From an uncultured virus (IMG/VR IMGVR_UViG_3300043470_001272) (Duplodnaviria > Heunggongvirae > Uroviricota > Caudoviricetes), in IMG/VR virus record IMGVR_UViG_3300043470_001272: a stretch of DNA of 64,000 bases; one strand, given 5' to 3'. Positions 1-64,000 of the stretch are shown piece by piece; the first letter of the stretch is position 1, and the number at the start of each line of letters is the position of its first letter. A program made the translations under genes and the position numbers. Under the pieces are notes generated by a model. It ran no database searches. It saw only the letters and a list, made by a program, of their open reading frames with translations, and was not told where the DNA came from.

Positions 1-2
1 GT

Positions 3-158
3 GATCAAATATTAAACCCTTTTACTGATTCTGCTGTAGTAGAAAATGTAAAAGAAAAATATTATGATTTTGACTATTTACCAGATGATGAGTCTGATGA
101 TAATAGTGTCTCTGATGATGAACCATTTGATGATATAGTAGATATATCATTAGATTAG
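3..158 (+). CDS. 3' end of a gene entering the window; acidic C-terminal tail
   Basis: Frame 3 reads DQILNPFTDSAVVENV...DDEPFDDIVDISLD* with TAG at 156-158. Confidence 0.7.
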   Translation, partial: DQILNPFTDSAVVENVKEKYYDFDYLPDDESDDNSVSDDEPFDDIVDISLD

Positions 159-189
159 GTTAATCTTTCAATTTAAATTTTATTGGTAA

Positions 190-228
190 TAACTGCTGTA
201 GGATATTCTGCAGTTAGAATTTTTATTT
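190..228 (+). terminator. possible intrinsic terminator hairpin
   Basis: TAACTGC (190-196) pairs with GCAGTTA (210-216), followed by a T-rich tract; intergenic. Confidence 0.4.
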
Positions 229-239
229 ATGATTAAAAA

Positions 240-731
240 ATGTATAAAACTATGGAAAAGTTAAAACAACAGATTAAAGATTATCAGTTAAATGCAGGTA
301 AAACCTACATGAGTTATCAAACTGATGGGTATTCACAATACCAAAACTATTTGTACAAAAGAGCACTATATGGATTAGATGCACTTTCTGAACAAGAACT
401 AGCTACTATCTGTAGCAAAAAGAAACAAAGAATTGTTAATGTGTATAAGAAAGCTCAGATTACACTTAACAAGTTTAAGCAACAGGTTACTATTCAATAC
501 AGTAATTTTGTTTTCAAAACTTTGTTTCCAAACAGTCCTATTACAAGTATATTACTTGCTGATACTGAAGTAGATGAGAGCTTTAAGAATACTTTAACTT
601 TTAAAGAGTTAGGTATTAATAAAGATCAAATTATTACTATCTTTATCAATGAAGGTATTCTTCCTAAAAACTTTTTAAGTTTAGATAAGGATCCAAATCA
701 ATTACCAAGACTAAAAAATGCCAAAACTTGA
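240..731 (+). CDS. hypothetical phage protein
   Basis: 163-aa ORF with AT-rich leader; no motif recognised. Confidence 0.75.
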   Translation: MYKTMEKLKQQIKDYQLNAGKTYMSYQTDGYSQYQNYLYKRALYGLDALSEQELATICSKKKQRIVNVYKKAQITLNKFKQQVTIQYSNFVFKTLFPNSPITSILLADTEVDESFKNTLTFKELGINKDQIITIFINEGILPKNFLSLDKDPNQLPRLKNAKT

Positions 732-1014
732 TGCAATGTTTGAAGAAAATTACATATATGGTACAGGTGAAGGTAATCTTGGTCATGGTCTTAATGTGTA
801 TTTTACTGACATCTTTGGAAAATATACTATAACTCCCGTTAAAAATAATGGGAGTTCTGGTTTTCATTATGCAGTTGACATTATTTACACTTACGGTTAT
901 GAAAGTGGACATCTAGTGTTCAAGTCTAAGAAAAAAGCCATGCAGTATGTAGTAGCAGAATTATTCATTGAATTATTTGATTATGAACAATATTTTAATA
1001 AACTTAAAAACTAA
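718..1014 (+). CDS. hypothetical protein
   Basis: 98-aa ORF overlapping the upstream stop. Confidence 0.65.
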   Translation: MPKLDAMFEENYIYGTGEGNLGHGLNVYFTDIFGKYTITPVKNNGSSGFHYAVDIIYTYGYESGHLVFKSKKKAMQYVVAELFIELFDYEQYFNKLKN

Positions 1015-1018
1015 GATT

Positions 1019-1219
1019 ATGACAAGAAATGAATTTTTAAACAAATTTGAAGACTTAACTAGACAGTTAGAAGATCTAGTAAGTCAATTACCTTCTATAC
1101 CTGAATTAGAAGAAGATATTTATAAAGAAGATGAAAGCAAGATTGCTGTATCTGCAGACATAATGAACTTAGAAACGAGTGTAGATAATTTATCAGACTT
1201 ATACTTTGATCAAGACTAA
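1019..1219 (+). CDS. small acidic hypothetical protein (likely start MTRNEF)
   Basis: ATG at 1019 just after the upstream stop; helical acidic sequence. Confidence 0.6.
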   Translation: MTRNEFLNKFEDLTRQLEDLVSQLPSIPELEEDIYKEDESKIAVSADIMNLETSVDNLSDLYFDQD

Positions 1220-1619
1220 AATTTGTGATGGATGTGGTCTTGAAAAACCCATCTGGAAAAGTAGTGGAACCGGGGGATTTAAGTATTGCAAATATTGTTG
1301 GAGTTGCCAGAATCCCAAGAATAAAGATAATATACAGAAACCAACTGATTATAAAATCCCTCTGGTTTCTTCTAAAAGAAAAAAGAAAGATGCTGAGTAT
1401 CTTAAATTAAGACAAAGATTTCTTACTGAGAATCCATTATGTGTGGTGAAGGTGAACGGATGTGGCCATGGTGCCACTGATGTTCACCATACACACGCTG
1501 GAGCTAACAGAGAAGCTTTTTACTTAATTCAATCAACTTGGTTATCTGTTTGTAGAAATTGTCATGATTGGATTCACAATTCCCCAAAAGAAGCAAGAAT
1601 ACTAGGTTATTTAAAATAA
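1206..1619 (+). CDS. HNH-type nuclease with N-terminal Zn ribbon (NinG/Rap-like)
   Basis: CDGC..CKYC ribbon; C-x5-[16 protein letters not shown] motifs. Confidence 0.75.
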
Positions 1620-1624
1620 AAACT

Positions 1625-2113
1625 ATGAGAAGTGATATTATATATGATGAATGGATTCCATACATTGACTATGAGAAAGCTGAATGTGATGTTAAGTTAA
1701 AAGATGGTACTATTGTATATCATTGTTGGCCAAATGCCGGTAAGTTTAATCCATTATGTTCTTCAACAATAGATTTTGTTCCTGAAGAATTAGTAGTAGA
1801 AATCCGTTACAGAAGATATTATCCTGATAATTTATGTAAAAGTAACTGCAATGGTGATAATCCTAAAGGTGACAGAGATTTACAACTAGTAGATCTTATA
1901 GAACCTAACAAAGAAATAAATTTAGATGCACTTACAGATTGGAAAAGTTATAGTGATACTACTTATAGTAACATTCCTATGTATAATCCACCTTTTATAA
2001 GAGAAGAGCCTAAAGTTCAAAGAAATGAGCCTTGTCCTTGCAACTCAGGAAAAAAATACAAAAAGTGTTGTATCTTGAACATCCTACAGAAGCAAGAGAA
2101 ATGGGTTGGTTAA
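1625..2113 (+). CDS. SEC-C motif-containing protein
   Basis: C-terminal [17 protein letters not shown] is the SEC-C Zn-binding motif; likely start is ATG 1625. Confidence 0.8.
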
Positions 2114-2122
2114 AATAAAACT

Positions 2123-3028
2123 ATGACAGAAGAAGAACAATTAAAAATAATTCAGGCTAAGCTAAACATTACTGACAAAAGAACAGTAAAGCAAATCTTA
2201 GCACATAAAGAGCTTTGTGAGGACATTATAAAAAGAGATGTTATATCTGAACTAAAGCTGGTGGAAGAATATCAAATTCCTCAGAGCCATTTAAAAAGTT
2301 TAAAACAACAGAATAAACTATCTTTCTTTGCAAGTACAGGTGAAGTAAATAAAATCAGCCGTGGATCTAAAGTATATTATTTTGTAGATGAAGTGAAAGA
2401 TTTGTTTGGATATAATATCCGTTACAATAAATCTCATTTTTTTAAGAAAAGTATATTTAACAAGTTAGTAGTTGATATGTCAGCAGAACTATGTACAAGT
2501 ACAGAAGCTGGAGCATTAAAAATGTTTCTTATAAATAATTTATCAGTTGAAGAAATTGGTGAACATTACATTATAAGCAGTGAAAGAACAAATCAATTAA
2601 TATCTAAGGCTTATAGAAGAATTGTTAGTAAAGTGTTTCAGCTTAATAAAATGTTTAAAAGCTATAGAACAAATCTTGAGTATCAAACTGAAAATGAGTT
2701 ATTAAAAAAACAAAATACAGAATTATACAATAAGTTTTTAAGAGTTAAAGAAAATGATGTTCTTAAAGATCTTAAGTCTAATACAAATGTTGAACACTTT
2801 GTTAAACATGGTTATGATGTTAAAGACTTAGTTAAAGGCTTACATGAATTTAAAGAATATTTGTCTGTAAGAGCACTTACATGTTTAAAAGATGCTGGTA
2901 TTCAAAATCTTGATGAGCTACTTTCTTATCCTAAACGTGATCTTAGGAGATTAAGAAACATGGGTGAGAAGACTGTAAATGAGATTTGTGATTGGTTAGA
3001 AGATAAGTATAACTGGGAATTAAAATAA
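2123..3028 (+). CDS. putative transcription factor: N-terminal HTH, sigma70 region-4-like HTH, coiled coil, RNAP alpha-CTD-like domain
   Basis: LSVEEIGEHYIISSERTNQLISKAYRRI resembles sigma region 4; LSVRALTCLKDAGI...LRRLRNMGEKTVNEI resembles RpoA CTD. Confidence 0.8.
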   Translation: MTEEEQLKIIQAKLNITDKRTVKQILAHKELCEDIIKRDVISELKLVEEYQIPQSHLKSLKQQNKLSFFASTGEVNKISRGSKVYYFVDEVKDLFGYNIRYNKSHFFKKSIFNKLVVDMSAELCTSTEAGALKMFLINNLSVEEIGEHYIISSERTNQLISKAYRRIVSKVFQLNKMFKSYRTNLEYQTENELLKKQNTELYNKFLRVKENDVLKDLKSNTNVEHFVKHGYDVKDLVKGLHEFKEYLSVRALTCLKDAGIQNLDELLSYPKRDLRRLRNMGEKTVNEICDWLEDKYNWELK

Positions 3029-3033
3029 GAAGT

Positions 3034-3309
3034 ATGCCAGAAGTTCAAGTTACAACTACAGTAGATATTGATCAATATGTTGATGTAGATATTGCAGATA
3101 TTTTAGATGAGTGTAGTGAAAAAGAATTAGAAGCTGTTGTTGACTATCTTGTAGATAATGAAATAATTAAAGCAAATAGAATTTTGCCTAAATATATTTC
3201 TCAATCTGAAGAAGACTTTAACAAAAATGTAGAAAAGCTATCAGAGCTTTATTTAGTACTATCTAATGAAGAGAGTGCTATAATAGATAGTATATTAAAA
3301 AGATACTGA
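3034..3309 (+). CDS. hypothetical protein
   Basis: 91-aa ORF in a tight gene array. Confidence 0.7.
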   Translation: MPEVQVTTTVDIDQYVDVDIADILDECSEKELEAVVDYLVDNEIIKANRILPKYISQSEEDFNKNVEKLSELYLVLSNEESAIIDSILKRY

Positions 3310-3328
3310 AATCATTAATTAAAAAACT

Positions 3329-4429
3329 ATGACAAAAGATAGACAAGACATACAAATGGAAGCTCTAGCTACTACTGATGGTAAGCAAAAAGTATCCGTA
3401 GTTTTGGGAACCGGAGTTGGTAAAACCTTAGTAGGTTTAACTCATATGGATAGAAATACTACACCTTTGATGAAATGTCTTGTTGTGGCACCTAAAAAAG
3501 CTATATTTCAATCCTGGAAAGATGATGCTGTCAAGTTTGATATGCATCATCTACTAGGTAGAATAGTATTTACTACTTATCTCAGCTTAAATAAGCATGA
3601 TCCTAAAGATTATGATGTAGTATATCTAGATGAGATGCATAGCTTGAAAGATAGCCACAGAGGATTTTTACAGTTATACAAAGGTAAAGTACTTGGTCTT
3701 ACTGGTACACCTCCTAAAAGAGATTATTCAGAGAAAGGTAAACTAGTACAAGAATTCTGTCCTGTAGCATATACATTTCAAGCAGATGATGCTATTGAAA
3801 ATGGTATCCTAAATAATTACCAAATTATTGTACATAAGTTATATCTATCAAAAGATAAAAACTATGAGACAATTGCAGGTGGTAGATTATACATAACTTC
3901 TGAAGATGCTAATTATACTTACTGGTCAAGAAGAATTGATGTTGGTGGTGGTAATATGCATATGATCAGAGTTATGAGAATGAAAGCTCTTAAAGAGTAT
4001 CCTACAAAAGAAAAGTATGCTAAGCTATTATTTAATAGTATAGATACTAAATGTCTTTTGTTTGCAAATACTCAAGATCAGGCTGATAAATTATGCTCTC
4101 ACAGCTACCATAGCAAGAACAAGAGTTCTGAAGAGAATCTCCAGTTGTTCAAAGATGGCAAGATTACCAAACTTTCAGCAGTAGACCAGTTGAGTGAAGG
4201 TATTAATATACCTAATCTTAGACAAGCTATTGTCATGCATAGTTATGGTAATGAAAGAAAGTTTAATCAGAAACTAGGTAGATTACTAAGACTTAATCCT
4301 ACTGAGACAGCTATTATTCATATACTATGTTATATGGATACAGTTGATGAAGTCTGGGTAAAAGAAGCAGTAGAAAACTTAGACCAAGAGAAAATTATTT
4401 GGAAAGATTTTAATATTTCAGTATCTTAG
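3329..4429 (+). CDS. superfamily 2 (DExH) helicase
   Basis: Walker A GTGVGKT, DEMH, motif III TGT, EGINIP, QKLGRLLR motif VI. Confidence 0.9.
   Translation: MTKDRQDIQMEALATTDGKQKVSVVLGTGVGKTLVGLTHMDRNTTPLMKCLVVAPKKAIFQSWKDDAVKFDMHHLLGRIVFTTYLSLNKHDPKDYDVVYLDEMHSLKDSHRGFLQLYKGKVLGLTGTPPKRDYSEKGKLVQEFCPVAYTFQADDAIENGILNNYQIIVHKLYLSKDKNYETIAGGRLYITSEDANYTYWSRRIDVGGGNMHMIRVMRMKALKEYPTKEKYAKLLFNSIDTKCLLFANTQDQADKLCSHSYHSKNKSSEENLQLFKDGKITKLSAVDQLSEGINIPNLRQAIVMHSYGNERKFNQKLGRLLRLNPTETAIIHILCYMDTVDEVWVKEAVENLDQEKIIWKDFNISVS
4398..4429 (+). promoter_or_regulatory. candidate Bacteroidota sigma-A promoter upstream of the clpS-like gene
   Basis: TTTG (4398-4401), 20 nt, TATCTTAG (4422-4429); one mismatch to the TAnnTTTG -7 consensus. 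Confidence 0.4.
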
Positions 4430-4433
4430 AAGT

Positions 4434-4688
4434 ATGGAAGATATCAAAACACACAAGATTAGTATTTATAATGATGCTATTAATGAATTTGGTTATATCA
4501 TAGCCTGTTTAATTAGGTTTTGTAATCATGAACCTTTGCAGGCAGAACAATGTGCTATTATAGCAGATAATGCTGGTAAATGTCATGTAAAATCAGGATC
4601 CTATGAAGAAATGCTTAATATTAAAACTACTTTTAAGAGATTAGATATCAAAACTAAAATTGAAGAATATGAAAGTAGTGTGCATTAA
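4434..4688 (+). CDS. clpS: ClpS-like protease adaptor protein
   Basis: IYND..N.F.YII.CL...C.H...QAEQCA.I....GKC.VKSG matches the Bacteroidota ClpS pattern. Confidence 0.8.
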   Translation: MEDIKTHKISIYNDAINEFGYIIACLIRFCNHEPLQAEQCAIIADNAGKCHVKSGSYEEMLNIKTTFKRLDIKTKIEEYESSVH

Positions 4689-4929
4689 CAACAAGAACAA
4701 GCCAAAACAAGTATCTTCTGCTGAATGGTTAACTGAAGGCAAAGAATATACTGTTATTAATTTAAAATCAATGAACCTACAAAATGGTAAAATTGGTTAT
4801 TTATTAAAAGAAGTTCAATTATCAGAGTTATCATTTCCATATGAGCTTTATGACTCTGAAAGATTTATTTCTGCTGAAGAATATGCATTACAAAATGTAA
4901 ATTTTAAGGAATTAGAATTATCTATCTAA
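4669..4929 (+). CDS. hypothetical protein (likely start MKVVCIN)
   Basis: KVVCI...LTEGKEYTV...Y...RF pattern seen in small phage proteins. Confidence 0.65.
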   Translation: MKVVCINNKNKPKQVSSAEWLTEGKEYTVINLKSMNLQNGKIGYLLKEVQLSELSFPYELYDSERFISAEEYALQNVNFKELELSI

Positions 4930-4971
4930 GCTGAAAAGCTGTATTTATAAACTTTTAATTTATTTATTGTC

Positions 4972-5406
4972 ATGGAGTATATCAAAGAAGATGTAATAAA
5001 TGCTTTATTGGCTTTAAATTTAAAAACAAATGCTAGAGTTACTGTTGATCAAAAAAGCTATTTAATAGGTATTCTTGCATATAAATTTATGATGACAGAA
5101 CACGGTATTGCTAAAGAACTTGATATTAATAGATTTACTGTTAATTATAGTAAAAAATTAGCATTACAGTTTTACAATGATAAGTTATACAAGCAAAATG
5201 TTTATGTACATTCTCAGTTATTTCCTTTTGACTTTAGTGTTATAAAAAAGTTTTCTGATACTAAGAGAAATAAACAAGTTGAACTAATATTAGATAAAAA
5301 GTTTTACAATAAATTGAAAAAAGTAGGAGATGTTTTAGGTCATAAAGATATTAGAACTACTATCCAAATGCTTTTAGAAAAAAGTTTAAAGTTATGGGAA
5401 GAATGA
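4972..5406 (+). CDS. possible DNA-binding protein (HTH)
   Basis: TEHGIAKELDINRFTVNY is HTH-like. Confidence 0.55.
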   Translation: MEYIKEDVINALLALNLKTNARVTVDQKSYLIGILAYKFMMTEHGIAKELDINRFTVNYSKKLALQFYNDKLYKQNVYVHSQLFPFDFSVIKKFSDTKRNKQVELILDKKFYNKLKKVGDVLGHKDIRTTIQMLLEKSLKLWEE

Positions 5407-5657
5407 AAGATTTATACATGGATTTATTACATGCAAATAATGGTCACATACCACAAGAAGCTACTATAGCTGATTTGCAAAGAATGAAAGATTTAGAAAT
5501 TTTTGAATGGAAGGAGTATGAGCGACAACAAGAGAAAACAAGATTACAGTTCTTTGAATCAGAAGATTCAGCTGAGACTGCAAAGATTGAGCAAGTCAAT
5601 AAAAAGTTCTCAGCTTACTATGGAGAAGCCAGAGAAGAAAAAAAAAGTAAACAATGA
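5394..5657 (+). CDS. hypothetical protein
   Basis: 87-aa ORF with overlapping start/stop coupling. Confidence 0.65.
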   Translation: MGRMKDLYMDLLHANNGHIPQEATIADLQRMKDLEIFEWKEYERQQEKTRLQFFESEDSAETAKIEQVNKKFSAYYGEAREEKKSKQ

Positions 5658-5872
5658 AGAAGGAGACTAGAACTTGGAAACTAAAGGCTATGGTAATAGT
5701 CTATTGTTTCAGTATTATTGGTGTAGTTGGGGTTTATTATAACTGCCTTTTTAATGTAAAAATGAATGAAATAATTCTATTTTTAGCTACTATAAGTACT
5801 ATGCCTATAATAGCTGTATTTGTGTTTCAATTAGTAAATTTATTAACCAGAATTTTAAAAAGAAAAAGATGA
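5654..5872 (+). CDS. small membrane protein (2 TM)
   Basis: Two hydrophobic stretches flanked by basic ends. Confidence 0.65.
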   Translation: MKKETRTWKLKAMVIVYCFSIIGVVGVYYNCLFNVKMNEIILFLATISTMPIIAVFVFQLVNLLTRILKRKR

Positions 5873-6123
5873 AAAAATTAATTTATTTAACAGCTTTAAC
5901 AATTACTCTTTTAAGCTGTAAAAAGTATGAATCTAAAAAAGATTGTACTTGTGGAGTTATAGCTAATGATGGTGTAGATTATAATAATGGAAATTCTTGT
6001 TATTGGTTAGAGATAAGAAATAGTTGTTCAAACAACAAGAAAAAATTCTGCTTTGACCAAGATGTATGGATTAGTGCATATGTTGGTAGTAATTTCTGTG
6101 TTTCAGGTGTACAACCTTGGTAA
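5869..6123 (+). CDS. small Cys-rich lipoprotein
   Basis: MKKLIYLTALTITLLSC lipobox signal; several further Cys. Confidence 0.7.
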   Translation: MKKLIYLTALTITLLSCKKYESKKDCTCGVIANDGVDYNNGNSCYWLEIRNSCSNNKKKFCFDQDVWISAYVGSNFCVSGVQPW

Positions 6124-6301
6124 ATATCTATTGGTATGGATAAGTCAAAACTTATCTGTACCATTTTGGATGGTAGGTCATGTTCACTTATCTGTTAATG
6201 TATATGAAGATATTCATGAAATAATAGCATCCTGTGGTATGAACTTAATTGTTGCTGCAGGATTTATTATTGATTACTTAGAACAAAAAAAGAAATTATG
6301 A
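6053..6301 (+). CDS. small membrane protein; true start uncertain
   Basis: Hydrophobic ORF ending in an ATGA overlap; the 5' part overlaps the upstream lipoprotein gene. Confidence 0.5.
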   Translation: MTKMYGLVHMLVVISVFQVYNLGKYLLVWISQNLSVPFWMVGHVHLSVNVYEDIHEIIASCGMNLIVAAGFIIDYLEQKKKL

Positions 6302-6687
6302 AACTAGTTAAAAGAGAAAATGATTATTGTCTTTACAATGAATCAGAAGAAACTATTGCAGCATCTTGGGCTAATGTAACTGGTAAAAAATTATCACAAT
6401 CAAACTGTGATGAGATATTTGGAGTTGTTGATGTTGAGAAGTTGGCTGAAGAACTATATAATGGTCATGCTATGGCTGTTGATTGGCAATTAGAAAAGAG
6501 TGGATTCAAAACAGGCTTCAACAAAGCAATGGGGTTGTATCAACCAACAGAAATAGATGTTGAAATTGAGATGGAATGTAAAATAGGATGTGATAATTTT
6601 ATTTTCAATGGGGATAAATCTATATGTTGTGGTAACAAAATAAAAAAATTAGACTCAAACGGAAATTTAATACTTAGAAAATTATGA
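6298..6687 (+). CDS. hypothetical protein
   Basis: 129-aa ORF, ATGA-coupled. Confidence 0.7.
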   Translation: MKLVKRENDYCLYNESEETIAASWANVTGKKLSQSNCDEIFGVVDVEKLAEELYNGHAMAVDWQLEKSGFKTGFNKAMGLYQPTEIDVEIEMECKIGCDNFIFNGDKSICCGNKIKKLDSNGNLILRKL

Positions 6688-6992
6688 TAAAAGATAAATG
6701 GAATAGACTCAATAAAGAACTTGATGATGCTTTAGAAGAAGAATTTGGTTCAGAAGAACCTAAACAAGAAACACTTGAAGAACTTGCAAAAGAGTTTTAC
6801 TCAGATGAGAACCAATTGATGGAAAGAATTGCATTCAAACGTGGTTATACAGAATGTAAAGAAAATAGTTATAGTGAGGAAGAAGCTGGTGAATTAGTTT
6901 ATACTATTATTGGTCAATATGGTAGACATTACGGTATTATGATTGATGGTGCAAAACTCAATGAATTATTTAAAGAATTTAAAAAGAAATAA
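6684..6992 (+). CDS. hypothetical protein (ETLEE...YSEEE family)
   Basis: Shares ETL.E and YSEEE segments with the 7227-7487 gene. Confidence 0.7.
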   Translation: MIKDKWNRLNKELDDALEEEFGSEEPKQETLEELAKEFYSDENQLMERIAFKRGYTECKENSYSEEEAGELVYTIIGQYGRHYGIMIDGAKLNELFKEFKKK

Positions 6993-6993
6993 G

Positions 6994-7191
6994 ATGGAAA
7001 ATTTACCAAAAGAAAAAAGCTTTTATATAGGATTTATTGTAGGATTTATCTTTTTAACAAATTTTGAAATATATTTAGTAAGAGAAGGTAACAATTATCA
7101 TTGGTTAATGATTCCTGTGTTTACTATTTGGAATTTAATAAGTTGTTATTTTTTAGGATTAACTGCTTGTGGTAAATTTAAAATATTTTAA
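6994..7191 (+). CDS. small membrane protein (2 TM)
   Basis: ATG at 6994 after the junction motif; two hydrophobic segments. Confidence 0.65.
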   Translation: MENLPKEKSFYIGFIVGFIFLTNFEIYLVREGNNYHWLMIPVFTIWNLISCYFLGLTACGKFKIF

Positions 7192-7226
7192 ACTAATTAA
7201 GTTTGAACAATTCAAAAAGAAATAGT

Positions 7227-7487
7227 ATGGAAGAAACACTTAAAGAAGCAGCTAAGAAAAGATATATTGAAGGAGTTTATGTTATAAATGGTATTGATAT
7301 ATGTGACGTATCAAGAGAATGTTTTATTGAAGGTGCTAAATTCCAAGCTGAGAGGATGTATAGTGAGGAAGAAGTAATAGAATTATTAACAGCAAGATGT
7401 AAACATTTTGGTACTACTATGACACCTTTTAGAGAATTACTTCTTAAACAAGATTTAGAATGGTTTGAAGAAAATAAAAAGAAATAA
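7227..7487 (+). CDS. hypothetical protein (ETLKE...YSEEE family)
   Basis: ATG at 7227; paralogous segments with 6684-6992. Confidence 0.7.
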   Translation: MEETLKEAAKKRYIEGVYVINGIDICDVSRECFIEGAKFQAERMYSEEEVIELLTARCKHFGTTMTPFRELLLKQDLEWFEENKKK

Positions 7488-7488
7488 G

Positions 7489-7734
7489 ATGGGAAAAGTA
7501 ACAATAGAATTTGATACTGTAGAAGAAGCACAAGATATAAGAGATGCTTTGGATGGATATAAGTGGAAATTAGCTGTATGGGATTTAGACCAAAAATTAA
7601 GAGATACTACTAAGTATGGAGCTAGTTTAATTGGTACAAAACCAGGTGCTAGTGCAGAAGAACAAGATGTTGCAGAAAAAGTAAGAGATTTGATAAGAGA
7701 ATGTTTATCAGATTATAATCTTGAAATGGAATAA
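7489..7734 (+). CDS. hypothetical protein
   Basis: ATG at 7489 after the junction motif. Confidence 0.7.
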   Translation: MGKVTIEFDTVEEAQDIRDALDGYKWKLAVWDLDQKLRDTTKYGASLIGTKPGASAEEQDVAEKVRDLIRECLSDYNLEME

Positions 7735-7735
7735 T

Positions 7736-7984
7736 ATGAGCACAACCTTTGGAATACCAAAAAAACCTATCAATATAGAGTTAGGTGATGAAGATGGCGT
7801 ATATGAACATATTAATTCAGAAATATTTAAAAAAATATGGTTCAGAACTATGAAAAATAGTAGGTGGCTAAGTGATTCAGCTAAATTATTACCTGATGAT
7901 ACTAGAGTGTATGCTTTAGATAATAGTCAACAAGGTATTTTTACAATTGGAGATATTAAAAAAGCAATGGAAGAAATAATATGA
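7736..7984 (+). CDS. hypothetical protein (likely start MSTTFG)
   Basis: ATG directly after the upstream stop. Confidence 0.65.
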   Translation: MSTTFGIPKKPINIELGDEDGVYEHINSEIFKKIWFRTMKNSRWLSDSAKLLPDDTRVYALDNSQQGIFTIGDIKKAMEEII

Positions 7985-8208
7985 AAGACACAGCAGTTAA
8001 ATTTTTGATAGATGAAATCTCATGTAGATTTATAATATCTGAGGAGCTAAGAATAGCAATGTATAAGGCTATTGCAATGGAGAAGGAGCAAATAAGTAAG
8101 GCTTACGAACAAGGGAGTGAAGATGGTTATTGGCATCCTGAAAATGGATATAGTAATGAATTTGAATCAGCAGAACAATACTACAACGAAACCTTTAAAT
8201 CAGAATAA
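7981..8208 (+). CDS. hypothetical protein ending FKSE*
   Basis: 75-aa ORF; AMEKEQI...AEQYYNETFKSE. Confidence 0.7.
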   Translation: MKDTAVKFLIDEISCRFIISEELRIAMYKAIAMEKEQISKAYEQGSEDGYWHPENGYSNEFESAEQYYNETFKSE

Positions 8209-8209
8209 T

Positions 8210-8290
8210 ATGGCTTGGATATTAATTATATCACATATAGGGTTTGCTCTATGGTTTTATGCAGGATATAAGATTGGTAAAAGAAAATAA
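8210..8290 (+). CDS. 26-aa single-TM peptide (not in the ORF track)
   Basis: MAWILIISHIGFALWFYAGYKIGKRK*; fills the gap exactly between neighbours. Confidence 0.6.
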   Translation: MAWILIISHIGFALWFYAGYKIGKRK

Positions 8291-8291
8291 T

Positions 8292-8447
8292 ATGGAAGAA
8301 GAAATCAAAGAAGCTGCTGCTAATTTAGCTGACCCAAATGTAGACAAGACAGATAATTGGATTGCAGGTGCTAAGTGGATGTTAGAAAAGTTACAAGACT
8401 TTGACACCTGGAAAGAGTGGAAAGATATAAACTTTAAATCAGAATAA
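8292..8447 (+). CDS. hypothetical protein ending FKSE*
   Basis: ATG at 8292 (MEEEIKEAA). Confidence 0.65.
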   Translation: MEEEIKEAAANLADPNVDKTDNWIAGAKWMLEKLQDFDTWKEWKDINFKSE

Positions 8448-8448
8448 G

Positions 8449-8589
8449 ATGGAAGAAGAAGAATGTTGTCCTAATTGTGGTGAATGTGAAAACATTCATA
8501 CTAATTATGACTGGAGTAAACCTGACAGACCTGTAGAGCAGTATCTGTGTAATGAATGTGGAACATATTTTCCACCTAAATCAGAATAA
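8449..8589 (+). CDS. 46-aa Zn-ribbon protein (not in the ORF track)
   Basis: MEEEECCPNCGE...YLCNECGTYFPPKSE*; two CxxC motifs. Confidence 0.7.
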   Translation: MEEEECCPNCGECENIHTNYDWSKPDRPVEQYLCNECGTYFPPKSE

Positions 8590-8590
8590 G

Positions 8591-8839
8591 ATGATAACTC
8601 AAATCTGGTGGAGGGATAATTTTATAAATGTAAATCCTGATAAGGCACCAGCTGATGAGAGACAATTAATTTCTTTCTTAAGGTATAATAATGCTCCAGC
8701 ATGTTTTGTAAAAACAGGTAATGCATGGAGGAAAGTTACCAAAGATGGTCAGCTAATTGAAGTATCAAGAACACTCTATCTCCTATCATTTAAAGATTGG
8801 TTGAGAATTGCTCTTGATGATTGTTTTATTGAAAATTAA
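8591..8839 (+). CDS. hypothetical protein
   Basis: ATG at 8591 after the junction repeat. Confidence 0.65.
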   Translation: MITQIWWRDNFINVNPDKAPADERQLISFLRYNNAPACFVKTGNAWRKVTKDGQLIEVSRTLYLLSFKDWLRIALDDCFIEN

Positions 8840-8853
8840 TAAATCAGAATAAG

Positions 8854-9030
8854 ATGGACAAAAGACAAATAGAAAAATACTTAGAGAATAGAGGAATGAA
8901 ACCAAAAGCTAGACTTGAAAAGAATGGTGGTGGTCAGTATTTAGATAATTTCTTAATTGAGTTTGCTCAAGATATTAAAGAAAAAACTATTAATGATGCT
9001 GTAACTACATTAAAAAGAATGATATTTTAA
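8854..9030 (+). CDS. 58-aa hypothetical protein (not in the ORF track)
   Basis: MDKRQIEKYLENRG...TLKRMIF* lies between two junction repeats. Confidence 0.65.
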   Translation: MDKRQIEKYLENRGMKPKARLEKNGGGQYLDNFLIEFAQDIKEKTINDAVTTLKRMIF

Positions 9031-9050
9031 TTTAAATCAGAATAATATAT

Positions 9051-9329
9051 ATGCTACTTAGAGATACAGAACTAATAGGTAAGAAGCTTGTAAAGTATGG
9101 ATTTTCTAGATCAAATACTGATAATCAAAATTACATTTTTACTTCTTATCCAAATGTAATGACAGTACATTTTGTTAGATATAGTGGTATATGGCTTGCA
9201 AATTTTGTTCACTATATAGATATTAATACTATAGTTAAATGTGATGGTCATGAAGCTGTATTTACTCCAGAGTGGGTAGTAGAAGAACATGAGAAATTAC
9301 AAGCAATGTTTAAATTTGCAAGATTATGA
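9051..9329 (+). CDS. hypothetical protein
   Basis: 92-aa ORF. Confidence 0.7.
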   Translation: MLLRDTELIGKKLVKYGFSRSNTDNQNYIFTSYPNVMTVHFVRYSGIWLANFVHYIDINTIVKCDGHEAVFTPEWVVEEHEKLQAMFKFARL

Positions 9330-9736
9330 CAAAGAAAGAGAAAAATGATTTAGGTAAATTTTGTAAACAAATCTGTAATGATCATTATGAACTTTTAAAG
9401 GATGTAAATAGTAATATGAGTTATACTTTTAACTTATATGCTAATGGTTCTTATAATGGTCAATACAAGAAATTTATGTTTTATGCTGAGTTAAAACTTA
9501 ATAAAGTATTAGGTTTAATTACTGCTGAAGAAGTAGAAAATGCATATAATATGATTATGTCTTCAGATGAAGATAACTTTTATATAGCTTATCAAATTAT
9601 AAAACACTTTCTTAAAGAAAGACATAAAAAGTTTGGAGCTATCATGGATTATAAAGGTTATGACTATGCTAGAAATAATTACACAGAAGAAATCTTAAAT
9701 CCAGAAGACTTCTTAACTAAATTACTAAACCGATGA
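9326..9736 (+). CDS. hypothetical protein with MxxSSDxDN motif
   Basis: 136-aa ORF; motif shared with the 20002 and 23136 genes. Confidence 0.7.
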   Translation: MTKKEKNDLGKFCKQICNDHYELLKDVNSNMSYTFNLYANGSYNGQYKKFMFYAELKLNKVLGLITAEEVENAYNMIMSSDEDNFYIAYQIIKHFLKERHKKFGAIMDYKGYDYARNNYTEEILNPEDFLTKLLNR

Positions 9737-9984
9737 CAGAACAAGAATTAATTGAATTAGGCTTTGAAAAAGCATCTGTTACAGATGATGAAAGCCAGAA
9801 TGGATATGATTACTACTACTACCATAAAGAAGTTTGTGATAATATAGTTTTACATAGTGTAGATAGTGCAGAAGTTAAAGATGATGACTGGTATTTAAGA
9901 TGTTGGGAGATTCCGGCAATAAGAATACACAGTAAATTACATTATACTGAGTTTCTTGAAGTATTAAGTAATATAACTTGTTAA
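9733..9984 (+). CDS. hypothetical protein
   Basis: MTEQELIELGF start; 83 aa. Confidence 0.7.
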   Translation: MTEQELIELGFEKASVTDDESQNGYDYYYYHKEVCDNIVLHSVDSAEVKDDDWYLRCWEIPAIRIHSKLHYTEFLEVLSNITC

Positions 9985-9985
9985 T

Positions 9986-10339
9986 ATGCTATCAATTAAA
10001 CTAATAAAAAAAGATGGTAAGCTAGGTTATTTAGATGAAAAATCTAAATTAGCTTATATGATCTATGCTGATAAATTAGCAGAAGGTCAAATGGTAGAAA
10101 TGTATTTAGATTTTGCAGATGCAGATCATAGTAAAGCACAACTTGCAAAAGTACATGCTTGTATTAGAGAGTTAGCTAAAGAATCCGGCTATACTTTTGA
10201 TGAAATGAAATTAGTAATAAAACAAGCTTCTGGATTAGAAGGTAAATCTTTTGCAGATTGTAGTAAAGATGAATTAATGCTAGCTATTCAAGCTTGCATA
10301 CAAATTGGTAAAGAAAACTATAATTTTAATCTAGGGTAG
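9986..10339 (+). CDS. NinB/Orf-like recombination accessory protein
   Basis: S.AQ.AK.HA.IRELA..SGYT.DEMK and SFADCSK.E...AI resemble the NinB family. Confidence 0.55.
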   Translation: MLSIKLIKKDGKLGYLDEKSKLAYMIYADKLAEGQMVEMYLDFADADHSKAQLAKVHACIRELAKESGYTFDEMKLVIKQASGLEGKSFADCSKDELMLAIQACIQIGKENYNFNLG

Positions 10340-10637
10340 GAGCAACATAACCTTCATCTCCTGGTTGAAGAATTTCTTTTTCTTCAAATAAATTATTATT
10401 TTTAGCCTCTTTTTCAATTTCAGCAAGTAAAAGACCAATAGTATAAAAAGATCTTTGACCTTCATCAAGGTCTTTGTATTCCTTAGTCATAGCTTCTTTT
10501 AAATATTGTTCTTTATCTGTACTATCAATTGTTTTAAACAAATGAAATAATACAGCTTTAGTCATTAGATAGTATGACTTATTTACTTTGATGTCTACAA
10601 TAGCATCATCTTTTAATTCTTTTACTTTAACTGGCAT
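10326..10637 (-). CDS. hypothetical protein; lone antisense gene
   Basis: 103-aa ORF filling the gap, with no competing + strand ORF. Confidence 0.75.
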   Translation of the reverse strand: MPVKVKELKDDAIVDIKVNKSYYLMTKAVLFHLFKTIDSTDKEQYLKEAMTKEYKDLDEGQRSFYTIGLLLAEIEKEAKNNNLFEEKEILQPGDEGYVAPTLD

Positions 10638-10653
10638 TGTTGTTAGTTTTTAA

Positions 10654-10661
10654 CAAAAATA
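10654..10661 (-). promoter_or_regulatory. Bacteroidota -7 element for the antisense gene
   Basis: Minus strand reads TATTTTTG, an exact TAnnTTTG match, 16 nt upstream of the ATG. Confidence 0.5.
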
Positions 10662-10669
10662 GAAAAAAT

Positions 10670-11383
10670 ATGAATCAAAAAATAGATCTTGAAGAGATTA
10701 AACAAAAATTGTTTACCATTTTAGAGCCTTCAGGTTGGGGTCAAGTTCTTAAACCTTTTATATTTAGTGGTGATTTTGATAATATATTAGCACAACTTGT
10801 AAAATTGTCCAATGAAGGTAAAAGATTTACTCCTACACTTAAGCAATTGTTTAAAGCTTTTATTGAATGTCCATATAATGAACTTAAAGTAGTTGTATTA
10901 GGACAAGATCCTTACAAAGAACTTGAAGTAGCAGATGGACTTGCTTTTAGTTGTGGTAATACTAAAAAAGCACAACCTAGTTTAAATTTTATACTAGAAG
11001 AAATTAATAGAACTGTTTATAACGGTCATCCTGGAAGTTTAGATCCAGATTTAACTAGATGGGCTAATCAAGGAATACTTTTATTAAATACAGCTCTTAC
11101 TACTGAAGTAGGGAAAGTAGGTCAACATTATGAAATCTGGAAACCCTTTTTAGCATATTTACTAGATCATCTGAATTGCAAACAAACAGGTCTTGTATAT
11201 ATTTATATGGGAAAACAAGCTCAAGAATGGTCTGATTCAACAAGTGAGAATAATTTTAAGTTTATGATTAGTCATCCTGCAAGTGCTGCTTATAGAAAAT
11301 TACCTAGATGGGATTCTGATAATGTATTTGTAAAAACTAGAGAAATAATTGATAAACAGTTTAACTATTCAATACATTGGTAA
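10670..11383 (+). CDS. ung: uracil-DNA glycosylase, family 1
   Basis: GQDPY, GLAFS, PSL, LLLNT and HPASA motifs; likely start is ATG 10670. Confidence 0.95.
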   Translation: MNQKIDLEEIKQKLFTILEPSGWGQVLKPFIFSGDFDNILAQLVKLSNEGKRFTPTLKQLFKAFIECPYNELKVVVLGQDPYKELEVADGLAFSCGNTKKAQPSLNFILEEINRTVYNGHPGSLDPDLTRWANQGILLLNTALTTEVGKVGQHYEIWKPFLAYLLDHLNCKQTGLVYIYMGKQAQEWSDSTSENNFKFMISHPASAAYRKLPRWDSDNVFVKTREIIDKQFNYSIHW

Positions 11384-11974
11384 ATGACAGACATATTTAA
11401 TAAACTTACAGAAGCAGATTTAACTCCTAATACATACTATGTATTGTATTGTATTAAAGAGAACATAATTCCTGCTTCTTTTGTAAATAAAGATCTTGAA
11501 TGTAAAAGATTACAAACAGGTGGTTGGTTAAAAGATAACTTGCAACTTACTACAAAAAGTTTTATCTTTATACAAGAAATCAACAGTTTCTTTAAGAAAA
11601 CCAAGCCTAAAACAGCAACAGATTTAATGGGTTCAAACTTTAGTGATAAAATAAAGGAGTATCTAGAAATATTTCCTAATAGGAAACTACCCTCTGGAAA
11701 ATATGCTAGAGTAAATCCTAAAAATCTTGAAGCTGGGTTTAAATGGTTTTTTGAAAATTATGATTATGATTGGAATACTATACTAAAAGCTACTGAAAAG
11801 TATGTTGATGAATTTAGTGTTAGAAATTATGAATATATGAGAAATTCACAGTATTTTATTAGAAAACAAGGAGTAGATAAATCTCTGGAATCAGATCTAG
11901 CAACATATTGTGATTTACTCAAATCTAATCCTGATGGGGAAGGGACCTCTTATTTTAAAGAAAGAGTTGTATGA
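11384..11974 (+). CDS. putative replication initiation/helicase-loader-like protein
   Basis: Lies before the dnaB-like gene; Y.E.FP...K and F.....YD...I.KAT..YV patterns; function inferred from context. Confidence 0.45.
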   Translation: MTDIFNKLTEADLTPNTYYVLYCIKENIIPASFVNKDLECKRLQTGGWLKDNLQLTTKSFIFIQEINSFFKKTKPKTATDLMGSNFSDKIKEYLEIFPNRKLPSGKYARVNPKNLEAGFKWFFENYDYDWNTILKATEKYVDEFSVRNYEYMRNSQYFIRKQGVDKSLESDLATYCDLLKSNPDGEGTSYFKERVV

Positions 11975-12144
11975 AAGGATTACTAATCCTAATGGCTATA
12001 GTAGGTAGCTTATTTGCGTATACAGTAATAGATTTATTTATTATTGAGATGCCTATTGGTAAATTTTTACTAATTGAATTGATAATTAGTGTTTTGCATG
12101 AGTTATATAACTATGCAAAAAATAGAATGCTTTTAAATCTATAA
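11971..12144 (+). CDS. 57-aa membrane protein (not in the ORF track)
   Basis: MKGLLILMAIVGSLFAYTVIDLFII...RMLLNL*; ATGA overlap with the upstream gene. Confidence 0.65.
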   Translation: MKGLLILMAIVGSLFAYTVIDLFIIEMPIGKFLLIELIISVLHELYNYAKNRMLLNL

Positions 12145-12148
12145 CAAA

Positions 12149-13150
12149 ATGTCAGAATTATTTAATGGTGCCAGACCGTTATTACCTGTAAGTGAGAGAG
12201 AAGCTTTAAGAAAAGCTATTCTAAAAATCAAAGCTAGAAGACAGGGAGAGTTACAGTCACTAAAGAGTGCATGGCCTAAGTTCAATGATGCTTTTTGTGA
12301 TGGATTAGAATGGAGAACTATCACCATAGTAGGTGCTAGACCTGGAACTGGTAAAACTTTATTCATGGAACAGCTGATTAGTGATATTATAGATCACAAT
12401 CCTGAACAAGAATTTAGAATACTTAAGTTCCAGATGGAAATGGTTGATGAAACCAGTGGAGTAAGAAAACTAAGTCTGAATACAAGTTCTGATTACAATA
12501 CATTAATGAGTAAGGGTGGAAATCTTGTTGACAAGAGTGTTTATGACAAATGTGTGGATTACTATAATAAATCATCTAATAATGATTTTATTAATGTAGT
12601 TTATGATGCTTGTACAGTAGATGAAATGTGTGCCACAATCCATTATGAAATGGAAAGATACAAAAAAGAAGATGGTACTTACACTAATATGCTTGTAGGC
12701 ATTGACCATTCAGCTCTGTTTAGAGTAGGTAGAGGACAAAAGGATAAATTTGAGATGCTTAATTCTCTTGGAGAAGCTCTTACTATGATGAAAAAGAAAT
12801 ATCCTGTAGCTTTTATAGTGCTAAGCCAACTAAACAGAAACATAGATGCTCCTGACAGACAAAGAGATGGTGAGTATGGAAATTATGTATTAGATTCTGA
12901 TATCTATGGGTCTGATGCTTTATTGCAACATGCTGATGTAGTTATGGGTATTAATAAGCCTTCTATTAGAAAGATTAGACAGTATGGTCCTGAAAGATTT
13001 TTAATTAATGATGAAGATATTCTTGTCTTTCACTTCTTAAAATCTAGAAATGGTACCACAAGGATAAGTTTCTTTAAACTTGATAGAACAACTATGAGGA
13101 TTGTTGAAATAGATACACCAGCTCAAGCAACAAAGAAAATATCAATTTAA
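12149..13150 (+). CDS. dnaB: DnaB-like replicative helicase (ATPase domain only)
   Basis: GARPGTGKT, EM, IDH, LSQLNR, QHADVV and KSRNG motifs. Confidence 0.9.
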   Translation: MSELFNGARPLLPVSEREALRKAILKIKARRQGELQSLKSAWPKFNDAFCDGLEWRTITIVGARPGTGKTLFMEQLISDIIDHNPEQEFRILKFQMEMVDETSGVRKLSLNTSSDYNTLMSKGGNLVDKSVYDKCVDYYNKSSNNDFINVVYDACTVDEMCATIHYEMERYKKEDGTYTNMLVGIDHSALFRVGRGQKDKFEMLNSLGEALTMMKKKYPVAFIVLSQLNRNIDAPDRQRDGEYGNYVLDSDIYGSDALLQHADVVMGINKPSIRKIRQYGPERFLINDEDILVFHFLKSRNGTTRISFFKLDRTTMRIVEIDTPAQATKKISI

Positions 13151-13160
13151 AGTAAAAATT

Positions 13161-13843
13161 ATGAGTATTAGAAAAGAAAAAGAAAAAGAGTTTTTTGTTA
13201 CACATATGCCAACATTCTTAAAGTTGGGTTTAGCAGATCCTCAATTTGTTATTAAAACTGCTTTTTTCCAAAAAGGAAAATATGGTAGACAAGTTCAGTT
13301 CTTTGAGTCAGAAATTGGTAAAGGTGAAGATGTTTATGTTGAATTTTATGACAATGTAAATGATCAGTCAGGTAAAATGATTGATATTAAACCATTTACA
13401 GAAGACAGACAATTGTTTAAGTATAAATACAATCCATTTTATGCTGAAGAACTAGAACTGAAAGAAGGAACTACAAGCAAAGGAGAACCCTATGTTATGT
13501 ATACAGTTCCTGTATCAGAATTAACTGCTGTATTATCAAATGGTACAGAGGTTACTTATGCTGCTTATGAAAAAATGAAAGAAAGATCTCAACTAGAGAT
13601 TCCAAAAGAACAAAGTTCATTATTTCCTGATTTTGAAAAAGAATATATAAAACCTAAAGAGGTTGATGTACCTAGTTTTAAAGTAAGTGAAACAGTGGCT
13701 CCTGTTAAACATGTAAGTGTTGATCCTATGGATACTACACTTAATGATATTACTCTTAGAGATTTAGCAGCAATGTTATTCTTAACTCCTATTAGTAAAA
13801 ATCCTGAGTTAAATGAATTAATAATAAAAGCAAAAAATAATCT

Positions 13844-13847
<4 letters not shown>
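13161..13847 (+). CDS. hypothetical protein in the replication module
   Basis: 228-aa ORF. Confidence 0.75.
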
Positions 13848-15405
<1,558 letters not shown>

Positions 15406-15417
15406 AAATAAAATAAA

Positions 15418-16095
15418 ATGTCATTAAGTACAAAAGATTTAGCAAGTGGTAATGGATTACCAAAAACAATTTCTCCAGGAAATCTTAAATTAAAAATTAA
15501 TAGCTTAGAGCTTGAGGATTTTTCTTTTATTCCTGGTGCAATGCACTTATTATTACATACTGAAACAGAACCAATTGAAGGTTTTGATGGGTTTATGATT
15601 GATAAAGATGATGCAAGTAAAGGTCACTATGCTGGTCAAATAGGTAAAGTAAAAGCAAGTCAATATGCTTTTGCAGATGGTGAAACTAAATCTGGTATAA
15701 AAATTCAAAGAGATAAATCTTTATTGATTTTCTTGAAAACATTATCTAGTAACTTAGGAATCAGTGAATGGTTTGAAAGTCAAGATGGTAAACATGAAAC
15801 AATTGAAGATTTTGTAGCTGCTTTCAACAAAACGGCTCCATTTAAAGATATCTATCTTGAATATTGTATTGCAGGTAAAGAATATGTTGGTAAAACAGGT
15901 TATACAAACTATGATATGTATTTACCTAAAGCTGACAAAGGTAAGTATGCATTTGGAAAAGATTCTTCTAAAGTTATTACTTATGTTGAAGCATTACATG
16001 TAAAAAAGACAGAAACTAAAGAAGTTAAAAACTTTGGTGATGATGATGATTTATCTGTACCAAATAAAACTTCTACTGATTTTAGCTTAGACTAA
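15418..16095 (+). CDS. putative single-stranded DNA-binding protein
   Basis: Follows the Sak4-like gene; acidic C-terminal tail (DDDDLS...DFSLD). Confidence 0.55.
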   Translation: MSLSTKDLASGNGLPKTISPGNLKLKINSLELEDFSFIPGAMHLLLHTETEPIEGFDGFMIDKDDASKGHYAGQIGKVKASQYAFADGETKSGIKIQRDKSLLIFLKTLSSNLGISEWFESQDGKHETIEDFVAAFNKTAPFKDIYLEYCIAGKEYVGKTGYTNYDMYLPKADKGKYAFGKDSSKVITYVEALHVKKTETKEVKNFGDDDDLSVPNKTSTDFSLD

Positions 16096-16109
16096 TAGTT
16101 ATAGTCTAA

Positions 16110-16142
16110 GGGAGTCAGGTGTAATGTCTGGCTCCCTTTTTT
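16110..16142 (+). terminator. intrinsic terminator
   Basis: GGGAGTCAG...CTGGCTCCC stem followed by TTTTTT. Confidence 0.85.
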
Positions 16143-16155
16143 AATTCTTAAAATT

Positions 16156-17136
16156 ATGATTTCAACTAAAAACATAGTTAATGATTTAAACTGCATACCT
16201 AGAGAATGGGTATTTGAGCACTATTTGAATTTAAAAGAAAGACTATCTGGTCAAAATATTAAAATGTTATCTGTATTTAATTCTTCTGATAAAGCACCAT
16301 CAATGTTTATATATTATGATGCTGTAGCAAAGTATTATAAGTTTAAAGACTTCTCATCTGGTTATAGTGGAGATCAGATTAGATTAGTAGAACTTATGTT
16401 TAACTTATCTAGATCTCATGCTGTAGTTAAAGTAATGAGAGACTATGAAGATTATGTAAACTTAAATGGTAATGTTAAACTACCTGAGTTTAAAATACAT
16501 GATAAGTATAAAGTTACTGATTTTGAAATGAGAAGCTGGAATACTTTAGATGAAAAGTATTGGTCTGGTTATAAAATTGGATCTAAAATTCTAGAAAGAT
16601 ATAATGTAGTACCTCTTAAGTTTTTTACTATGTCTAAAGAAGATTTAGATGGTAGCATAGCTTCATTTACTTTTAATAATCCATATACTTATGGTTACTT
16701 CAGAAATGATGGTAGTTTATATAAAATATATACACCAAAAAATACTGAAAAAAAGTTTATTAAAGTTGAGAATTATATTCAAGGTTTAGAACAGTTAAAT
16801 TATGATTGCAAGTATCTAATGATTACATCTTCTCTTAAGGATCTAATGAGTTTTGTTAAACTATCTATTGGTAATATTGAATGTATTGCTCCAGACAGTG
16901 AAAATACTATGATTACTTCTGCAGTATTGAAAGACTTAAAAGCAAAATATACTAAGATTATTTTATTATTTGATAATGATGATCCAGGTATTAATGCTGC
17001 TAAGAAATACAAAGACTTGTATGACTTTAATTATGTAGTTCTACCTTTAGAGAAAGATTTATCAGACTCTGTTAAAATACATGGTATAGAAAAAGTTAGA
17101 GAAGTATTATTTCCGTTATTAAAACAAACATTATGA
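16156..17136 (+). CDS. DNA primase (Toprim domain)
   Basis: FKDFSSG N-terminal motif; SSLKD, LFDNDDPG and KDLSD Toprim motifs. Confidence 0.8.
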   Translation: MISTKNIVNDLNCIPREWVFEHYLNLKERLSGQNIKMLSVFNSSDKAPSMFIYYDAVAKYYKFKDFSSGYSGDQIRLVELMFNLSRSHAVVKVMRDYEDYVNLNGNVKLPEFKIHDKYKVTDFEMRSWNTLDEKYWSGYKIGSKILERYNVVPLKFFTMSKEDLDGSIASFTFNNPYTYGYFRNDGSLYKIYTPKNTEKKFIKVENYIQGLEQLNYDCKYLMITSSLKDLMSFVKLSIGNIECIAPDSENTMITSAVLKDLKAKYTKIILLFDNDDPGINAAKKYKDLYDFNYVVLPLEKDLSDSVKIHGIEKVREVLFPLLKQTL

Positions 17137-17288
17137 AAAATCCTATGTATGATTATGTTTTTAAACATAGAATAACAAAAGCAAGATTAAGTTTTGAAAG
17201 TAGATCTATAGAAGAAGCAACAATAATACTTGCAAGAATGGTAAATAATGTTGCAGATTGGGACATGAAAAGATATAGACACAAATGA
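17133..17288 (+). CDS. 51-aa hypothetical protein (not in the ORF track)
   Basis: MKNPMYDYVFKHR...RYRHK*; ATGA overlaps at both ends. Confidence 0.6.
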   Translation: MKNPMYDYVFKHRITKARLSFESRSIEEATIILARMVNNVADWDMKRYRHK

Positions 17289-17710
17289 GTTGGATATATC
17301 AAGGTAAAGAGTTTAATGAATTGTGTATACCAGAACACGGTATTGGGTTTATCTACATTATGACTGCTATTATAGAAGGGAAATCTGTTGCCTATATTGG
17401 TAAGAAGAATTTCTTTAGTAATAAAAAGAAACCTATGGGTAAAAAAGCTTTGGCTATGTCTACAGATAAAAGACTGAAGAAATACACTAGAGAAATAAAG
17501 CCTGACTTTATTAATTACTATAGTAGTAATACAACCTTGAAAGAAGCTCACAAAGCAGGAGTTATGATTAAAAGAGAGATACTTAGAATATGTTACTCTC
17601 AAACTGAATTAACATATCAAGAAGCAAAAGCACTTTTTGTTGAAGAGGTTTTAGAAAATGATATGTATTTAAACCAAAATATTTTGGGCAAATTTTACAA
17701 AACAAAATAA
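17285..17710 (+). CDS. GIY-YIG-like nuclease
   Basis: GFIYIMT...YIGKK, later E and YLN.NI motifs. Confidence 0.7.
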   Translation: MSWIYQGKEFNELCIPEHGIGFIYIMTAIIEGKSVAYIGKKNFFSNKKKPMGKKALAMSTDKRLKKYTREIKPDFINYYSSNTTLKEAHKAGVMIKREILRICYSQTELTYQEAKALFVEEVLENDMYLNQNILGKFYKTK

Positions 17711-17712
17711 CT

Positions 17713-18174
17713 ATGAAAACAATTAAATTTATTAGCCTTAGCTTAGGATTAGCTTTGGTAATGACTTCATGTACAGAAAACTATTCTAATGGTGAACGCA
17801 TTGGAATGATAACTAAGTTCTCACAAAAAGGACTTGTATTTGATTCATGGGAAGGAACATTGAATACTACTCAAACAGGTATGAACTCTGCTCAACCATT
17901 TGAGTTCTCAGTAGATAATGATGTAAATGATCCAAAAACAATTGCTAAATTAGATTCTGCAGCTACTTATGGATGGAAAGTTAAGATCAAATATCATGAA
18001 ACATTTGGTAAAAACTGGTTTAATAATAGAGGTGAAACTAACTACTTTGTTAATGAAGTTGAAGTATTAGACAAAGATCCTATTGGGAATATGTTTGGTG
18101 ATAAAGCTACTGGATCCACTGGAGGAAGAGTAGTTGATACTATTTATGTTGTAATAGATAAATCTAGAGATTAA
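17713..18174 (+). CDS. lipoprotein
   Basis: Signal peptide ending VMTSC; YSNGER.G...KFS.KG....WEG.L motif. Confidence 0.75.
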   Translation: MKTIKFISLSLGLALVMTSCTENYSNGERIGMITKFSQKGLVFDSWEGTLNTTQTGMNSAQPFEFSVDNDVNDPKTIAKLDSAATYGWKVKIKYHETFGKNWFNNRGETNYFVNEVEVLDKDPIGNMFGDKATGSTGGRVVDTIYVVIDKSRD

Positions 18175-18389
18175 TGGCAACTGACAGACATATCTGGGAA
18201 GGTTGGACAGTTCAAGCATTTATTGATGAATTAGAACCAACATTTAATATGATTATAGATAATAACTCTTGGCAAAAACCATTTAAGAGTAAAGAGGAAG
18301 TGAAAGCTTGGTGTAAGGATAATCAACCTTACTACAAAAAACACATTCCTGAAGTAGCAAAATATTTTATTCAAAAAGCAAAATTATGA
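18174..18389 (+). CDS. hypothetical protein
   Basis: 71-aa coupled ORF. Confidence 0.7.
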   Translation: MATDRHIWEGWTVQAFIDELEPTFNMIIDNNSWQKPFKSKEEVKAWCKDNQPYYKKHIPEVAKYFIQKAKL

Positions 18390-18805
18390 CAGAAAATGAA
18401 ATGACAGGCCTTCTACTTAAGTTGGCTGATCTTGGTATTACTGGTATTAATGTATATTACAGTGGTGGAGGAGATGATGGTGCTATTGAAACCATTGTTT
18501 ATACTAAAGAAAAACTAAGTAATGATGAAGAAGCTTTTGAAACAATAGCATCACTTGATACTTGGGGAGAAACCGCACTTAACTTAAATAATTTAGACTC
18601 TGGTTTATATAGTCTTATAGAAGACTTTGCACAAGATAAACTTTTAAATGATATTGAAGATTGGTGGAATGATCAAGGTGGTTATGGTAGTTTATGTATA
18701 TGTATTCCTTCAGGAAAATACATTATTAATAATCATATAAATATTACTCACACTGAAGATTATACTCATGAAGGTAGTTTATTAAATAAAACAGAAAATG
18801 ACTGA
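18386..18805 (+). CDS. DUF6878-like protein
   Basis: YSGGGDDGAIE and DWWNDQGGYG motifs. Confidence 0.6.
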   Translation: MTENEMTGLLLKLADLGITGINVYYSGGGDDGAIETIVYTKEKLSNDEEAFETIASLDTWGETALNLNNLDSGLYSLIEDFAQDKLLNDIEDWWNDQGGYGSLCICIPSGKYIINNHINITHTEDYTHEGSLLNKTEND

Positions 18806-18983
18806 AGAAAAAAAAGCAGATGAACTGTATAATTATGCACGTGTTCTACATGGAACTGAAAAAGCTAAAGAAGAAGCTTTAAATACAGCTAAAGCAACAT
18901 ATGCTTTAGCACCATTTAGAGATGGTAGAATGAAAGCTAGAAGTTACTGGGAAAGAGTTATTGAATATTTAAAAAAGAAATAA
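18798..18983 (+). CDS. hypothetical protein
   Basis: 61 aa, ends YWERVIEYL. Confidence 0.65.
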   Translation: MTEEKKADELYNYARVLHGTEKAKEEALNTAKATYALAPFRDGRMKARSYWERVIEYLKKK

Positions 18984-19165
18984 TGGAAGATTTTGAAGAT
19001 TGGTTAATAGATGAGTTAGAGACTCAAACATTAACAGATGAGTTAAAAGATATGATACTTGAAAGAGTTAGAGAATTACGTGAAGATGCTCAAAGTGAAG
19101 GATATAGTGAAGGTTATTCTGAAGCAAAATATGAGATTATTGATCATATAACATACAAAATGTAA
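18983..19165 (+). CDS. small acidic hypothetical protein
   Basis: 60 aa; EGYSEGYSE. Confidence 0.65.
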   Translation: MEDFEDWLIDELETQTLTDELKDMILERVRELREDAQSEGYSEGYSEAKYEIIDHITYKM

Positions 19166-19512
19166 TGGCACATCCTTTAGAGCATTGTAAAACATCTGTC
19201 AGAAAATGGAAAGGTCAAGTATCTGATTATCAGGCTATTCATGAATGGCTAGATGAAACTAAAGCCTGGATTGGTCATAGTATGCATAGAATGTTCCGTC
19301 ACCATAGTGAAGGTATATTTGAATGTGAAAGAGTATTTGGAAAAAGTTTCATAAATTCTGATGGTAAAACTGTATATACAAGATATGTTGCAGAACAACA
19401 TGTTAAAGAGGATTGCAACAATTACATTCCAACAGCAAAGGAATGGGTAGATATGATTGCAAGTGGTAAACCTGAAAAATGGGCTATAAAAACTTTAAAA
19501 ATTGAAGACTAA
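19165..19512 (+). CDS. DUF6915-like His-rich protein
   Basis: HP..H..SV.KW.G...Y..IH.W.D..K...HR..RHH.EG and EQHVKED motifs. Confidence 0.65.
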   Translation: MAHPLEHCKTSVRKWKGQVSDYQAIHEWLDETKAWIGHSMHRMFRHHSEGIFECERVFGKSFINSDGKTVYTRYVAEQHVKEDCNNYIPTAKEWVDMIASGKPEKWAIKTLKIED

Positions 19513-19703
19513 TGGATAGAGTAGAACAAATTAAAGAAAAAGTAGAAGCTTTAGTTAATGAAGCTATAGACCTTTTAGAATCTAATTATGATATAGAAAA
19601 TGCTAAGTTTAATAATCCAGCATACATGACTATGATGGATTTAAACAGTGCCTTAATGGAACTAGATTGTTTAGATGATGAAGACTTAAAAACTGAAGAC
19701 TGA
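19512..19703 (+). CDS. hypothetical protein
   Basis: 63-aa coupled ORF. Confidence 0.65.
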   Translation: MDRVEQIKEKVEALVNEAIDLLESNYDIENAKFNNPAYMTMMDLNSALMELDCLDDEDLKTED

Positions 19704-19990
19704 TGGAAAAAATAACACATGAAAGTTTGTTAGAAAATGACTGGAAATGTTCTGATGTAAAAAATCAAAAATATAACCATGCTTTTTATCCAGATATAAT
19801 ATTATTTCTGACTAAGGATTATGGTATTGATAACAACTATATGATAAAATTATTATCAGCTCCGGATATTGGAGAAACTGTAAGTTTAAATATAAACTGT
19901 TTAACTATTAATGATTTAAGAGGACTTGCCCATTTATTTCATAAAGTAAGTGCTGTGGGTTTAATTAAAAGACTATTGATAAATTATTAA
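19703..19990 (+). CDS. hypothetical protein
   Basis: 95-aa coupled ORF. Confidence 0.65.
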   Translation: MEKITHESLLENDWKCSDVKNQKYNHAFYPDIILFLTKDYGIDNNYMIKLLSAPDIGETVSLNINCLTINDLRGLAHLFHKVSAVGLIKRLLINY

Positions 19991-20001
19991 ATAGAAGACT
20001 G

Positions 20002-20403
20002 ATGAGTAAATTAAAATTTGACAAAGAAGAAACAAAGAATTTATTAAACATGCTAAAGTCAAGTGATTCTGAGAATCATACTATAGCATTCCAAGCATTG
20101 AATAATGCTGATCTTAAAAACTATAAAGGTGAGCTACTTGTATTATATAAGTTCTCTAAGTTAGGAAAAGCAACTTGGGAAAAAGAAGCTCCTAAAGCAT
20201 ACAAAACACTTAGTAAAGAGTTTATCATCAGTGAAAATGGATTAACTAGTGGTAAGTGTTTATCACTTATGACTTCAAATAACTCTAGTAAAGATTCAAT
20301 AGAATTGTTTTTAGAGAATTTTGTAGTTGACATGGTTGGATTCTTAGGACAACTAGGTTATCCGGCAGATAAATTTGACATAAATATTAAACTAAAAAAC
20401 TAA
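20002..20403 (+). CDS. hypothetical protein with MxxSSDxEN motif
   Basis: 133-aa ORF. Confidence 0.7.
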   Translation: MSKLKFDKEETKNLLNMLKSSDSENHTIAFQALNNADLKNYKGELLVLYKFSKLGKATWEKEAPKAYKTLSKEFIISENGLTSGKCLSLMTSNNSSKDSIELFLENFVVDMVGFLGQLGYPADKFDINIKLKN

Positions 20404-21707
20404 TGGACAAAGTTCAGAGTTTGAGTAAAGCTAGTAAAGACTTAATGTTGAAGGAGCCCTATTACGGGTTCTTTCTCATTATGTTGAATAAGCTTTGGGA
20501 CAATAAGAGAGTACCAACAGCAGGAGTTAGTAAGAATGGTATTAATTATCAGCTTGCTATTAATTCTGATTTTTGGGAAGGTCTTAATGATGACCAGAGA
20601 CTTGGTATATTAAAACATGAATTGCTTCATATTGCATTTGGACATCTTACTACTTTCTTTAAGTTTAGTGATAGAAGATTAGCAAATGTTGCAATGGACA
20701 TGGAGATTAATCAGTATATTGAAAGTTCTTGGCTTCCAGGAGGAGAATATTCTGCACAAGAATATAAGACTATTAAAGAAGCTGTAGAAACTGAAATAGC
20801 AGAAGCTAAAGAAAGAGATGCTCCTATAGAAGAATTACTAGAGATTGGTAAAAAGCTTCCAGGTAGAGGTATTTTTATTGAGGACTATGAAGATATGAAT
20901 CTAGATCTTAAAGCTGGTTGTAGATATTACTATGATAAGCTTAAAGAGTTTAAAGATGAGAAAGACAAGAATGGTACTTGTGGTAATGATGCAATGGATG
21001 AATTACTAGATAATATAGATTCTGGTAATGTTCCTGATCATAGTACTTGGGAAGACTTTGAAGATCTTACTGAAGCTGAACAAAAGTTAATTGAGAAACA
21101 GTTACAGAAAGTATTATCTGATGCTAAAGAACAAACTGTTAAGAAACGCGGTAATGTTCCTGGAGAGATAGAAGGAGTAATTGTTATTGAAGAAATAGTC
21201 CCTCCTAAATTTGACTGGAGAGGCTTTATCAGAAGATTTACTGGTGTAAGTACTAAAGTATTTACAAAGAAGATCAGAAGAAAAGAGAACCGTAGATTTG
21301 ATGCTAATCCTGGTCTTAAAGTAAAGATGAGACAACATATGTTGTTGGCTATTGATACTTCAGGTTCTGTAAGTGATAATGAGCTTAGAGAATTTATGGG
21401 AGAGATGCATCATATTTATAAGTGTGGTGTTGATATTACTGTTGTACAATGTGATACAACTATCAGATCAATTGAACCTTATAAAGGTAAATTTGAGATG
21501 GCAGTACAAGGTAGAGGTGGGACTGAATTTGATCCCGTCCTAGAATATTTTAATGAAAACCTGAAGAAATATACAAGTCTTGTGTATTTTACTGATGGTG
21601 AATGTAGTACATCTGTAAGACCAAAAGGAAATATTCTATGGGTTTTGTCAGAACAATCTTATATGAATAATGATCTTCCTGGAAAGGTTATAAAACTTGA
21701 ATTATGA
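20403..21707 (+). CDS. DUF2201-type metallopeptidase plus vWA domain protein
   Basis: HELLH zincin motif, N.A.D..IN, MIDAS DTSGS, GRGGTEF, FTDG. Confidence 0.88.
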   Translation: MDKVQSLSKASKDLMLKEPYYGFFLIMLNKLWDNKRVPTAGVSKNGINYQLAINSDFWEGLNDDQRLGILKHELLHIAFGHLTTFFKFSDRRLANVAMDMEINQYIESSWLPGGEYSAQEYKTIKEAVETEIAEAKERDAPIEELLEIGKKLPGRGIFIEDYEDMNLDLKAGCRYYYDKLKEFKDEKDKNGTCGNDAMDELLDNIDSGNVPDHSTWEDFEDLTEAEQKLIEKQLQKVLSDAKEQTVKKRGNVPGEIEGVIVIEEIVPPKFDWRGFIRRFTGVSTKVFTKKIRRKENRRFDANPGLKVKMRQHMLLAIDTSGSVSDNELREFMGEMHHIYKCGVDITVVQCDTTIRSIEPYKGKFEMAVQGRGGTEFDPVLEYFNENLKKYTSLVYFTDGECSTSVRPKGNILWVLSEQSYMNNDLPGKVIKLEL

Positions 21708-21856
21708 AAAAGTATAATGGTAAAATAGAAACTAAGTTTTTATGGCTTATTCCATTTTTAATTGGTGTAAGTAAGAGTGTTATAGATGATAAAGCAAAAG
21801 TTTTTGCTTTACATATTACACCTCTGTTTGAGATTGGATTAAATTGGAAATATTAA
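21704..21856 (+). CDS. 50-aa hypothetical protein (not in the ORF track)
   Basis: MKKYNGKIETKFLWLIPFLIG...GLNWKY*; ATGA overlap. Confidence 0.55.
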   Translation: MKKYNGKIETKFLWLIPFLIGVSKSVIDDKAKVFALHITPLFEIGLNWKY

Positions 21857-21873
21857 TTAGTAAAAAGAAAAAG

Positions 21874-23043
21874 ATGAGTCAAGTACAATTAAATGTTGAA
21901 GAGTTAAAAAGCTTTATTAAGCACATGGTTGGTAATAACCAACACATTCAAAAGGAAGGTAAAGTTCCTGTAGCTGTAAATATTGAAGGTGATGCTGGTT
22001 TGGGTAAAACTTCTGCTATTATGCAGTTGGGTAAAGAAATGAATATGGAAGTTGTAAAGCTGAATTTATCTCAGCTAGAAGAATTAGGTGACTTAGTAGG
22101 TTTTCCTGTAAAAGAATTTCAAATTGCAAATGCTGATGGTAAAACTACTTGGATTAATGAATCTCAGATATCTGCAGCAAGTGCTAAAGGATACAAAGTT
22201 GTTGGAAAGAGAATGTCACATGCTGCTCCTGAATGGATTCAGGGTAAAGGTGAAGGTGGTTTCTTAATCTTAGATGACTATACTAGAGCTGATCAAAGAT
22301 TCATGCAAGCAACTATGGAGATCTTGGATAGACAAGAGTATGTATCTTGGAAATTACCAAAGAATTGGCATGTTATCTTGACTACTAATCCAGACAATGG
22401 TGACTATAATGTTACTAGTCTTGACGTAGCTCAGAAAACAAGATTTATCTCTGTTGAGTTAAAATATGATTCTGATGTATGGGCTAAGTGGGCAGAGAAA
22501 GCACAGATTGATGGTAGATGTATCAACTTTATGTTAATGCATCCAGAACTTGTAACTCAAAGAGTAAATCCAAGATCTATTACTACATTCTTTAATGGTA
22601 TTAGTTCTATTCCTAAGTTTGAAGATAGCTTGCCTTTGATTCAAATGATTGGTGAGGGTTCTGTTGGTGTAGACTTTAGTTCTATGTTTACTATGTTCAT
22701 TAACAACAAGTTAGATAAGATTATTTCACCTGAAGACATCTTGACTAAAGATGAGCAGTACGTGATGAACTCTTTGACCAATGCTGTTGGTAGAGATGAT
22801 GACTTTAGAGCTGACATATCTAGTGTAATTGCAACAAGATTAATTAATTATTCATTAGTATTTGCAAACACTAAACCTGTTCCAGCAACTATGACTCAAA
22901 GATTAATCAAACTTACAACAAACTGTGATGCATTTACAGATGACCTTAGATATTATATTATCAAAGAGATTGTTAATGGAAACAAAGTTAAGTTTGCTCC
23001 ATTGATGATGAATCAGGACGTGGTGAAGATGGCTGTTAAGTAA
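21874..23043 (+). CDS. MoxR-like AAA+ ATPase
   Basis: GDAGLGKT Walker A, LILDDYTRA Walker B, TTNP, D.AQ.TRF; adjacent to the vWA gene. Confidence 0.85.
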   Translation: MSQVQLNVEELKSFIKHMVGNNQHIQKEGKVPVAVNIEGDAGLGKTSAIMQLGKEMNMEVVKLNLSQLEELGDLVGFPVKEFQIANADGKTTWINESQISAASAKGYKVVGKRMSHAAPEWIQGKGEGGFLILDDYTRADQRFMQATMEILDRQEYVSWKLPKNWHVILTTNPDNGDYNVTSLDVAQKTRFISVELKYDSDVWAKWAEKAQIDGRCINFMLMHPELVTQRVNPRSITTFFNGISSIPKFEDSLPLIQMIGEGSVGVDFSSMFTMFINNKLDKIISPEDILTKDEQYVMNSLTNAVGRDDDFRADISSVIATRLINYSLVFANTKPVPATMTQRLIKLTTNCDAFTDDLRYYIIKEIVNGNKVKFAPLMMNQDVVKMAVK

Positions 23044-23100
23044 TTGAACATTAATCAGTTCCCACTAAAAGAAAAATAATTTAAGTATAAACAAATATAA

Positions 23101-23123
23101 GGGGAGATAATACTCCCCTTTTT
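23101..23123 (+). terminator. intrinsic terminator
   Basis: GGGGAG-ATAATA-CTCCCC followed by TTTTT. Confidence 0.8.
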
Positions 23124-23135
23124 AAATTTTATTCT

Positions 23136-24530
23136 ATGAAAATGTATTTAAAACTTAAAGTTGAATCATATTCAACAGAGGTAGTTTTTAAATTAGAACC
23201 CATGAACTGTTTAGATAATAGAAATGAACTATTATTAGAAAACAGAATTAATGAGTATTTACCAACAAAAGGAGATAAACTTTATTTCTTAGAGGGTGTA
23301 AATGTTCCAAGAATTAAGCTTAAAGATTTAGCTTTAAAATATGGTATAAAAACAGTTAGAGATGTAAATGATGCAACTCATGTATTTGCTAGTAAAAATA
23401 CACAAGCAAAAATATGTGATAGTAATTGGTTTTATTCAATAAAAAAAGAAGATTTTAAAGCTATCTGTGATGATACTAGTATTCATATAGATGACAGATA
23501 TAGAGAAAATATTAGAGAAGCTTTAGAAAATTATACAGAAGATAGACTTTTATTTAATTATGAGGAGGCTGGTGTAATTAGACATGGTGATAATGATGCA
23601 TTAAATGAGCATGCTGATAAAATTATAACATCAAATATGTATTATAGTGTTGATTCAGAGTATGTTAAATTATCTGAAATACTTTCTACACATAATCTAT
23701 ATGATGAGTCTGCAATCTTAAAACATATTAATGGTGATGATGCTACTGTTATAGATGAATCTATGTATGAGCAAATACACCAAATGTTTGAAAGTTCTGA
23801 TAAAGACAATCATATCTTAGCAATGGAGATTATGGCTAATTCTAATTATACTGAATCTTTATTATATTTAGAAATGTTGTTTAAAGAACATAGTACTGCT
23901 ATGGGTAACTGTCATACTAGAAATCATGTAAACTTTAAATCTTTAGTTAATTATCTAGGTAAAAACAAAACTTATCTTAGCACTAGTTTGGATAAAATTG
24001 TAAGATCTCTTATTGAGAAAAAAGTAATTACAAAAGATATGATGGATGTTTTAATGCGAAGATATGCTGATGAAATTGCTGATGGTGGAGACAGCACATA
24101 TTTTAAAGTTAAAACTATAACTCTTAATGAAGATTTACTTAAGTCACTAAATGTTAATTACACTTATGAACATGTTGAAGACTTCATTCCAGAAAGTATT
24201 ATAGAACTGGTTGATGTGCAAAATGAATCTGCACAGGTAGAAGAGATAGCTGATGAAGATATAGAAGATGCATTTGTTAGGATTGAAAGAAATGAACTCA
24301 AGTCAGAGTTAATAGCATTGGAAGCAGCAAATCCTGTTTCCGAATCTGAGTTAAATAAAAATGAAGAGGTATCTGAAACTATAGAAGTTGCTACTGAAGT
24401 AGATGTAGTTCATGTTCTTTATGGTGTGGATAATTACCTTGATAATATTGAAGTTACATTACCAGTAGAAACTGTATTAATTAATCAAAAAATAGAAAAA
24501 AATGAGTCAGATGATTTTGAGTGGTTCTGA
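23136..24530 (+). CDS. hypothetical protein with BRCT-like N-terminal region and acidic tail
   Basis: LYFLEGV.VPR.KL..L..KYG......ATHVF resembles BRCT; contains MFESSDKDN. Confidence 0.6.
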   Translation: MKMYLKLKVESYSTEVVFKLEPMNCLDNRNELLLENRINEYLPTKGDKLYFLEGVNVPRIKLKDLALKYGIKTVRDVNDATHVFASKNTQAKICDSNWFYSIKKEDFKAICDDTSIHIDDRYRENIREALENYTEDRLLFNYEEAGVIRHGDNDALNEHADKIITSNMYYSVDSEYVKLSEILSTHNLYDESAILKHINGDDATVIDESMYEQIHQMFESSDKDNHILAMEIMANSNYTESLLYLEMLFKEHSTAMGNCHTRNHVNFKSLVNYLGKNKTYLSTSLDKIVRSLIEKKVITKDMMDVLMRRYADEIADGGDSTYFKVKTITLNEDLLKSLNVNYTYEHVEDFIPESIIELVDVQNESAQVEEIADEDIEDAFVRIERNELKSELIALEAANPVSESELNKNEEVSETIEVATEVDVVHVLYGVDNYLDNIEVTLPVETVLINQKIEKNESDDFEWF

Positions 24531-25509
24531 TGAACTAGAGTTGTTTTATAAGAAAAAGTTTTATTTTAGTTATAGTGGTATTAATAAACTCTTGTTTTCA
24601 CCAGGGTTATTTTATAATCATTATATCTTAAATAATAGAGAAGACAGTACTGATACTCACTTAGTTGCAGGTAGAGTATTACATTGTCTTTTACTGGAGC
24701 CTGATAGTTATGATAAGCAATTCATAAGTATGCCAGGTAAGTTTCCAACAGATAGTCAGAAAAAAATTATTGATACCATTTTCAAACAACATTTAGTTAT
24801 TGGAAATGATACATTAAGTTTATCTGATTACTCTAATGATATACTTACACAGCTAGTTACTAATAACTTATATCAAACACTTAAGACAGATCAGCAAAGA
24901 CTAGACAAAGTTCTTACAGAAGAGAATAAAGAATACTTTGAATTTCTTAAAAAAAGTTTAGATAAAACTGTAGTAGATCAGACAATATTGGATGGCTGCA
25001 ATATTTCAGTTGAAATACTACGGCAGAATGTTCAAGTAAGAGCTTTGTTACAATTAGATCCTGATGACCAAGATGATTCAGTAAAGGTTTATAATGAGTT
25101 GCATCTAAAAACTGATCCTGAAGAATTACCATTTGGTTTTCACGGAGTCTTAGATAATGTAGTTGTTGATCACAATTCAAAAACCATCTTTATCAGTGAC
25201 TTAAAGACATTAGGTAAGTCAATACAAGATTTTCCAGATTCTGTTGAGTATTATAAATACTGGATTCAAGCAGTAATTTATGTTACTTTAGCAAAAAAAG
25301 AGTTTGCAATTGACAAAGATTGGAACGTTCAAGTTACTTTTATAGTAATTGATAAATACAATCAAGTTTACCCTTACCAAGTGTCTACAGCAACACTAGC
25401 TAAATGGGAATTAGACTTTGAAGAAATAGTAAAAACTATTAAGTGGCACTATGAAAACAAAAGATATGATTTACCATATGAGCTAGCATTAGGTAATGTA
25501 AAATTGTAA
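24502..25509 (+). CDS. PD-(D/E)XK exonuclease (RecE/exo VIII-like)
   Basis: SYSG, GRVLHCLLLEP, HGVLD, DLKT and YWIQAVIY motifs. Confidence 0.8.
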   Translation: MSQMILSGSDELELFYKKKFYFSYSGINKLLFSPGLFYNHYILNNREDSTDTHLVAGRVLHCLLLEPDSYDKQFISMPGKFPTDSQKKIIDTIFKQHLVIGNDTLSLSDYSNDILTQLVTNNLYQTLKTDQQRLDKVLTEENKEYFEFLKKSLDKTVVDQTILDGCNISVEILRQNVQVRALLQLDPDDQDDSVKVYNELHLKTDPEELPFGFHGVLDNVVVDHNSKTIFISDLKTLGKSIQDFPDSVEYYKYWIQAVIYVTLAKKEFAIDKDWNVQVTFIVIDKYNQVYPYQVSTATLAKWELDFEEIVKTIKWHYENKRYDLPYELALGNVKL

Positions 25510-25513
25510 AATT

Positions 25514-26089
25514 ATGGGTTTAACTGCGCTTTATACAAAGTACTTTCAAAAGTCTAAGATATTCTTATATCCGATCTTAGGTATTAAAAAGGGTCTTAAT
25601 ATTGTACCTACTGAAACTTATTTCAGTTGGTATAATAAATATAGTCCCGAGGATATGAAACTAATATGTGTTTATAACACACCTAATACACCAACCTTTT
25701 TGCATTTTGAGAAAGAAATTGTCTTAAAACATAACAGGTTGTGTGACTATTGTAAGGTGGATAGCACTACTAGTATATATGTATTTGATTTTTCTGATTT
25801 AAAATCTGACTGGCACTACATAATAATTGGTGCCTATAGTAAAATCAATGATGAGCTAAAGCGCAAAATACTAAGTTATTTCAAAGATAATACAGCAAAT
25901 GTAATTTATATAACAGGTTATTTGTATCCTGAAAAATACTTTGCAGATTATGCAAAAATATTGGATGTTGATATATCTCTTCTTAAAGAAGTAGGAGAAT
26001 TATGTAGTAAACCTAATATGGAAAAAGAAAAATTATTAATTGATGTATCAAAGTTAGAGTCTATTTCAGATTCTAGTTTATCTTTGTAA
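25514..26089 (+). CDS. hypothetical protein
   Basis: 191-aa ORF. Confidence 0.75.
   Translation: MGLTALYTKYFQKSKIFLYPILGIKKGLNIVPTETYFSWYNKYSPEDMKLICVYNTPNTPTFLHFEKEIVLKHNRLCDYCKVDSTTSIYVFDFSDLKSDWHYIIIGAYSKINDELKRKILSYFKDNTANVIYITGYLYPEKYFADYAKILDVDISLLKEVGELCSKPNMEKEKLLIDVSKLESISDSSLSL
26079..26086 (+). promoter_or_regulatory. Bacteroidota -7 promoter element
   Basis: TATCTTTG matches TAnnTTTG exactly, followed by an A-rich leader to ATG 26106. Confidence 0.55.
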
Positions 26090-26105
26090 AAAAAATCCAA
26101 CAAAA

Positions 26106-26495
26106 ATGAGTGAAAACACAATGATGCTTGTTCAAGCTACTTGGCAAGAAAAGCAAACTTTTAGAATGATTCCAATTGCGGATTCATGTCCTTATGTAGA
26201 ATGTATCTTTGACCCTGACACTAAGGTCTTTGTCATCATTTCTAAACAAACCAAACAGTCTTTGCATATGTTACCTAAATTGGATGACAATGGTGATCCA
26301 ATGCAAATTAAAAATGCAAGACCTAATGGTAGAAACTTTAGAGAAGAAAGACACAAAATTGAAGTGTTTCAAGAATTTTATGTAGAAGACAAATCTGCAG
26401 TTGAAGACTTGATTAAACTTTTTGCAGTTAATGCTAAGAAGTTTGATTATAAACAATTCTTGGGTGAACCAAGTAAAGAAGCTGCTAGTGAGTAG
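26106..26495 (+). CDS. hypothetical protein
   Basis: 129 aa; has its own candidate promoter and terminator. Confidence 0.75.
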   Translation: MSENTMMLVQATWQEKQTFRMIPIADSCPYVECIFDPDTKVFVIISKQTKQSLHMLPKLDDNGDPMQIKNARPNGRNFREERHKIEVFQEFYVEDKSAVEDLIKLFAVNAKKFDYKQFLGEPSKEAASE

Positions 26496-26512
26496 TTTTT
26501 AAATTAAACAGG

Positions 26513-26546
26513 AAAAGGGTAAGTAGAAATATTTACCCTTTTTTTT
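26513..26546 (+). terminator. intrinsic terminator
   Basis: AAGGGTAAGTA-GAAA-TATTTACCCTT followed by a T run. Confidence 0.85.
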
Positions 26547-26585
26547 ATTTACTAAATAGGGGGAACAGCTTAACTGAACTGTATT

Positions 26586-28523
26586 ATGAGAACACATTGG
26601 GTAATGGATCTAGAAACAATGACGAATCTTTTTGTTGGTGTATTCCAAGATTATAAAACTGATACTACTAAAACTTTTGTTGTACATCCTCCAACTAAAA
26701 GAAATGACATTAAAGAGTTAATTAAGTTTTTAAATGAAAATGTAAAATTATCAGAATGGCATGTTTCTTTTAATGGTTTAAGTTTTGACTCACAAATTAT
26801 TCAAGAAATTTTAGAAAAACAAAAGTATTTTTTAAAATGTTCAACTGAAGATTTAGTTACACAGTTATATGACATATCACAAGAAACTATTTTTAAAAGT
26901 AGAAATAAAGAATTTTCTAAATATCCTGAATGGAAATTAAGTATTCAACAACTTGATGTATTTAAAATAAATCATTGGGATAATGCTAATAAAAGAACTT
27001 CTTTAAAATGGGCTCAGTTTAGTATGGACTGGTTGAAACTACAGGATATGCCAATTCATCATACTACTAATGTATACAGTCAGGAAGATGTAGATCAAGT
27101 TGTTAATTATTGTATTAATGATGTTGAGTCAACTAAAAAAATAATGGTATTATCTAAACCATTAATTGATGTAAGAATTAAAATTAAAAGTAAATATGGT
27201 TTAAATTGTTATAATTATTCCAATACTAAATTGGGTAGTGAACTACTATTAAAATTATATTGTGAAGCTACCTGTAAAGATAAAAAAGAAGTAAAAGAAA
27301 GTAGAACTTACAGAGATGGTGTAAAAATATCTGACATATTATTTCCTTACATTAAATTTGAAACAGCACCATTTCAAATGTTTTTTGAAAAATTAAAACC
27401 TAAAGTTATTTATGATACTAAAAATGATTTTAAATATCAGTTAAGATTTAAAGGTTATGAATTTTTCTATGGTGCAGGTGGTATACATCAATGTATTAGT
27501 CCTGGAATTTATTTAGCAGATGATGAATACATTATTAAAGACTTAGATGTAGCATCACTATATCCAAGCATTGCATGTGTAAACGGTATGTATCCAGCAC
27601 ATTTAGGAAAAGAATTTTTCCAAGTTTACAAAGAAGACATTGTAGATGTAAGGTTAGGTGAGAAAGCTAAACCTAAAGATCAAAGAGACATGGCTATTAT
27701 TGAAGGGTTTAAAGAAGCTGCTAATGCAAGTTATGGTAACAGTAATTCAGAATACTCATGGTTATTTGATACTTCTTATACTTTACAAACAACTATTAAT
27801 GGTCAGTTATTATTAAGTATGCTTGTTGAAAAGTTACTGATTGAAATTCCAAATGCTGTATTGTTACAAACAAATACAGATGGTGCTACTTTTAGGTTTA
27901 AAAAAGAGTATTTACCTATTTATGAAGAAATTTGTAAAGAATGGGAAAAACTTACTAAACTAACATTAGAGTATGCTGATTATAAAGCTATGTATATTTG
28001 GGACGTAAATAATTATATTAGTGTTTATACTGATGGTAAAGCTAAATGTAAAGGTAGATTTGAATGGGAAGATTTAGAAAAACATAAGTACTCTCATTTA
28101 CATAAAAACAAAAGTAATCTAATTGTAGCTAAAGCTATTTATAACTATTTTGTTAATGGTATTGATCCTGAAACCTATTTAAAATCTAGCACTAATATTT
28201 TTGATTACTGTAGTGGTGTAAAGATTAAAGGTGATTGGGAGTTTGTAGAACACAAGATAGAAAATGGTACACATGTTACAAAACAGTTACAACATACTTT
28301 AAGATATTATATTTCTAAATCAGGAAGTAAAATACTTAAGGTTAATAGAAATGATAATAGACAAATTCAAATTGAGGCGGGTCCTTGGATGCAGACTTTG
28401 TATATTGATCATGAAGAAAAGAATATCTCTGAATATAATATTAATTATGATTATTATTTACAAAACATAAGAAAAGAAATAGAAGGTTTAGAACCTAACT
28501 CACAACAATTAAAATTATTTTAA
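26586..28523 (+). CDS. polB: family B DNA polymerase with 3'-5' exonuclease
   Basis: Exonuclease motifs DLET, FNG..FD, YC.ND; polymerase motifs DVASLYPS, K..AN..YG, NTDG. Confidence 0.93.
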   Translation: MRTHWVMDLETMTNLFVGVFQDYKTDTTKTFVVHPPTKRNDIKELIKFLNENVKLSEWHVSFNGLSFDSQIIQEILEKQKYFLKCSTEDLVTQLYDISQETIFKSRNKEFSKYPEWKLSIQQLDVFKINHWDNANKRTSLKWAQFSMDWLKLQDMPIHHTTNVYSQEDVDQVVNYCINDVESTKKIMVLSKPLIDVRIKIKSKYGLNCYNYSNTKLGSELLLKLYCEATCKDKKEVKESRTYRDGVKISDILFPYIKFETAPFQMFFEKLKPKVIYDTKNDFKYQLRFKGYEFFYGAGGIHQCISPGIYLADDEYIIKDLDVASLYPSIACVNGMYPAHLGKEFFQVYKEDIVDVRLGEKAKPKDQRDMAIIEGFKEAANASYGNSNSEYSWLFDTSYTLQTTINGQLLLSMLVEKLLIEIPNAVLLQTNTDGATFRFKKEYLPIYEEICKEWEKLTKLTLEYADYKAMYIWDVNNYISVYTDGKAKCKGRFEWEDLEKHKYSHLHKNKSNLIVAKAIYNYFVNGIDPETYLKSSTNIFDYCSGVKIKGDWEFVEHKIENGTHVTKQLQHTLRYYISKSGSKILKVNRNDNRQIQIEAGPWMQTLYIDHEEKNISEYNINYDYYLQNIRKEIEGLEPNSQQLKLF

Positions 28524-29870
28524 ATGCCAAAGAAAATACAAAACACAACAAAGGCCACTTTAATTAGTGTGCCTTTACCAAATCATGCTGCTACTTACAC
28601 TGTAATTAGTCACCAATTTGTAATAGATTATGCATTCCAATCTCTTGCTGCGGCAGGGTTTGGAATTATAGAAGAGGAGTACAGATGTACTGCTGATGGA
28701 CAAATAGCTCAAGGAATTTACAGATTAAATTTTAATTCTGATCCTGAGTTATCAATGATGTTTGCTTGGACAAACAGTTATAATAAACAAGTAAAGTTTA
28801 AATGTGTAATTGGTGCTTATATGAATGAAACAGGATCAGTAATGATTTCTGGTAATATAGGTAACTGGGTTAGAAAACACACTGGAACTGCAGATACTGA
28901 AGTAAAAGATACTATAGACCAATATGTTTCTAATGCACATATGTACTACACTCAATTGTGTTCTGATAAAGTTTCTATGGAAGCAGTAATCTTAAATAAA
29001 AGAAGACAAGCTCAACTTTTAGGAGTATTGTTTGCGGAGTATGAGATTCTTACTACAGAACAAGCTAGTATTATTAGAGAACAAATGAAGAAACCAAAAC
29101 AAGTATTTGCTAATACAGATAGTTTATGGGCATTCTATAATTTTGTAACTAATGCATTACAGTATTCTCATCCTAGAACATGGTTAGAAGATCAAAGAAT
29201 TTTACATTACTTTATTGGTACTATCTGTAATTTAAGTGCACCACCTCAACCTGTTAGTGCACCAGTTCCTGCTTTAAGTACACCACCTCAAGATTTAAGT
29301 GCACCAGTAGAAGAAGTAGATCCTTTATATGTTATTCCTAATCAGACTAATATCTTAGATCAGATTGCAGATTTAGAAGCAGATGAAATAGATGAAGATA
29401 TTAGATATGCTGAAAATGATGACACCTATGATGACACCTCTGATGAAAATGATGACACCTCTGAGAATGATGACAATGAAGGTCCTTTTGATACAGGTAT
29501 AGATTATGAAGAAGATTCAATAGTTGATCCATCTGACATAACTTTTCCAGAAATTACTGTAGAAGATGATTTACCTTTACCTAATGATACAGTTGTAACT
29601 TTTGAAGATGCTTTTGGTAATACATTTGAAGCTCCTATTGTTCCACCTTGTGCTGGTCATGATACTGAGACAGAAAAAGAAGAGTTCTTATCACTTACTC
29701 CTACAATGGCAGATATTGAGGAATATGAAGAAGAACAAAGAAAAGAATTCATGGAACCTAGTGAAGCTAATTTAGATATTACTGTTGAAGAAGTAGAAGA
29801 TGACTTTGATTTAGATTTTACTAGTAATGAAACTGAAGAAGATCAGGATAATACTCCTGACTTTTTCTAA
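28524..29870 (+). CDS. DUF932-like protein with long acidic low-complexity tail
   Basis: Y..ISH, W.NSY.K, RKHTG and SLWA.YN..T motifs; D/E-rich C-terminal half. Confidence 0.6.
   Translation: MPKKIQNTTKATLISVPLPNHAATYTVISHQFVIDYAFQSLAAAGFGIIEEEYRCTADGQIAQGIYRLNFNSDPELSMMFAWTNSYNKQVKFKCVIGAYMNETGSVMISGNIGNWVRKHTGTADTEVKDTIDQYVSNAHMYYTQLCSDKVSMEAVILNKRRQAQLLGVLFAEYEILTTEQASIIREQMKKPKQVFANTDSLWAFYNFVTNALQYSHPRTWLEDQRILHYFIGTICNLSAPPQPVSAPVPALSTPPQDLSAPVEEVDPLYVIPNQTNILDQIADLEADEIDEDIRYAENDDTYDDTSDENDDTSENDDNEGPFDTGIDYEEDSIVDPSDITFPEITVEDDLPLPNDTVVTFEDAFGNTFEAPIVPPCAGHDTETEKEEFLSLTPTMADIEEYEEEQRKEFMEPSEANLDITVEEVEDDFDLDFTSNETEEDQDNTPDFF
29418..29476 (+). repeat. short tandem coding repeat GATGACACCT
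   Basis: Copies at 29418, 29430, 29451 and a degenerate one at 29469, encoding DDT. Confidence 0.8.
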
Positions 29871-29912
29871 AGATCCTTGCTTAAATAGGCTGGGTTAAAC
29901 AAATAATCAATT

Positions 29913-29942
29913 AAGGGATGCAGAAATGTATCCCTTTTTTTT
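29913..29942 (+). terminator. intrinsic terminator
   Basis: AGGGATGCA-GAAA-TGTATCCCT followed by a T run. Confidence 0.85.
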
Positions 29943-29953
29943 AATTTTACATT

Positions 29954-30361
29954 ATGGAAAAACAACTTAAAGCAGTAGAAAAATTTCATACAGCATTTGG
30001 ACAAGAAAATGGTAAATGGCCAAAAAACATTTCAGCTGATGGATATGAACTTAGACATAGACTTATGTCTGAAGAGAATGATGAATACTTAGATGCATGT
30101 GATGAAAATTCACTAGTAGAAATTGCTGATGCTCTTGGTGATCAACTTTATATTCTTTGTGGTACTATTCTTAAACACGGTATGCAACATATTATTGAGG
30201 ATGTTTTTGATGAAATACAAGCAAGTAATATGAGTAAACTTGGTGAAGATGGTTTACCTATACTTAGGGAAGATAAAAAGATCTTAAAAGGACCTAATTA
30301 CTTCAAACCAGATATAGCAAAGTTTATTAAAGTTGACACAAATGCATCCAACAACATTTAA
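29954..30361 (+). CDS. MazG-like nucleotide pyrophosphohydrolase (dUTPase-like)
   Basis: V.KFH.AFG, EE..EY, DALGD.LY...G, SNMSK and KILKGPNY.KP motifs. Confidence 0.85.
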   Translation: MEKQLKAVEKFHTAFGQENGKWPKNISADGYELRHRLMSEENDEYLDACDENSLVEIADALGDQLYILCGTILKHGMQHIIEDVFDEIQASNMSKLGEDGLPILREDKKILKGPNYFKPDIAKFIKVDTNASNNI

Positions 30362-30533
30362 AAAACATATGGTAGCTGCTTATCTAGCAGGAGCGGCAGC
30401 TGTCATTGATTCTGATATCAGAGAGTATCCTAGTAAAAAGGAAGCTAATGACTGGTACATAAATGAATATGGATTAACAGTAGCAGAAGAAAAATGTGAC
30501 TGTTGTGAAGAAAATGAAGATGGAGACACTTAA
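30342..30533 (+). CDS. hypothetical protein
   Basis: Small ORF; likely start MHPTT. Confidence 0.55.
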   Translation: MHPTTFKKHMVAAYLAGAAAVIDSDIREYPSKKEANDWYINEYGLTVAEEKCDCCEENEDGDT

Positions 30534-30771
30534 ATGTTTTACTTGTAAAATAGATAAACCATTAGAAAAATTTGCAGACAACAGAAGAAAGTATCAGACT
30601 AAGTCTTCCAAAGGAAAATGTTTAGTATGTAAACTTTGTTCTTTCCAAGATGCTCTTAATACTTTAGGAGTAGTAAGATTTGATTATGCTGATGAAACTT
30701 TTAAAGTAATCAAGTTTAATAGTAAACATGAAGTTGTAGACTTTTTTGAAAAAGAAGGAGGTGAGTTTTGA
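30520..30771 (+). CDS. Zn-finger protein
   Basis: KCFTCK..KP..KF...CLVCKLC. Confidence 0.6.
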   Translation: METLKCFTCKIDKPLEKFADNRRKYQTKSSKGKCLVCKLCSFQDALNTLGVVRFDYADETFKVIKFNSKHEVVDFFEKEGGEF

Positions 30772-31103
30772 AATGGTATGTAATTAAAAATCCTCAATGG
30801 AAACATGCTAGTGGATTTCCAGTAATAAAAAGTGGTTATGGTAATGGTTATGTAGCTGTTCCACCTACCCATCCTGCTTATAAAATGGACTATGATACAT
30901 TATTGTATCCAATAGAGATACATGGGGGATTAACTTATAGTGACTTTGGAAATGGTGAAAATGCACCAAAAAATTGGTGGGTATTTGGATTTGATACAAG
31001 TCATTATAAGGACAGTCTAGAAAACTGGCCTAAAGAAGCTGTAGAAGCTGAAACAAAAAGATTATACTGTCAATTACTTGACATTGAATGGGGAGAACTG
31101 TAA
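30768..31103 (+). CDS. conserved-type phage hypothetical protein
   Basis: GNGYV..P..HP, IHGGLTY and W.FGFD..H motifs; TTG start. Confidence 0.7.
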   Translation: MKWYVIKNPQWKHASGFPVIKSGYGNGYVAVPPTHPAYKMDYDTLLYPIEIHGGLTYSDFGNGENAPKNWWVFGFDTSHYKDSLENWPKEAVEAETKRLYCQLLDIEWGEL

Positions 31104-31123
31104 AAGGTTCTCCCCTTTTTTTT
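31090..31123 (+). terminator. terminator at the convergence of the two transcription units
   Basis: GGGGAGAAC-TGTAAAAG-GTTCTCCCC followed by T8, between convergent stops at 31103 and 31125. Confidence 0.85.
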
Positions 31124-31124
31124 C

Positions 31125-34100
31125 TTATCTATTAAAACTAGCTTCAAAACCTTCTACTGCTTCAGCAGGATTAAGATTATTACCTGTAAGACCTATCATT
31201 TTTAAAAAATAAGCCCAAGATTTATTATCACCTTTTTCAAAAGCACCAGTATCTTTTTGATATACTAAATCTTCTTCATTCCAAGTTAAGAAAAATTGAT
31301 TAATAAACTTAGTAGTTCTATTAACACTACTCATAGCAGCTGTTGGTGATTTTAATACTTTCCAAAGATCTGGTAAACCTATAACAGGATAATAAGTCAT
31401 AGTTTCACTTCGCATTCTTATCAATTGATAGTAGACATGATTAAATGCTGTGCTTTTTTTCAACTCTTCATCATCATCTGCAGCAGAAGCCATAATAAAT
31501 ATTAAAGCCATAGCAGAAACTACAATAGCTAACTCTCTTAGAGTTCTGTTTATCTGAGCTTTTTGATAAGGACTGTAATTACTCCATTCTTTTATTATAT
31601 TTTTCTTATATACAAAAAGATCTTTTACCATAGTATTCCAAAAAGTTCTATAAAAACCTTGTGTAATGTCATCTAACTCATAATCATAAGATAATGTTTT
31701 AAACCTTCTCATATAAGCAGGAACCATGTGTTTACGGTACATTAATAAAACTCTACCTAAAGCATATCTTTGAGCAGTACCTTTATCAAAATCATTGTAT
31801 ACACCTTGTAATCTTTTATTTATGGCATGTAATCTATTCTCAAAATCATCTTTTCTTTTTAAAGTAAAATTGGTATTATCATGAACACCATCTCTACCAT
31901 ATTTTTTATGAGCTTCAAATAAATTTATTTCTTCACCTGTTTCATTATCAATTACTTTTTCTGCATCCATCAAAGCAAACATAGTAGTTACTTGAATTTC
32001 ATGTTCTGCAGCATGCATATTGAAAAACAAAGTATTTGTATTGAACAATCTTAAGAAAGCTGTGTTAGATATTTTTTTACCATATTGATCTTTAAACTCT
32101 CCTTGCATAGCATCATAATACTCTACAAGTTTTCCTTCTAAGCTTTTGGGAATTGGTTTACCAAAGTCTTGTAAAAAAGGGGCTCCTAATTTATAATTCT
32201 TTTTAGCATTAAATAAATTTTTAGAACTAAAATAATCTCCTGCAGCTGCTTCAATAACTAATTGTATATTACCTTGAAGGTTATTAGCAACACCTTTCAT
32301 AGCATCTAAAGCTAAGCTAGTAATAGCAGAATAACTAATTATAGTGTCTGTAATTTTTGCTACATCCAAACTCATGAACTCTTCAGCTTTATTCATTTCT
32401 CCATAGACAACCATGTCTATAAAAGCATCTAAATGTTTTTTAGAATAAGCTTCTCCATTTTTACTGATAAATTTTAAGTATCCTTCTTTTTTAGCAAAAG
32501 CATCTATTAAAAGCTCACCTTTACTTGTAGAACTTACTACTTCTCTTTTACCAACAATAGCTTTTAACATAGTAGTCTCTCCAGCTATCTCATTCATGGC
32601 TTGATAATTTTTAGCCATTTGACTGAACAAGAGTACAGATCTGGTTAAATCTAAACTAATATCTTCAGGGTCTATTTTTTGAGTAAAATATGTAGGTAAG
32701 AACTTAACCTCCATACCACCTAATGTAGATAAACTAGTTCTTTCATTTAAACCTTTTTCATTTTCTATATCTTCTAAATCAGAACCTTTTTGTTCATAAC
32801 CTACATCATATACTTGAGTTTTAAATTTTTCTTGAAAACCTCTTTTAATAGTTTTACCTATACCATTTTCAATTAATCTTTCAGTAGATGTTTTAGGTAT
32901 GTTTGGTAAAAAATAACCTAATCTTTGTTTTTCCGGAATAAGACTTTGAGCATCTAGATACTCATCTAGTAACTTTTTATGCAGTTCTCCTTTTGCATTT
33001 TTAGCAGTACCATCTAGATTATACAACTCTTTCCAGTTATCATTAATCCATTTATCAGAAGGTTCAGATAACTCTCCTTTATATGTTACTTTACCTTTAT
33101 AACTACTATATACACTATTATACCAAATATTATATTCTCCAACTGTAATTACACCAGCATCTTTTAGTTTTTGTTTTTGTTCTATAAGTCTATCTCTTTC
33201 TTCTTTAGATTTAGGTTGATTATTTTCTCTAAACCAAATATCTATTTTTTTATAATACTCCTTTTTATCTTTTTCCTTTTCAGGCTTTGGACCTAAATTA
33301 TCAAAGAATTCTTTCTGAGCTTTTCTATGTCCATTAATGTTATATTTTTGAACAAAAGCTTTTCTTTTAATTGCTTCTTTAGTACCATCTTCTTTAGTTA
33401 ATGTGCTATCTAATAGTTCATAGATACCTTCATTAAAACTTTTAGGATTGTCTTTGGCTTTACCTGATGTTTGAGCATAAGCATCAAATTTTTCCATTAT
33501 TTCATCTCTAACTTTTAGAGATTCCATTCTAGCTTTTGTAAACTGAGACTTAACAGATTTAGCAAATAAAGACAATACAGCATCTGGTGAAGATATAAGT
33601 GGACCAACTAAAAACTGTAAAGCTCCTTCATCTTCTAAAGCTGTTTTTAATAAACTTTCTAGAGATTCTTTATCTAATACTAAACCATTTAGTTTTGCTA
33701 TATCTTTTTTTAGAGTTTCAATCTGTTTAGCTTTTTTAGCATCCATTTCTCCACTGCTAGTTAACTCAACTAATCTTTTTTGGTAAAACTCTTTTAAGCT
33801 ATCTAAGTTTTTAGAATCATAATCTGATTTATATTGCCATAAGAAGTCAGCCATTAATGGAATACCTTCTTTAATGAACTCTCTTTTTATATTCTCTCTT
33901 ATGTTTATAGCTTGTGCTAGTTTAAATTGAGCTGTAAGTTTTCCTTCAGAATCATATATTACACCATTGTCTTCTTCAAAAAATTTATTTACATTGACAT
34001 TAGAAACTTCATCTAATATATTATAACCATTAGCAAATTCATAAAAACCTAATAAAGTAGAAATAGCTTCTTTTTTAGGTATAGAATTTTTCTCATCTAA

Positions 34101-34520
34101 AAACTTTTTATATCTATTTTTAGCTTTAATAGATTGATTATAAGCTTCAGTAATAAAAGTATCTACTGCTTCAGCTTCATCTAAACCTTCAAGTTTATCT
34201 AATATAGTTTTAAGTCTACCTTCTTTTTTAGTTTGGTCAACAACTACTTTTCTTTTTAAAATAGCAAGTTGTTTTTTCAAATAAATTCTAATTTCTGATA
34301 TTAAGTTTTTATACTCAGTATTAGTATCATCTGGATTGACTTCTTCTCCTACAGTATCAGGTTTCTCAGAGTCAGTATCTTCCTCAATATCTGAAGTGAT
34401 AGGTTTTTCTGGAGCACCTACTTTTTCATTATATATTTTCAAAGCTTCTTCTTCAATACCATTAGCTTCAATTAAAGCTTCTCTCCATTCTTTGCTGGAT
34501 TTATTTGGACAACTTAACAT
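31125..34520 (-). CDS. large putative virion (ejected) protein, 1131 aa
   Basis: Helical, with a hydrophobic segment LAIVVSAMALIFIMASA; last gene of the RNAP block. Confidence 0.7.
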   Translation of the reverse strand: MLSCPNKSSKEWREALIEANGIEEEALKIYNEKVGAPEKPITSDIEEDTDSEKPDTVGEEVNPDDTNTEYKNLISEIRIYLKKQLAILKRKVVVDQTKKEGRLKTILDKLEGLDEAEAVDTFITEAYNQSIKAKNRYKKFLDEKNSIPKKEAISTLLGFYEFANGYNILDEVSNVNVNKFFEEDNGVIYDSEGKLTAQFKLAQAINIRENIKREFIKEGIPLMADFLWQYKSDYDSKNLDSLKEFYQKRLVELTSSGEMDAKKAKQIETLKKDIAKLNGLVLDKESLESLLKTALEDEGALQFLVGPLISSPDAVLSLFAKSVKSQFTKARMESLKVRDEIMEKFDAYAQTSGKAKDNPKSFNEGIYELLDSTLTKEDGTKEAIKRKAFVQKYNINGHRKAQKEFFDNLGPKPEKEKDKKEYYKKIDIWFRENNQPKSKEERDRLIEQKQKLKDAGVITVGEYNIWYNSVYSSYKGKVTYKGELSEPSDKWINDNWKELYNLDGTAKNAKGELHKKLLDEYLDAQSLIPEKQRLGYFLPNIPKTSTERLIENGIGKTIKRGFQEKFKTQVYDVGYEQKGSDLEDIENEKGLNERTSLSTLGGMEVKFLPTYFTQKIDPEDISLDLTRSVLLFSQMAKNYQAMNEIAGETTMLKAIVGKREVVSSTSKGELLIDAFAKKEGYLKFISKNGEAYSKKHLDAFIDMVVYGEMNKAEEFMSLDVAKITDTIISYSAITSLALDAMKGVANNLQGNIQLVIEAAAGDYFSSKNLFNAKKNYKLGAPFLQDFGKPIPKSLEGKLVEYYDAMQGEFKDQYGKKISNTAFLRLFNTNTLFFNMHAAEHEIQVTTMFALMDAEKVIDNETGEEINLFEAHKKYGRDGVHDNTNFTLKRKDDFENRLHAINKRLQGVYNDFDKGTAQRYALGRVLLMYRKHMVPAYMRRFKTLSYDYELDDITQGFYRTFWNTMVKDLFVYKKNIIKEWSNYSPYQKAQINRTLRELAIVVSAMALIFIMASAADDDEELKKSTAFNHVYYQLIRMRSETMTYYPVIGLPDLWKVLKSPTAAMSSVNRTTKFINQFFLTWNEEDLVYQKDTGAFEKGDNKSWAYFLKMIGLTGNNLNPAEAVEGFEASFNR

Positions 34521-35386
34521 ACTTTCAATAATAATTTATACATAACATTATCTATTTCATCTGAAGACTTTGCTTTAATTACAGCTTCTATGTAATCATT
34601 AATATCTTCATCTTTCAGTGCTAAAAGTACATCTAAATAATTATTATTTACTTGTTCAGATATATTAATAATAGCATCTTCCTTTTTTTTCTTTAAAACA
34701 GCAACATCTTCAGCATATTGAAAATCTATAACTGTTTGTCCTGTTCTAAAATCTATATTTTTAAAAAGAATAGTATTAGTTTCTTGTTCTATTAGATTAT
34801 AATAACCTTTTGGATTCATTACATATTTTCTATCCTCAGAAATAAACATATCTGGTGCTACATCATTTCTTCTTTTTAATATATCTAAAAAAGTTTTTTG
34901 ATCAAGATTAAATTTTGAAGCCTCATTAAAAGTTTTTATTGTATCATCTAAATATTCTTCAGGCTCATATGCATTAAAATCATCTTCTAAAGCTTCATAA
35001 CCTTCTCTTATATATGCATTTTCTGGATAGTATATACCTTTAGCAACATCTATTCTATGAAACATTTCTGTATTAGGTACTGCTTTAAGACCTCTTTGTT
35101 CATCATAAAAAAGCAGTCCAGGAATACCATACTCTTCATTATATTGTTTTGATAATTCTGCATTAAATTTATTAAACTCTGCAAATTTATATTTAGCAAT
35201 GTTTAATTTATCATCCATCAAACCTTTTTTTCTATAAAGACTTTTTACTGTTGCTTCAGTAGTAACATAGTCTACATTTTCAACTAGACCATATCTTTTG
35301 ACATACTCTATTTCAGCATCAAAAGGATCTCCAAATTCTCTTAAAAGATCTTGATACTCTTTACTATTAGGGTTTACACAAGCCAT
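34514..35386 (-). CDS. putative virion protein, 290 aa
   Basis: Coupled to both neighbours; MACVNPNSKEY N-terminus resembles MLSCPNKSSKEW of the next gene. Confidence 0.7.
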   Translation of the reverse strand: MACVNPNSKEYQDLLREFGDPFDAEIEYVKRYGLVENVDYVTTEATVKSLYRKKGLMDDKLNIAKYKFAEFNKFNAELSKQYNEEYGIPGLLFYDEQRGLKAVPNTEMFHRIDVAKGIYYPENAYIREGYEALEDDFNAYEPEEYLDDTIKTFNEASKFNLDQKTFLDILKRRNDVAPDMFISEDRKYVMNPKGYYNLIEQETNTILFKNIDFRTGQTVIDFQYAEDVAVLKKKKEDAIINISEQVNNNYLDVLLALKDEDINDYIEAVIKAKSSDEIDNVMYKLLLKVC

Positions 35387-35389
35387 GAT

Positions 35390-38300
35390 CTATTTAAAAC
35401 AGTTATTTAATAATTCTATAGTAGTATTTCTTTTTTCAGGGTCAGCTAATTTAATATTAATTTTTGCTATTAAGTCATCATTTGATAAATTACTATAAGC
35501 ATTTTTATATTGAGGAGCTGTTCTAAAATGGTCTAGTATTTTAGTTTGTTCTTCTACTGTATAAAGGTCTCCCATTAATTGTGTAGTTTGATTAGGTGAG
35601 CTACTAATAAAGTTTTTAAAATCTTCTCTATCTTCTTTACCACCAAGTATGTATACTTGTTCTGGTTCAAATACACCATAATTATCTGACATGTATGGAT
35701 CAAGAATATTTTTAAATATTACTGAGTCAAATTTACCTTTAGATTTAGCAGCTTGATTAGTAAGTTTACTTGCTTCATATTGAGCTCCAGCCTCATATGC
35801 CTGATTAACAAAAGTTTTACCTTCAAAGTCTTTAACTAATGGTTTTTGTACATTAAGTAATACTCTATAAAGTAAAGGGGTGATTTTTGCCTTAGACATT
35901 GTAGTGTTAAGTTCTTCAATACCAGCCTTATAACTTTTTTCACCAACATTTATAAGTCTATCAAACTCTTGACTTGATAAGCTTGTTATATTTCTTTTAT
36001 TGAATTCACCACTCTTTATTTCTCCATCATTATATATATAAATACCCATTGCTAACGGGCTTCCTTCTTTATTATAGAATGATATTCCTAAATCAGGTTT
36101 ATCTTTTATAAATGAATTATGGACATATCTACCAGAGATGATATCTTCTTTTTTATTTTTTAAGTCTTGGAGCTGTTTACCTAATTTTGTATAATTATTA
36201 TACATATTTAAAAATCCAGTACCTAAATCTTTGTTTACTTTATTATATTTTTGATATAACTCTTTTATATAATTTTTTAATTCATCTGTAGAAAGTTCTT
36301 TTTGTTTTTCTTTAAGATGATCTGCAAGTTCAGGAGAATATTTTCTTATATCTTTAGCAGATGACCAGTTAAGCAATGTGTTACTTAATACACTTGTTAA
36401 ATTTTCTATTTGTTGTAATCTTCTTAATAAACCATATTGTTCTGAAACAGATGGTTCTGTAGAAAAGAAGAAAGCATTAAGTGAATCTATTGGTGTTTGC
36501 TCTTCATCTTGAAAATAACCATCACCTGTTGCACTTCCTCTTTTAGTTTTATCAAATGTATCAAATTCTTGATCTGATCCATGATAAAGTATATCAGTAA
36601 CTTTAGTACCAGCTAGTTTACCTTGTGTAGTAAGATAATTAATCCACTCAGTATATTGTTGTGGTGTACCAATATTAGATAACTCAGTATTAGATTCAAA
36701 TAACTCTGACACACCTTCTTTAAGGTTAGTAGGTTGAGAATCATATATTACAAGTTCTCTACCAGCTTCTTGTATATCTTCATCAATCCAACCAATTAAA
36801 GAATTATAACCATTAGAAATCATGGCCTCTCTTACAGCATCATTTGAATCTTTCATAGAAGCAAATGTTTTTCCTTCTATTGCAAATCTTTTAATATTCA
36901 TAAACTTAGTCTGACCTTCTGTTGTAGTAGCATCTAAAGTTTTAGATGGATCATATGTTACAGTAACTTCTTCTACAGGATTTTCTGCACCCATTTCTTG
37001 GAATGGTTTATCTAATGCATAGTAAGATCCAGATCCGCGTTGTGCATAGTTTACTTTAGATGAGAATGTACCTGATGTTCTGTAAGCTTTAACTCCAGTA
37101 GGTTGAGTAGATGATTGAGAAGGAGCTTTAAATGTATTTTCATACACATCTCTAATAGCTTGTTTAGCTGCAGCTTCTACTTCAGGTCCTTTATATTGCT
37201 CTCTTGGTACCCATTTACCTTCTTTTTGTATATTATAAGATTCAATATCTCTTGAACCTATACCGGCAAAGTTTTTAGTAAGAGTAGGTGTAGGTGTTTC
37301 TATCCAACCATTATAATTCCATTCATGTTTAGTTTTATCATAACCAGTTTCAAGATACTCTGTGTCTTGTGTATACCATTTCTTAGTATCTAAATCAAAT
37401 ACATATACAGGTTTACCTAGTTTTATACCTAATTGAACAGCAGTATTTGTTCCACCAAAAACTCCAGGCTTTGTACCAGAATCTATTTCAGCAATAGCAT
37501 ATACAGCATCAGCATTAGCTACTTGATAATAATTTCTTACTTGTAAATTTCCTTGTAAAGTATCTGGATATTTTTCTCCAAGTAATCTTTCTACTTCAGT
37601 ACGGGCTTTATCCATTTGTTCTTTAGTAAGAATAGTAGCTTGGACACCTGCATTTTTAAGTTTTTGAGATAAATTAGCATTACCAGCATCTTTATAATGC
37701 CTTTGATCAGTAACACCGTATTCTCTACCAATTATATCCCAGAATGTATCACCACCATAAGCACCACCTGAATGATTAGTATATTCTGCTGGATTTGTGC
37801 TAGTAGATGATTGAGTAGGAGTTTCTTTAGATAACTTTTTATTAATAATATTAGTAAGATTACCTCCTCCTGTTAGAGCCATAAACTGTTCTAATTCTTC
37901 AGAACTAAATCCTTCTAATTCAGATTCTAGTTTCATTTCTTCTAATCTTTCTGTTATACCAGAATCAGTTTCTTTAGGTAAGTAATTTTTAAACCTTTGA
38001 GTTTTATCTAATACAGTAGCATATATGTAATCTAAAACATTATCAGAAAACTGAGTCTCCAAAAAGTTATTTGAAGCTTTTTGCATTTCTTTAACAAATT
38101 CTTCTGGGTCATAAATTTTTGTAAAACCTAATGGAGAATAACCTACACCGTGTTGATAAAACATAAACATTGAAAAGTTTGCAAATACATCTGTTATGTA
38201 TTTATTATCTTCTGTATTATTAGTTTTTATTACTGACAGATCTCCTAGTTGTTTTAAGTTTTTATAATACACACTAGCTTGAGGACCTATTGCTAAAGCT

Positions 38301-41300
38301 TTATTATCTAATTGAAGTATGCTTCCTGTTTTTACAGTAGTAGACTTAGATAAGTTATTTAACACAGAGTACTTTTCTTTAAGATTATATTTTGGATTAT
38401 TTATAACTTCAAGTACTTGGTCAGTGTATTTATATTTAGTAGTACCCATGATATAAGCTCTATTGAATGTATTCATCAAAGTTCTTTCTGATAAGAATAC
38501 TTCATAAGCTTTAGCTAAATCATTTTGATTATTATTTAAATGAATTTTAAATCTAGGATTGTCTGTTAATGTATCTACTGGGAAAACAGATTTTAGATAT
38601 TGTTTTACTACTAAGTATTTAACATAATCATTAACATTAGCAAATGGATTCTGAGCTGCTGTAAATACATCTCTAGTTTGATCAGTAGTAAATCTTAAGT
38701 TTTTATAGTCTTCTTGTATTTTATTCAAGTTTACATTTATAACTCCTTTATTTAAAACAGCATCTTCAGTAAATGTATTAGACTCAACAATAGGTACACC
38801 TTTATAATTACTTGGTAACACAGTAATGTTACCCTTTTCATCAAGCATACTAGATGAATAGTTTTGGAAAATATAATTTACTAAACCATTATTAAAACTA
38901 TTAGTAAATCTGTCTCTACCTTGTAAACCTGTCCCAAATACATTACTAATAAGTTTATAGTCTGTTTCTAGTTTAGTTTTTAGAAAGTTTAATGTTTCTT
39001 CATTAAGTTTTAATGGGAAAACATTATCTACTAAGTCAAGTATTAAATCATTTTGATAAAAACTTGATATAATTGAATTGTCTAATAAGTTTTTTAATGA
39101 TTTTTTATCAATCTTGCTAGTACTTTCTAATTTATCTAAAGAGTCTTGTTTATTTATTATCTGTAATGTAGTATCTACAATACTTGTATCTGGACTAAAA
39201 GCCATTTCTAAATCATCTTGACCTTTAAATTGTTCTTCAGCCTGAACTATGTGTAATAAAACAGCTAAAGATTTCATAGATGTTCTATCTTTTTCATCTA
39301 TAATATCAGTAAGCTCATCTTCAGTTGCTGTATCATTACCAAAACCTAATTCCCAAGCAGCTTGTGCAGCATAATAATAGTTTTCTTTACCTAATAAGAA
39401 ACTATTGTTTCCAGTAAAATTATTATTTTGTATATATACAACATCATAATTTAAACTTATTTTTTCAATATCACTATTAATTAGTTTAGTTTTTATAAAG
39501 TCTTCTGCAGTACTAGAAAGTTTTTTTCCTTGATATACATACTGTACAGTATAATCAGTATCTTTTAAAGACTCTTTAATTTCATTAATTTTTAACTCTT
39601 GAATTTTAGATTGTAATATTTTTGGATCATTATACTGAAAAAATTTATCTAATAATGGAACTAAACTAGCCTTTTTAATAGCTGATTTAGATAAAGGTTC
39701 CGTTCTATTTATTTGAGAAATAGCACTATTATTATATACTTGATTTCTAATATAATCATCTACTAAAGGTGACTTCATCATTTTTAATACAGAAGGTACT
39801 GAAGCACCTGCTTCTAAATAATGATTCATTACAGGTAATGCTTCTGTTACCATTTGTACTAAAAATGGCCACGGATCTTTTGCTCTATCTAATATTCCTT
39901 GTAAAGCATGGGAGAATACATCACCAATTTTTACATTATCAACATTGTTCTCATTTGCTATAGATACATTACCATCTTGTGTTCTGTTTACCGGTAATCT
40001 AAATACCATCTCATAGTTAATGTTTGACTCTTCAAAAGTATTATCTATAAAATCCCATACTAATTTTTTATAAGTTTTAGGTAAAATAAAACCTATAGTT
40101 TTCATTAAAGTATGCCATTTGTTTTTCTTAGCTAATATACCCAATGGTTTATTACCAGAAAGATTTTGCTCAAACTTACTTAAGTTATATTCAAACTCTA
40201 AAGCAGTTGTTCCAGGCATTTCTTCATAACTAAAAGTATTTAGATCTTCAGTTACATCATGTACCTTTCTCTTAGGATTGTATTCAGCAGATTTTCTAAA
40301 GTAGTCAACATAATCTTTTACCAAATACATTTCATTTGGTTTAATCAAACTCACAAAGTTATCAGGTAGTTGAATAATATCTCTTGTATTTTTAACAAGT
40401 TGATTTTGTAAATATTTTTTTTGTTGTTCAATCAATGAAGAACTTTTTCTACCCTTATAAGTTTTATCTAAAGACAACTCATCTGTTTCTTCTAATAGAG
40501 TAATAAAATCTTTTTCTTCTGTATCTAATGATTCAATAAGTGTTCCATCACTATTTAAATTAGGGAACATAAAGAATATTTTATCAGCATCATAATCTGA
40601 ACCTGCTTTAGCAACTATTTCACTAGGTACTACTACTGTATTACCAAAGGATTCTGCTAAGAAATGCCAGATTTCTGCAGCTTCAATAGAGTTAACAGCA
40701 TCTGTAGGGATTCTTGGTCCAGCAATAGTTATTTTATCTCTGTTTTCTTGTAACCATACATCATCTTTAATTAACTCATTTAATCTATCAACAGTACCAA
40801 TAGTAGTTTCTAAATTAGCTGGGTCAGGTAGATTAAGTAAATTTTTAAAGTCACCTTGCAATGCAACAGCTACTTTCATTAAATCTGTTACAGCTCTTTC
40901 TCCTGTTTTTTTATTAATAATAGCACCTCTTTTATAAAAAGGTAAATTATTAGTACCAAGATATTTTTGAATTTTATCTAAGTCTGTTTCTAATTTATAA
41001 GCATTATCCCAAATACCATTCATAAATGTAGTTGGAACCTGAACTAAGGATTCACCTTTAGTTTTTTGTTTTACTATGCTTTTTTGAATTTTGTTGACAA
41101 TAATTTTTTCAATAAGATCTGATTCTGGATGTATAGAAAAATCCATTGTTAAATCTCCTGCTAAGTTTACATCAAGTAGTCTTACCAAATGTTCAGGAGT
41201 ATCTTTTAATTCTAATTCATCCCTTACTAATTCAACAAACTTATTTAGTTTACCTGTGTAGTTACCATCTTCATCTTTTTTAAACCCAATTTTATTTAAA

Positions 41301-44300
41301 AGTTCTGTTTTTAAAATAGAAGTATAGTCATTTACTGATTTTTTATATGAGTCTACTACTTTTTTATTTGCTGAATTTTTTAATTTACCAGCATCAAATA
41401 AAGCATCTAATACTAATACTCTTTTTTGTGTAGGTACGGTAACTTCTTCTTTAAACTTAGCAGCAATTGCAGTTACCTCTTTAAAATAATTTAAGTAAAT
41501 AATATTGTTTTGAACTTTAGCATCAGCTTTAATTGAAGCTTGTTTTTCATCTGCAAAAATATCATCAAACTCACCAGTTAATGATAGTGTAGTAGCTTTA
41601 CTACCACTACCAAACATAGTGTATTGAATATTCTGTTCTAACATCCAATTGTGTAAATCATATAATGCAGTTCCTGGTACAGCAATTAATGGATTAATAG
41701 GAGCTACAGCAAATTTATGCATTGCTCTAGCATTTAACTTTTTAAAGTTACTATTACCTAAAGGTCCATAATAATGAAGTTTACTTACAGGGAAAGTTTT
41801 ATTGAACTTCTGTAAACTTACATCTTTACCATTAACAATATCTTTATAAAGTTGATCTTGTTCTTCACTCCAGTCATTAAATAATTTTTTAATAGCTCTG
41901 TATGCATCAATAGTAAGATAAGCAGCACCATCAGACTCTTGCATATTTGTATAAGCTTTAATATCTTTAGCAACTAATTTATCAATAGCTTCTTTACTTA
42001 ACTCAGGTCTAGTTTTATAATAGTCTTCATATAAAGCATTAGAAATTTCTGGTAAATAAATACTAGTTCTTATAGCATCTTTAATAACAGCAGAGTTAAA
42101 AGTACCTTGAATGTTTAATAGTTGTATTTTATCATTTTCTTTTTTCTGTTGACCAGCATAAGTTACTTCATTAAAGCCTTTAATATTATTGATATAATCA
42201 TAAGCAGCTTGATCAGTAACAGGAATGATACCATCAGAACTAGCTCCAGGTATTCTTTTACTTGCTTCTTCTTTAGCATGATTGTATTGAACTAAATCAC
42301 CTGTAAATAATGTGAAGGACTCAATCTTAGAAATCATATCATTATATAAGAAAGCTTTAACTAAAATTTTATTTAATTCTTTTTTATCTTGATTAGCTAA
42401 AGTTTCTTCTGAAACACCTAAAGAACTATACAAGCTATCTGCAACAATAGGCATTTTGTTAAAATACATTTCTGTATATTCTTCTTGTCTAGTATTAAAA
42501 TAAGTAAGAATGTCTTTAAATATTTTCTTTCTTAAACCATCATTTTCAGCTAAAATATCTTCTAGTTTACTTGGAGAACTAATAATACTATATAAATCAT
42601 TTTTAGTATTCTCAGAAAGCATTTTAGCAAATAAAGAAAATTCTTCACCAGCCATTTTACCACTAGGTAAAGGTCTATTAAAACCTATTACATTTTTATA
42701 TAGATCTTTATTATTAGTAAATTCTCTAACTCTGTCAAACTCTGCAGCTAAATGAGGAATTAAATAATAACCAATACTGAATGTTTCACCATTTGAATAG
42801 TCTGTACCCTTATATTTAGAAGCAAACATATTTAAGTTAACCCAATGATGATCACTTTCTTCTTTAACAATATTATCATAAACACCTCTTTGAATTTTAC
42901 CTAAAGGTTTTATACCAAAAGCAGATTTTTTCTCAGCAGCTCTTGTTAACTCAGCAACACCTGCTAATAAAGTTGTATGGAATTCTTGGAAGTTTTTACC
43001 AATTACATCTAAGTCAGCTGTATTTACTCCAGATATATCAGCAATCTGAGTACCTGCTGTAAATAAAAACTCTAAACTTTTACCTGTTTTTTTGTTACCT
43101 TTTGGATCAAATAAATGAGATAGTATTTTACTTCTATAAACATATTCATCACCTACTTTAACAACAAAAGCATCTGTATCTAAAAGATAATCTAAATGAC
43201 CATACTTTATAGCATTAGATTTAATTTCAGATAAACTAGTTAAAGTATTTAAATCTGTAATTACAGTACTTAATAAACTATGATTTACATTAGCAAAAAC
43301 TTTATTACCATCTGGTAGTAAAACTCCTGGATTAGCTGAATCAAATCCATACTGTACTTGTATATCAGCTAATTTTTTAATGTATCCAGAAACATCTTTA
43401 ACTTTACCAGTAACAATACCTTTAGGTATTGGTTTACTTAATACTTCAACTGGATTTAAAAGAAATCTACTTAAATAAGTTCTTTCTTCAGCAGTAGCAT
43501 TATCTAAGTTATCTTGAATTCTTTGAAAATCTTTTACAATGTTATATATTAAAGATACTCCATTGGTATTTATGAAATTATCAATGTTATCAGATGACAT
43601 CATATTTTTAACTTCAACAGTAGGGTCTAATTTAATACCTAATGTTTCTAAAAATTTACCTGCATTAGCTTTATCAAAATAATTGTTTTTGCTAAACTCT
43701 TTTACAAATGCATCTAAGACAAGATAATTAGTATTTTCAGCATTCTTTTTAATTATATTACTAGTCGGTGCTGAATTAAAATATGCACTAAATTTTTTAG
43801 CTGTACTTGAAGTCTCTAAAGAACTATCTGTAACTACAAAACTTTTCTTATCATTTCCTTCTTGATCTTTAGTAAATACTGTTAACTGTTTATAGTTAAC
43901 ACTTGGTAAAGAAAAAGTATGGAAAAAAGCAAAACTTAATTGTACTGCATATTTATTTGTAGCTTTTGGATTTGGATATTTATAATCCATAAGCTGTTTA
44001 ATTTCAGGATGTATTTTAGCAGCTTCAAGTAATCTATCATAAGCTATTTGTCTATCTCTGATACCACCTGTAGTTTTAGATAGTATATTAAATAGTTTTT
44101 TAAAATCTGCTTTTTCTGGAAAACCTAATTTGTTTAATACAGTTTTACCTTTTTCAATTTTAGCAATACTATTTAATACATAAATTACTTCTTTTTGAGC
44201 TAGTTGTAATACAGATTGTTTACCTGTTTTATTATCACTAAATATATCAGTATCATTATCTTCTGCATTATTAGTATCCTCATCATTTTCCTCTTCTATT

Positions 44301-47300
44301 TCAACAGCTTTTTTAGTAAGCTCATATGTAGAATTTTTTAAATGATAAGCAATAACTCCTTTTGGAGCTTCATCTTTTAATTCCCATTCAGGATCTCCAA
44401 AATTATCAATAGTTTTTTCTAAGATTTTAATCTTATCTAATATAATTTCTTGTTCTTCAGTTAAAGCAGGTAAATTATTATTTTTAATTTCAACACTTGT
44501 ATATTGTTTAGCTCCTCCTTTTACATAGTTATTATATTGTATCTCCGCATCTTTAATATTTGATACTACAATAATACCTATAGGTTTACCACCTTCTGGT
44601 TTAAAGTCATAATAGTCACCTACTATTCTGATACCATGCCAGTTCTCACCTTTAATCCTATCTCCGCGTTTGATATCTGGAGTTAGATTTTTAAAGTTAT
44701 CAATCTGAGATTTTAAAAATACATACTTATTACCCTTGTCACTTTTAATAATAGCAGCAGCATTATCTTCTATATTCTGTTTAGTCTTAAAAGAACTGAA
44801 TAAAGGTATGTCTTCTTGTTTTTGATACTGTTTTGTATAATAGTCTAATCTAGTTTTTAAAACATTTAAAACATCAGAATATAATTTACTTCTATATTCT
44901 TTTTTAAGTAATAAACCTAAAGCAGGACTTTGTACATTTACTGGGTTAACTCCTTTAGAAATTAGTTCTTTTACTTTTTTGTTCATTAAACCAGATATAA
45001 TCATATCCATACTATCAGATATAAGTATACCATCTTCTTCATTTAATACAGATTCTCTACTATTAAAAACATTAGTAACACCTCTATCTAATGATGAAAA
45101 CATCATGTTTTCTACAAGAGGTTTATAGTTTTTAAATACTCCTGGTTTATTAGAATTAAAGTTTAAATTTTTAAACCATTCATTTATTACAGGTACTTCC
45201 ATTACACCTGTTATAAAGTCTTGAGAATTAGATTGTTTTTTACCAAATAAAGATTTTAAGAAATTTAATATTCTTCTAAATAAACTATTTCTTTTAGGTC
45301 TATTATCTTTTCTGTTTTCAGACTTCATATAAGTTCTAAAGTCTTCAGCAATCATTTCTTCTACCTGAAAGAAGTTTAAACCTTTATAAGGTTGTTTACC
45401 ATTAGCATCTTTAAAATTCTTAACCTCATTATAAAGATCTGTTTTTTGTTGTTTAGTTAAATATAATTGAGAGAAAGCATGCCATGCTTCATGGTAAATA
45501 TCTACAAAAGTTCCTTTATTAGTATTAAGAGCAATGGTTGCTAAATTATCTGGATTAGCTAATGTGGCACCAGATATAAAAAATTTAGCAAATATATCTG
45601 AGTTAGCTAAATTAGTAGCAGAAGTTAAAGTAATATGTTTTTGTAACATTTTACCAAACTCAGTATTATTCCAAAAATCTTCTGCTCTATCTAATTGTTC
45701 TTGAGTTACTGTATCTGCAGTATAACCAGCTCTATATAAATCAGAATCATCATCATTATCACTAGGGGTATCATTTACTGGGTTTATATCATCATTAAAC
45801 TGAACATCAGTTTGATCTTGAGAAGTATTCTCTTCATTAAAAGTATCTGTTTGCTCTTCTGTAGCAATAGGCGCAGCATTATTTTCTCCAGGTAAAGTAT
45901 CTAATAAACTTTCTAAAGAACTTAACTGATCTTTTGATAAACTAGGATTTCCTTGAAAGGATTTTAATTCATCCCACTTATCAATTATAGTTTGTAATTC
46001 AGCTCTAGTAGTTATGTATCCTGTTTTAACTGCTTGTTTTACATTACCTAAAAATATATATGATAGATTACTACCTAATGCATTAGTTTCATTTTGAGAT
46101 TTACTTAATAATGAATCATATGTTACAGGTTCAGTATCAACTTGTTGAGAAGTTTCTTGTGTAGTTTGAGCAGGTTTTAAAAAAGGTTTTTGATATACTT
46201 CTTTGTCAGCTTTACTAAATAATACTTGTTTACTAACAAACATACTAGGTAAAGTAGATGTATATAAGTAAGGATTAAGATTTAATATAAAATCATAATA
46301 ACTTTTAGTTACTATGTTTCCATTTTCATAAGCTAAATATGTACCGTCATCTTTAAATAATTCAGGTCTATAAGCCATTGGCATACCTTTTTTAGCCCAA
46401 GCAGTACTTAAGGCATCAAAAAGTTTTTGTTTGTATTCAGCTAATTTAGCAGTGTCTAATGTTTTTAAAAAGTCTTCTGTTATATTTAGTTTATAATCTA
46501 AATCTTTTTTATCAGAATTTTTAAATACACTTAGTTTTAATGTACCAATTTCTTTTTCACTTTCACCAATAAGTATTTTTGAAAGATTTGAATTAAAAGG
46601 AATAAATTGTTTAACAAATGTAAATTTAGTTGCACTACTTAAATCTTTACTAAATACAACATCTGTTATTTGTTGAGCAATATCATTAGGTAAATGTAAC
46701 CTATCTAATTTATATGTTTGATCACCTATTCTTACTGTAGTAGTACCAGATTTAAATTCTGCAGAGTCTTCTAATTCATTTCTCATACTCTTTAATACAG
46801 ACATGTCAGCTTGTTTACTTTTAATAAACAAGTCAAAAGGTACAACAGCACTTACTTCACCACTTGGGATACCTAAACTTAAACCTTCAAATTTTACAAG
46901 TATCCTATCATTCTTTGCTGTTGGTATTTCATTAACTAATTCTTGTAATTCATCAATACTATCTTGTATAATTACTTCAGCTTCAGCAACACTAACCTTA
47001 TAACTTTTTGCAAATTGTACTGGTGATATTAATGCTTCAGTTTTACCATTAAAATCATAGATCTTATTGTTTTGAACATTTCTTAAATACTGAAATAAAA
47101 CAACATTCCCTGATTCCCATTTATCATTAGATATTTTTAAAGGAGGTCTTGTGGTGCTATCATTTACATTACCATTTTTATCAAAAGTTACAATATAACC
47201 AGAAGGATTAGTTACAACAATTATGTTTCTGTCTTTAGGTTGTAAATGATTAGGTGTTTCTGGAATAGTTACAAATCTTTCTTTATTAGTAATTGGATCT

Positions 47301-47968
47301 AAATTATTAACAACCTTTTTAAGTACACTAACAGGCATTACATGTAATGCTAAGTCTTTACCTCTATAGTTAAAATAATTAGAATTAGAACTATCAAAAG
47401 ATGCTTGTTCTAATTCTGCAAAAATGTTCATCATAGACATTCTTGTATCATCAATAGTTTCACCAAATGAAATATCTGTTTCTTTTACATTTGGATTAAC
47501 AGGCTTAAAGATTGATAATACTCCACTTGCTGCTGTAAGAGGTTTAAATACTTTAGGTTTAATAATTTTAGAAGTGTCAAGTTGTTCTGTGTTTACAGGA
47601 ACTTCTTCATTTTGTTTATTAACTATTTTAATCATATCTGCTGTATCAGCAGGATCTAAAGTTTTACTAAAATATTTAATTACATTTTCTAAACCTTCTG
47701 TAGGATTATTAAAGTTTTTTCTTAAAGTTGCTAATGATATATTAGGCTCAATAATAGATAAATCTTTTTTTAATTCAATACTTCTAATAATCTTTGGTAT
47801 ATGCTGTATAAACTTAGATGCTGTAGCAATATCTTTTTCTTTAACTATGTCATCAAATAAATTTTGCATAAAAGATTGAGAATTAAAATTATCTCCATCT
47901 TTAATCATTGATTTATATACATAAGTATAAAGGTTTTCTATTTGTTTTTCTGATAAAGCACAAATCAT
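35390..47968 (-). CDS. crAss-type virion RNA polymerase polyprotein (4192 aa) with zincin, SLOG-like and ART-like domains
   Basis: Catalytic GSDYDADK (DxDxD, 40583-40597) preceded by PRIPT; SDGAAY; HEAWH...EEMIAE zincin (45479-45493). Confidence 0.88.
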   Translation of the reverse strand: MICALSEKQIENLYTYVYKSMIKDGDNFNSQSFMQNLFDDIVKEKDIATASKFIQHIPKIIRSIELKKDLSIIEPNISLATLRKNFNNPTEGLENVIKYFSKTLDPADTADMIKIVNKQNEEVPVNTEQLDTSKIIKPKVFKPLTAASGVLSIFKPVNPNVKETDISFGETIDDTRMSMMNIFAELEQASFDSSNSNYFNYRGKDLALHVMPVSVLKKVVNNLDPITNKERFVTIPETPNHLQPKDRNIIVVTNPSGYIVTFDKNGNVNDSTTRPPLKISNDKWESGNVVLFQYLRNVQNNKIYDFNGKTEALISPVQFAKSYKVSVAEAEVIIQDSIDELQELVNEIPTAKNDRILVKFEGLSLGIPSGEVSAVVPFDLFIKSKQADMSVLKSMRNELEDSAEFKSGTTTVRIGDQTYKLDRLHLPNDIAQQITDVVFSKDLSSATKFTFVKQFIPFNSNLSKILIGESEKEIGTLKLSVFKNSDKKDLDYKLNITEDFLKTLDTAKLAEYKQKLFDALSTAWAKKGMPMAYRPELFKDDGTYLAYENGNIVTKSYYDFILNLNPYLYTSTLPSMFVSKQVLFSKADKEVYQKPFLKPAQTTQETSQQVDTEPVTYDSLLSKSQNETNALGSNLSYIFLGNVKQAVKTGYITTRAELQTIIDKWDELKSFQGNPSLSKDQLSSLESLLDTLPGENNAAPIATEEQTDTFNEENTSQDQTDVQFNDDINPVNDTPSDNDDDSDLYRAGYTADTVTQEQLDRAEDFWNNTEFGKMLQKHITLTSATNLANSDIFAKFFISGATLANPDNLATIALNTNKGTFVDIYHEAWHAFSQLYLTKQQKTDLYNEVKNFKDANGKQPYKGLNFFQVEEMIAEDFRTYMKSENRKDNRPKRNSLFRRILNFLKSLFGKKQSNSQDFITGVMEVPVINEWFKNLNFNSNKPGVFKNYKPLVENMMFSSLDRGVTNVFNSRESVLNEEDGILISDSMDMIISGLMNKKVKELISKGVNPVNVQSPALGLLLKKEYRSKLYSDVLNVLKTRLDYYTKQYQKQEDIPLFSSFKTKQNIEDNAAAIIKSDKGNKYVFLKSQIDNFKNLTPDIKRGDRIKGENWHGIRIVGDYYDFKPEGGKPIGIIVVSNIKDAEIQYNNYVKGGAKQYTSVEIKNNNLPALTEEQEIILDKIKILEKTIDNFGDPEWELKDEAPKGVIAYHLKNSTYELTKKAVEIEEENDEDTNNAEDNDTDIFSDNKTGKQSVLQLAQKEVIYVLNSIAKIEKGKTVLNKLGFPEKADFKKLFNILSKTTGGIRDRQIAYDRLLEAAKIHPEIKQLMDYKYPNPKATNKYAVQLSFAFFHTFSLPSVNYKQLTVFTKDQEGNDKKSFVVTDSSLETSSTAKKFSAYFNSAPTSNIIKKNAENTNYLVLDAFVKEFSKNNYFDKANAGKFLETLGIKLDPTVEVKNMMSSDNIDNFINTNGVSLIYNIVKDFQRIQDNLDNATAEERTYLSRFLLNPVEVLSKPIPKGIVTGKVKDVSGYIKKLADIQVQYGFDSANPGVLLPDGNKVFANVNHSLLSTVITDLNTLTSLSEIKSNAIKYGHLDYLLDTDAFVVKVGDEYVYRSKILSHLFDPKGNKKTGKSLEFLFTAGTQIADISGVNTADLDVIGKNFQEFHTTLLAGVAELTRAAEKKSAFGIKPLGKIQRGVYDNIVKEESDHHWVNLNMFASKYKGTDYSNGETFSIGYYLIPHLAAEFDRVREFTNNKDLYKNVIGFNRPLPSGKMAGEEFSLFAKMLSENTKNDLYSIISSPSKLEDILAENDGLRKKIFKDILTYFNTRQEEYTEMYFNKMPIVADSLYSSLGVSEETLANQDKKELNKILVKAFLYNDMISKIESFTLFTGDLVQYNHAKEEASKRIPGASSDGIIPVTDQAAYDYINNIKGFNEVTYAGQQKKENDKIQLLNIQGTFNSAVIKDAIRTSIYLPEISNALYEDYYKTRPELSKEAIDKLVAKDIKAYTNMQESDGAAYLTIDAYRAIKKLFNDWSEEQDQLYKDIVNGKDVSLQKFNKTFPVSKLHYYGPLGNSNFKKLNARAMHKFAVAPINPLIAVPGTALYDLHNWMLEQNIQYTMFGSGSKATTLSLTGEFDDIFADEKQASIKADAKVQNNIIYLNYFKEVTAIAAKFKEEVTVPTQKRVLVLDALFDAGKLKNSANKKVVDSYKKSVNDYTSILKTELLNKIGFKKDEDGNYTGKLNKFVELVRDELELKDTPEHLVRLLDVNLAGDLTMDFSIHPESDLIEKIIVNKIQKSIVKQKTKGESLVQVPTTFMNGIWDNAYKLETDLDKIQKYLGTNNLPFYKRGAIINKKTGERAVTDLMKVAVALQGDFKNLLNLPDPANLETTIGTVDRLNELIKDDVWLQENRDKITIAGPRIPTDAVNSIEAAEIWHFLAESFGNTVVVPSEIVAKAGSDYDADKIFFMFPNLNSDGTLIESLDTEEKDFITLLEETDELSLDKTYKGRKSSSLIEQQKKYLQNQLVKNTRDIIQLPDNFVSLIKPNEMYLVKDYVDYFRKSAEYNPKRKVHDVTEDLNTFSYEEMPGTTALEFEYNLSKFEQNLSGNKPLGILAKKNKWHTLMKTIGFILPKTYKKLVWDFIDNTFEESNINYEMVFRLPVNRTQDGNVSIANENNVDNVKIGDVFSHALQGILDRAKDPWPFLVQMVTEALPVMNHYLEAGASVPSVLKMMKSPLVDDYIRNQVYNNSAISQINRTEPLSKSAIKKASLVPLLDKFFQYNDPKILQSKIQELKINEIKESLKDTDYTVQYVYQGKKLSSTAEDFIKTKLINSDIEKISLNYDVVYIQNNNFTGNNSFLLGKENYYYAAQAAWELGFGNDTATEDELTDIIDEKDRTSMKSLAVLLHIVQAEEQFKGQDDLEMAFSPDTSIVDTTLQIINKQDSLDKLESTSKIDKKSLKNLLDNSIISSFYQNDLILDLVDNVFPLKLNEETLNFLKTKLETDYKLISNVFGTGLQGRDRFTNSFNNGLVNYIFQNYSSSMLDEKGNITVLPSNYKGVPIVESNTFTEDAVLNKGVINVNLNKIQEDYKNLRFTTDQTRDVFTAAQNPFANVNDYVKYLVVKQYLKSVFPVDTLTDNPRFKIHLNNNQNDLAKAYEVFLSERTLMNTFNRAYIMGTTKYKYTDQVLEVINNPKYNLKEKYSVLNNLSKSTTVKTGSILQLDNKALAIGPQASVYYKNLKQLGDLSVIKTNNTEDNKYITDVFANFSMFMFYQHGVGYSPLGFTKIYDPEEFVKEMQKASNNFLETQFSDNVLDYIYATVLDKTQRFKNYLPKETDSGITERLEEMKLESELEGFSSEELEQFMALTGGGNLTNIINKKLSKETPTQSSTSTNPAEYTNHSGGAYGGDTFWDIIGREYGVTDQRHYKDAGNANLSQKLKNAGVQATILTKEQMDKARTEVERLLGEKYPDTLQGNLQVRNYYQVANADAVYAIAEIDSGTKPGVFGGTNTAVQLGIKLGKPVYVFDLDTKKWYTQDTEYLETGYDKTKHEWNYNGWIETPTPTLTKNFAGIGSRDIESYNIQKEGKWVPREQYKGPEVEAAAKQAIRDVYENTFKAPSQSSTQPTGVKAYRTSGTFSSKVNYAQRGSGSYYALDKPFQEMGAENPVEEVTVTYDPSKTLDATTTEGQTKFMNIKRFAIEGKTFASMKDSNDAVREAMISNGYNSLIGWIDEDIQEAGRELVIYDSQPTNLKEGVSELFESNTELSNIGTPQQYTEWINYLTTQGKLAGTKVTDILYHGSDQEFDTFDKTKRGSATGDGYFQDEEQTPIDSLNAFFFSTEPSVSEQYGLLRRLQQIENLTSVLSNTLLNWSSAKDIRKYSPELADHLKEKQKELSTDELKNYIKELYQKYNKVNKDLGTGFLNMYNNYTKLGKQLQDLKNKKEDIISGRYVHNSFIKDKPDLGISFYNKEGSPLAMGIYIYNDGEIKSGEFNKRNITSLSSQEFDRLINVGEKSYKAGIEELNTTMSKAKITPLLYRVLLNVQKPLVKDFEGKTFVNQAYEAGAQYEASKLTNQAAKSKGKFDSVIFKNILDPYMSDNYGVFEPEQVYILGGKEDREDFKNFISSSPNQTTQLMGDLYTVEEQTKILDHFRTAPQYKNAYSNLSNDDLIAKINIKLADPEKRNTTIELLNNCFK

Positions 47969-50900
47969 TATAAACAGTTTAAGTCATCAAATAAATTCTT
48001 TCTTGCCTTTGCTAAATCTATAGCATCTGCTTGTTCTTCTACAGTATTAATATACTCAGAATTATTTAAAAACTCATCAACATTAGTTTTATTTTCTGCT
48101 GCATTTTGTTTTTCATTTTCTGTTGGTGTATATGTAGATTTTTCAGTTGGAGTTTCTACATCTTTATAAGATGAGAAGTTTTCCATAAATTCTGTTAAAC
48201 TCATAGTTTGTGGATTAGTATTACCATTTGTATTTTGAATAGTAATTGTTTGTTTATCTGCATCTAAATTTAACACAACTACCTCTGAATACTGTTCTAC
48301 AAAGTTACTATTTAAGGCATAATATTTACTATTTATTTTAGGTAATTCACTAACCTTAACTGGTAGATTACTTTCATAACTTCCTACTTCATTTATAACA
48401 TTGATGATAGCATTATATAACTTACTTGGTGTAATACCATCTTTTTCAAAGAAAAGTAAATCATCACTCATTACACCAGGATAAATATTATCATGAAAAG
48501 CTTGTAAAGCATATTCAGCACCTTTAGTTTCAGCAAGAGTTTGCCAAGATTTAATTTCTGCTAATTCTTCTTCAGTAAAAGTAACTTGTTCTGTTGGAGC
48601 TGGTGTTGTAGTTTTAGCTTGTGGTTGAGCTTTACCTTTAGTTTTCTTAATAGGATTAACTGGAATAATTTTTTGCATTATTTCTTTTGCAGTTAAATTT
48701 ACTACAGTACCATCCTCATTAATAGGAATAATTAAATTCTCATCTAATGTAACATTGAAAGGTTTCTCATTAGGATCCCCTATAGGTTGTTTTTCTATAT
48801 CTAATACTATGTCAGGTCTACTAGCATAAGCTATCTTTCTACCTTCATATTCTAAAGCTACCGGTAATATAGTGATACCATATTTTTTACCAATAGTATT
48901 CTCAATTAAATTAGCATAACCAACTTGTTGTAATGTGTTTTCAGCTCTTTTGTTAAAGCCGTAACCACTATCACTTTTATATTGAGTCCATTTTCTAGCA
49001 TCTGCAGATTTTAAATCCACAATAAACTTATTACCCTCTTTATCTACAAAGATAAAATCTATCTCTCCAGCTACAGGCTCAAGCATATTATCATTATCAT
49101 CTATTAGAGTATCAGAAGCTACTATCAAATCTTTAGCATATACCCATAATTCACCAGAGTCTATTCTTCTTCTTATATCTGTAATGAAACCATTTGCACC
49201 AAAAAGAGCATCAAATGCTTCTTCTGATATTTTAGCAGAATCATATGGTATGTCTTTACCATCTAAGAAGCTTTTAGTTAGTGTATCTAAATAAGTTCCT
49301 CCTTTTCTTTTATTCTCATAGGTATTTTCATCAATAGTATTTACTATATAGTTCTTTAACTCTTGGTCAGATAGTATTTTCTCTTGTCCTTCTTTTAATT
49401 CAGATTCTAATTCTTGTCTTTTATTTTGTAAAGCTTTGACTTGTTTAGCAATAACACTTTGTTTTAAAGTATCATTATAGATCAAATTAGCTATCTCATT
49501 ATTAAGACTATTAATTTTAGCTTTAAGAGCAGCACTACCTTGAGCTCTAAGATTAGTAGACTCTTCTGAAGTTTCTTCTAAAGCAGCTAGTTCTGCAGCG
49601 TATTCTTTATTAATTTCATCTATTACACCTTGTTTGCTGTTTGCTCTATATTTTTCTTGCCATACATCATTTTTATCCCCTCTTGACTTTAAAGCAGAGA
49701 TGTAATCACCGTACCAACCTTGTGCTTTATTAGAGTATTCTTTTACTGTTTTTAATGCTTCATTCTGTCTTCTTTTTATATCAGCTTTAGTATCTGTAGT
49801 ACCTAAAGCAGCTAGTTTTGCATCATATTTTCTTTTTAGATCAGCTAATTCACTATCTCTTGCATTGGCCAGATTAATTGCATATCTAAACTTGCCTACT
49901 TTTTTAATTTTAGAAGCATAGTCTTTAACTATAGAAGCAACCTGATTATCATATTCTTCTTGGGATATATTTTTTAAAACTAAAGGTTTTGACAAATATT
50001 CTAGATTTAATAATCTTTGTACATAAGCATCTTCTATTTCTTTAATACCTTTATCTATACCTGATTTAAAGTAATTTACAGAACTTTCGTCTAATAAATT
50101 TAAAGCTTCTAATCTTTCTATATCAGCTTTAGCATCTGTAGAAACAGGAGTATAATCTTCAAACTCAATATCATTATCAAGAATTCTTTTTTGTTCTTCT
50201 TTACTTAAATTACTAATTAAACTATCTTTATAACCTAAAGTATTTAATCTAGCTTTTAATTGAGGATTAATAACAGCACCTACAGATATCTGTTGTTCTG
50301 GAACAATAGATTCTAATTCTTCTCTAATAGCTTTATATACTTCTTGATCAAATCCTGATGCATCACCATACTCATCTTCTAAAGATTTCATAAAAGCTTT
50401 TAGACCATCTTTAGTAAATCCAAGTTCACCAATAGTACTATCTACTAACTCTTCAACTTTTGTTCTTTTAAGACTTGTAAATAAAGACACCTTAGATTTA
50501 ATAGCATTAGACATTCTTTCATGCTTAGTACCATCTATGAAATAATTAGTTTTAGTTTGTACTATGGATTCATATAGATTAGCTAATTCTAATATTTCAT
50601 CAATAGACTTTTGCATAGCTTCTGGTCTTGTAGAATCAAAGTCTTCTTGTTCTTCTTCTAGTTTTTCTCCGTATTTTTTCTTAACAGCTTCTACATCTTC
50701 AGGATTAGGAGCCATATCTATTTTAAAAATGGTAATTTTACTAATAGGAAATTCATCAAAAGATTTTATTTTTTCAACAGAAAGTTCTTCTTTTGTTGGT
50801 AAAAATTTATCATCTTCTCCAAACTGAAATAACTTATCATCTTCTTTTATAAATTTTAAAGTAGAATTAAAACTTTTACCATCACTAGCTTCTACAGTCA

Positions 50901-53900
50901 TGTAGTAACCATTAGGCATAACTTCATAAGCTTCTAATATACTATAAGGAGTACCATCTTCTTTTACTAAAACTTGTTCATCTACAACTCTTTCTTCTTT
51001 AGGAAGATTAGCTATTTCAGCTTCCATTTTATCTTTAAAAGTTTTTCTAGTATCATTTAAGTTTTTCTGTTCTACTTGAGGTTCTGCATTTTCCTTAATT
51101 ATTTCTAAGTAAGGAATAAGATATTCATCAACAATTTCTTTGTATCTAGAAGTACCTTTATTTATTGCTAATTTTCTAGTATCATCATAAAACTCAGACG
51201 GTAATGTACCATTATCTCTTAACTCAGTAAAATCATCCATACCCATGTAAATGTTTTTTTCTGCAAGCTTATTTAACAAAGCATTAGAAATAGCATTATT
51301 CATTTGTTCATTTACTAAATTAGTAAAGTACTCAGCACGAGTATTATACATACCTCTCATCCATTTTAAATTGGATAGAACAGTATCATAGAATCCTTTA
51401 GGATCAGCAATAAAGTTTGCAAACTTAGCTACATCTTTACTTTCTTGTTTTAATTTATATAAGTCAACTAAGTTTTTAAAACTTTCATCTAATTCATCTT
51501 TAAATAGAATAGTATCTGATGATCCAGCAATAGCATTAAGATAATTCTCATGAGCTTTTTTAAGTTTTGCTACTGCTTTATCCTGATTTGTTATATCACC
51601 TTCTACACCATACTCTTGTTCCATTCTTTCTTGAATAGCTTCTGGAGTTGGTTCAATTTTTTCAGCAACTAGTTTAGCTTTAATATCTGCTATGTACTTA
51701 GTTCTATCAAATACTTGATTAAACTCTTCATAAGCACTTTGATATTCAGTAAGAGTTTTTTGTTTTTTACTTAATAAATCAATTCTGTTTTTATTAATTA
51801 CAGGGTCTGTACCTTTTAAAGATACTAATTCTAAATTTATAGAATTTATAGCATCTCCTAATCTGAAAGGATCAAATAAGTAACTTACATCTGTATTAGA
51901 TAAATTTTTAAGATTAGGTGTATTTAAATAATTTTGTTGTATACCATTGATTCTTGTTATATTATCTTTGTAAGCTTCATTAAAGTATACAAAGTTTTTT
52001 TGAGCCATCTTCCAAGAATAATACATAAATTCTTTATCATCTTTATCTATGTCATCTTCTTGTGGTAATGATACTGGATTAGGTAATAACTCTTCTACTT
52101 TATTAAAAGCATTTTGAATACCTTTTAACTTAGCAACAGATTTATCAATTCTAGTTCTGTATTTGTTTATATCATTAAGTTGATCTCCTTCAAGTTTTAA
52201 CTCATCAGCTAGTTCTTCATCTGTTAATTCTTTTAAAGATTCTATTTTTTCAATAAAAAGATCAGAAGTATTAGTACTCAACATAGTATCAACTTGATTT
52301 ATGTATGATTCTAATTCACTATCTAAACCTTCTTTTTTACTTCCAGATTCTTTTATTATAGATAAAGTATCTTGCGCACCTGCATTATAATATCTGTTAG
52401 ATAAAAATTCTTTAACAGACATTTGATTTAAATTATCAACTAAACCTTTAGCTACATTAGCTTTTGTTTCTTTCCATTTAGAATATGCTTCTTTATCAAA
52501 AGTTCTATTCCATTGTGAAGATAGAAAAGGTATTGCTTGATTCATAGGAGCAGCAAACATACCCATTACAAAACCTGATGCAAATGTTTCTAAACCTTGT
52601 GAACTAGCTTCTTTACCAAGTTCACTAGTATATACATCCAATGGTGTATTAAAGATGTCTCTTTTTCTATTAATAATAGTATCTTTAACTCCAGACTTAG
52701 AATACAAATGAGCTTTTAAGTAAGGACTTTGATAAGATTCTGTATAATACTTTTCATTAGCTCTAGCAATAACTTCTTGTAAGTTTTCTTGAATACCTTC
52801 TGCAAAGTTAGCTTTAAAATAACCAATAGTTTTACTTGCTGTTTTAAAACCTGGATTCTTATACCAGCTTTTAGCAAGATTTTTAAGATTGTTTTTTTCT
52901 AAAACAAATTGTTTGCCTGCTCTATCATATAATATTTTACCGTATTTACCAAAGTTTTTTTCTCCTTGTTTAGAAGCAACTTCTAGTATGTCATCTGTAC
53001 TAGACTTAATAAAGTTTCTAAGACCTCCTCTAGGATTAGTGATGTTACCAAAAGTAATTTTATTAGACCCATAGATTAATCCAGCATTCATATAAAAAGT
53101 TTCTAAACTAGCTTCTTTAGACTGTTTAGTCATTTCATATTGTTCTTCATTAGTTGGTGCTGTACCATTTTTTTGGTAATAATCATTGTATAATTTATCA
53201 TATACTTTATTCTCAACCATACCTGCTTCTAATCTAGCTTCAGATACAGCCATGTTTATACCTCTTACATCTTGATAAAATCCACCAGCTGTTTTAGAAA
53301 GTAAAGCTAAATTACCTATGTTATCTAATTTCTTAGCAGCTTTAAAAGCATCTACAGTATTTTCTAAAGGATTAATAAATCTACCTATTGGAGAACCTAC
53401 AGCTTTTTTTGTAGCTTCCCAATACTTTCTAGCATCATAAACATTATCTAATGTATTCAGTGTAGTTTTTACAGCTTTATATCCATCTTGAAGAGTACTT
53501 AAACCTTTAATTCCACGGAATATATTTTTACCAGCATTAGCAGTAGTAGCAAAGAAACTTAAACCTCCTGTAACTGGAGCTAACACAGCACCAGCAACTT
53601 CTTCTACTATGGCTTCACTCATGATACCTGCAGTATAACTAAAGTTCATAGCAGCATTACTTACAAATCCTCCTACACCACCTTTAGTAGATTGACCAAT
53701 AGCAGCAGCTTCTTCATATGCTCTAGCATCTTCTAAATCTCCACTGGTAAAATCACCCTTTAACATTTTAGCTAAACTTTTAGGTCCAGATACAAAACCT
53801 CTTGTAAATAAAGGAACAAATGAATTAGTCATCATTCTTTTCCAATCATCTGCAATTGTAGTTTGAGCATTAAAGTTTGCTTCATTATCTCTTGTAGGAC

Positions 53901-54330
53901 TAAAACCTACTTTATCAAATAATTCAGGACCATATGCCTTATACCTTTTATAAAAACTATTACCAGAACTACCAGCATTATATGCATATAACTTATTATA
54001 ACTATCTTTAGTTTGATTTGACTGTATTACATTATTAATGTAATTATTTATAGAAGCTTTTTTATCTTCAGCACTCATACCAGTAGTGTTCATCCTAGGT
54101 TTATTAGGAGGAGCACCAACCATATTTCTTTTAATGTTCTGACCTTGATTATCTAAACTTCCTGCTGAAGGTATAAATGACTGAAAAGACTTTGGAAAAT
54201 TAATTTCAGGCATTTTTATCCTATCTCCTTCAAAAGGTTGCATGCTAATAGGATCTAGTCTTGGTTGATTTATATCTCCATATTCCGGACCTAGTGGGTC
54301 TAATGGACTAAAACCTTCATTATTCGCCAT
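47968..54330 (-). CDS. large putative ejected protein (2120 aa) with C-proximal PD-(D/E)XK nuclease domain
   Basis: AGEIDFIFVD..G...IVDLKS...Q..GY at about 48900-49080; Gly/Ala-rich hydrophobic N-terminal segments. Confidence 0.75.
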   Translation of the reverse strand: MANNEGFSPLDPLGPEYGDINQPRLDPISMQPFEGDRIKMPEINFPKSFQSFIPSAGSLDNQGQNIKRNMVGAPPNKPRMNTTGMSAEDKKASINNYINNVIQSNQTKDSYNKLYAYNAGSSGNSFYKRYKAYGPELFDKVGFSPTRDNEANFNAQTTIADDWKRMMTNSFVPLFTRGFVSGPKSLAKMLKGDFTSGDLEDARAYEEAAAIGQSTKGGVGGFVSNAAMNFSYTAGIMSEAIVEEVAGAVLAPVTGGLSFFATTANAGKNIFRGIKGLSTLQDGYKAVKTTLNTLDNVYDARKYWEATKKAVGSPIGRFINPLENTVDAFKAAKKLDNIGNLALLSKTAGGFYQDVRGINMAVSEARLEAGMVENKVYDKLYNDYYQKNGTAPTNEEQYEMTKQSKEASLETFYMNAGLIYGSNKITFGNITNPRGGLRNFIKSSTDDILEVASKQGEKNFGKYGKILYDRAGKQFVLEKNNLKNLAKSWYKNPGFKTASKTIGYFKANFAEGIQENLQEVIARANEKYYTESYQSPYLKAHLYSKSGVKDTIINRKRDIFNTPLDVYTSELGKEASSQGLETFASGFVMGMFAAPMNQAIPFLSSQWNRTFDKEAYSKWKETKANVAKGLVDNLNQMSVKEFLSNRYYNAGAQDTLSIIKESGSKKEGLDSELESYINQVDTMLSTNTSDLFIEKIESLKELTDEELADELKLEGDQLNDINKYRTRIDKSVAKLKGIQNAFNKVEELLPNPVSLPQEDDIDKDDKEFMYYSWKMAQKNFVYFNEAYKDNITRINGIQQNYLNTPNLKNLSNTDVSYLFDPFRLGDAINSINLELVSLKGTDPVINKNRIDLLSKKQKTLTEYQSAYEEFNQVFDRTKYIADIKAKLVAEKIEPTPEAIQERMEQEYGVEGDITNQDKAVAKLKKAHENYLNAIAGSSDTILFKDELDESFKNLVDLYKLKQESKDVAKFANFIADPKGFYDTVLSNLKWMRGMYNTRAEYFTNLVNEQMNNAISNALLNKLAEKNIYMGMDDFTELRDNGTLPSEFYDDTRKLAINKGTSRYKEIVDEYLIPYLEIIKENAEPQVEQKNLNDTRKTFKDKMEAEIANLPKEERVVDEQVLVKEDGTPYSILEAYEVMPNGYYMTVEASDGKSFNSTLKFIKEDDKLFQFGEDDKFLPTKEELSVEKIKSFDEFPISKITIFKIDMAPNPEDVEAVKKKYGEKLEEEQEDFDSTRPEAMQKSIDEILELANLYESIVQTKTNYFIDGTKHERMSNAIKSKVSLFTSLKRTKVEELVDSTIGELGFTKDGLKAFMKSLEDEYGDASGFDQEVYKAIREELESIVPEQQISVGAVINPQLKARLNTLGYKDSLISNLSKEEQKRILDNDIEFEDYTPVSTDAKADIERLEALNLLDESSVNYFKSGIDKGIKEIEDAYVQRLLNLEYLSKPLVLKNISQEEYDNQVASIVKDYASKIKKVGKFRYAINLANARDSELADLKRKYDAKLAALGTTDTKADIKRRQNEALKTVKEYSNKAQGWYGDYISALKSRGDKNDVWQEKYRANSKQGVIDEINKEYAAELAALEETSEESTNLRAQGSAALKAKINSLNNEIANLIYNDTLKQSVIAKQVKALQNKRQELESELKEGQEKILSDQELKNYIVNTIDENTYENKRKGGTYLDTLTKSFLDGKDIPYDSAKISEEAFDALFGANGFITDIRRRIDSGELWVYAKDLIVASDTLIDDNDNMLEPVAGEIDFIFVDKEGNKFIVDLKSADARKWTQYKSDSGYGFNKRAENTLQQVGYANLIENTIGKKYGITILPVALEYEGRKIAYASRPDIVLDIEKQPIGDPNEKPFNVTLDENLIIPINEDGTVVNLTAKEIMQKIIPVNPIKKTKGKAQPQAKTTTPAPTEQVTFTEEELAEIKSWQTLAETKGAEYALQAFHDNIYPGVMSDDLLFFEKDGITPSKLYNAIINVINEVGSYESNLPVKVSELPKINSKYYALNSNFVEQYSEVVVLNLDADKQTITIQNTNGNTNPQTMSLTEFMENFSSYKDVETPTEKSTYTPTENEKQNAAENKTNVDEFLNNSEYINTVEEQADAIDLAKARKNLFDDLNCL

Positions 54331-57300
54331 AAGTGCTTAAATTAAAATCTGTAATAAGACCTTGATATATTTGTGGATAAATACTATATAACATTTGATC
54401 TCTAGTGTTTAAAAGATTATCTCCTAACAGCCCTACTGTACTAAAGTTTCCTTCTACTTCTTTACCTTTATCAAAAGTTACATATTTACCCTCAAAATTA
54501 TAAGTACCATCTTGAGACATTTCATTTTTAGAAATAGATACTGACCATCTAGGATCTGCTAAAGTTTGAGTATATACTTTATTATCTCCAGAATTTAAAT
54601 ACATTGCTATAGGATCATTAAAATAACTTTTGTATATCTGGTTATTCATTTCTTTTGCAGGCATTAAATAAGATACACCATTATTCTTAGCAGCTTGTGC
54701 TTGTTCTGGTGTAAATATACCAGCTTTAACAAGTTTACGGTCATCTCCTGTTCCTGTAAAAGTACTTGTATTAGCATCAATCCATTCACTTGGAGGTCTT
54801 ATAATGATAGCTCCTTGATTAGATTTACCAGATGTGTTAGGTAAAACACTTACTGTAAATTGTCCAAATTTAGTTTTTGGATTATTCATTTCTCTTCTGA
54901 TAGCATCTAAAGTACCCATACCAATATTACCTCTATCATAACCTTTAGTTCCCATTTTAGCATAGCCTGTTTCTCCTACACCTAATAAAGATACATTGTA
55001 TTTACTTTTATCATTAAAATCTATTTTATTAAGATCATTAAATACATCCATCCAACGGCTTTTATTAATACTATGACCTTTTAAATTAACATCTATAGTT
55101 TTATCTTGATTCATTGTACTTGTTCCACTACCAGAACCTAAAATAGCTGGTGGAGCTTTTAAATTTAAATTAGAGTTACTATAAGCTTGTGCTGCTGCTT
55201 GACGGATGTCATTATAACCTATATCAAAAGTTTCTTTTTTAGCAGGATTACCTTTTTTATCTACATAATAAGAAGCTCCAGGAGAAGGAATCATGTTAAT
55301 AATATCCCGAGCTTTTTTAAGAACTTGAATTAAACCTGTACCATATTTTTGTATATAGTCAGTATCTCCTATTAATTTTACAGCTTCATCATAACCAGCT
55401 TTACCAAACTTTTTTTCTTTTCCCGCTATATATTCTGCTAGTTGATCTTTTGAAAGAACTTTATTTTTAATAAGAGTACTCATAAAATCTTTTTCACTTC
55501 TAAAATTACCATTATCATCATATGCATATTTAGCATATTTTCTTAATTCAGGAGGTAAAGTTTTTTGCATATGGTCAACAACAACAGGAGCTGTTTTTTG
55601 TCTCCATTCTTTATCTGCATTAACTGCTAAATAATAATCATTTAATCTAGCACCAGCTTGTTCTGTTTTATTAAATTGTTCATTACTTGGTTGAAATTGT
55701 GAAAGTTTTGAATTTTTAGCTACATAATTGTCAAACTGTTTTTTAATTCTTTCTAAACCTTTAACACCAATTTTATTACTTATATACTCAGCTGAATATT
55801 GACCATTTAAAAGTACTTTAAATTTATCCCAGTTTACATCTGTTTTATCATTATATTTAATAAGTTGTTTTAATTGAGCATCACTTATTGCACCTTTGTT
55901 TTTAAGATTATCTAACATACCTATCATACCTGATAAATAAGGCATAGCATACTCTTTAGTATAAATACTAATACTATTTTTACTTACTTCTTTTATATTT
56001 CCAGCATCTGTAGCGTCAACCTTTCTACCTTTAGTATAAATATTATTTAAACCTTCAACAGGAACAGCATTACCATTCTCATCATATTCATGAGTACCTA
56101 ATTGTTCAACTAAGTATTTATCTCTATTTGCTTTAGATGTACCTTGATTTCTTAAAGCAGCAGCTCTTTCTAAACCAGCATTTCTACTAGCTATTTCTGA
56201 CATTCTATAACTATGATCAATTTCTTTTACTTTATAGATATCAGCTTTTATATCAACTTTATAATCTCTATAAGCTAAATATTCTGCAGCTTCATTAAAT
56301 TTTTTCATCATTAAGTCACCAGCTACAGCATTATCTACTTTCCATCTTAAAGATTTAATATCTCCATAAGGATTCTTAAAGCCAGTCATAGTTACAGTAC
56401 TTTCAGCTTGATTGGTATCAAGGTCATCTTGTTCTTCTTGAACTCTTTGTAATACCTTATCATTAATATCCTTATTCATCTCATAAGCTTTTAGCTCTTT
56501 GAGTGTACTAGGAGTAGCAGTTTTATTTTCAATCTGTTTTTTTAAGTCAGCTATTCTAGCATCATAGGTAACAGAATTTTCTTTAAGTGCTACATATCTT
56601 CTTTGATTTTGTTCTTTTAATTCTGTAAACTCAGTCTCAAGATATTTTAATTCAGCTTCAGCTTCTCCTCCTTTAAATTGAGCAGCATTACTAGCAGCAT
56701 AGTTTTTTCTATTTACATAAGCTTGTGTTTTATATACAGCTTGTACACCAGGGTCTGAACCTAACTCAGCTTCAAATAATTTACTTAGAGGTTCTATTAA
56801 ATTTTCCCCATTTTTAGTTTTAATTATGTATCTACCATCAGGACTCCAGCTTGGAACCTCAATAGATAAACCAGAATCTTTTGCTAACTTTCTAGCTTCT
56901 TTAGTAACATTAACAAAGGGTGTGTATTCTACATTACCAAAACCCATAGCTTCTTCAGCTGATGCATTTTTAAATTCTTGTCTTTGGTAATCCATTGCCA
57001 TTATTCCAGTATCCCAATACTGTTCATTTTCCTCTTTATTTATAGAACCTTTTAAAGCACTTGCAATACCTTTTTGTCTATTAAAATTTTTAGTATAAGC
57101 CATGTCTTTCATTAATAGCTTATCTTCATATAAAGGTTTAAATACTTGTGTAGCTTGAGTAACATTTTGTTCTAATGATAAATCTAATTGAGATACTCTT
57201 TGTAAATTAAAAGTAGCTTGTTTAATATAATTATCTTTTTTTTCAGCAGTATCTGTTCTAGATAGTTCAGCATTATAATACTGACTATACATCTTATTTA

Positions 57301-57427
57301 AAGCTTTCCAGTTTGTATCATACTGAGTTTGCTTTGTCTGCAATAAATTATTATATAAATTTAAATCAGGCTGATATGGTTGTATTTGTGGTATGTAGTC
57401 TTGAACACCTTGTAAATAAGTAGACAT
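54320..57427 (-). CDS. large putative virion protein, 1035 aa
   Basis: Long coiled-coil ORF coupled to the 2120-aa gene. Confidence 0.75.
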   Translation of the reverse strand: MSTYLQGVQDYIPQIQPYQPDLNLYNNLLQTKQTQYDTNWKALNKMYSQYYNAELSRTDTAEKKDNYIKQATFNLQRVSQLDLSLEQNVTQATQVFKPLYEDKLLMKDMAYTKNFNRQKGIASALKGSINKEENEQYWDTGIMAMDYQRQEFKNASAEEAMGFGNVEYTPFVNVTKEARKLAKDSGLSIEVPSWSPDGRYIIKTKNGENLIEPLSKLFEAELGSDPGVQAVYKTQAYVNRKNYAASNAAQFKGGEAEAELKYLETEFTELKEQNQRRYVALKENSVTYDARIADLKKQIENKTATPSTLKELKAYEMNKDINDKVLQRVQEEQDDLDTNQAESTVTMTGFKNPYGDIKSLRWKVDNAVAGDLMMKKFNEAAEYLAYRDYKVDIKADIYKVKEIDHSYRMSEIASRNAGLERAAALRNQGTSKANRDKYLVEQLGTHEYDENGNAVPVEGLNNIYTKGRKVDATDAGNIKEVSKNSISIYTKEYAMPYLSGMIGMLDNLKNKGAISDAQLKQLIKYNDKTDVNWDKFKVLLNGQYSAEYISNKIGVKGLERIKKQFDNYVAKNSKLSQFQPSNEQFNKTEQAGARLNDYYLAVNADKEWRQKTAPVVVDHMQKTLPPELRKYAKYAYDDNGNFRSEKDFMSTLIKNKVLSKDQLAEYIAGKEKKFGKAGYDEAVKLIGDTDYIQKYGTGLIQVLKKARDIINMIPSPGASYYVDKKGNPAKKETFDIGYNDIRQAAAQAYSNSNLNLKAPPAILGSGSGTSTMNQDKTIDVNLKGHSINKSRWMDVFNDLNKIDFNDKSKYNVSLLGVGETGYAKMGTKGYDRGNIGMGTLDAIRREMNNPKTKFGQFTVSVLPNTSGKSNQGAIIIRPPSEWIDANTSTFTGTGDDRKLVKAGIFTPEQAQAAKNNGVSYLMPAKEMNNQIYKSYFNDPIAMYLNSGDNKVYTQTLADPRWSVSISKNEMSQDGTYNFEGKYVTFDKGKEVEGNFSTVGLLGDNLLNTRDQMLYSIYPQIYQGLITDFNLSTYGE

Positions 57428-57477
57428 ATTGTATTTTTTCTTATTGTTGTAAAACTATTAAAATTTTATAAGTTTAT

Positions 57478-57494
57478 TAAACTTAAAATGTTTA
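57478..57494 (-). promoter_or_regulatory. 17-bp near-palindromic upstream motif, copy 1
   Basis: + strand TAAACTTAAAATGTTTA; 16/17 identical to 62857-62873. Confidence 0.5.
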
Positions 57495-59612
57495 GAATAT
57501 GAATGGATACATCATATCAGCATATACATAACCAGCTTTTTTAGCTTGCCCACCTTTTTTAGCTTTAGGAAATTTTCTATTAAATAATTCTTTTTGCATA
57601 ACATCACTTAATTTAGAACCTTTTAGTTGTAAAGCATAATCTATAGCTTCTTGACTTTCTGCTTCAGGATTAGGGGTTTTCATATTTGGTTTATGTTTTA
57701 ATCTTCCTTTTCTGTTAATAGCAAAATCTTCATACATATCATTCATATTTAACCTATTAGCTTCATTTGTGATACCAGTGTTATATAAATTTAAAGCTTG
57801 AGCTTTGTCAGCAAGTCTGGTGTTAGCAAAGTTTTGATTAGCTAATTCTACTTCATCATATTCTTTATCAGCAAGTTGTTGATTTAAAAGTGATTCTTGA
57901 TTTCTAATACCTACTTGTTGACCTTCAAAATTGTCAAATATGCTAACATTATCATTATTATATCTATTCTGCATTGCAGCAACATTATTAGCTAAGTTAG
58001 CTTGATTAGCTATTTGATTGGCTCTGTCAGTTGGACCAGAACCAGCTGTAGCACTTAAACCTTGTGAAGTAACATTTGCTAATGCATTTAATTGATTTGC
58101 TTCTGAAGTTATATCTTTATATCTAGGTCTTGGTTCTTCAAGATCTACTCTAGGAGACCAAGGTTGTCCTTTTCTTCTACTCCACATAGTACCTAAAGCA
58201 CCATACAAGTTATTTACATCTTGAGGATACCAACCTTCATCATTTTCATAAGGTTGTTCTATAGCACCTTGTACATTTTCAGTAACTGTTTTTTCACATT
58301 CACATTTACCATTTACCATTGGTTTTTCTACTTCATTACCATTTTCATCTGGGCAGTAACATTTTTGTTCTACTTCTCCTGTTTCTTCATTTATTACTGT
58401 AACAGGTTCTGTTTCTACAGCTTCTTCTATATCAGCAGCTCCTGCAATTTTTTTACTACACGCATCAATGTAAGACACATTAGATGCATCAATCAATCCT
58501 GCTGCTAAAGCATCTTTACCACTATATCCATAGTAACTACCTCCTTTTTGTTGAACCCAACTACAAACATCATCTTTACTATATCCAGGACCACCTTTTA
58601 CAACAGGACCTCTTTCTTCTTTAGTTTTAACTTTAGCTTTACCTTCTATTTGTCCTTTTTTTGTTCTATACTTATACTCACCCTTTTCATCTTTTCTTGT
58701 CTCACCTTCCCATTTATTATAATCATCTTTACTTATTGTCTTAGTATTAACAGGTCTTCCATCTTTTGCTTGCGGAAGTTGTCCACCATAAGCCATTTCA
58801 TTTGGATCATTATAGAAAGGCATATCATAACCACCCATGTTCATACCATACATAGCCATAGGAGGAGCCATCATTTCTTCTTGAGGCATCATTTCTTGTG
58901 GTTGTGCAATAGGTTGTCCATCTGGCATTTGTTGTGGAGCTTCTTGTTCTTCAGGTATTTGTTGTGCCATCTGAGGTTGCTGTTGTTTCTCCTGTGGTAT
59001 AAGTTCTTCTTCTGCTATACCCATAGCTTCCATATAAGGTTTAGCCATTTCTGGTATACCTTGAGGAAATCCTTTTTTAGATTCTTGAGCTAATGCTAAA
59101 GCACCTAATTTCATTACAGCATTCTTAATCATCATCTCAGCAGTTTTTCTTGTTAACTTATCTGAGTTAGGATCTTGAAGAAGAGCTCTGTATTTATTAA
59201 TATCATATTTTTTAGATAGTTCTGCAGGTGTGTAACCTTTTTTAGGAGATACTCCAAACATTTTAAGTATAGCAGGATCTTTAATAATCATAGATTTAGT
59301 ATCACTAAATATAAAACTATCATCAGGAAGACTTAGTGGTACACCACCATTAGTATGTCTTGGTCCTTTTATATCATAAAATGAAGGCATACCACTACCA
59401 TCAATATTACCCATTACAGTTTCACCACCTTCAGCTTCTAGATTAGCTTCTTCTCTAGGAACAGCTGTCATAGTTTTTTTAACACTAGGATTTGGTTGTC
59501 CTATATATGCATTATAGTCAGCACCTCCCATAGATGGTACATCATTAACTAGACCACCTCTAACTTGGTATCCAGTTCTAGCCTGTGGCAATTTTTTAAT
59601 TCTTACTTTCAT
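57492..59612 (-). CDS. putative virion cargo protein, 706 aa
   Basis: EAEGGET...GPRHTNGGV...FIFSD segment, Q/P/M-rich linker, repeated xxGG motifs. Confidence 0.7.
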   Translation of the reverse strand: MKVRIKKLPQARTGYQVRGGLVNDVPSMGGADYNAYIGQPNPSVKKTMTAVPREEANLEAEGGETVMGNIDGSGMPSFYDIKGPRHTNGGVPLSLPDDSFIFSDTKSMIIKDPAILKMFGVSPKKGYTPAELSKKYDINKYRALLQDPNSDKLTRKTAEMMIKNAVMKLGALALAQESKKGFPQGIPEMAKPYMEAMGIAEEELIPQEKQQQPQMAQQIPEEQEAPQQMPDGQPIAQPQEMMPQEEMMAPPMAMYGMNMGGYDMPFYNDPNEMAYGGQLPQAKDGRPVNTKTISKDDYNKWEGETRKDEKGEYKYRTKKGQIEGKAKVKTKEERGPVVKGGPGYSKDDVCSWVQQKGGSYYGYSGKDALAAGLIDASNVSYIDACSKKIAGAADIEEAVETEPVTVINEETGEVEQKCYCPDENGNEVEKPMVNGKCECEKTVTENVQGAIEQPYENDEGWYPQDVNNLYGALGTMWSRRKGQPWSPRVDLEEPRPRYKDITSEANQLNALANVTSQGLSATAGSGPTDRANQIANQANLANNVAAMQNRYNNDNVSIFDNFEGQQVGIRNQESLLNQQLADKEYDEVELANQNFANTRLADKAQALNLYNTGITNEANRLNMNDMYEDFAINRKGRLKHKPNMKTPNPEAESQEAIDYALQLKGSKLSDVMQKELFNRKFPKAKKGGQAKKAGYVYADMMYPFIF

Positions 59613-59621
59613 GGTTTCTTA

Positions 59622-62600
59622 TTATAAGTATTCTACTTCACCTCCATTAGCAAGGAAATCTGCTAAATCTTCTTCTGTCATATCAACTTCTTCATCTTCA
59701 TAGTAGTCATCCATAGCACCACCATATTGTTTACTTTGACTATAAGCTCTTTGACCCATATCACCTGCTACACCACTGTTGGTATCTTCATATCCTTTAT
59801 TTGGACTTGGATCAACAGCAACAAGATTTTCTATATTTAATTTATCATACATTTTTCTTTTTCTACGTTTATTTTTAAACTTATCAATTAATCCAGCAAC
59901 ACCTGTTAAACCAGCATTTATCATAGGTAAAGCTTCACCAAGATCTCCAGCAAACATATCTTTTCTTTTATAATCTTTAGTATATTCATCTGGTTCATAA
60001 ATACCTTGATCCATAACCTTTTGTTTACTTTGATCATATAAACTTTGACCAGCAACTTTAGAAGATATCATAGGCATAGGTTCAAATCTTTCATCTTGAG
60101 TTACAGGAGTTTCTAAACCAGGTTCAGCTTGTGGTAAAAACTTATGAAGACCTCCGTATTTATTTTTAAAATAATTATTTGCAGCATCAAATTCTTCTTG
60201 AGTTTTATAAACTGGTGCTGCTTTTTGATAGTAACCATCATCTGGTAAACCACTGTTATAATAATCTTTATAAGCCTCATAACTTTGTTTGTAATCTCCA
60301 TATTTTGGATTTCTTTGTACAAAGTTTGGATTATAATTATTATTAATGGGATATTTTACATTTTGACTTTTAAGTAATTCAGAAGGATTTGTAATCCAAG
60401 AAGGTGTATTATTTACAGGTTCTCTTTTTTCTACTTGATTAGCTTTTAAACCAGGACCGTAATATTGTGTATTTGCTGATGGAGTATTTTGATATGACCA
60501 GTTTCTATTTTTAGCTTGTTGCATATACTCAAGATTTCCTAATCTAGGTGTAGTATCAGTAGTTTCTGGAAACTGTTTTTCTCCTCTAGCTACTTGTCTA
60601 GCTGTTCTTCTTTCACCTCTTCCAATAGCACCAGTTGTACCGGCACCTAAGTCTTTAGTGTCAGTTGTTCCTTTTGGTGTAGTCATACTAGGAGCACTAC
60701 CTGCTAATCTTCTATCTTCAGGTTTACCTGTAGGATTATTATTATATGTAATACTATATTTTTTAGGTCTTCCTAACATACCTGTCTTAGTAACATTAAT
60801 ATTACTAATTTGAGCATTAGGATTAAAACCTTGCATTCCGGCAAATTGTTGACCAGTACGTTTATCATAAGGAGCTCTCATAGTTTTATCCCATGAACCC
60901 ATATACTGAGGCATTCCTGGTAAAGCTCTATTATTAATTAAAGGATTATATCCATAACCTTCCATTATTTTTTTACCAAAGTTACCCATCATATTTGGTG
61001 TACTACCAAAAGGATTTTGTCTTTGCATAAACTCTTGTTCCCATTTCTTTTTTTCTTCAGCTAATCTAGTTTCATAATCTGTAGCTTCCTCTTCATCTTC
61101 TGCTTCTGCTTCGGCTTTAGATTTGGCTTCTGCCTCTGCTTTGGCTTTGGCCTCCGCTTCTGCTTCTTCGTTTTTTCTTGGAAAACAATTAGTAGCTCCT
61201 GGAGGACAGTCATTTTCATCAGTTTCACTTCCTTCTTCATCACCTGCATACTGAGTTAACCCACCATATTTAAAATAAGGATCAGTAGTATCTTTAGAAT
61301 ATACATCATCTATGTCAGCTTGATCTATATCATTACCTCCATAAACAAATCTTTGTAAGTTACCGTAAGGATCTGACATAGGATTATCTACCATACCTCC
61401 TATTTGGTACATTTTAGATAAAGTATTATTAGGTGTACCTAATAAATTTTGAGCAGGATTTAACGAAGCTCCTTTGATTGTAGGAGTAGGTTTTTTATAC
61501 CATTCTGGTTGAGTTCCTTCTGACCATACTTTTTTATCAGGATCAAAACCAAACCATTTATTATCTTTTGATCTACCCCAAGCATCTTTATTAGATGGTT
61601 TTACAACCACATCATTTTCAGTATCTACTAAATTTTGTGAAGTATTTTCAGTAACAGATGGTGGTGTATAACCCCAATCTCCAGCAGCTGTTGCTGCAGC
61701 TCTCATTTCTTCTAATGTAGGTTGTGCAGATTTTTTTGTAGCATCTGTAGTGTTTTGAGAAGCTACTTCTTCTGTAGTTTTTTTATTAGTAGTTTTAGCT
61801 TTAGCTTCTGTCACTATTTTACCTGGTGTTTTAATGGTTTTACTTGTAGTACCATATCCATACATACTTGACAAATATGGATTATTAGCCAACTGCATTA
61901 ATGGACTCATACCAAACTCCATAGAATATTCTTTAGGTCTTCCAAAAAGCCCAGATCTTCTAACATCAAATTTAGTAACAGGACCTGTCATACCAAAAGG
62001 TATTTTTCTCATAGCTCTGTTAAATTGTCTCATTGCTCTTCTTTGTCCACCAAACTGCATATAATCTTGTTCTTCAGGAATAAAGTTTTGTAAAGCTAAT
62101 TCTTGATTATAATTATTTTGCATTGCTTGTAATTGCTCATATTCTTTTTCTGCTTGTTCTTTTGCTTTAGCAATTATAGATTGATTTTTTAAAGTACCTA
62201 CAAAAGATTGTTTCATATTATCTCTTACATCTTCACCAATAGGATCAGTATCAGTTGATTTAGCATCTCCGCCTAAATTTTTCTTTACTAATTTAAGTAC
62301 AGAGTTTACATAGTTTCTTTTGCTACCACCATATTTCATTATTAAATCTGCAGCAAATTGATTATCATCTACATCTTCATAAGTATCTTCATTGACTAGT
62401 TCTGCTTCTTCTTCAGTTTCAAAGTCTTCTTCTGGTATTATATTTTCTTCATCATCTAAAGAATTACTTGAAGTATTAGTAGTAGCAGCCATTTCTTCAT
62501 CTTCCTCTTCTTCACTATTTACTAATGAAGATTTAACAGAATTAATAAACTGTTTAGCTTGAACAGGATCTAATTTATGAATAGTAATTAATTTAAAAGC

Positions 62601-62813
62601 TATTTGTTGTTCTGGTACTTGATTAGATAAATCTGTAATTACAGAATTCATTAACATATCAGGAGACATCTCTTGTTGTTCTTGTTGTTGAGAAGGATAA
62701 CCTAATTGTGAAATATCAGGAACACCACCCATGTCCATCATCCATTTTGCAGTCTTATTAATATAAGCTCCAGTATCTCCACCAGCTTTATATATTCTTA
62801 CTTTTTTCTTCAT
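59622..62813 (-). CDS. putative virion cargo protein, 1063 aa, low complexity
   Basis: Many KYGG/QFGG/QYGG motifs; internal duplicate G(L/M)(F/L)GRPK.YS. Confidence 0.7.
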   Translation of the reverse strand: MKKKVRIYKAGGDTGAYINKTAKWMMDMGGVPDISQLGYPSQQQEQQEMSPDMLMNSVITDLSNQVPEQQIAFKLITIHKLDPVQAKQFINSVKSSLVNSEEEEDEEMAATTNTSSNSLDDEENIIPEEDFETEEEAELVNEDTYEDVDDNQFAADLIMKYGGSKRNYVNSVLKLVKKNLGGDAKSTDTDPIGEDVRDNMKQSFVGTLKNQSIIAKAKEQAEKEYEQLQAMQNNYNQELALQNFIPEEQDYMQFGGQRRAMRQFNRAMRKIPFGMTGPVTKFDVRRSGLFGRPKEYSMEFGMSPLMQLANNPYLSSMYGYGTTSKTIKTPGKIVTEAKAKTTNKKTTEEVASQNTTDATKKSAQPTLEEMRAAATAAGDWGYTPPSVTENTSQNLVDTENDVVVKPSNKDAWGRSKDNKWFGFDPDKKVWSEGTQPEWYKKPTPTIKGASLNPAQNLLGTPNNTLSKMYQIGGMVDNPMSDPYGNLQRFVYGGNDIDQADIDDVYSKDTTDPYFKYGGLTQYAGDEEGSETDENDCPPGATNCFPRKNEEAEAEAKAKAEAEAKSKAEAEAEDEEEATDYETRLAEEKKKWEQEFMQRQNPFGSTPNMMGNFGKKIMEGYGYNPLINNRALPGMPQYMGSWDKTMRAPYDKRTGQQFAGMQGFNPNAQISNINVTKTGMLGRPKKYSITYNNNPTGKPEDRRLAGSAPSMTTPKGTTDTKDLGAGTTGAIGRGERRTARQVARGEKQFPETTDTTPRLGNLEYMQQAKNRNWSYQNTPSANTQYYGPGLKANQVEKREPVNNTPSWITNPSELLKSQNVKYPINNNYNPNFVQRNPKYGDYKQSYEAYKDYYNSGLPDDGYYQKAAPVYKTQEEFDAANNYFKNKYGGLHKFLPQAEPGLETPVTQDERFEPMPMISSKVAGQSLYDQSKQKVMDQGIYEPDEYTKDYKRKDMFAGDLGEALPMINAGLTGVAGLIDKFKNKRRKRKMYDKLNIENLVAVDPSPNKGYEDTNSGVAGDMGQRAYSQSKQYGGAMDDYYEDEEVDMTEEDLADFLANGGEVEYL

Positions 62814-62856
62814 GTTATTGATTATAATATAATATACTAAATTTTAATTTATTAAA

Positions 62857-62873
62857 TAAACTTTAAATGTTTA
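62857..62873 (-). promoter_or_regulatory. 17-bp near-palindromic upstream motif, copy 2
   Basis: + strand TAAACTTTAAATGTTTA. Confidence 0.5.
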
Positions 62874-63998
62874 TTACAGTTTAACTATAGTATAGCCTTG
62901 AGACTTATACCAGTCTATTTCTTCATCTGTTAGTTCAGCATCTACATAACCTCCTTCTTTAAAACCAACAGCAGAACCAATAGTTCTAAGCATATAGGGA
63001 TCAGGATTTTTTAAAAATTCTGAAGGTGAATTTATACTTTCATTAAAACCTTCTATAAAAGCATCAGCTCTTGTTGGTACATAATTACCTGCTCTCCTTA
63101 CATCTTCTATAGTTTTATTATTTTCTCTCATAACTTGTTGACCTGATTCATCTATATAATCATATGGATTATATGTTGCAGCAGCACCAGCTGCACCTAA
63201 ACCTCCCCAGAAAGCTGAATTCTTAACAAATTTTTCACCAACATTCTGTAAACCAGCTCCTGTTGTTGACCATTGAAATTCATTATTTAAAAGTTTTTGT
63301 TTATCAATAGGAACATATCTATTTGAAAAAGGTAACCTTCTATTTAAAGATAAACCTTCATCTGATAAAGATATTTGTGATAACGGATTACCTGTTGTTT
63401 TAGATTGTAAAGGAGATAGGGCATTTTTTTTATTAAAAGTTCTACCAAGAACTCCTTGTTTCATAGGGTCTCCTAAAACTATATCAGAATTTTGTACAGC
63501 ATCATCAAACTTTGCAGAATATATATCAGCATTAGATCTATTTAATTTAGTTGTTATAGGTTGATCAACACCTTTACCTACTAAACTTTTAGCTTTTCCT
63601 ATAAGTCCTTTTTGTTCAACAAGATTACCGTTTTTAATATTCTTGTTAATTACATTACCTAAAGGTTTAACAGCTCCTTCTAATTTTTTACCATAACCAG
63701 GAATATAATTTAAAGGACTGATTTTATTTAAAGTCTTATTAAGAAAAGGTGCAAAATATGCTTCATCTGCTAAAGTAGCTGCTACTTTATTTGAAGGACC
63801 TACTGCATTTTTAATTAAGTCAGGAGATATACCAGCATTTAATGTACCACTAGTATTTCTACTAACATTACTAGCTAGTTTACTTACATCATCTCCAGAA
63901 GTAGCTAAACTTTTAAAAGCATTACTCCCAACATTTTTAAGAGCTTTTGCACCTTTACCAGCAAGACCTAATCCAGGTACAACTTCTAAAGCAGCCAT
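62874..63998 (-). CDS. 3' part of a putative virion protein (start probably lies beyond the window)
   Basis: ORF open to the window edge; ends FKEGG..DAELTDEEI..YKSQGYTIVKL. Confidence 0.7.
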   Translation of the reverse strand: MAALEVVPGLGLAGKGAKALKNVGSNAFKSLATSGDDVSKLASNVSRNTSGTLNAGISPDLIKNAVGPSNKVAATLADEAYFAPFLNKTLNKISPLNYIPGYGKKLEGAVKPLGNVINKNIKNGNLVEQKGLIGKAKSLVGKGVDQPITTKLNRSNADIYSAKFDDAVQNSDIVLGDPMKQGVLGRTFNKKNALSPLQSKTTGNPLSQISLSDEGLSLNRRLPFSNRYVPIDKQKLLNNEFQWSTTGAGLQNVGEKFVKNSAFWGGLGAAGAAATYNPYDYIDESGQQVMRENNKTIEDVRRAGNYVPTRADAFIEGFNESINSPSEFLKNPDPYMLRTIGSAVGFKEGGYVDAELTDEEIDWYKSQGYTIVKL

Positions 63999-64000
63999 TG

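Follow-up and report, generated by a model that had tools for sequence, protein, structure and literature searches.

The giant proteins of the virion RNA polymerase block of crassviruses carry cysteine at the junctions between one block member and the next and hardly anywhere else, and this pattern, read from genomes, suggests that they are hooked head to tail and injected as one chain. The observation goes back to a sequence-only reading of one stretch of phage DNA, 64,000 nucleotides of the uncultured Caudoviricetes virus IMGVR_UViG_3300043470_001272 (hereafter the window), in which four consecutive, putatively ejected proteins had been seen to have Cys only near their ends. Its proposal of head-to-tail links has passed the comparative tests that came with it, namely conservation of the terminal Cys in homologues, loss of a Cys pair where neighbouring genes are fused and a new pair where genes are newly split.

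Cargo proteins of the window

All four proteins are encoded on the minus strand. The first member of the chain (2120 aa, 47968..54330) is a homologue of phi14:2 gp67 and crAss001 gp47 (phmmer E 7.7e-29 to gp47); its N-terminus is free and its only Cys is C2119 (codon 47974-47976). It is followed by the virion RNA polymerase (4192 aa, 35390..47968), a gp66/gp50 homologue whose only Cys are Cys3 (47960-47962) and Cys4190 (35399-35401), and by a two-ended member of 290 aa (34514..35386) with Cys3 (35378-35380), Cys290 (34517-34519) and no others. The last member (1131 aa, 31125..34520), with a free C-terminus and C4 (34509-34511) as its only Cys, is a homologue of phi14:2 gp65 (tblastn E 2e-37) and crAss001 gp49 (E 8e-41). 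The gp67 and gp65 homologues both flank the polymerase, and the block is, judged by homology, the crassvirus virion RNA polymerase block (gp67, gp66 and gp65 homologues) plus the 290-aa piece. A cargo-like gene upstream (1035 aa, 54320..57427, minus strand), which is without Cys and C2-like by position only, lies outside the chain and served as a control.

The ORFs and lengths of the sequence-only reading were matched exactly and its Cys codon coordinates proved correct. The count likewise confirmed six Cys among 7,733 aa, every one at most four residues from a terminus, with no internal Cys overlooked in the four proteins. The chance of all six falling into the 32 end positions is about 3e-15, for a four-residue width that was set post hoc. 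The 32 plus-strand ORFs of the window of at least 100 aa contain 1.4% Cys, which occurs within the first 10 residues in 1/32 and within the last 10 in 0/32 of them. In a near-identical IMG/VR contig (91-93% aa identity), the frames agree with those of the window, as do the Cys of the last two junctions.

The polymerase was identified with a profile of 10 relatives, whose sole match in the PDB was 6VR4 (E 2.4e-35); this profile recovered gp66, whereas the core of the polymerase, searched against the PDB as one sequence, did not. Against crAss001 gp50, the 4192-aa protein gives a tblastn E of 1e-8. An alignment of relatives corrects its motif from DFDxD, as first read, to GSDYDAD, with the catalytic DxDxD residues D2458/D2460/D2462 (40583..40597, minus strand) aligned to the gp66 motif; the three Asp are invariant in 10/10 aligned relatives, and Tyr takes the place of the usual Phe. 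The protein thus shows both features of the gp66 type, homology to the catalytic core and the DxDxD motif. It further contains an HExxH motif around aa 826, a DprA-like stretch (aa 3394-3541) and a weak ART-PolyVal stretch below the cut-off (aa 3793-3851).

Terminal cysteines, gene fusions and gene splits

Our core comparison set comprised the window and 20 named crassviruses, related genomes in these and the following counts not being independent samples. In this set, Cys is present in 28/28 inner tails and 28/28 inner heads, and it is found in 0/20 first heads and 0/21 last tails, the outer ends of the chain. Neighbouring cargo genes, taken as controls, have it in 0/36 heads and 2/36 tails; two C1-like control proteins carry an unpaired Cys close to the C-terminus, which counts against the rule. 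The internal Cys content of the block is 0.075%. For the cultured phages, the residues are gp47 C2339, gp50 C5 and C2404, and gp49 C5 in crAss001, and gp67 C1797, gp66 C3 and C2179, and gp65 C3 in phi14:2.

Environmental relatives follow the same pattern, with Cys in 101/104 gp65 heads, 94/96 abutting tails and 0/103 gp65 C-termini; gp67 tails have it in 20/20. The head Cys is invariant in all 92 aligned gp65 heads, whose profile matches N-termini almost exclusively, and in unsplit polymerases the terminal Cys stands alone within the last 900 aa (28/28). Across 168 junctions the head Cys lies at position 3-6, never 2, and the tail Cys 0-8 residues off the end. Neither tails nor heads can be aligned from one family to another, which leaves the Cys as the only universal feature. 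The pattern is retained across an intervening ferritin-like gene and despite gene inversion, the first gene lying on the other strand in crAss001 and DAC15. While the head-to-tail order first proposed holds, tying it to gene order was too narrow, as these inversions show: the order is that of the homologous domains.

The Cys codons might be a by-product at the DNA level, created by overlapping start and stop signals or by stop read-through, and in the window the next ATG does overlap the Cys codon at the last junction and the TAG of the polymerase shares its frame with the gene that follows. However, 111/159 junctions have no overlap, only 27/159 are in frame, and the Cys is kept where its partner gene has been inverted or is no longer adjacent; the junction counts refute a by-product as the general cause, and we give it next to no weight. 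Read-through of TAG as the link itself was rejected as not general, with TAG in 3/56 stops and no tRNA in the contig.

The Cys also follow the fusion state of the block. Double fusions retain one Cys pair, and five triple fusions (4,370-4,591 aa) are devoid of Cys over their 22,562 aa and do not match the head profile. Conversely, 31/33 small upstream ORFs, pieces split off from their neighbour, possess just two Cys, namely C3 and the final residue, and the polymerase preceding them has a terminal Cys in 28/28 of the cases in view. Two long gp65-containing proteins, P0058 and P0059, count against the rule in that they lack Cys although neither is a complete triple fusion; P0058 resembles the downstream portion of a gene that has been interrupted. 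The split forms fall into four groups, a single clade being rejected (p-AU 5e-28). Their new Cys pairs, however, were probably acquired as whole junction cassettes, a point against the reading. There is a single conserved Cys per partner, only where the partners are separate, as expected of a disulfide-linked multi-chain protein.

The 290-aa protein had been proposed as an adaptor. It is indeed two-ended, but it is rather the C-terminal domain of the polymerase, split off and provided with a gp65-type head: it matches the last ~140 aa of unsplit polymerases (blastp, best E 3e-26), and its head is matched by profile to gp65 heads. In the gp65 homologue, the head module spans aa 1-44 (34389..34520, minus strand; consensus C-P-N-K-x-S-x-E-W). 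For the tail module at aa 225-290 of the same 290-aa protein (34517..34714, minus strand), AlphaFold2 predicts a small helical bundle with the Cys ending the last helix (pLDDT 74-88 over aa 231-290), in a model whose N-terminal half is of low confidence (mean pLDDT 57.7, pTM 0.31). This model had no viral structure match at E 0.001 and only generic helical bundles as PDB matches (best Z 7.3), and profiles of the heads and of the tails, run against PDB sequences, reached a best E of 0.0065. Only the heads could be traced, to gp65 heads, because the new polymerase tails of split forms match other tails weakly (profile E 0.02 or worse). Mutual information between heads and tails in paired alignments (61 effective sequences) gave no clear signal. 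Several of the top pairs include head residue 2, which gene overlap can explain.

The nature of the link

From the dependence of the Cys on gene architecture, their position and their conservation, all directly observed, we infer a bond, its pairing and its timing. We consider it likely that terminal docking modules with one Cys each form interchain disulfides in place of peptide bonds, making the unfolded cargo one ordered chain. Each block member would begin and/or end with a short docking module bearing one Cys; the tail of one protein would dock on its neighbour's head and their Cys would join in an interchain disulfide, such that gp67, the RNAP, any extra piece and gp65 would act as a single covalent polyprotein in the virion. 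Docking would occur in the cytoplasm and oxidation in the assembled or released virion. The link could then hold order and a 1:1 ratio as the proteins, partly unfolded, are threaded through the tail, a passage that ordinary interfaces would not survive. In the cytoplasm of the next host, reduction would be optional; release there, as first proposed, is not required, because Cys-free triple fusions exist.

In crAss001 virions, disulfides are present in the tail and the cargo must partly unfold (PMC10172136). Among bands of 150, 270 and >300 kDa on a reducing gel, crAss001 gp47, gp49 and gp50 were identified (PMC6235969), which fits a reducible link. Counting against a disulfide, these are gut phages of anaerobes, and the route of Cys oxidation has to be explained; no ORF for a WCxxC/FCxxC thiol-oxidoreductase was seen in this contig.

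The same head-to-tail docking might instead use the two Cys to bind a metal (Zn or Fe), with the site completed by acidic residues or by the second junction of a symmetric copy. Such a site predicts the identical architecture rule, needs no oxidant, which would suit anaerobic hosts, and is favoured by the room in the virion for several copies per cargo protein (PMC10172136). However, a second Cys lies near the tail Cys in 0/168 junctions and in the head in 1/168, and His occurs in only 15/168 tails and 21/168 heads. As the junction Cys has neither another Cys nor a conserved His close by, a disulfide is more likely than a shared metal; a two-Cys site would also hardly survive unfolding, and we regard a metal link as improbable.

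We have yet less inclination to believe that the docking domains link non-covalently, with the Cys as a conserved contact or a redox switch for polymerase activation and not a tether. In its favour, the heads and tails do form modules, whose classes match between partners within the clade, albeit confounded by descent, and gp66, when crystallised in the presence of reductant, is in a self-inhibited state (bioRxiv 2020.03.07.982082). Against it, the modules have changed completely from one family to another with the sole exception of the Cys, in proteins otherwise purged of this residue.

Bonds outside the chain are very unlikely, be they tail-tail or head-head among copies, self-closure of two-Cys members or anchoring of cargo to portal or tail proteins. 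Multi-copy cargo and disulfide-linked tail proteins (PMC10172136) would allow them, but they leave unexplained the Cys-free first heads and last tails, the equal numbers of heads and tails and the Cys-free triple fusions.

An irreversible ligation, by split-intein-like trans-splicing or transpeptidation, might be read from the Asn-Cys in 2/3 window tails and from the existence of fused forms. Here too the junctions speak otherwise: Asn precedes the tail Cys in just 14/168 tails, and neither Cys keeps a fixed place at its terminus, the head Cys never being residue 2. No intein family was matched in Pfam, PHROGs or NCBIfam, and a split intein, for which a HINT domain and an Asn-Cys splice junction would be expected, was rejected. 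In addition, it was on a reducing gel that gp47, gp49 and gp50 of crAss001 were identified (PMC6235969). Ligation is hardly credible to us.

Known systems and biological meaning

The disulfide-coupled chain favoured here invites comparison with other delivery systems. The known crassvirus block (phi14:2 gp67-gp66-gp65; crAss001 gp47-gp50-gp49) shares with that of the window homologous proteins, the DxDxD motif and variable fusion, the window differing in having four members. That its proteins are packaged is established, and they are believed to be ejected in a partly unfolded state (PMC10172136; bioRxiv 2020.03.07.982082); for the crAss001 and phi14:2 homologues, packaging is documented by published MS, while the window phage is known here from its DNA. 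The named crassviruses carry the terminal-Cys rule too, and we found no description of such a rule, or of a covalent link in crassvirus cargo, in the literature searched.

Schitoviridae (N4, DEV) also eject a giant polymerase with strong suppression of Cys, which has been attributed to passage through the periplasm (PMC11445570). Theirs has an unrelated polymerase fold and is one essentially Cys-free chain of ~3,500 aa, resembling the crass triple fusion and not the split form. The window polymerase does not belong to this T7-like, Cys-free single-chain type: its core matches the two-barrel gp66, and it has two Cys.

In polyketide and non-ribosomal peptide synthetases, docking domains are short C- and N-terminal modules at gene splits which set the order of the proteins. 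They differ from the crass modules in being non-covalent, without a universal Cys or translocation. In nicked A-B toxins, an interchain disulfide that is reducible in the cytosol tethers the unfolded enzyme through a channel. There, two chains are cut from one precursor, whereas the crass block has separate genes, up to three putative links and a phage particle. Phage polyvalent proteins (PMC5512222) are likewise large and injected and combine several domains, metallopeptidase and ART domains among them; these are joined by peptide bonds, while the two-ended crass pieces could add domains without fusion.

More tentatively, with the balance of probability slightly against it, crassviruses might use a plug-and-play coupling code, whereby any protein with a matching Cys head and tail would join a covalent train of cargo, to be packaged and then drawn into the host like a single thread. 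Fusion and disulfide coupling would then be interchangeable, and two-ended pieces, some of them with ART-like domains, would add or swap effector domains.

The ordered exit of megadaltons of crassvirus cargo from the capsid and the activation of the self-inhibited polymerase are described as open questions in the literature (PMC10172136; PMC13434306; bioRxiv 2020.03.07.982082). Under the rule, four residues per cultured phage (crAss001, phi14:2) become candidates for a role, and the terminal Cys is a simple marker of true start codons and of chain membership in crassvirus genomes. It would also explain how the block can be freely fused and split across the order.

The cargo block and its contig

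The sequence-only reading had described four consecutive genes (31125-54330) whose products hold only six cysteines, all next to a terminus, and on recount all four open reading frames and all six positions were borne out. The 1131-aa protein matches gp65 of phi14:2 and gp49 of crAss001, the 2120-aa protein matches crAss001 gp47, and the core profile of the 4192-aa protein has the gp66 structure 6VR4 as its only match (E 2.4e-35); this homology makes the four genes a crAss-like phage's virion polymerase block. The contig carrying it (C153; 117,852 bp, 30% GC), of which the window forms the first 64 kb, lies inside a genome bin of approximately 44% GC, a difference that may reflect mis-binning or an infecting phage, and a terminal repeat looked for on it was not found.

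At 35387-35392, a 3-nt gap separates the TAG that closes the polymerase gene from the 290-aa gene, and the two genes share a reading frame. Of 56 stops, 3 are TAG, and no tRNA gene lies on the contig; occasional read-through from the polymerase into the 290-aa gene is possible but unsupported. Further along, a 706-aa gene (57492-59612) has six internal cysteines clustered at residues 350-439, a cluster present in some relatives and missing in others. Two large cysteine-poor genes follow (59622-64000, reaching 66281 on the contig), sharing an acidic C-terminal motif (Leu/Met-Thr-x-Glu-Glu ... Gly ... hydrophobic end) that occurs in two to three copies in relatives, also in Lbo-JY46, and is possibly a packaging or processing signal. 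Outside the window, structural-region genes at 74254-82264 reach 3.5-6.5% cysteine, the opposite extreme to the cargo.

Cysteines at chain breaks in named phages

For comparison, 23 named records from Steigviridae, Intestiviridae, Suoliviridae, Crevaviridae and unclassified phages were picked for spread among 82-104 tblastn matches, and cysteines were scored in the first 10 (head) and last 10 (tail) residues of each chain protein. In the window and 20 phages, the tabulation proposed from the sequence gave cysteine in 28/28 inner tails and 28/28 inner heads, that is, those facing another chain member, and in none of the outer ends (first heads 0/20, last tails 0/21). Internal cysteines number 95 among 127,103 residues, and neighbouring cargo-like genes, taken as controls, have cysteine in 0/36 heads and 2/36 tails. 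Thus, one cysteine flanks each side of every chain break, and the other ends are bare.

Chain order was assigned through homology for the inverted gp47 (crAss001, DAC15) and through adjacency for the ProJPt-Bp1 pair. Starts were shifted to a downstream Met in cr11_1, in agreement with the annotation, and in crAss002 against it, where the annotated start would make the cysteine residue 35. Three phages with an interrupted polymerase gene were left out, namely IAS (ambiguous bases), bajarodcaudo 1 (an endonuclease gene) and cr108_1, a member of the Steigviridae with a gp67-gp66 fusion; their outer ends agree with the rule. In cr108_1, approximately 290 bases (L140 14409-14718), apparently an intron, break the gene exactly inside the catalytic motif. 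The rule is also kept in the crass-type cargo block of Lbo-JY46 (L005), whose recorded host is a cyanobacterium. In p-crAssphage and crAss002, the C1-like genes (L008 22141-24714; L009 548-2221) have a cysteine near the C-terminus, and the next gene's head is bare.

Whether the terminal pair vanishes when adjacent genes are fused had been proposed as a check, and it does vanish: gp67-gp66 fusions (cr1_1, cr118_1, cr4_1, cr109_1, cr114_1) carry cysteine at the tail only, and gp66-gp65 fusions (p-crAssphage, crAss002, cr271_1, cr127_1, Lbo-JY46 and others) at the head only. With a length limit of 5,000 aa, 20 long proteins that contain gp65 were retrieved, all lacking genomic context. Five are triple fusions of gp67-like protein, polymerase and gp65, with zero cysteines; 13 of the remaining 15 have cysteine at position 3-5, and two (P0058, P0059) have none, P0058 aligning from residue 1 with the triple-fusion region just past the catalytic motif.

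Closer relatives and split polymerases

Among 159 loci of closer relatives, 104 are distinct with an intact gp65 start, and 101 of these have the gp65 head cysteine; of the misses, one has a GTG start giving Cys4, and two are broken genes with the cysteine on the front piece. Abutting upstream proteins end in cysteine in 94/96 loci, complete gp65 C-termini in 0/103. At the first junction, the gp67 tail has it in 20/20 cases and the polymerase head in 19/20; the exception carries a frameshift, and its Cys4 lies in the frame upstream. That the cysteines are a by-product of DNA overlap between genes fails as an explanation, since the codon is not touched by the next ATG in 111/159 junctions and the cysteine is kept when a partner gene is inverted or when a ferritin-like gene comes between partners, as it does in two distant relatives (L086 5432-5920; L092 2713-3210).

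By homology, the 290-aa protein corresponds to the final ~140 aa of unsplit polymerases, in which the terminal cysteine stands alone within the last 900 aa (28/28). Of 33 small open reading frames upstream of gp65, 31 are such a separate piece with exactly Cys3 and a final cysteine, the other two being a ferritin-like gene and a gp65 fragment; the shortened polymerase before the piece has gained a tail cysteine in all 28 cases in view. Trans-splicing of the chain members fails too, contradicted by cysteine position and sequence context. In a quick gp65 tree, in which the window's sister (L016) is cut at a contig edge, split forms fall into four groups; on 26 selected rows, a single clade was rejected (p-AU 5e-28, four changes), a result that repeated splits and repeated fusions would fit equally. 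Because the heads added at splits resemble gp65 heads from distant phages (E to 2e-7), recombination probably brought in a ready junction cassette, in preference to its having evolved anew. A head profile run against 1.84 billion proteins gave 66 matches, of which 59 lie at true N-termini and 7 are spurious, caused by repeats; among the matches are seven further two-ended proteins (211-785 aa, three closely related), two of them with weak ART-PolyVal matches under the cut-off.

A possible disulfide-coupled chain

For the 290-aa protein, the tail is predicted to form a small helical bundle whose last helix bears the cysteine at its tip. Between tail and head modules, covariation gave no clear pairing signal. 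We infer that the tail of one member would dock on the head of the next, that the two cysteines would pair and oxidise, and that the chain would stay together while threading, partly unfolded, through a channel described as <50 A wide (PMC10172136). Since N4-like phages generally suppress cysteine in ejected proteins (PMC11445570), a retained pair is all the more telling, and we consider disulfide coupling of the chain members likely. Less probably, the two cysteines of a junction hold a metal ion, against which stands that further Cys or His ligands are missing; like-to-like bonding among copies leaves the bare first heads and last tails unexplained.

A full-text search of openly available papers found no description of terminal cysteines or linked cargo in crassviruses. 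In the portions available, 'cysteine' occurs 0 times in the main text of PMC10172136 (two supplements gave no match), 'Cys' 0 times in bioRxiv 2020.03.07.982082 and PMC13434306, and 'cysteine' and 'disulfide' 0 times in PMC7886860 and likewise PMC10136315; nor is the rule described in the parts covered of PMC5512222, PMC6235969, PMC12810830 and PMC11445570. Within the accessible full-text literature, it thus appears to be undescribed so far. Judged from the sequences, the terminal-cysteine pattern is a real rule across the order, with unusually clean natural experiments, and it is open to testing in cultured phages by a single gel.
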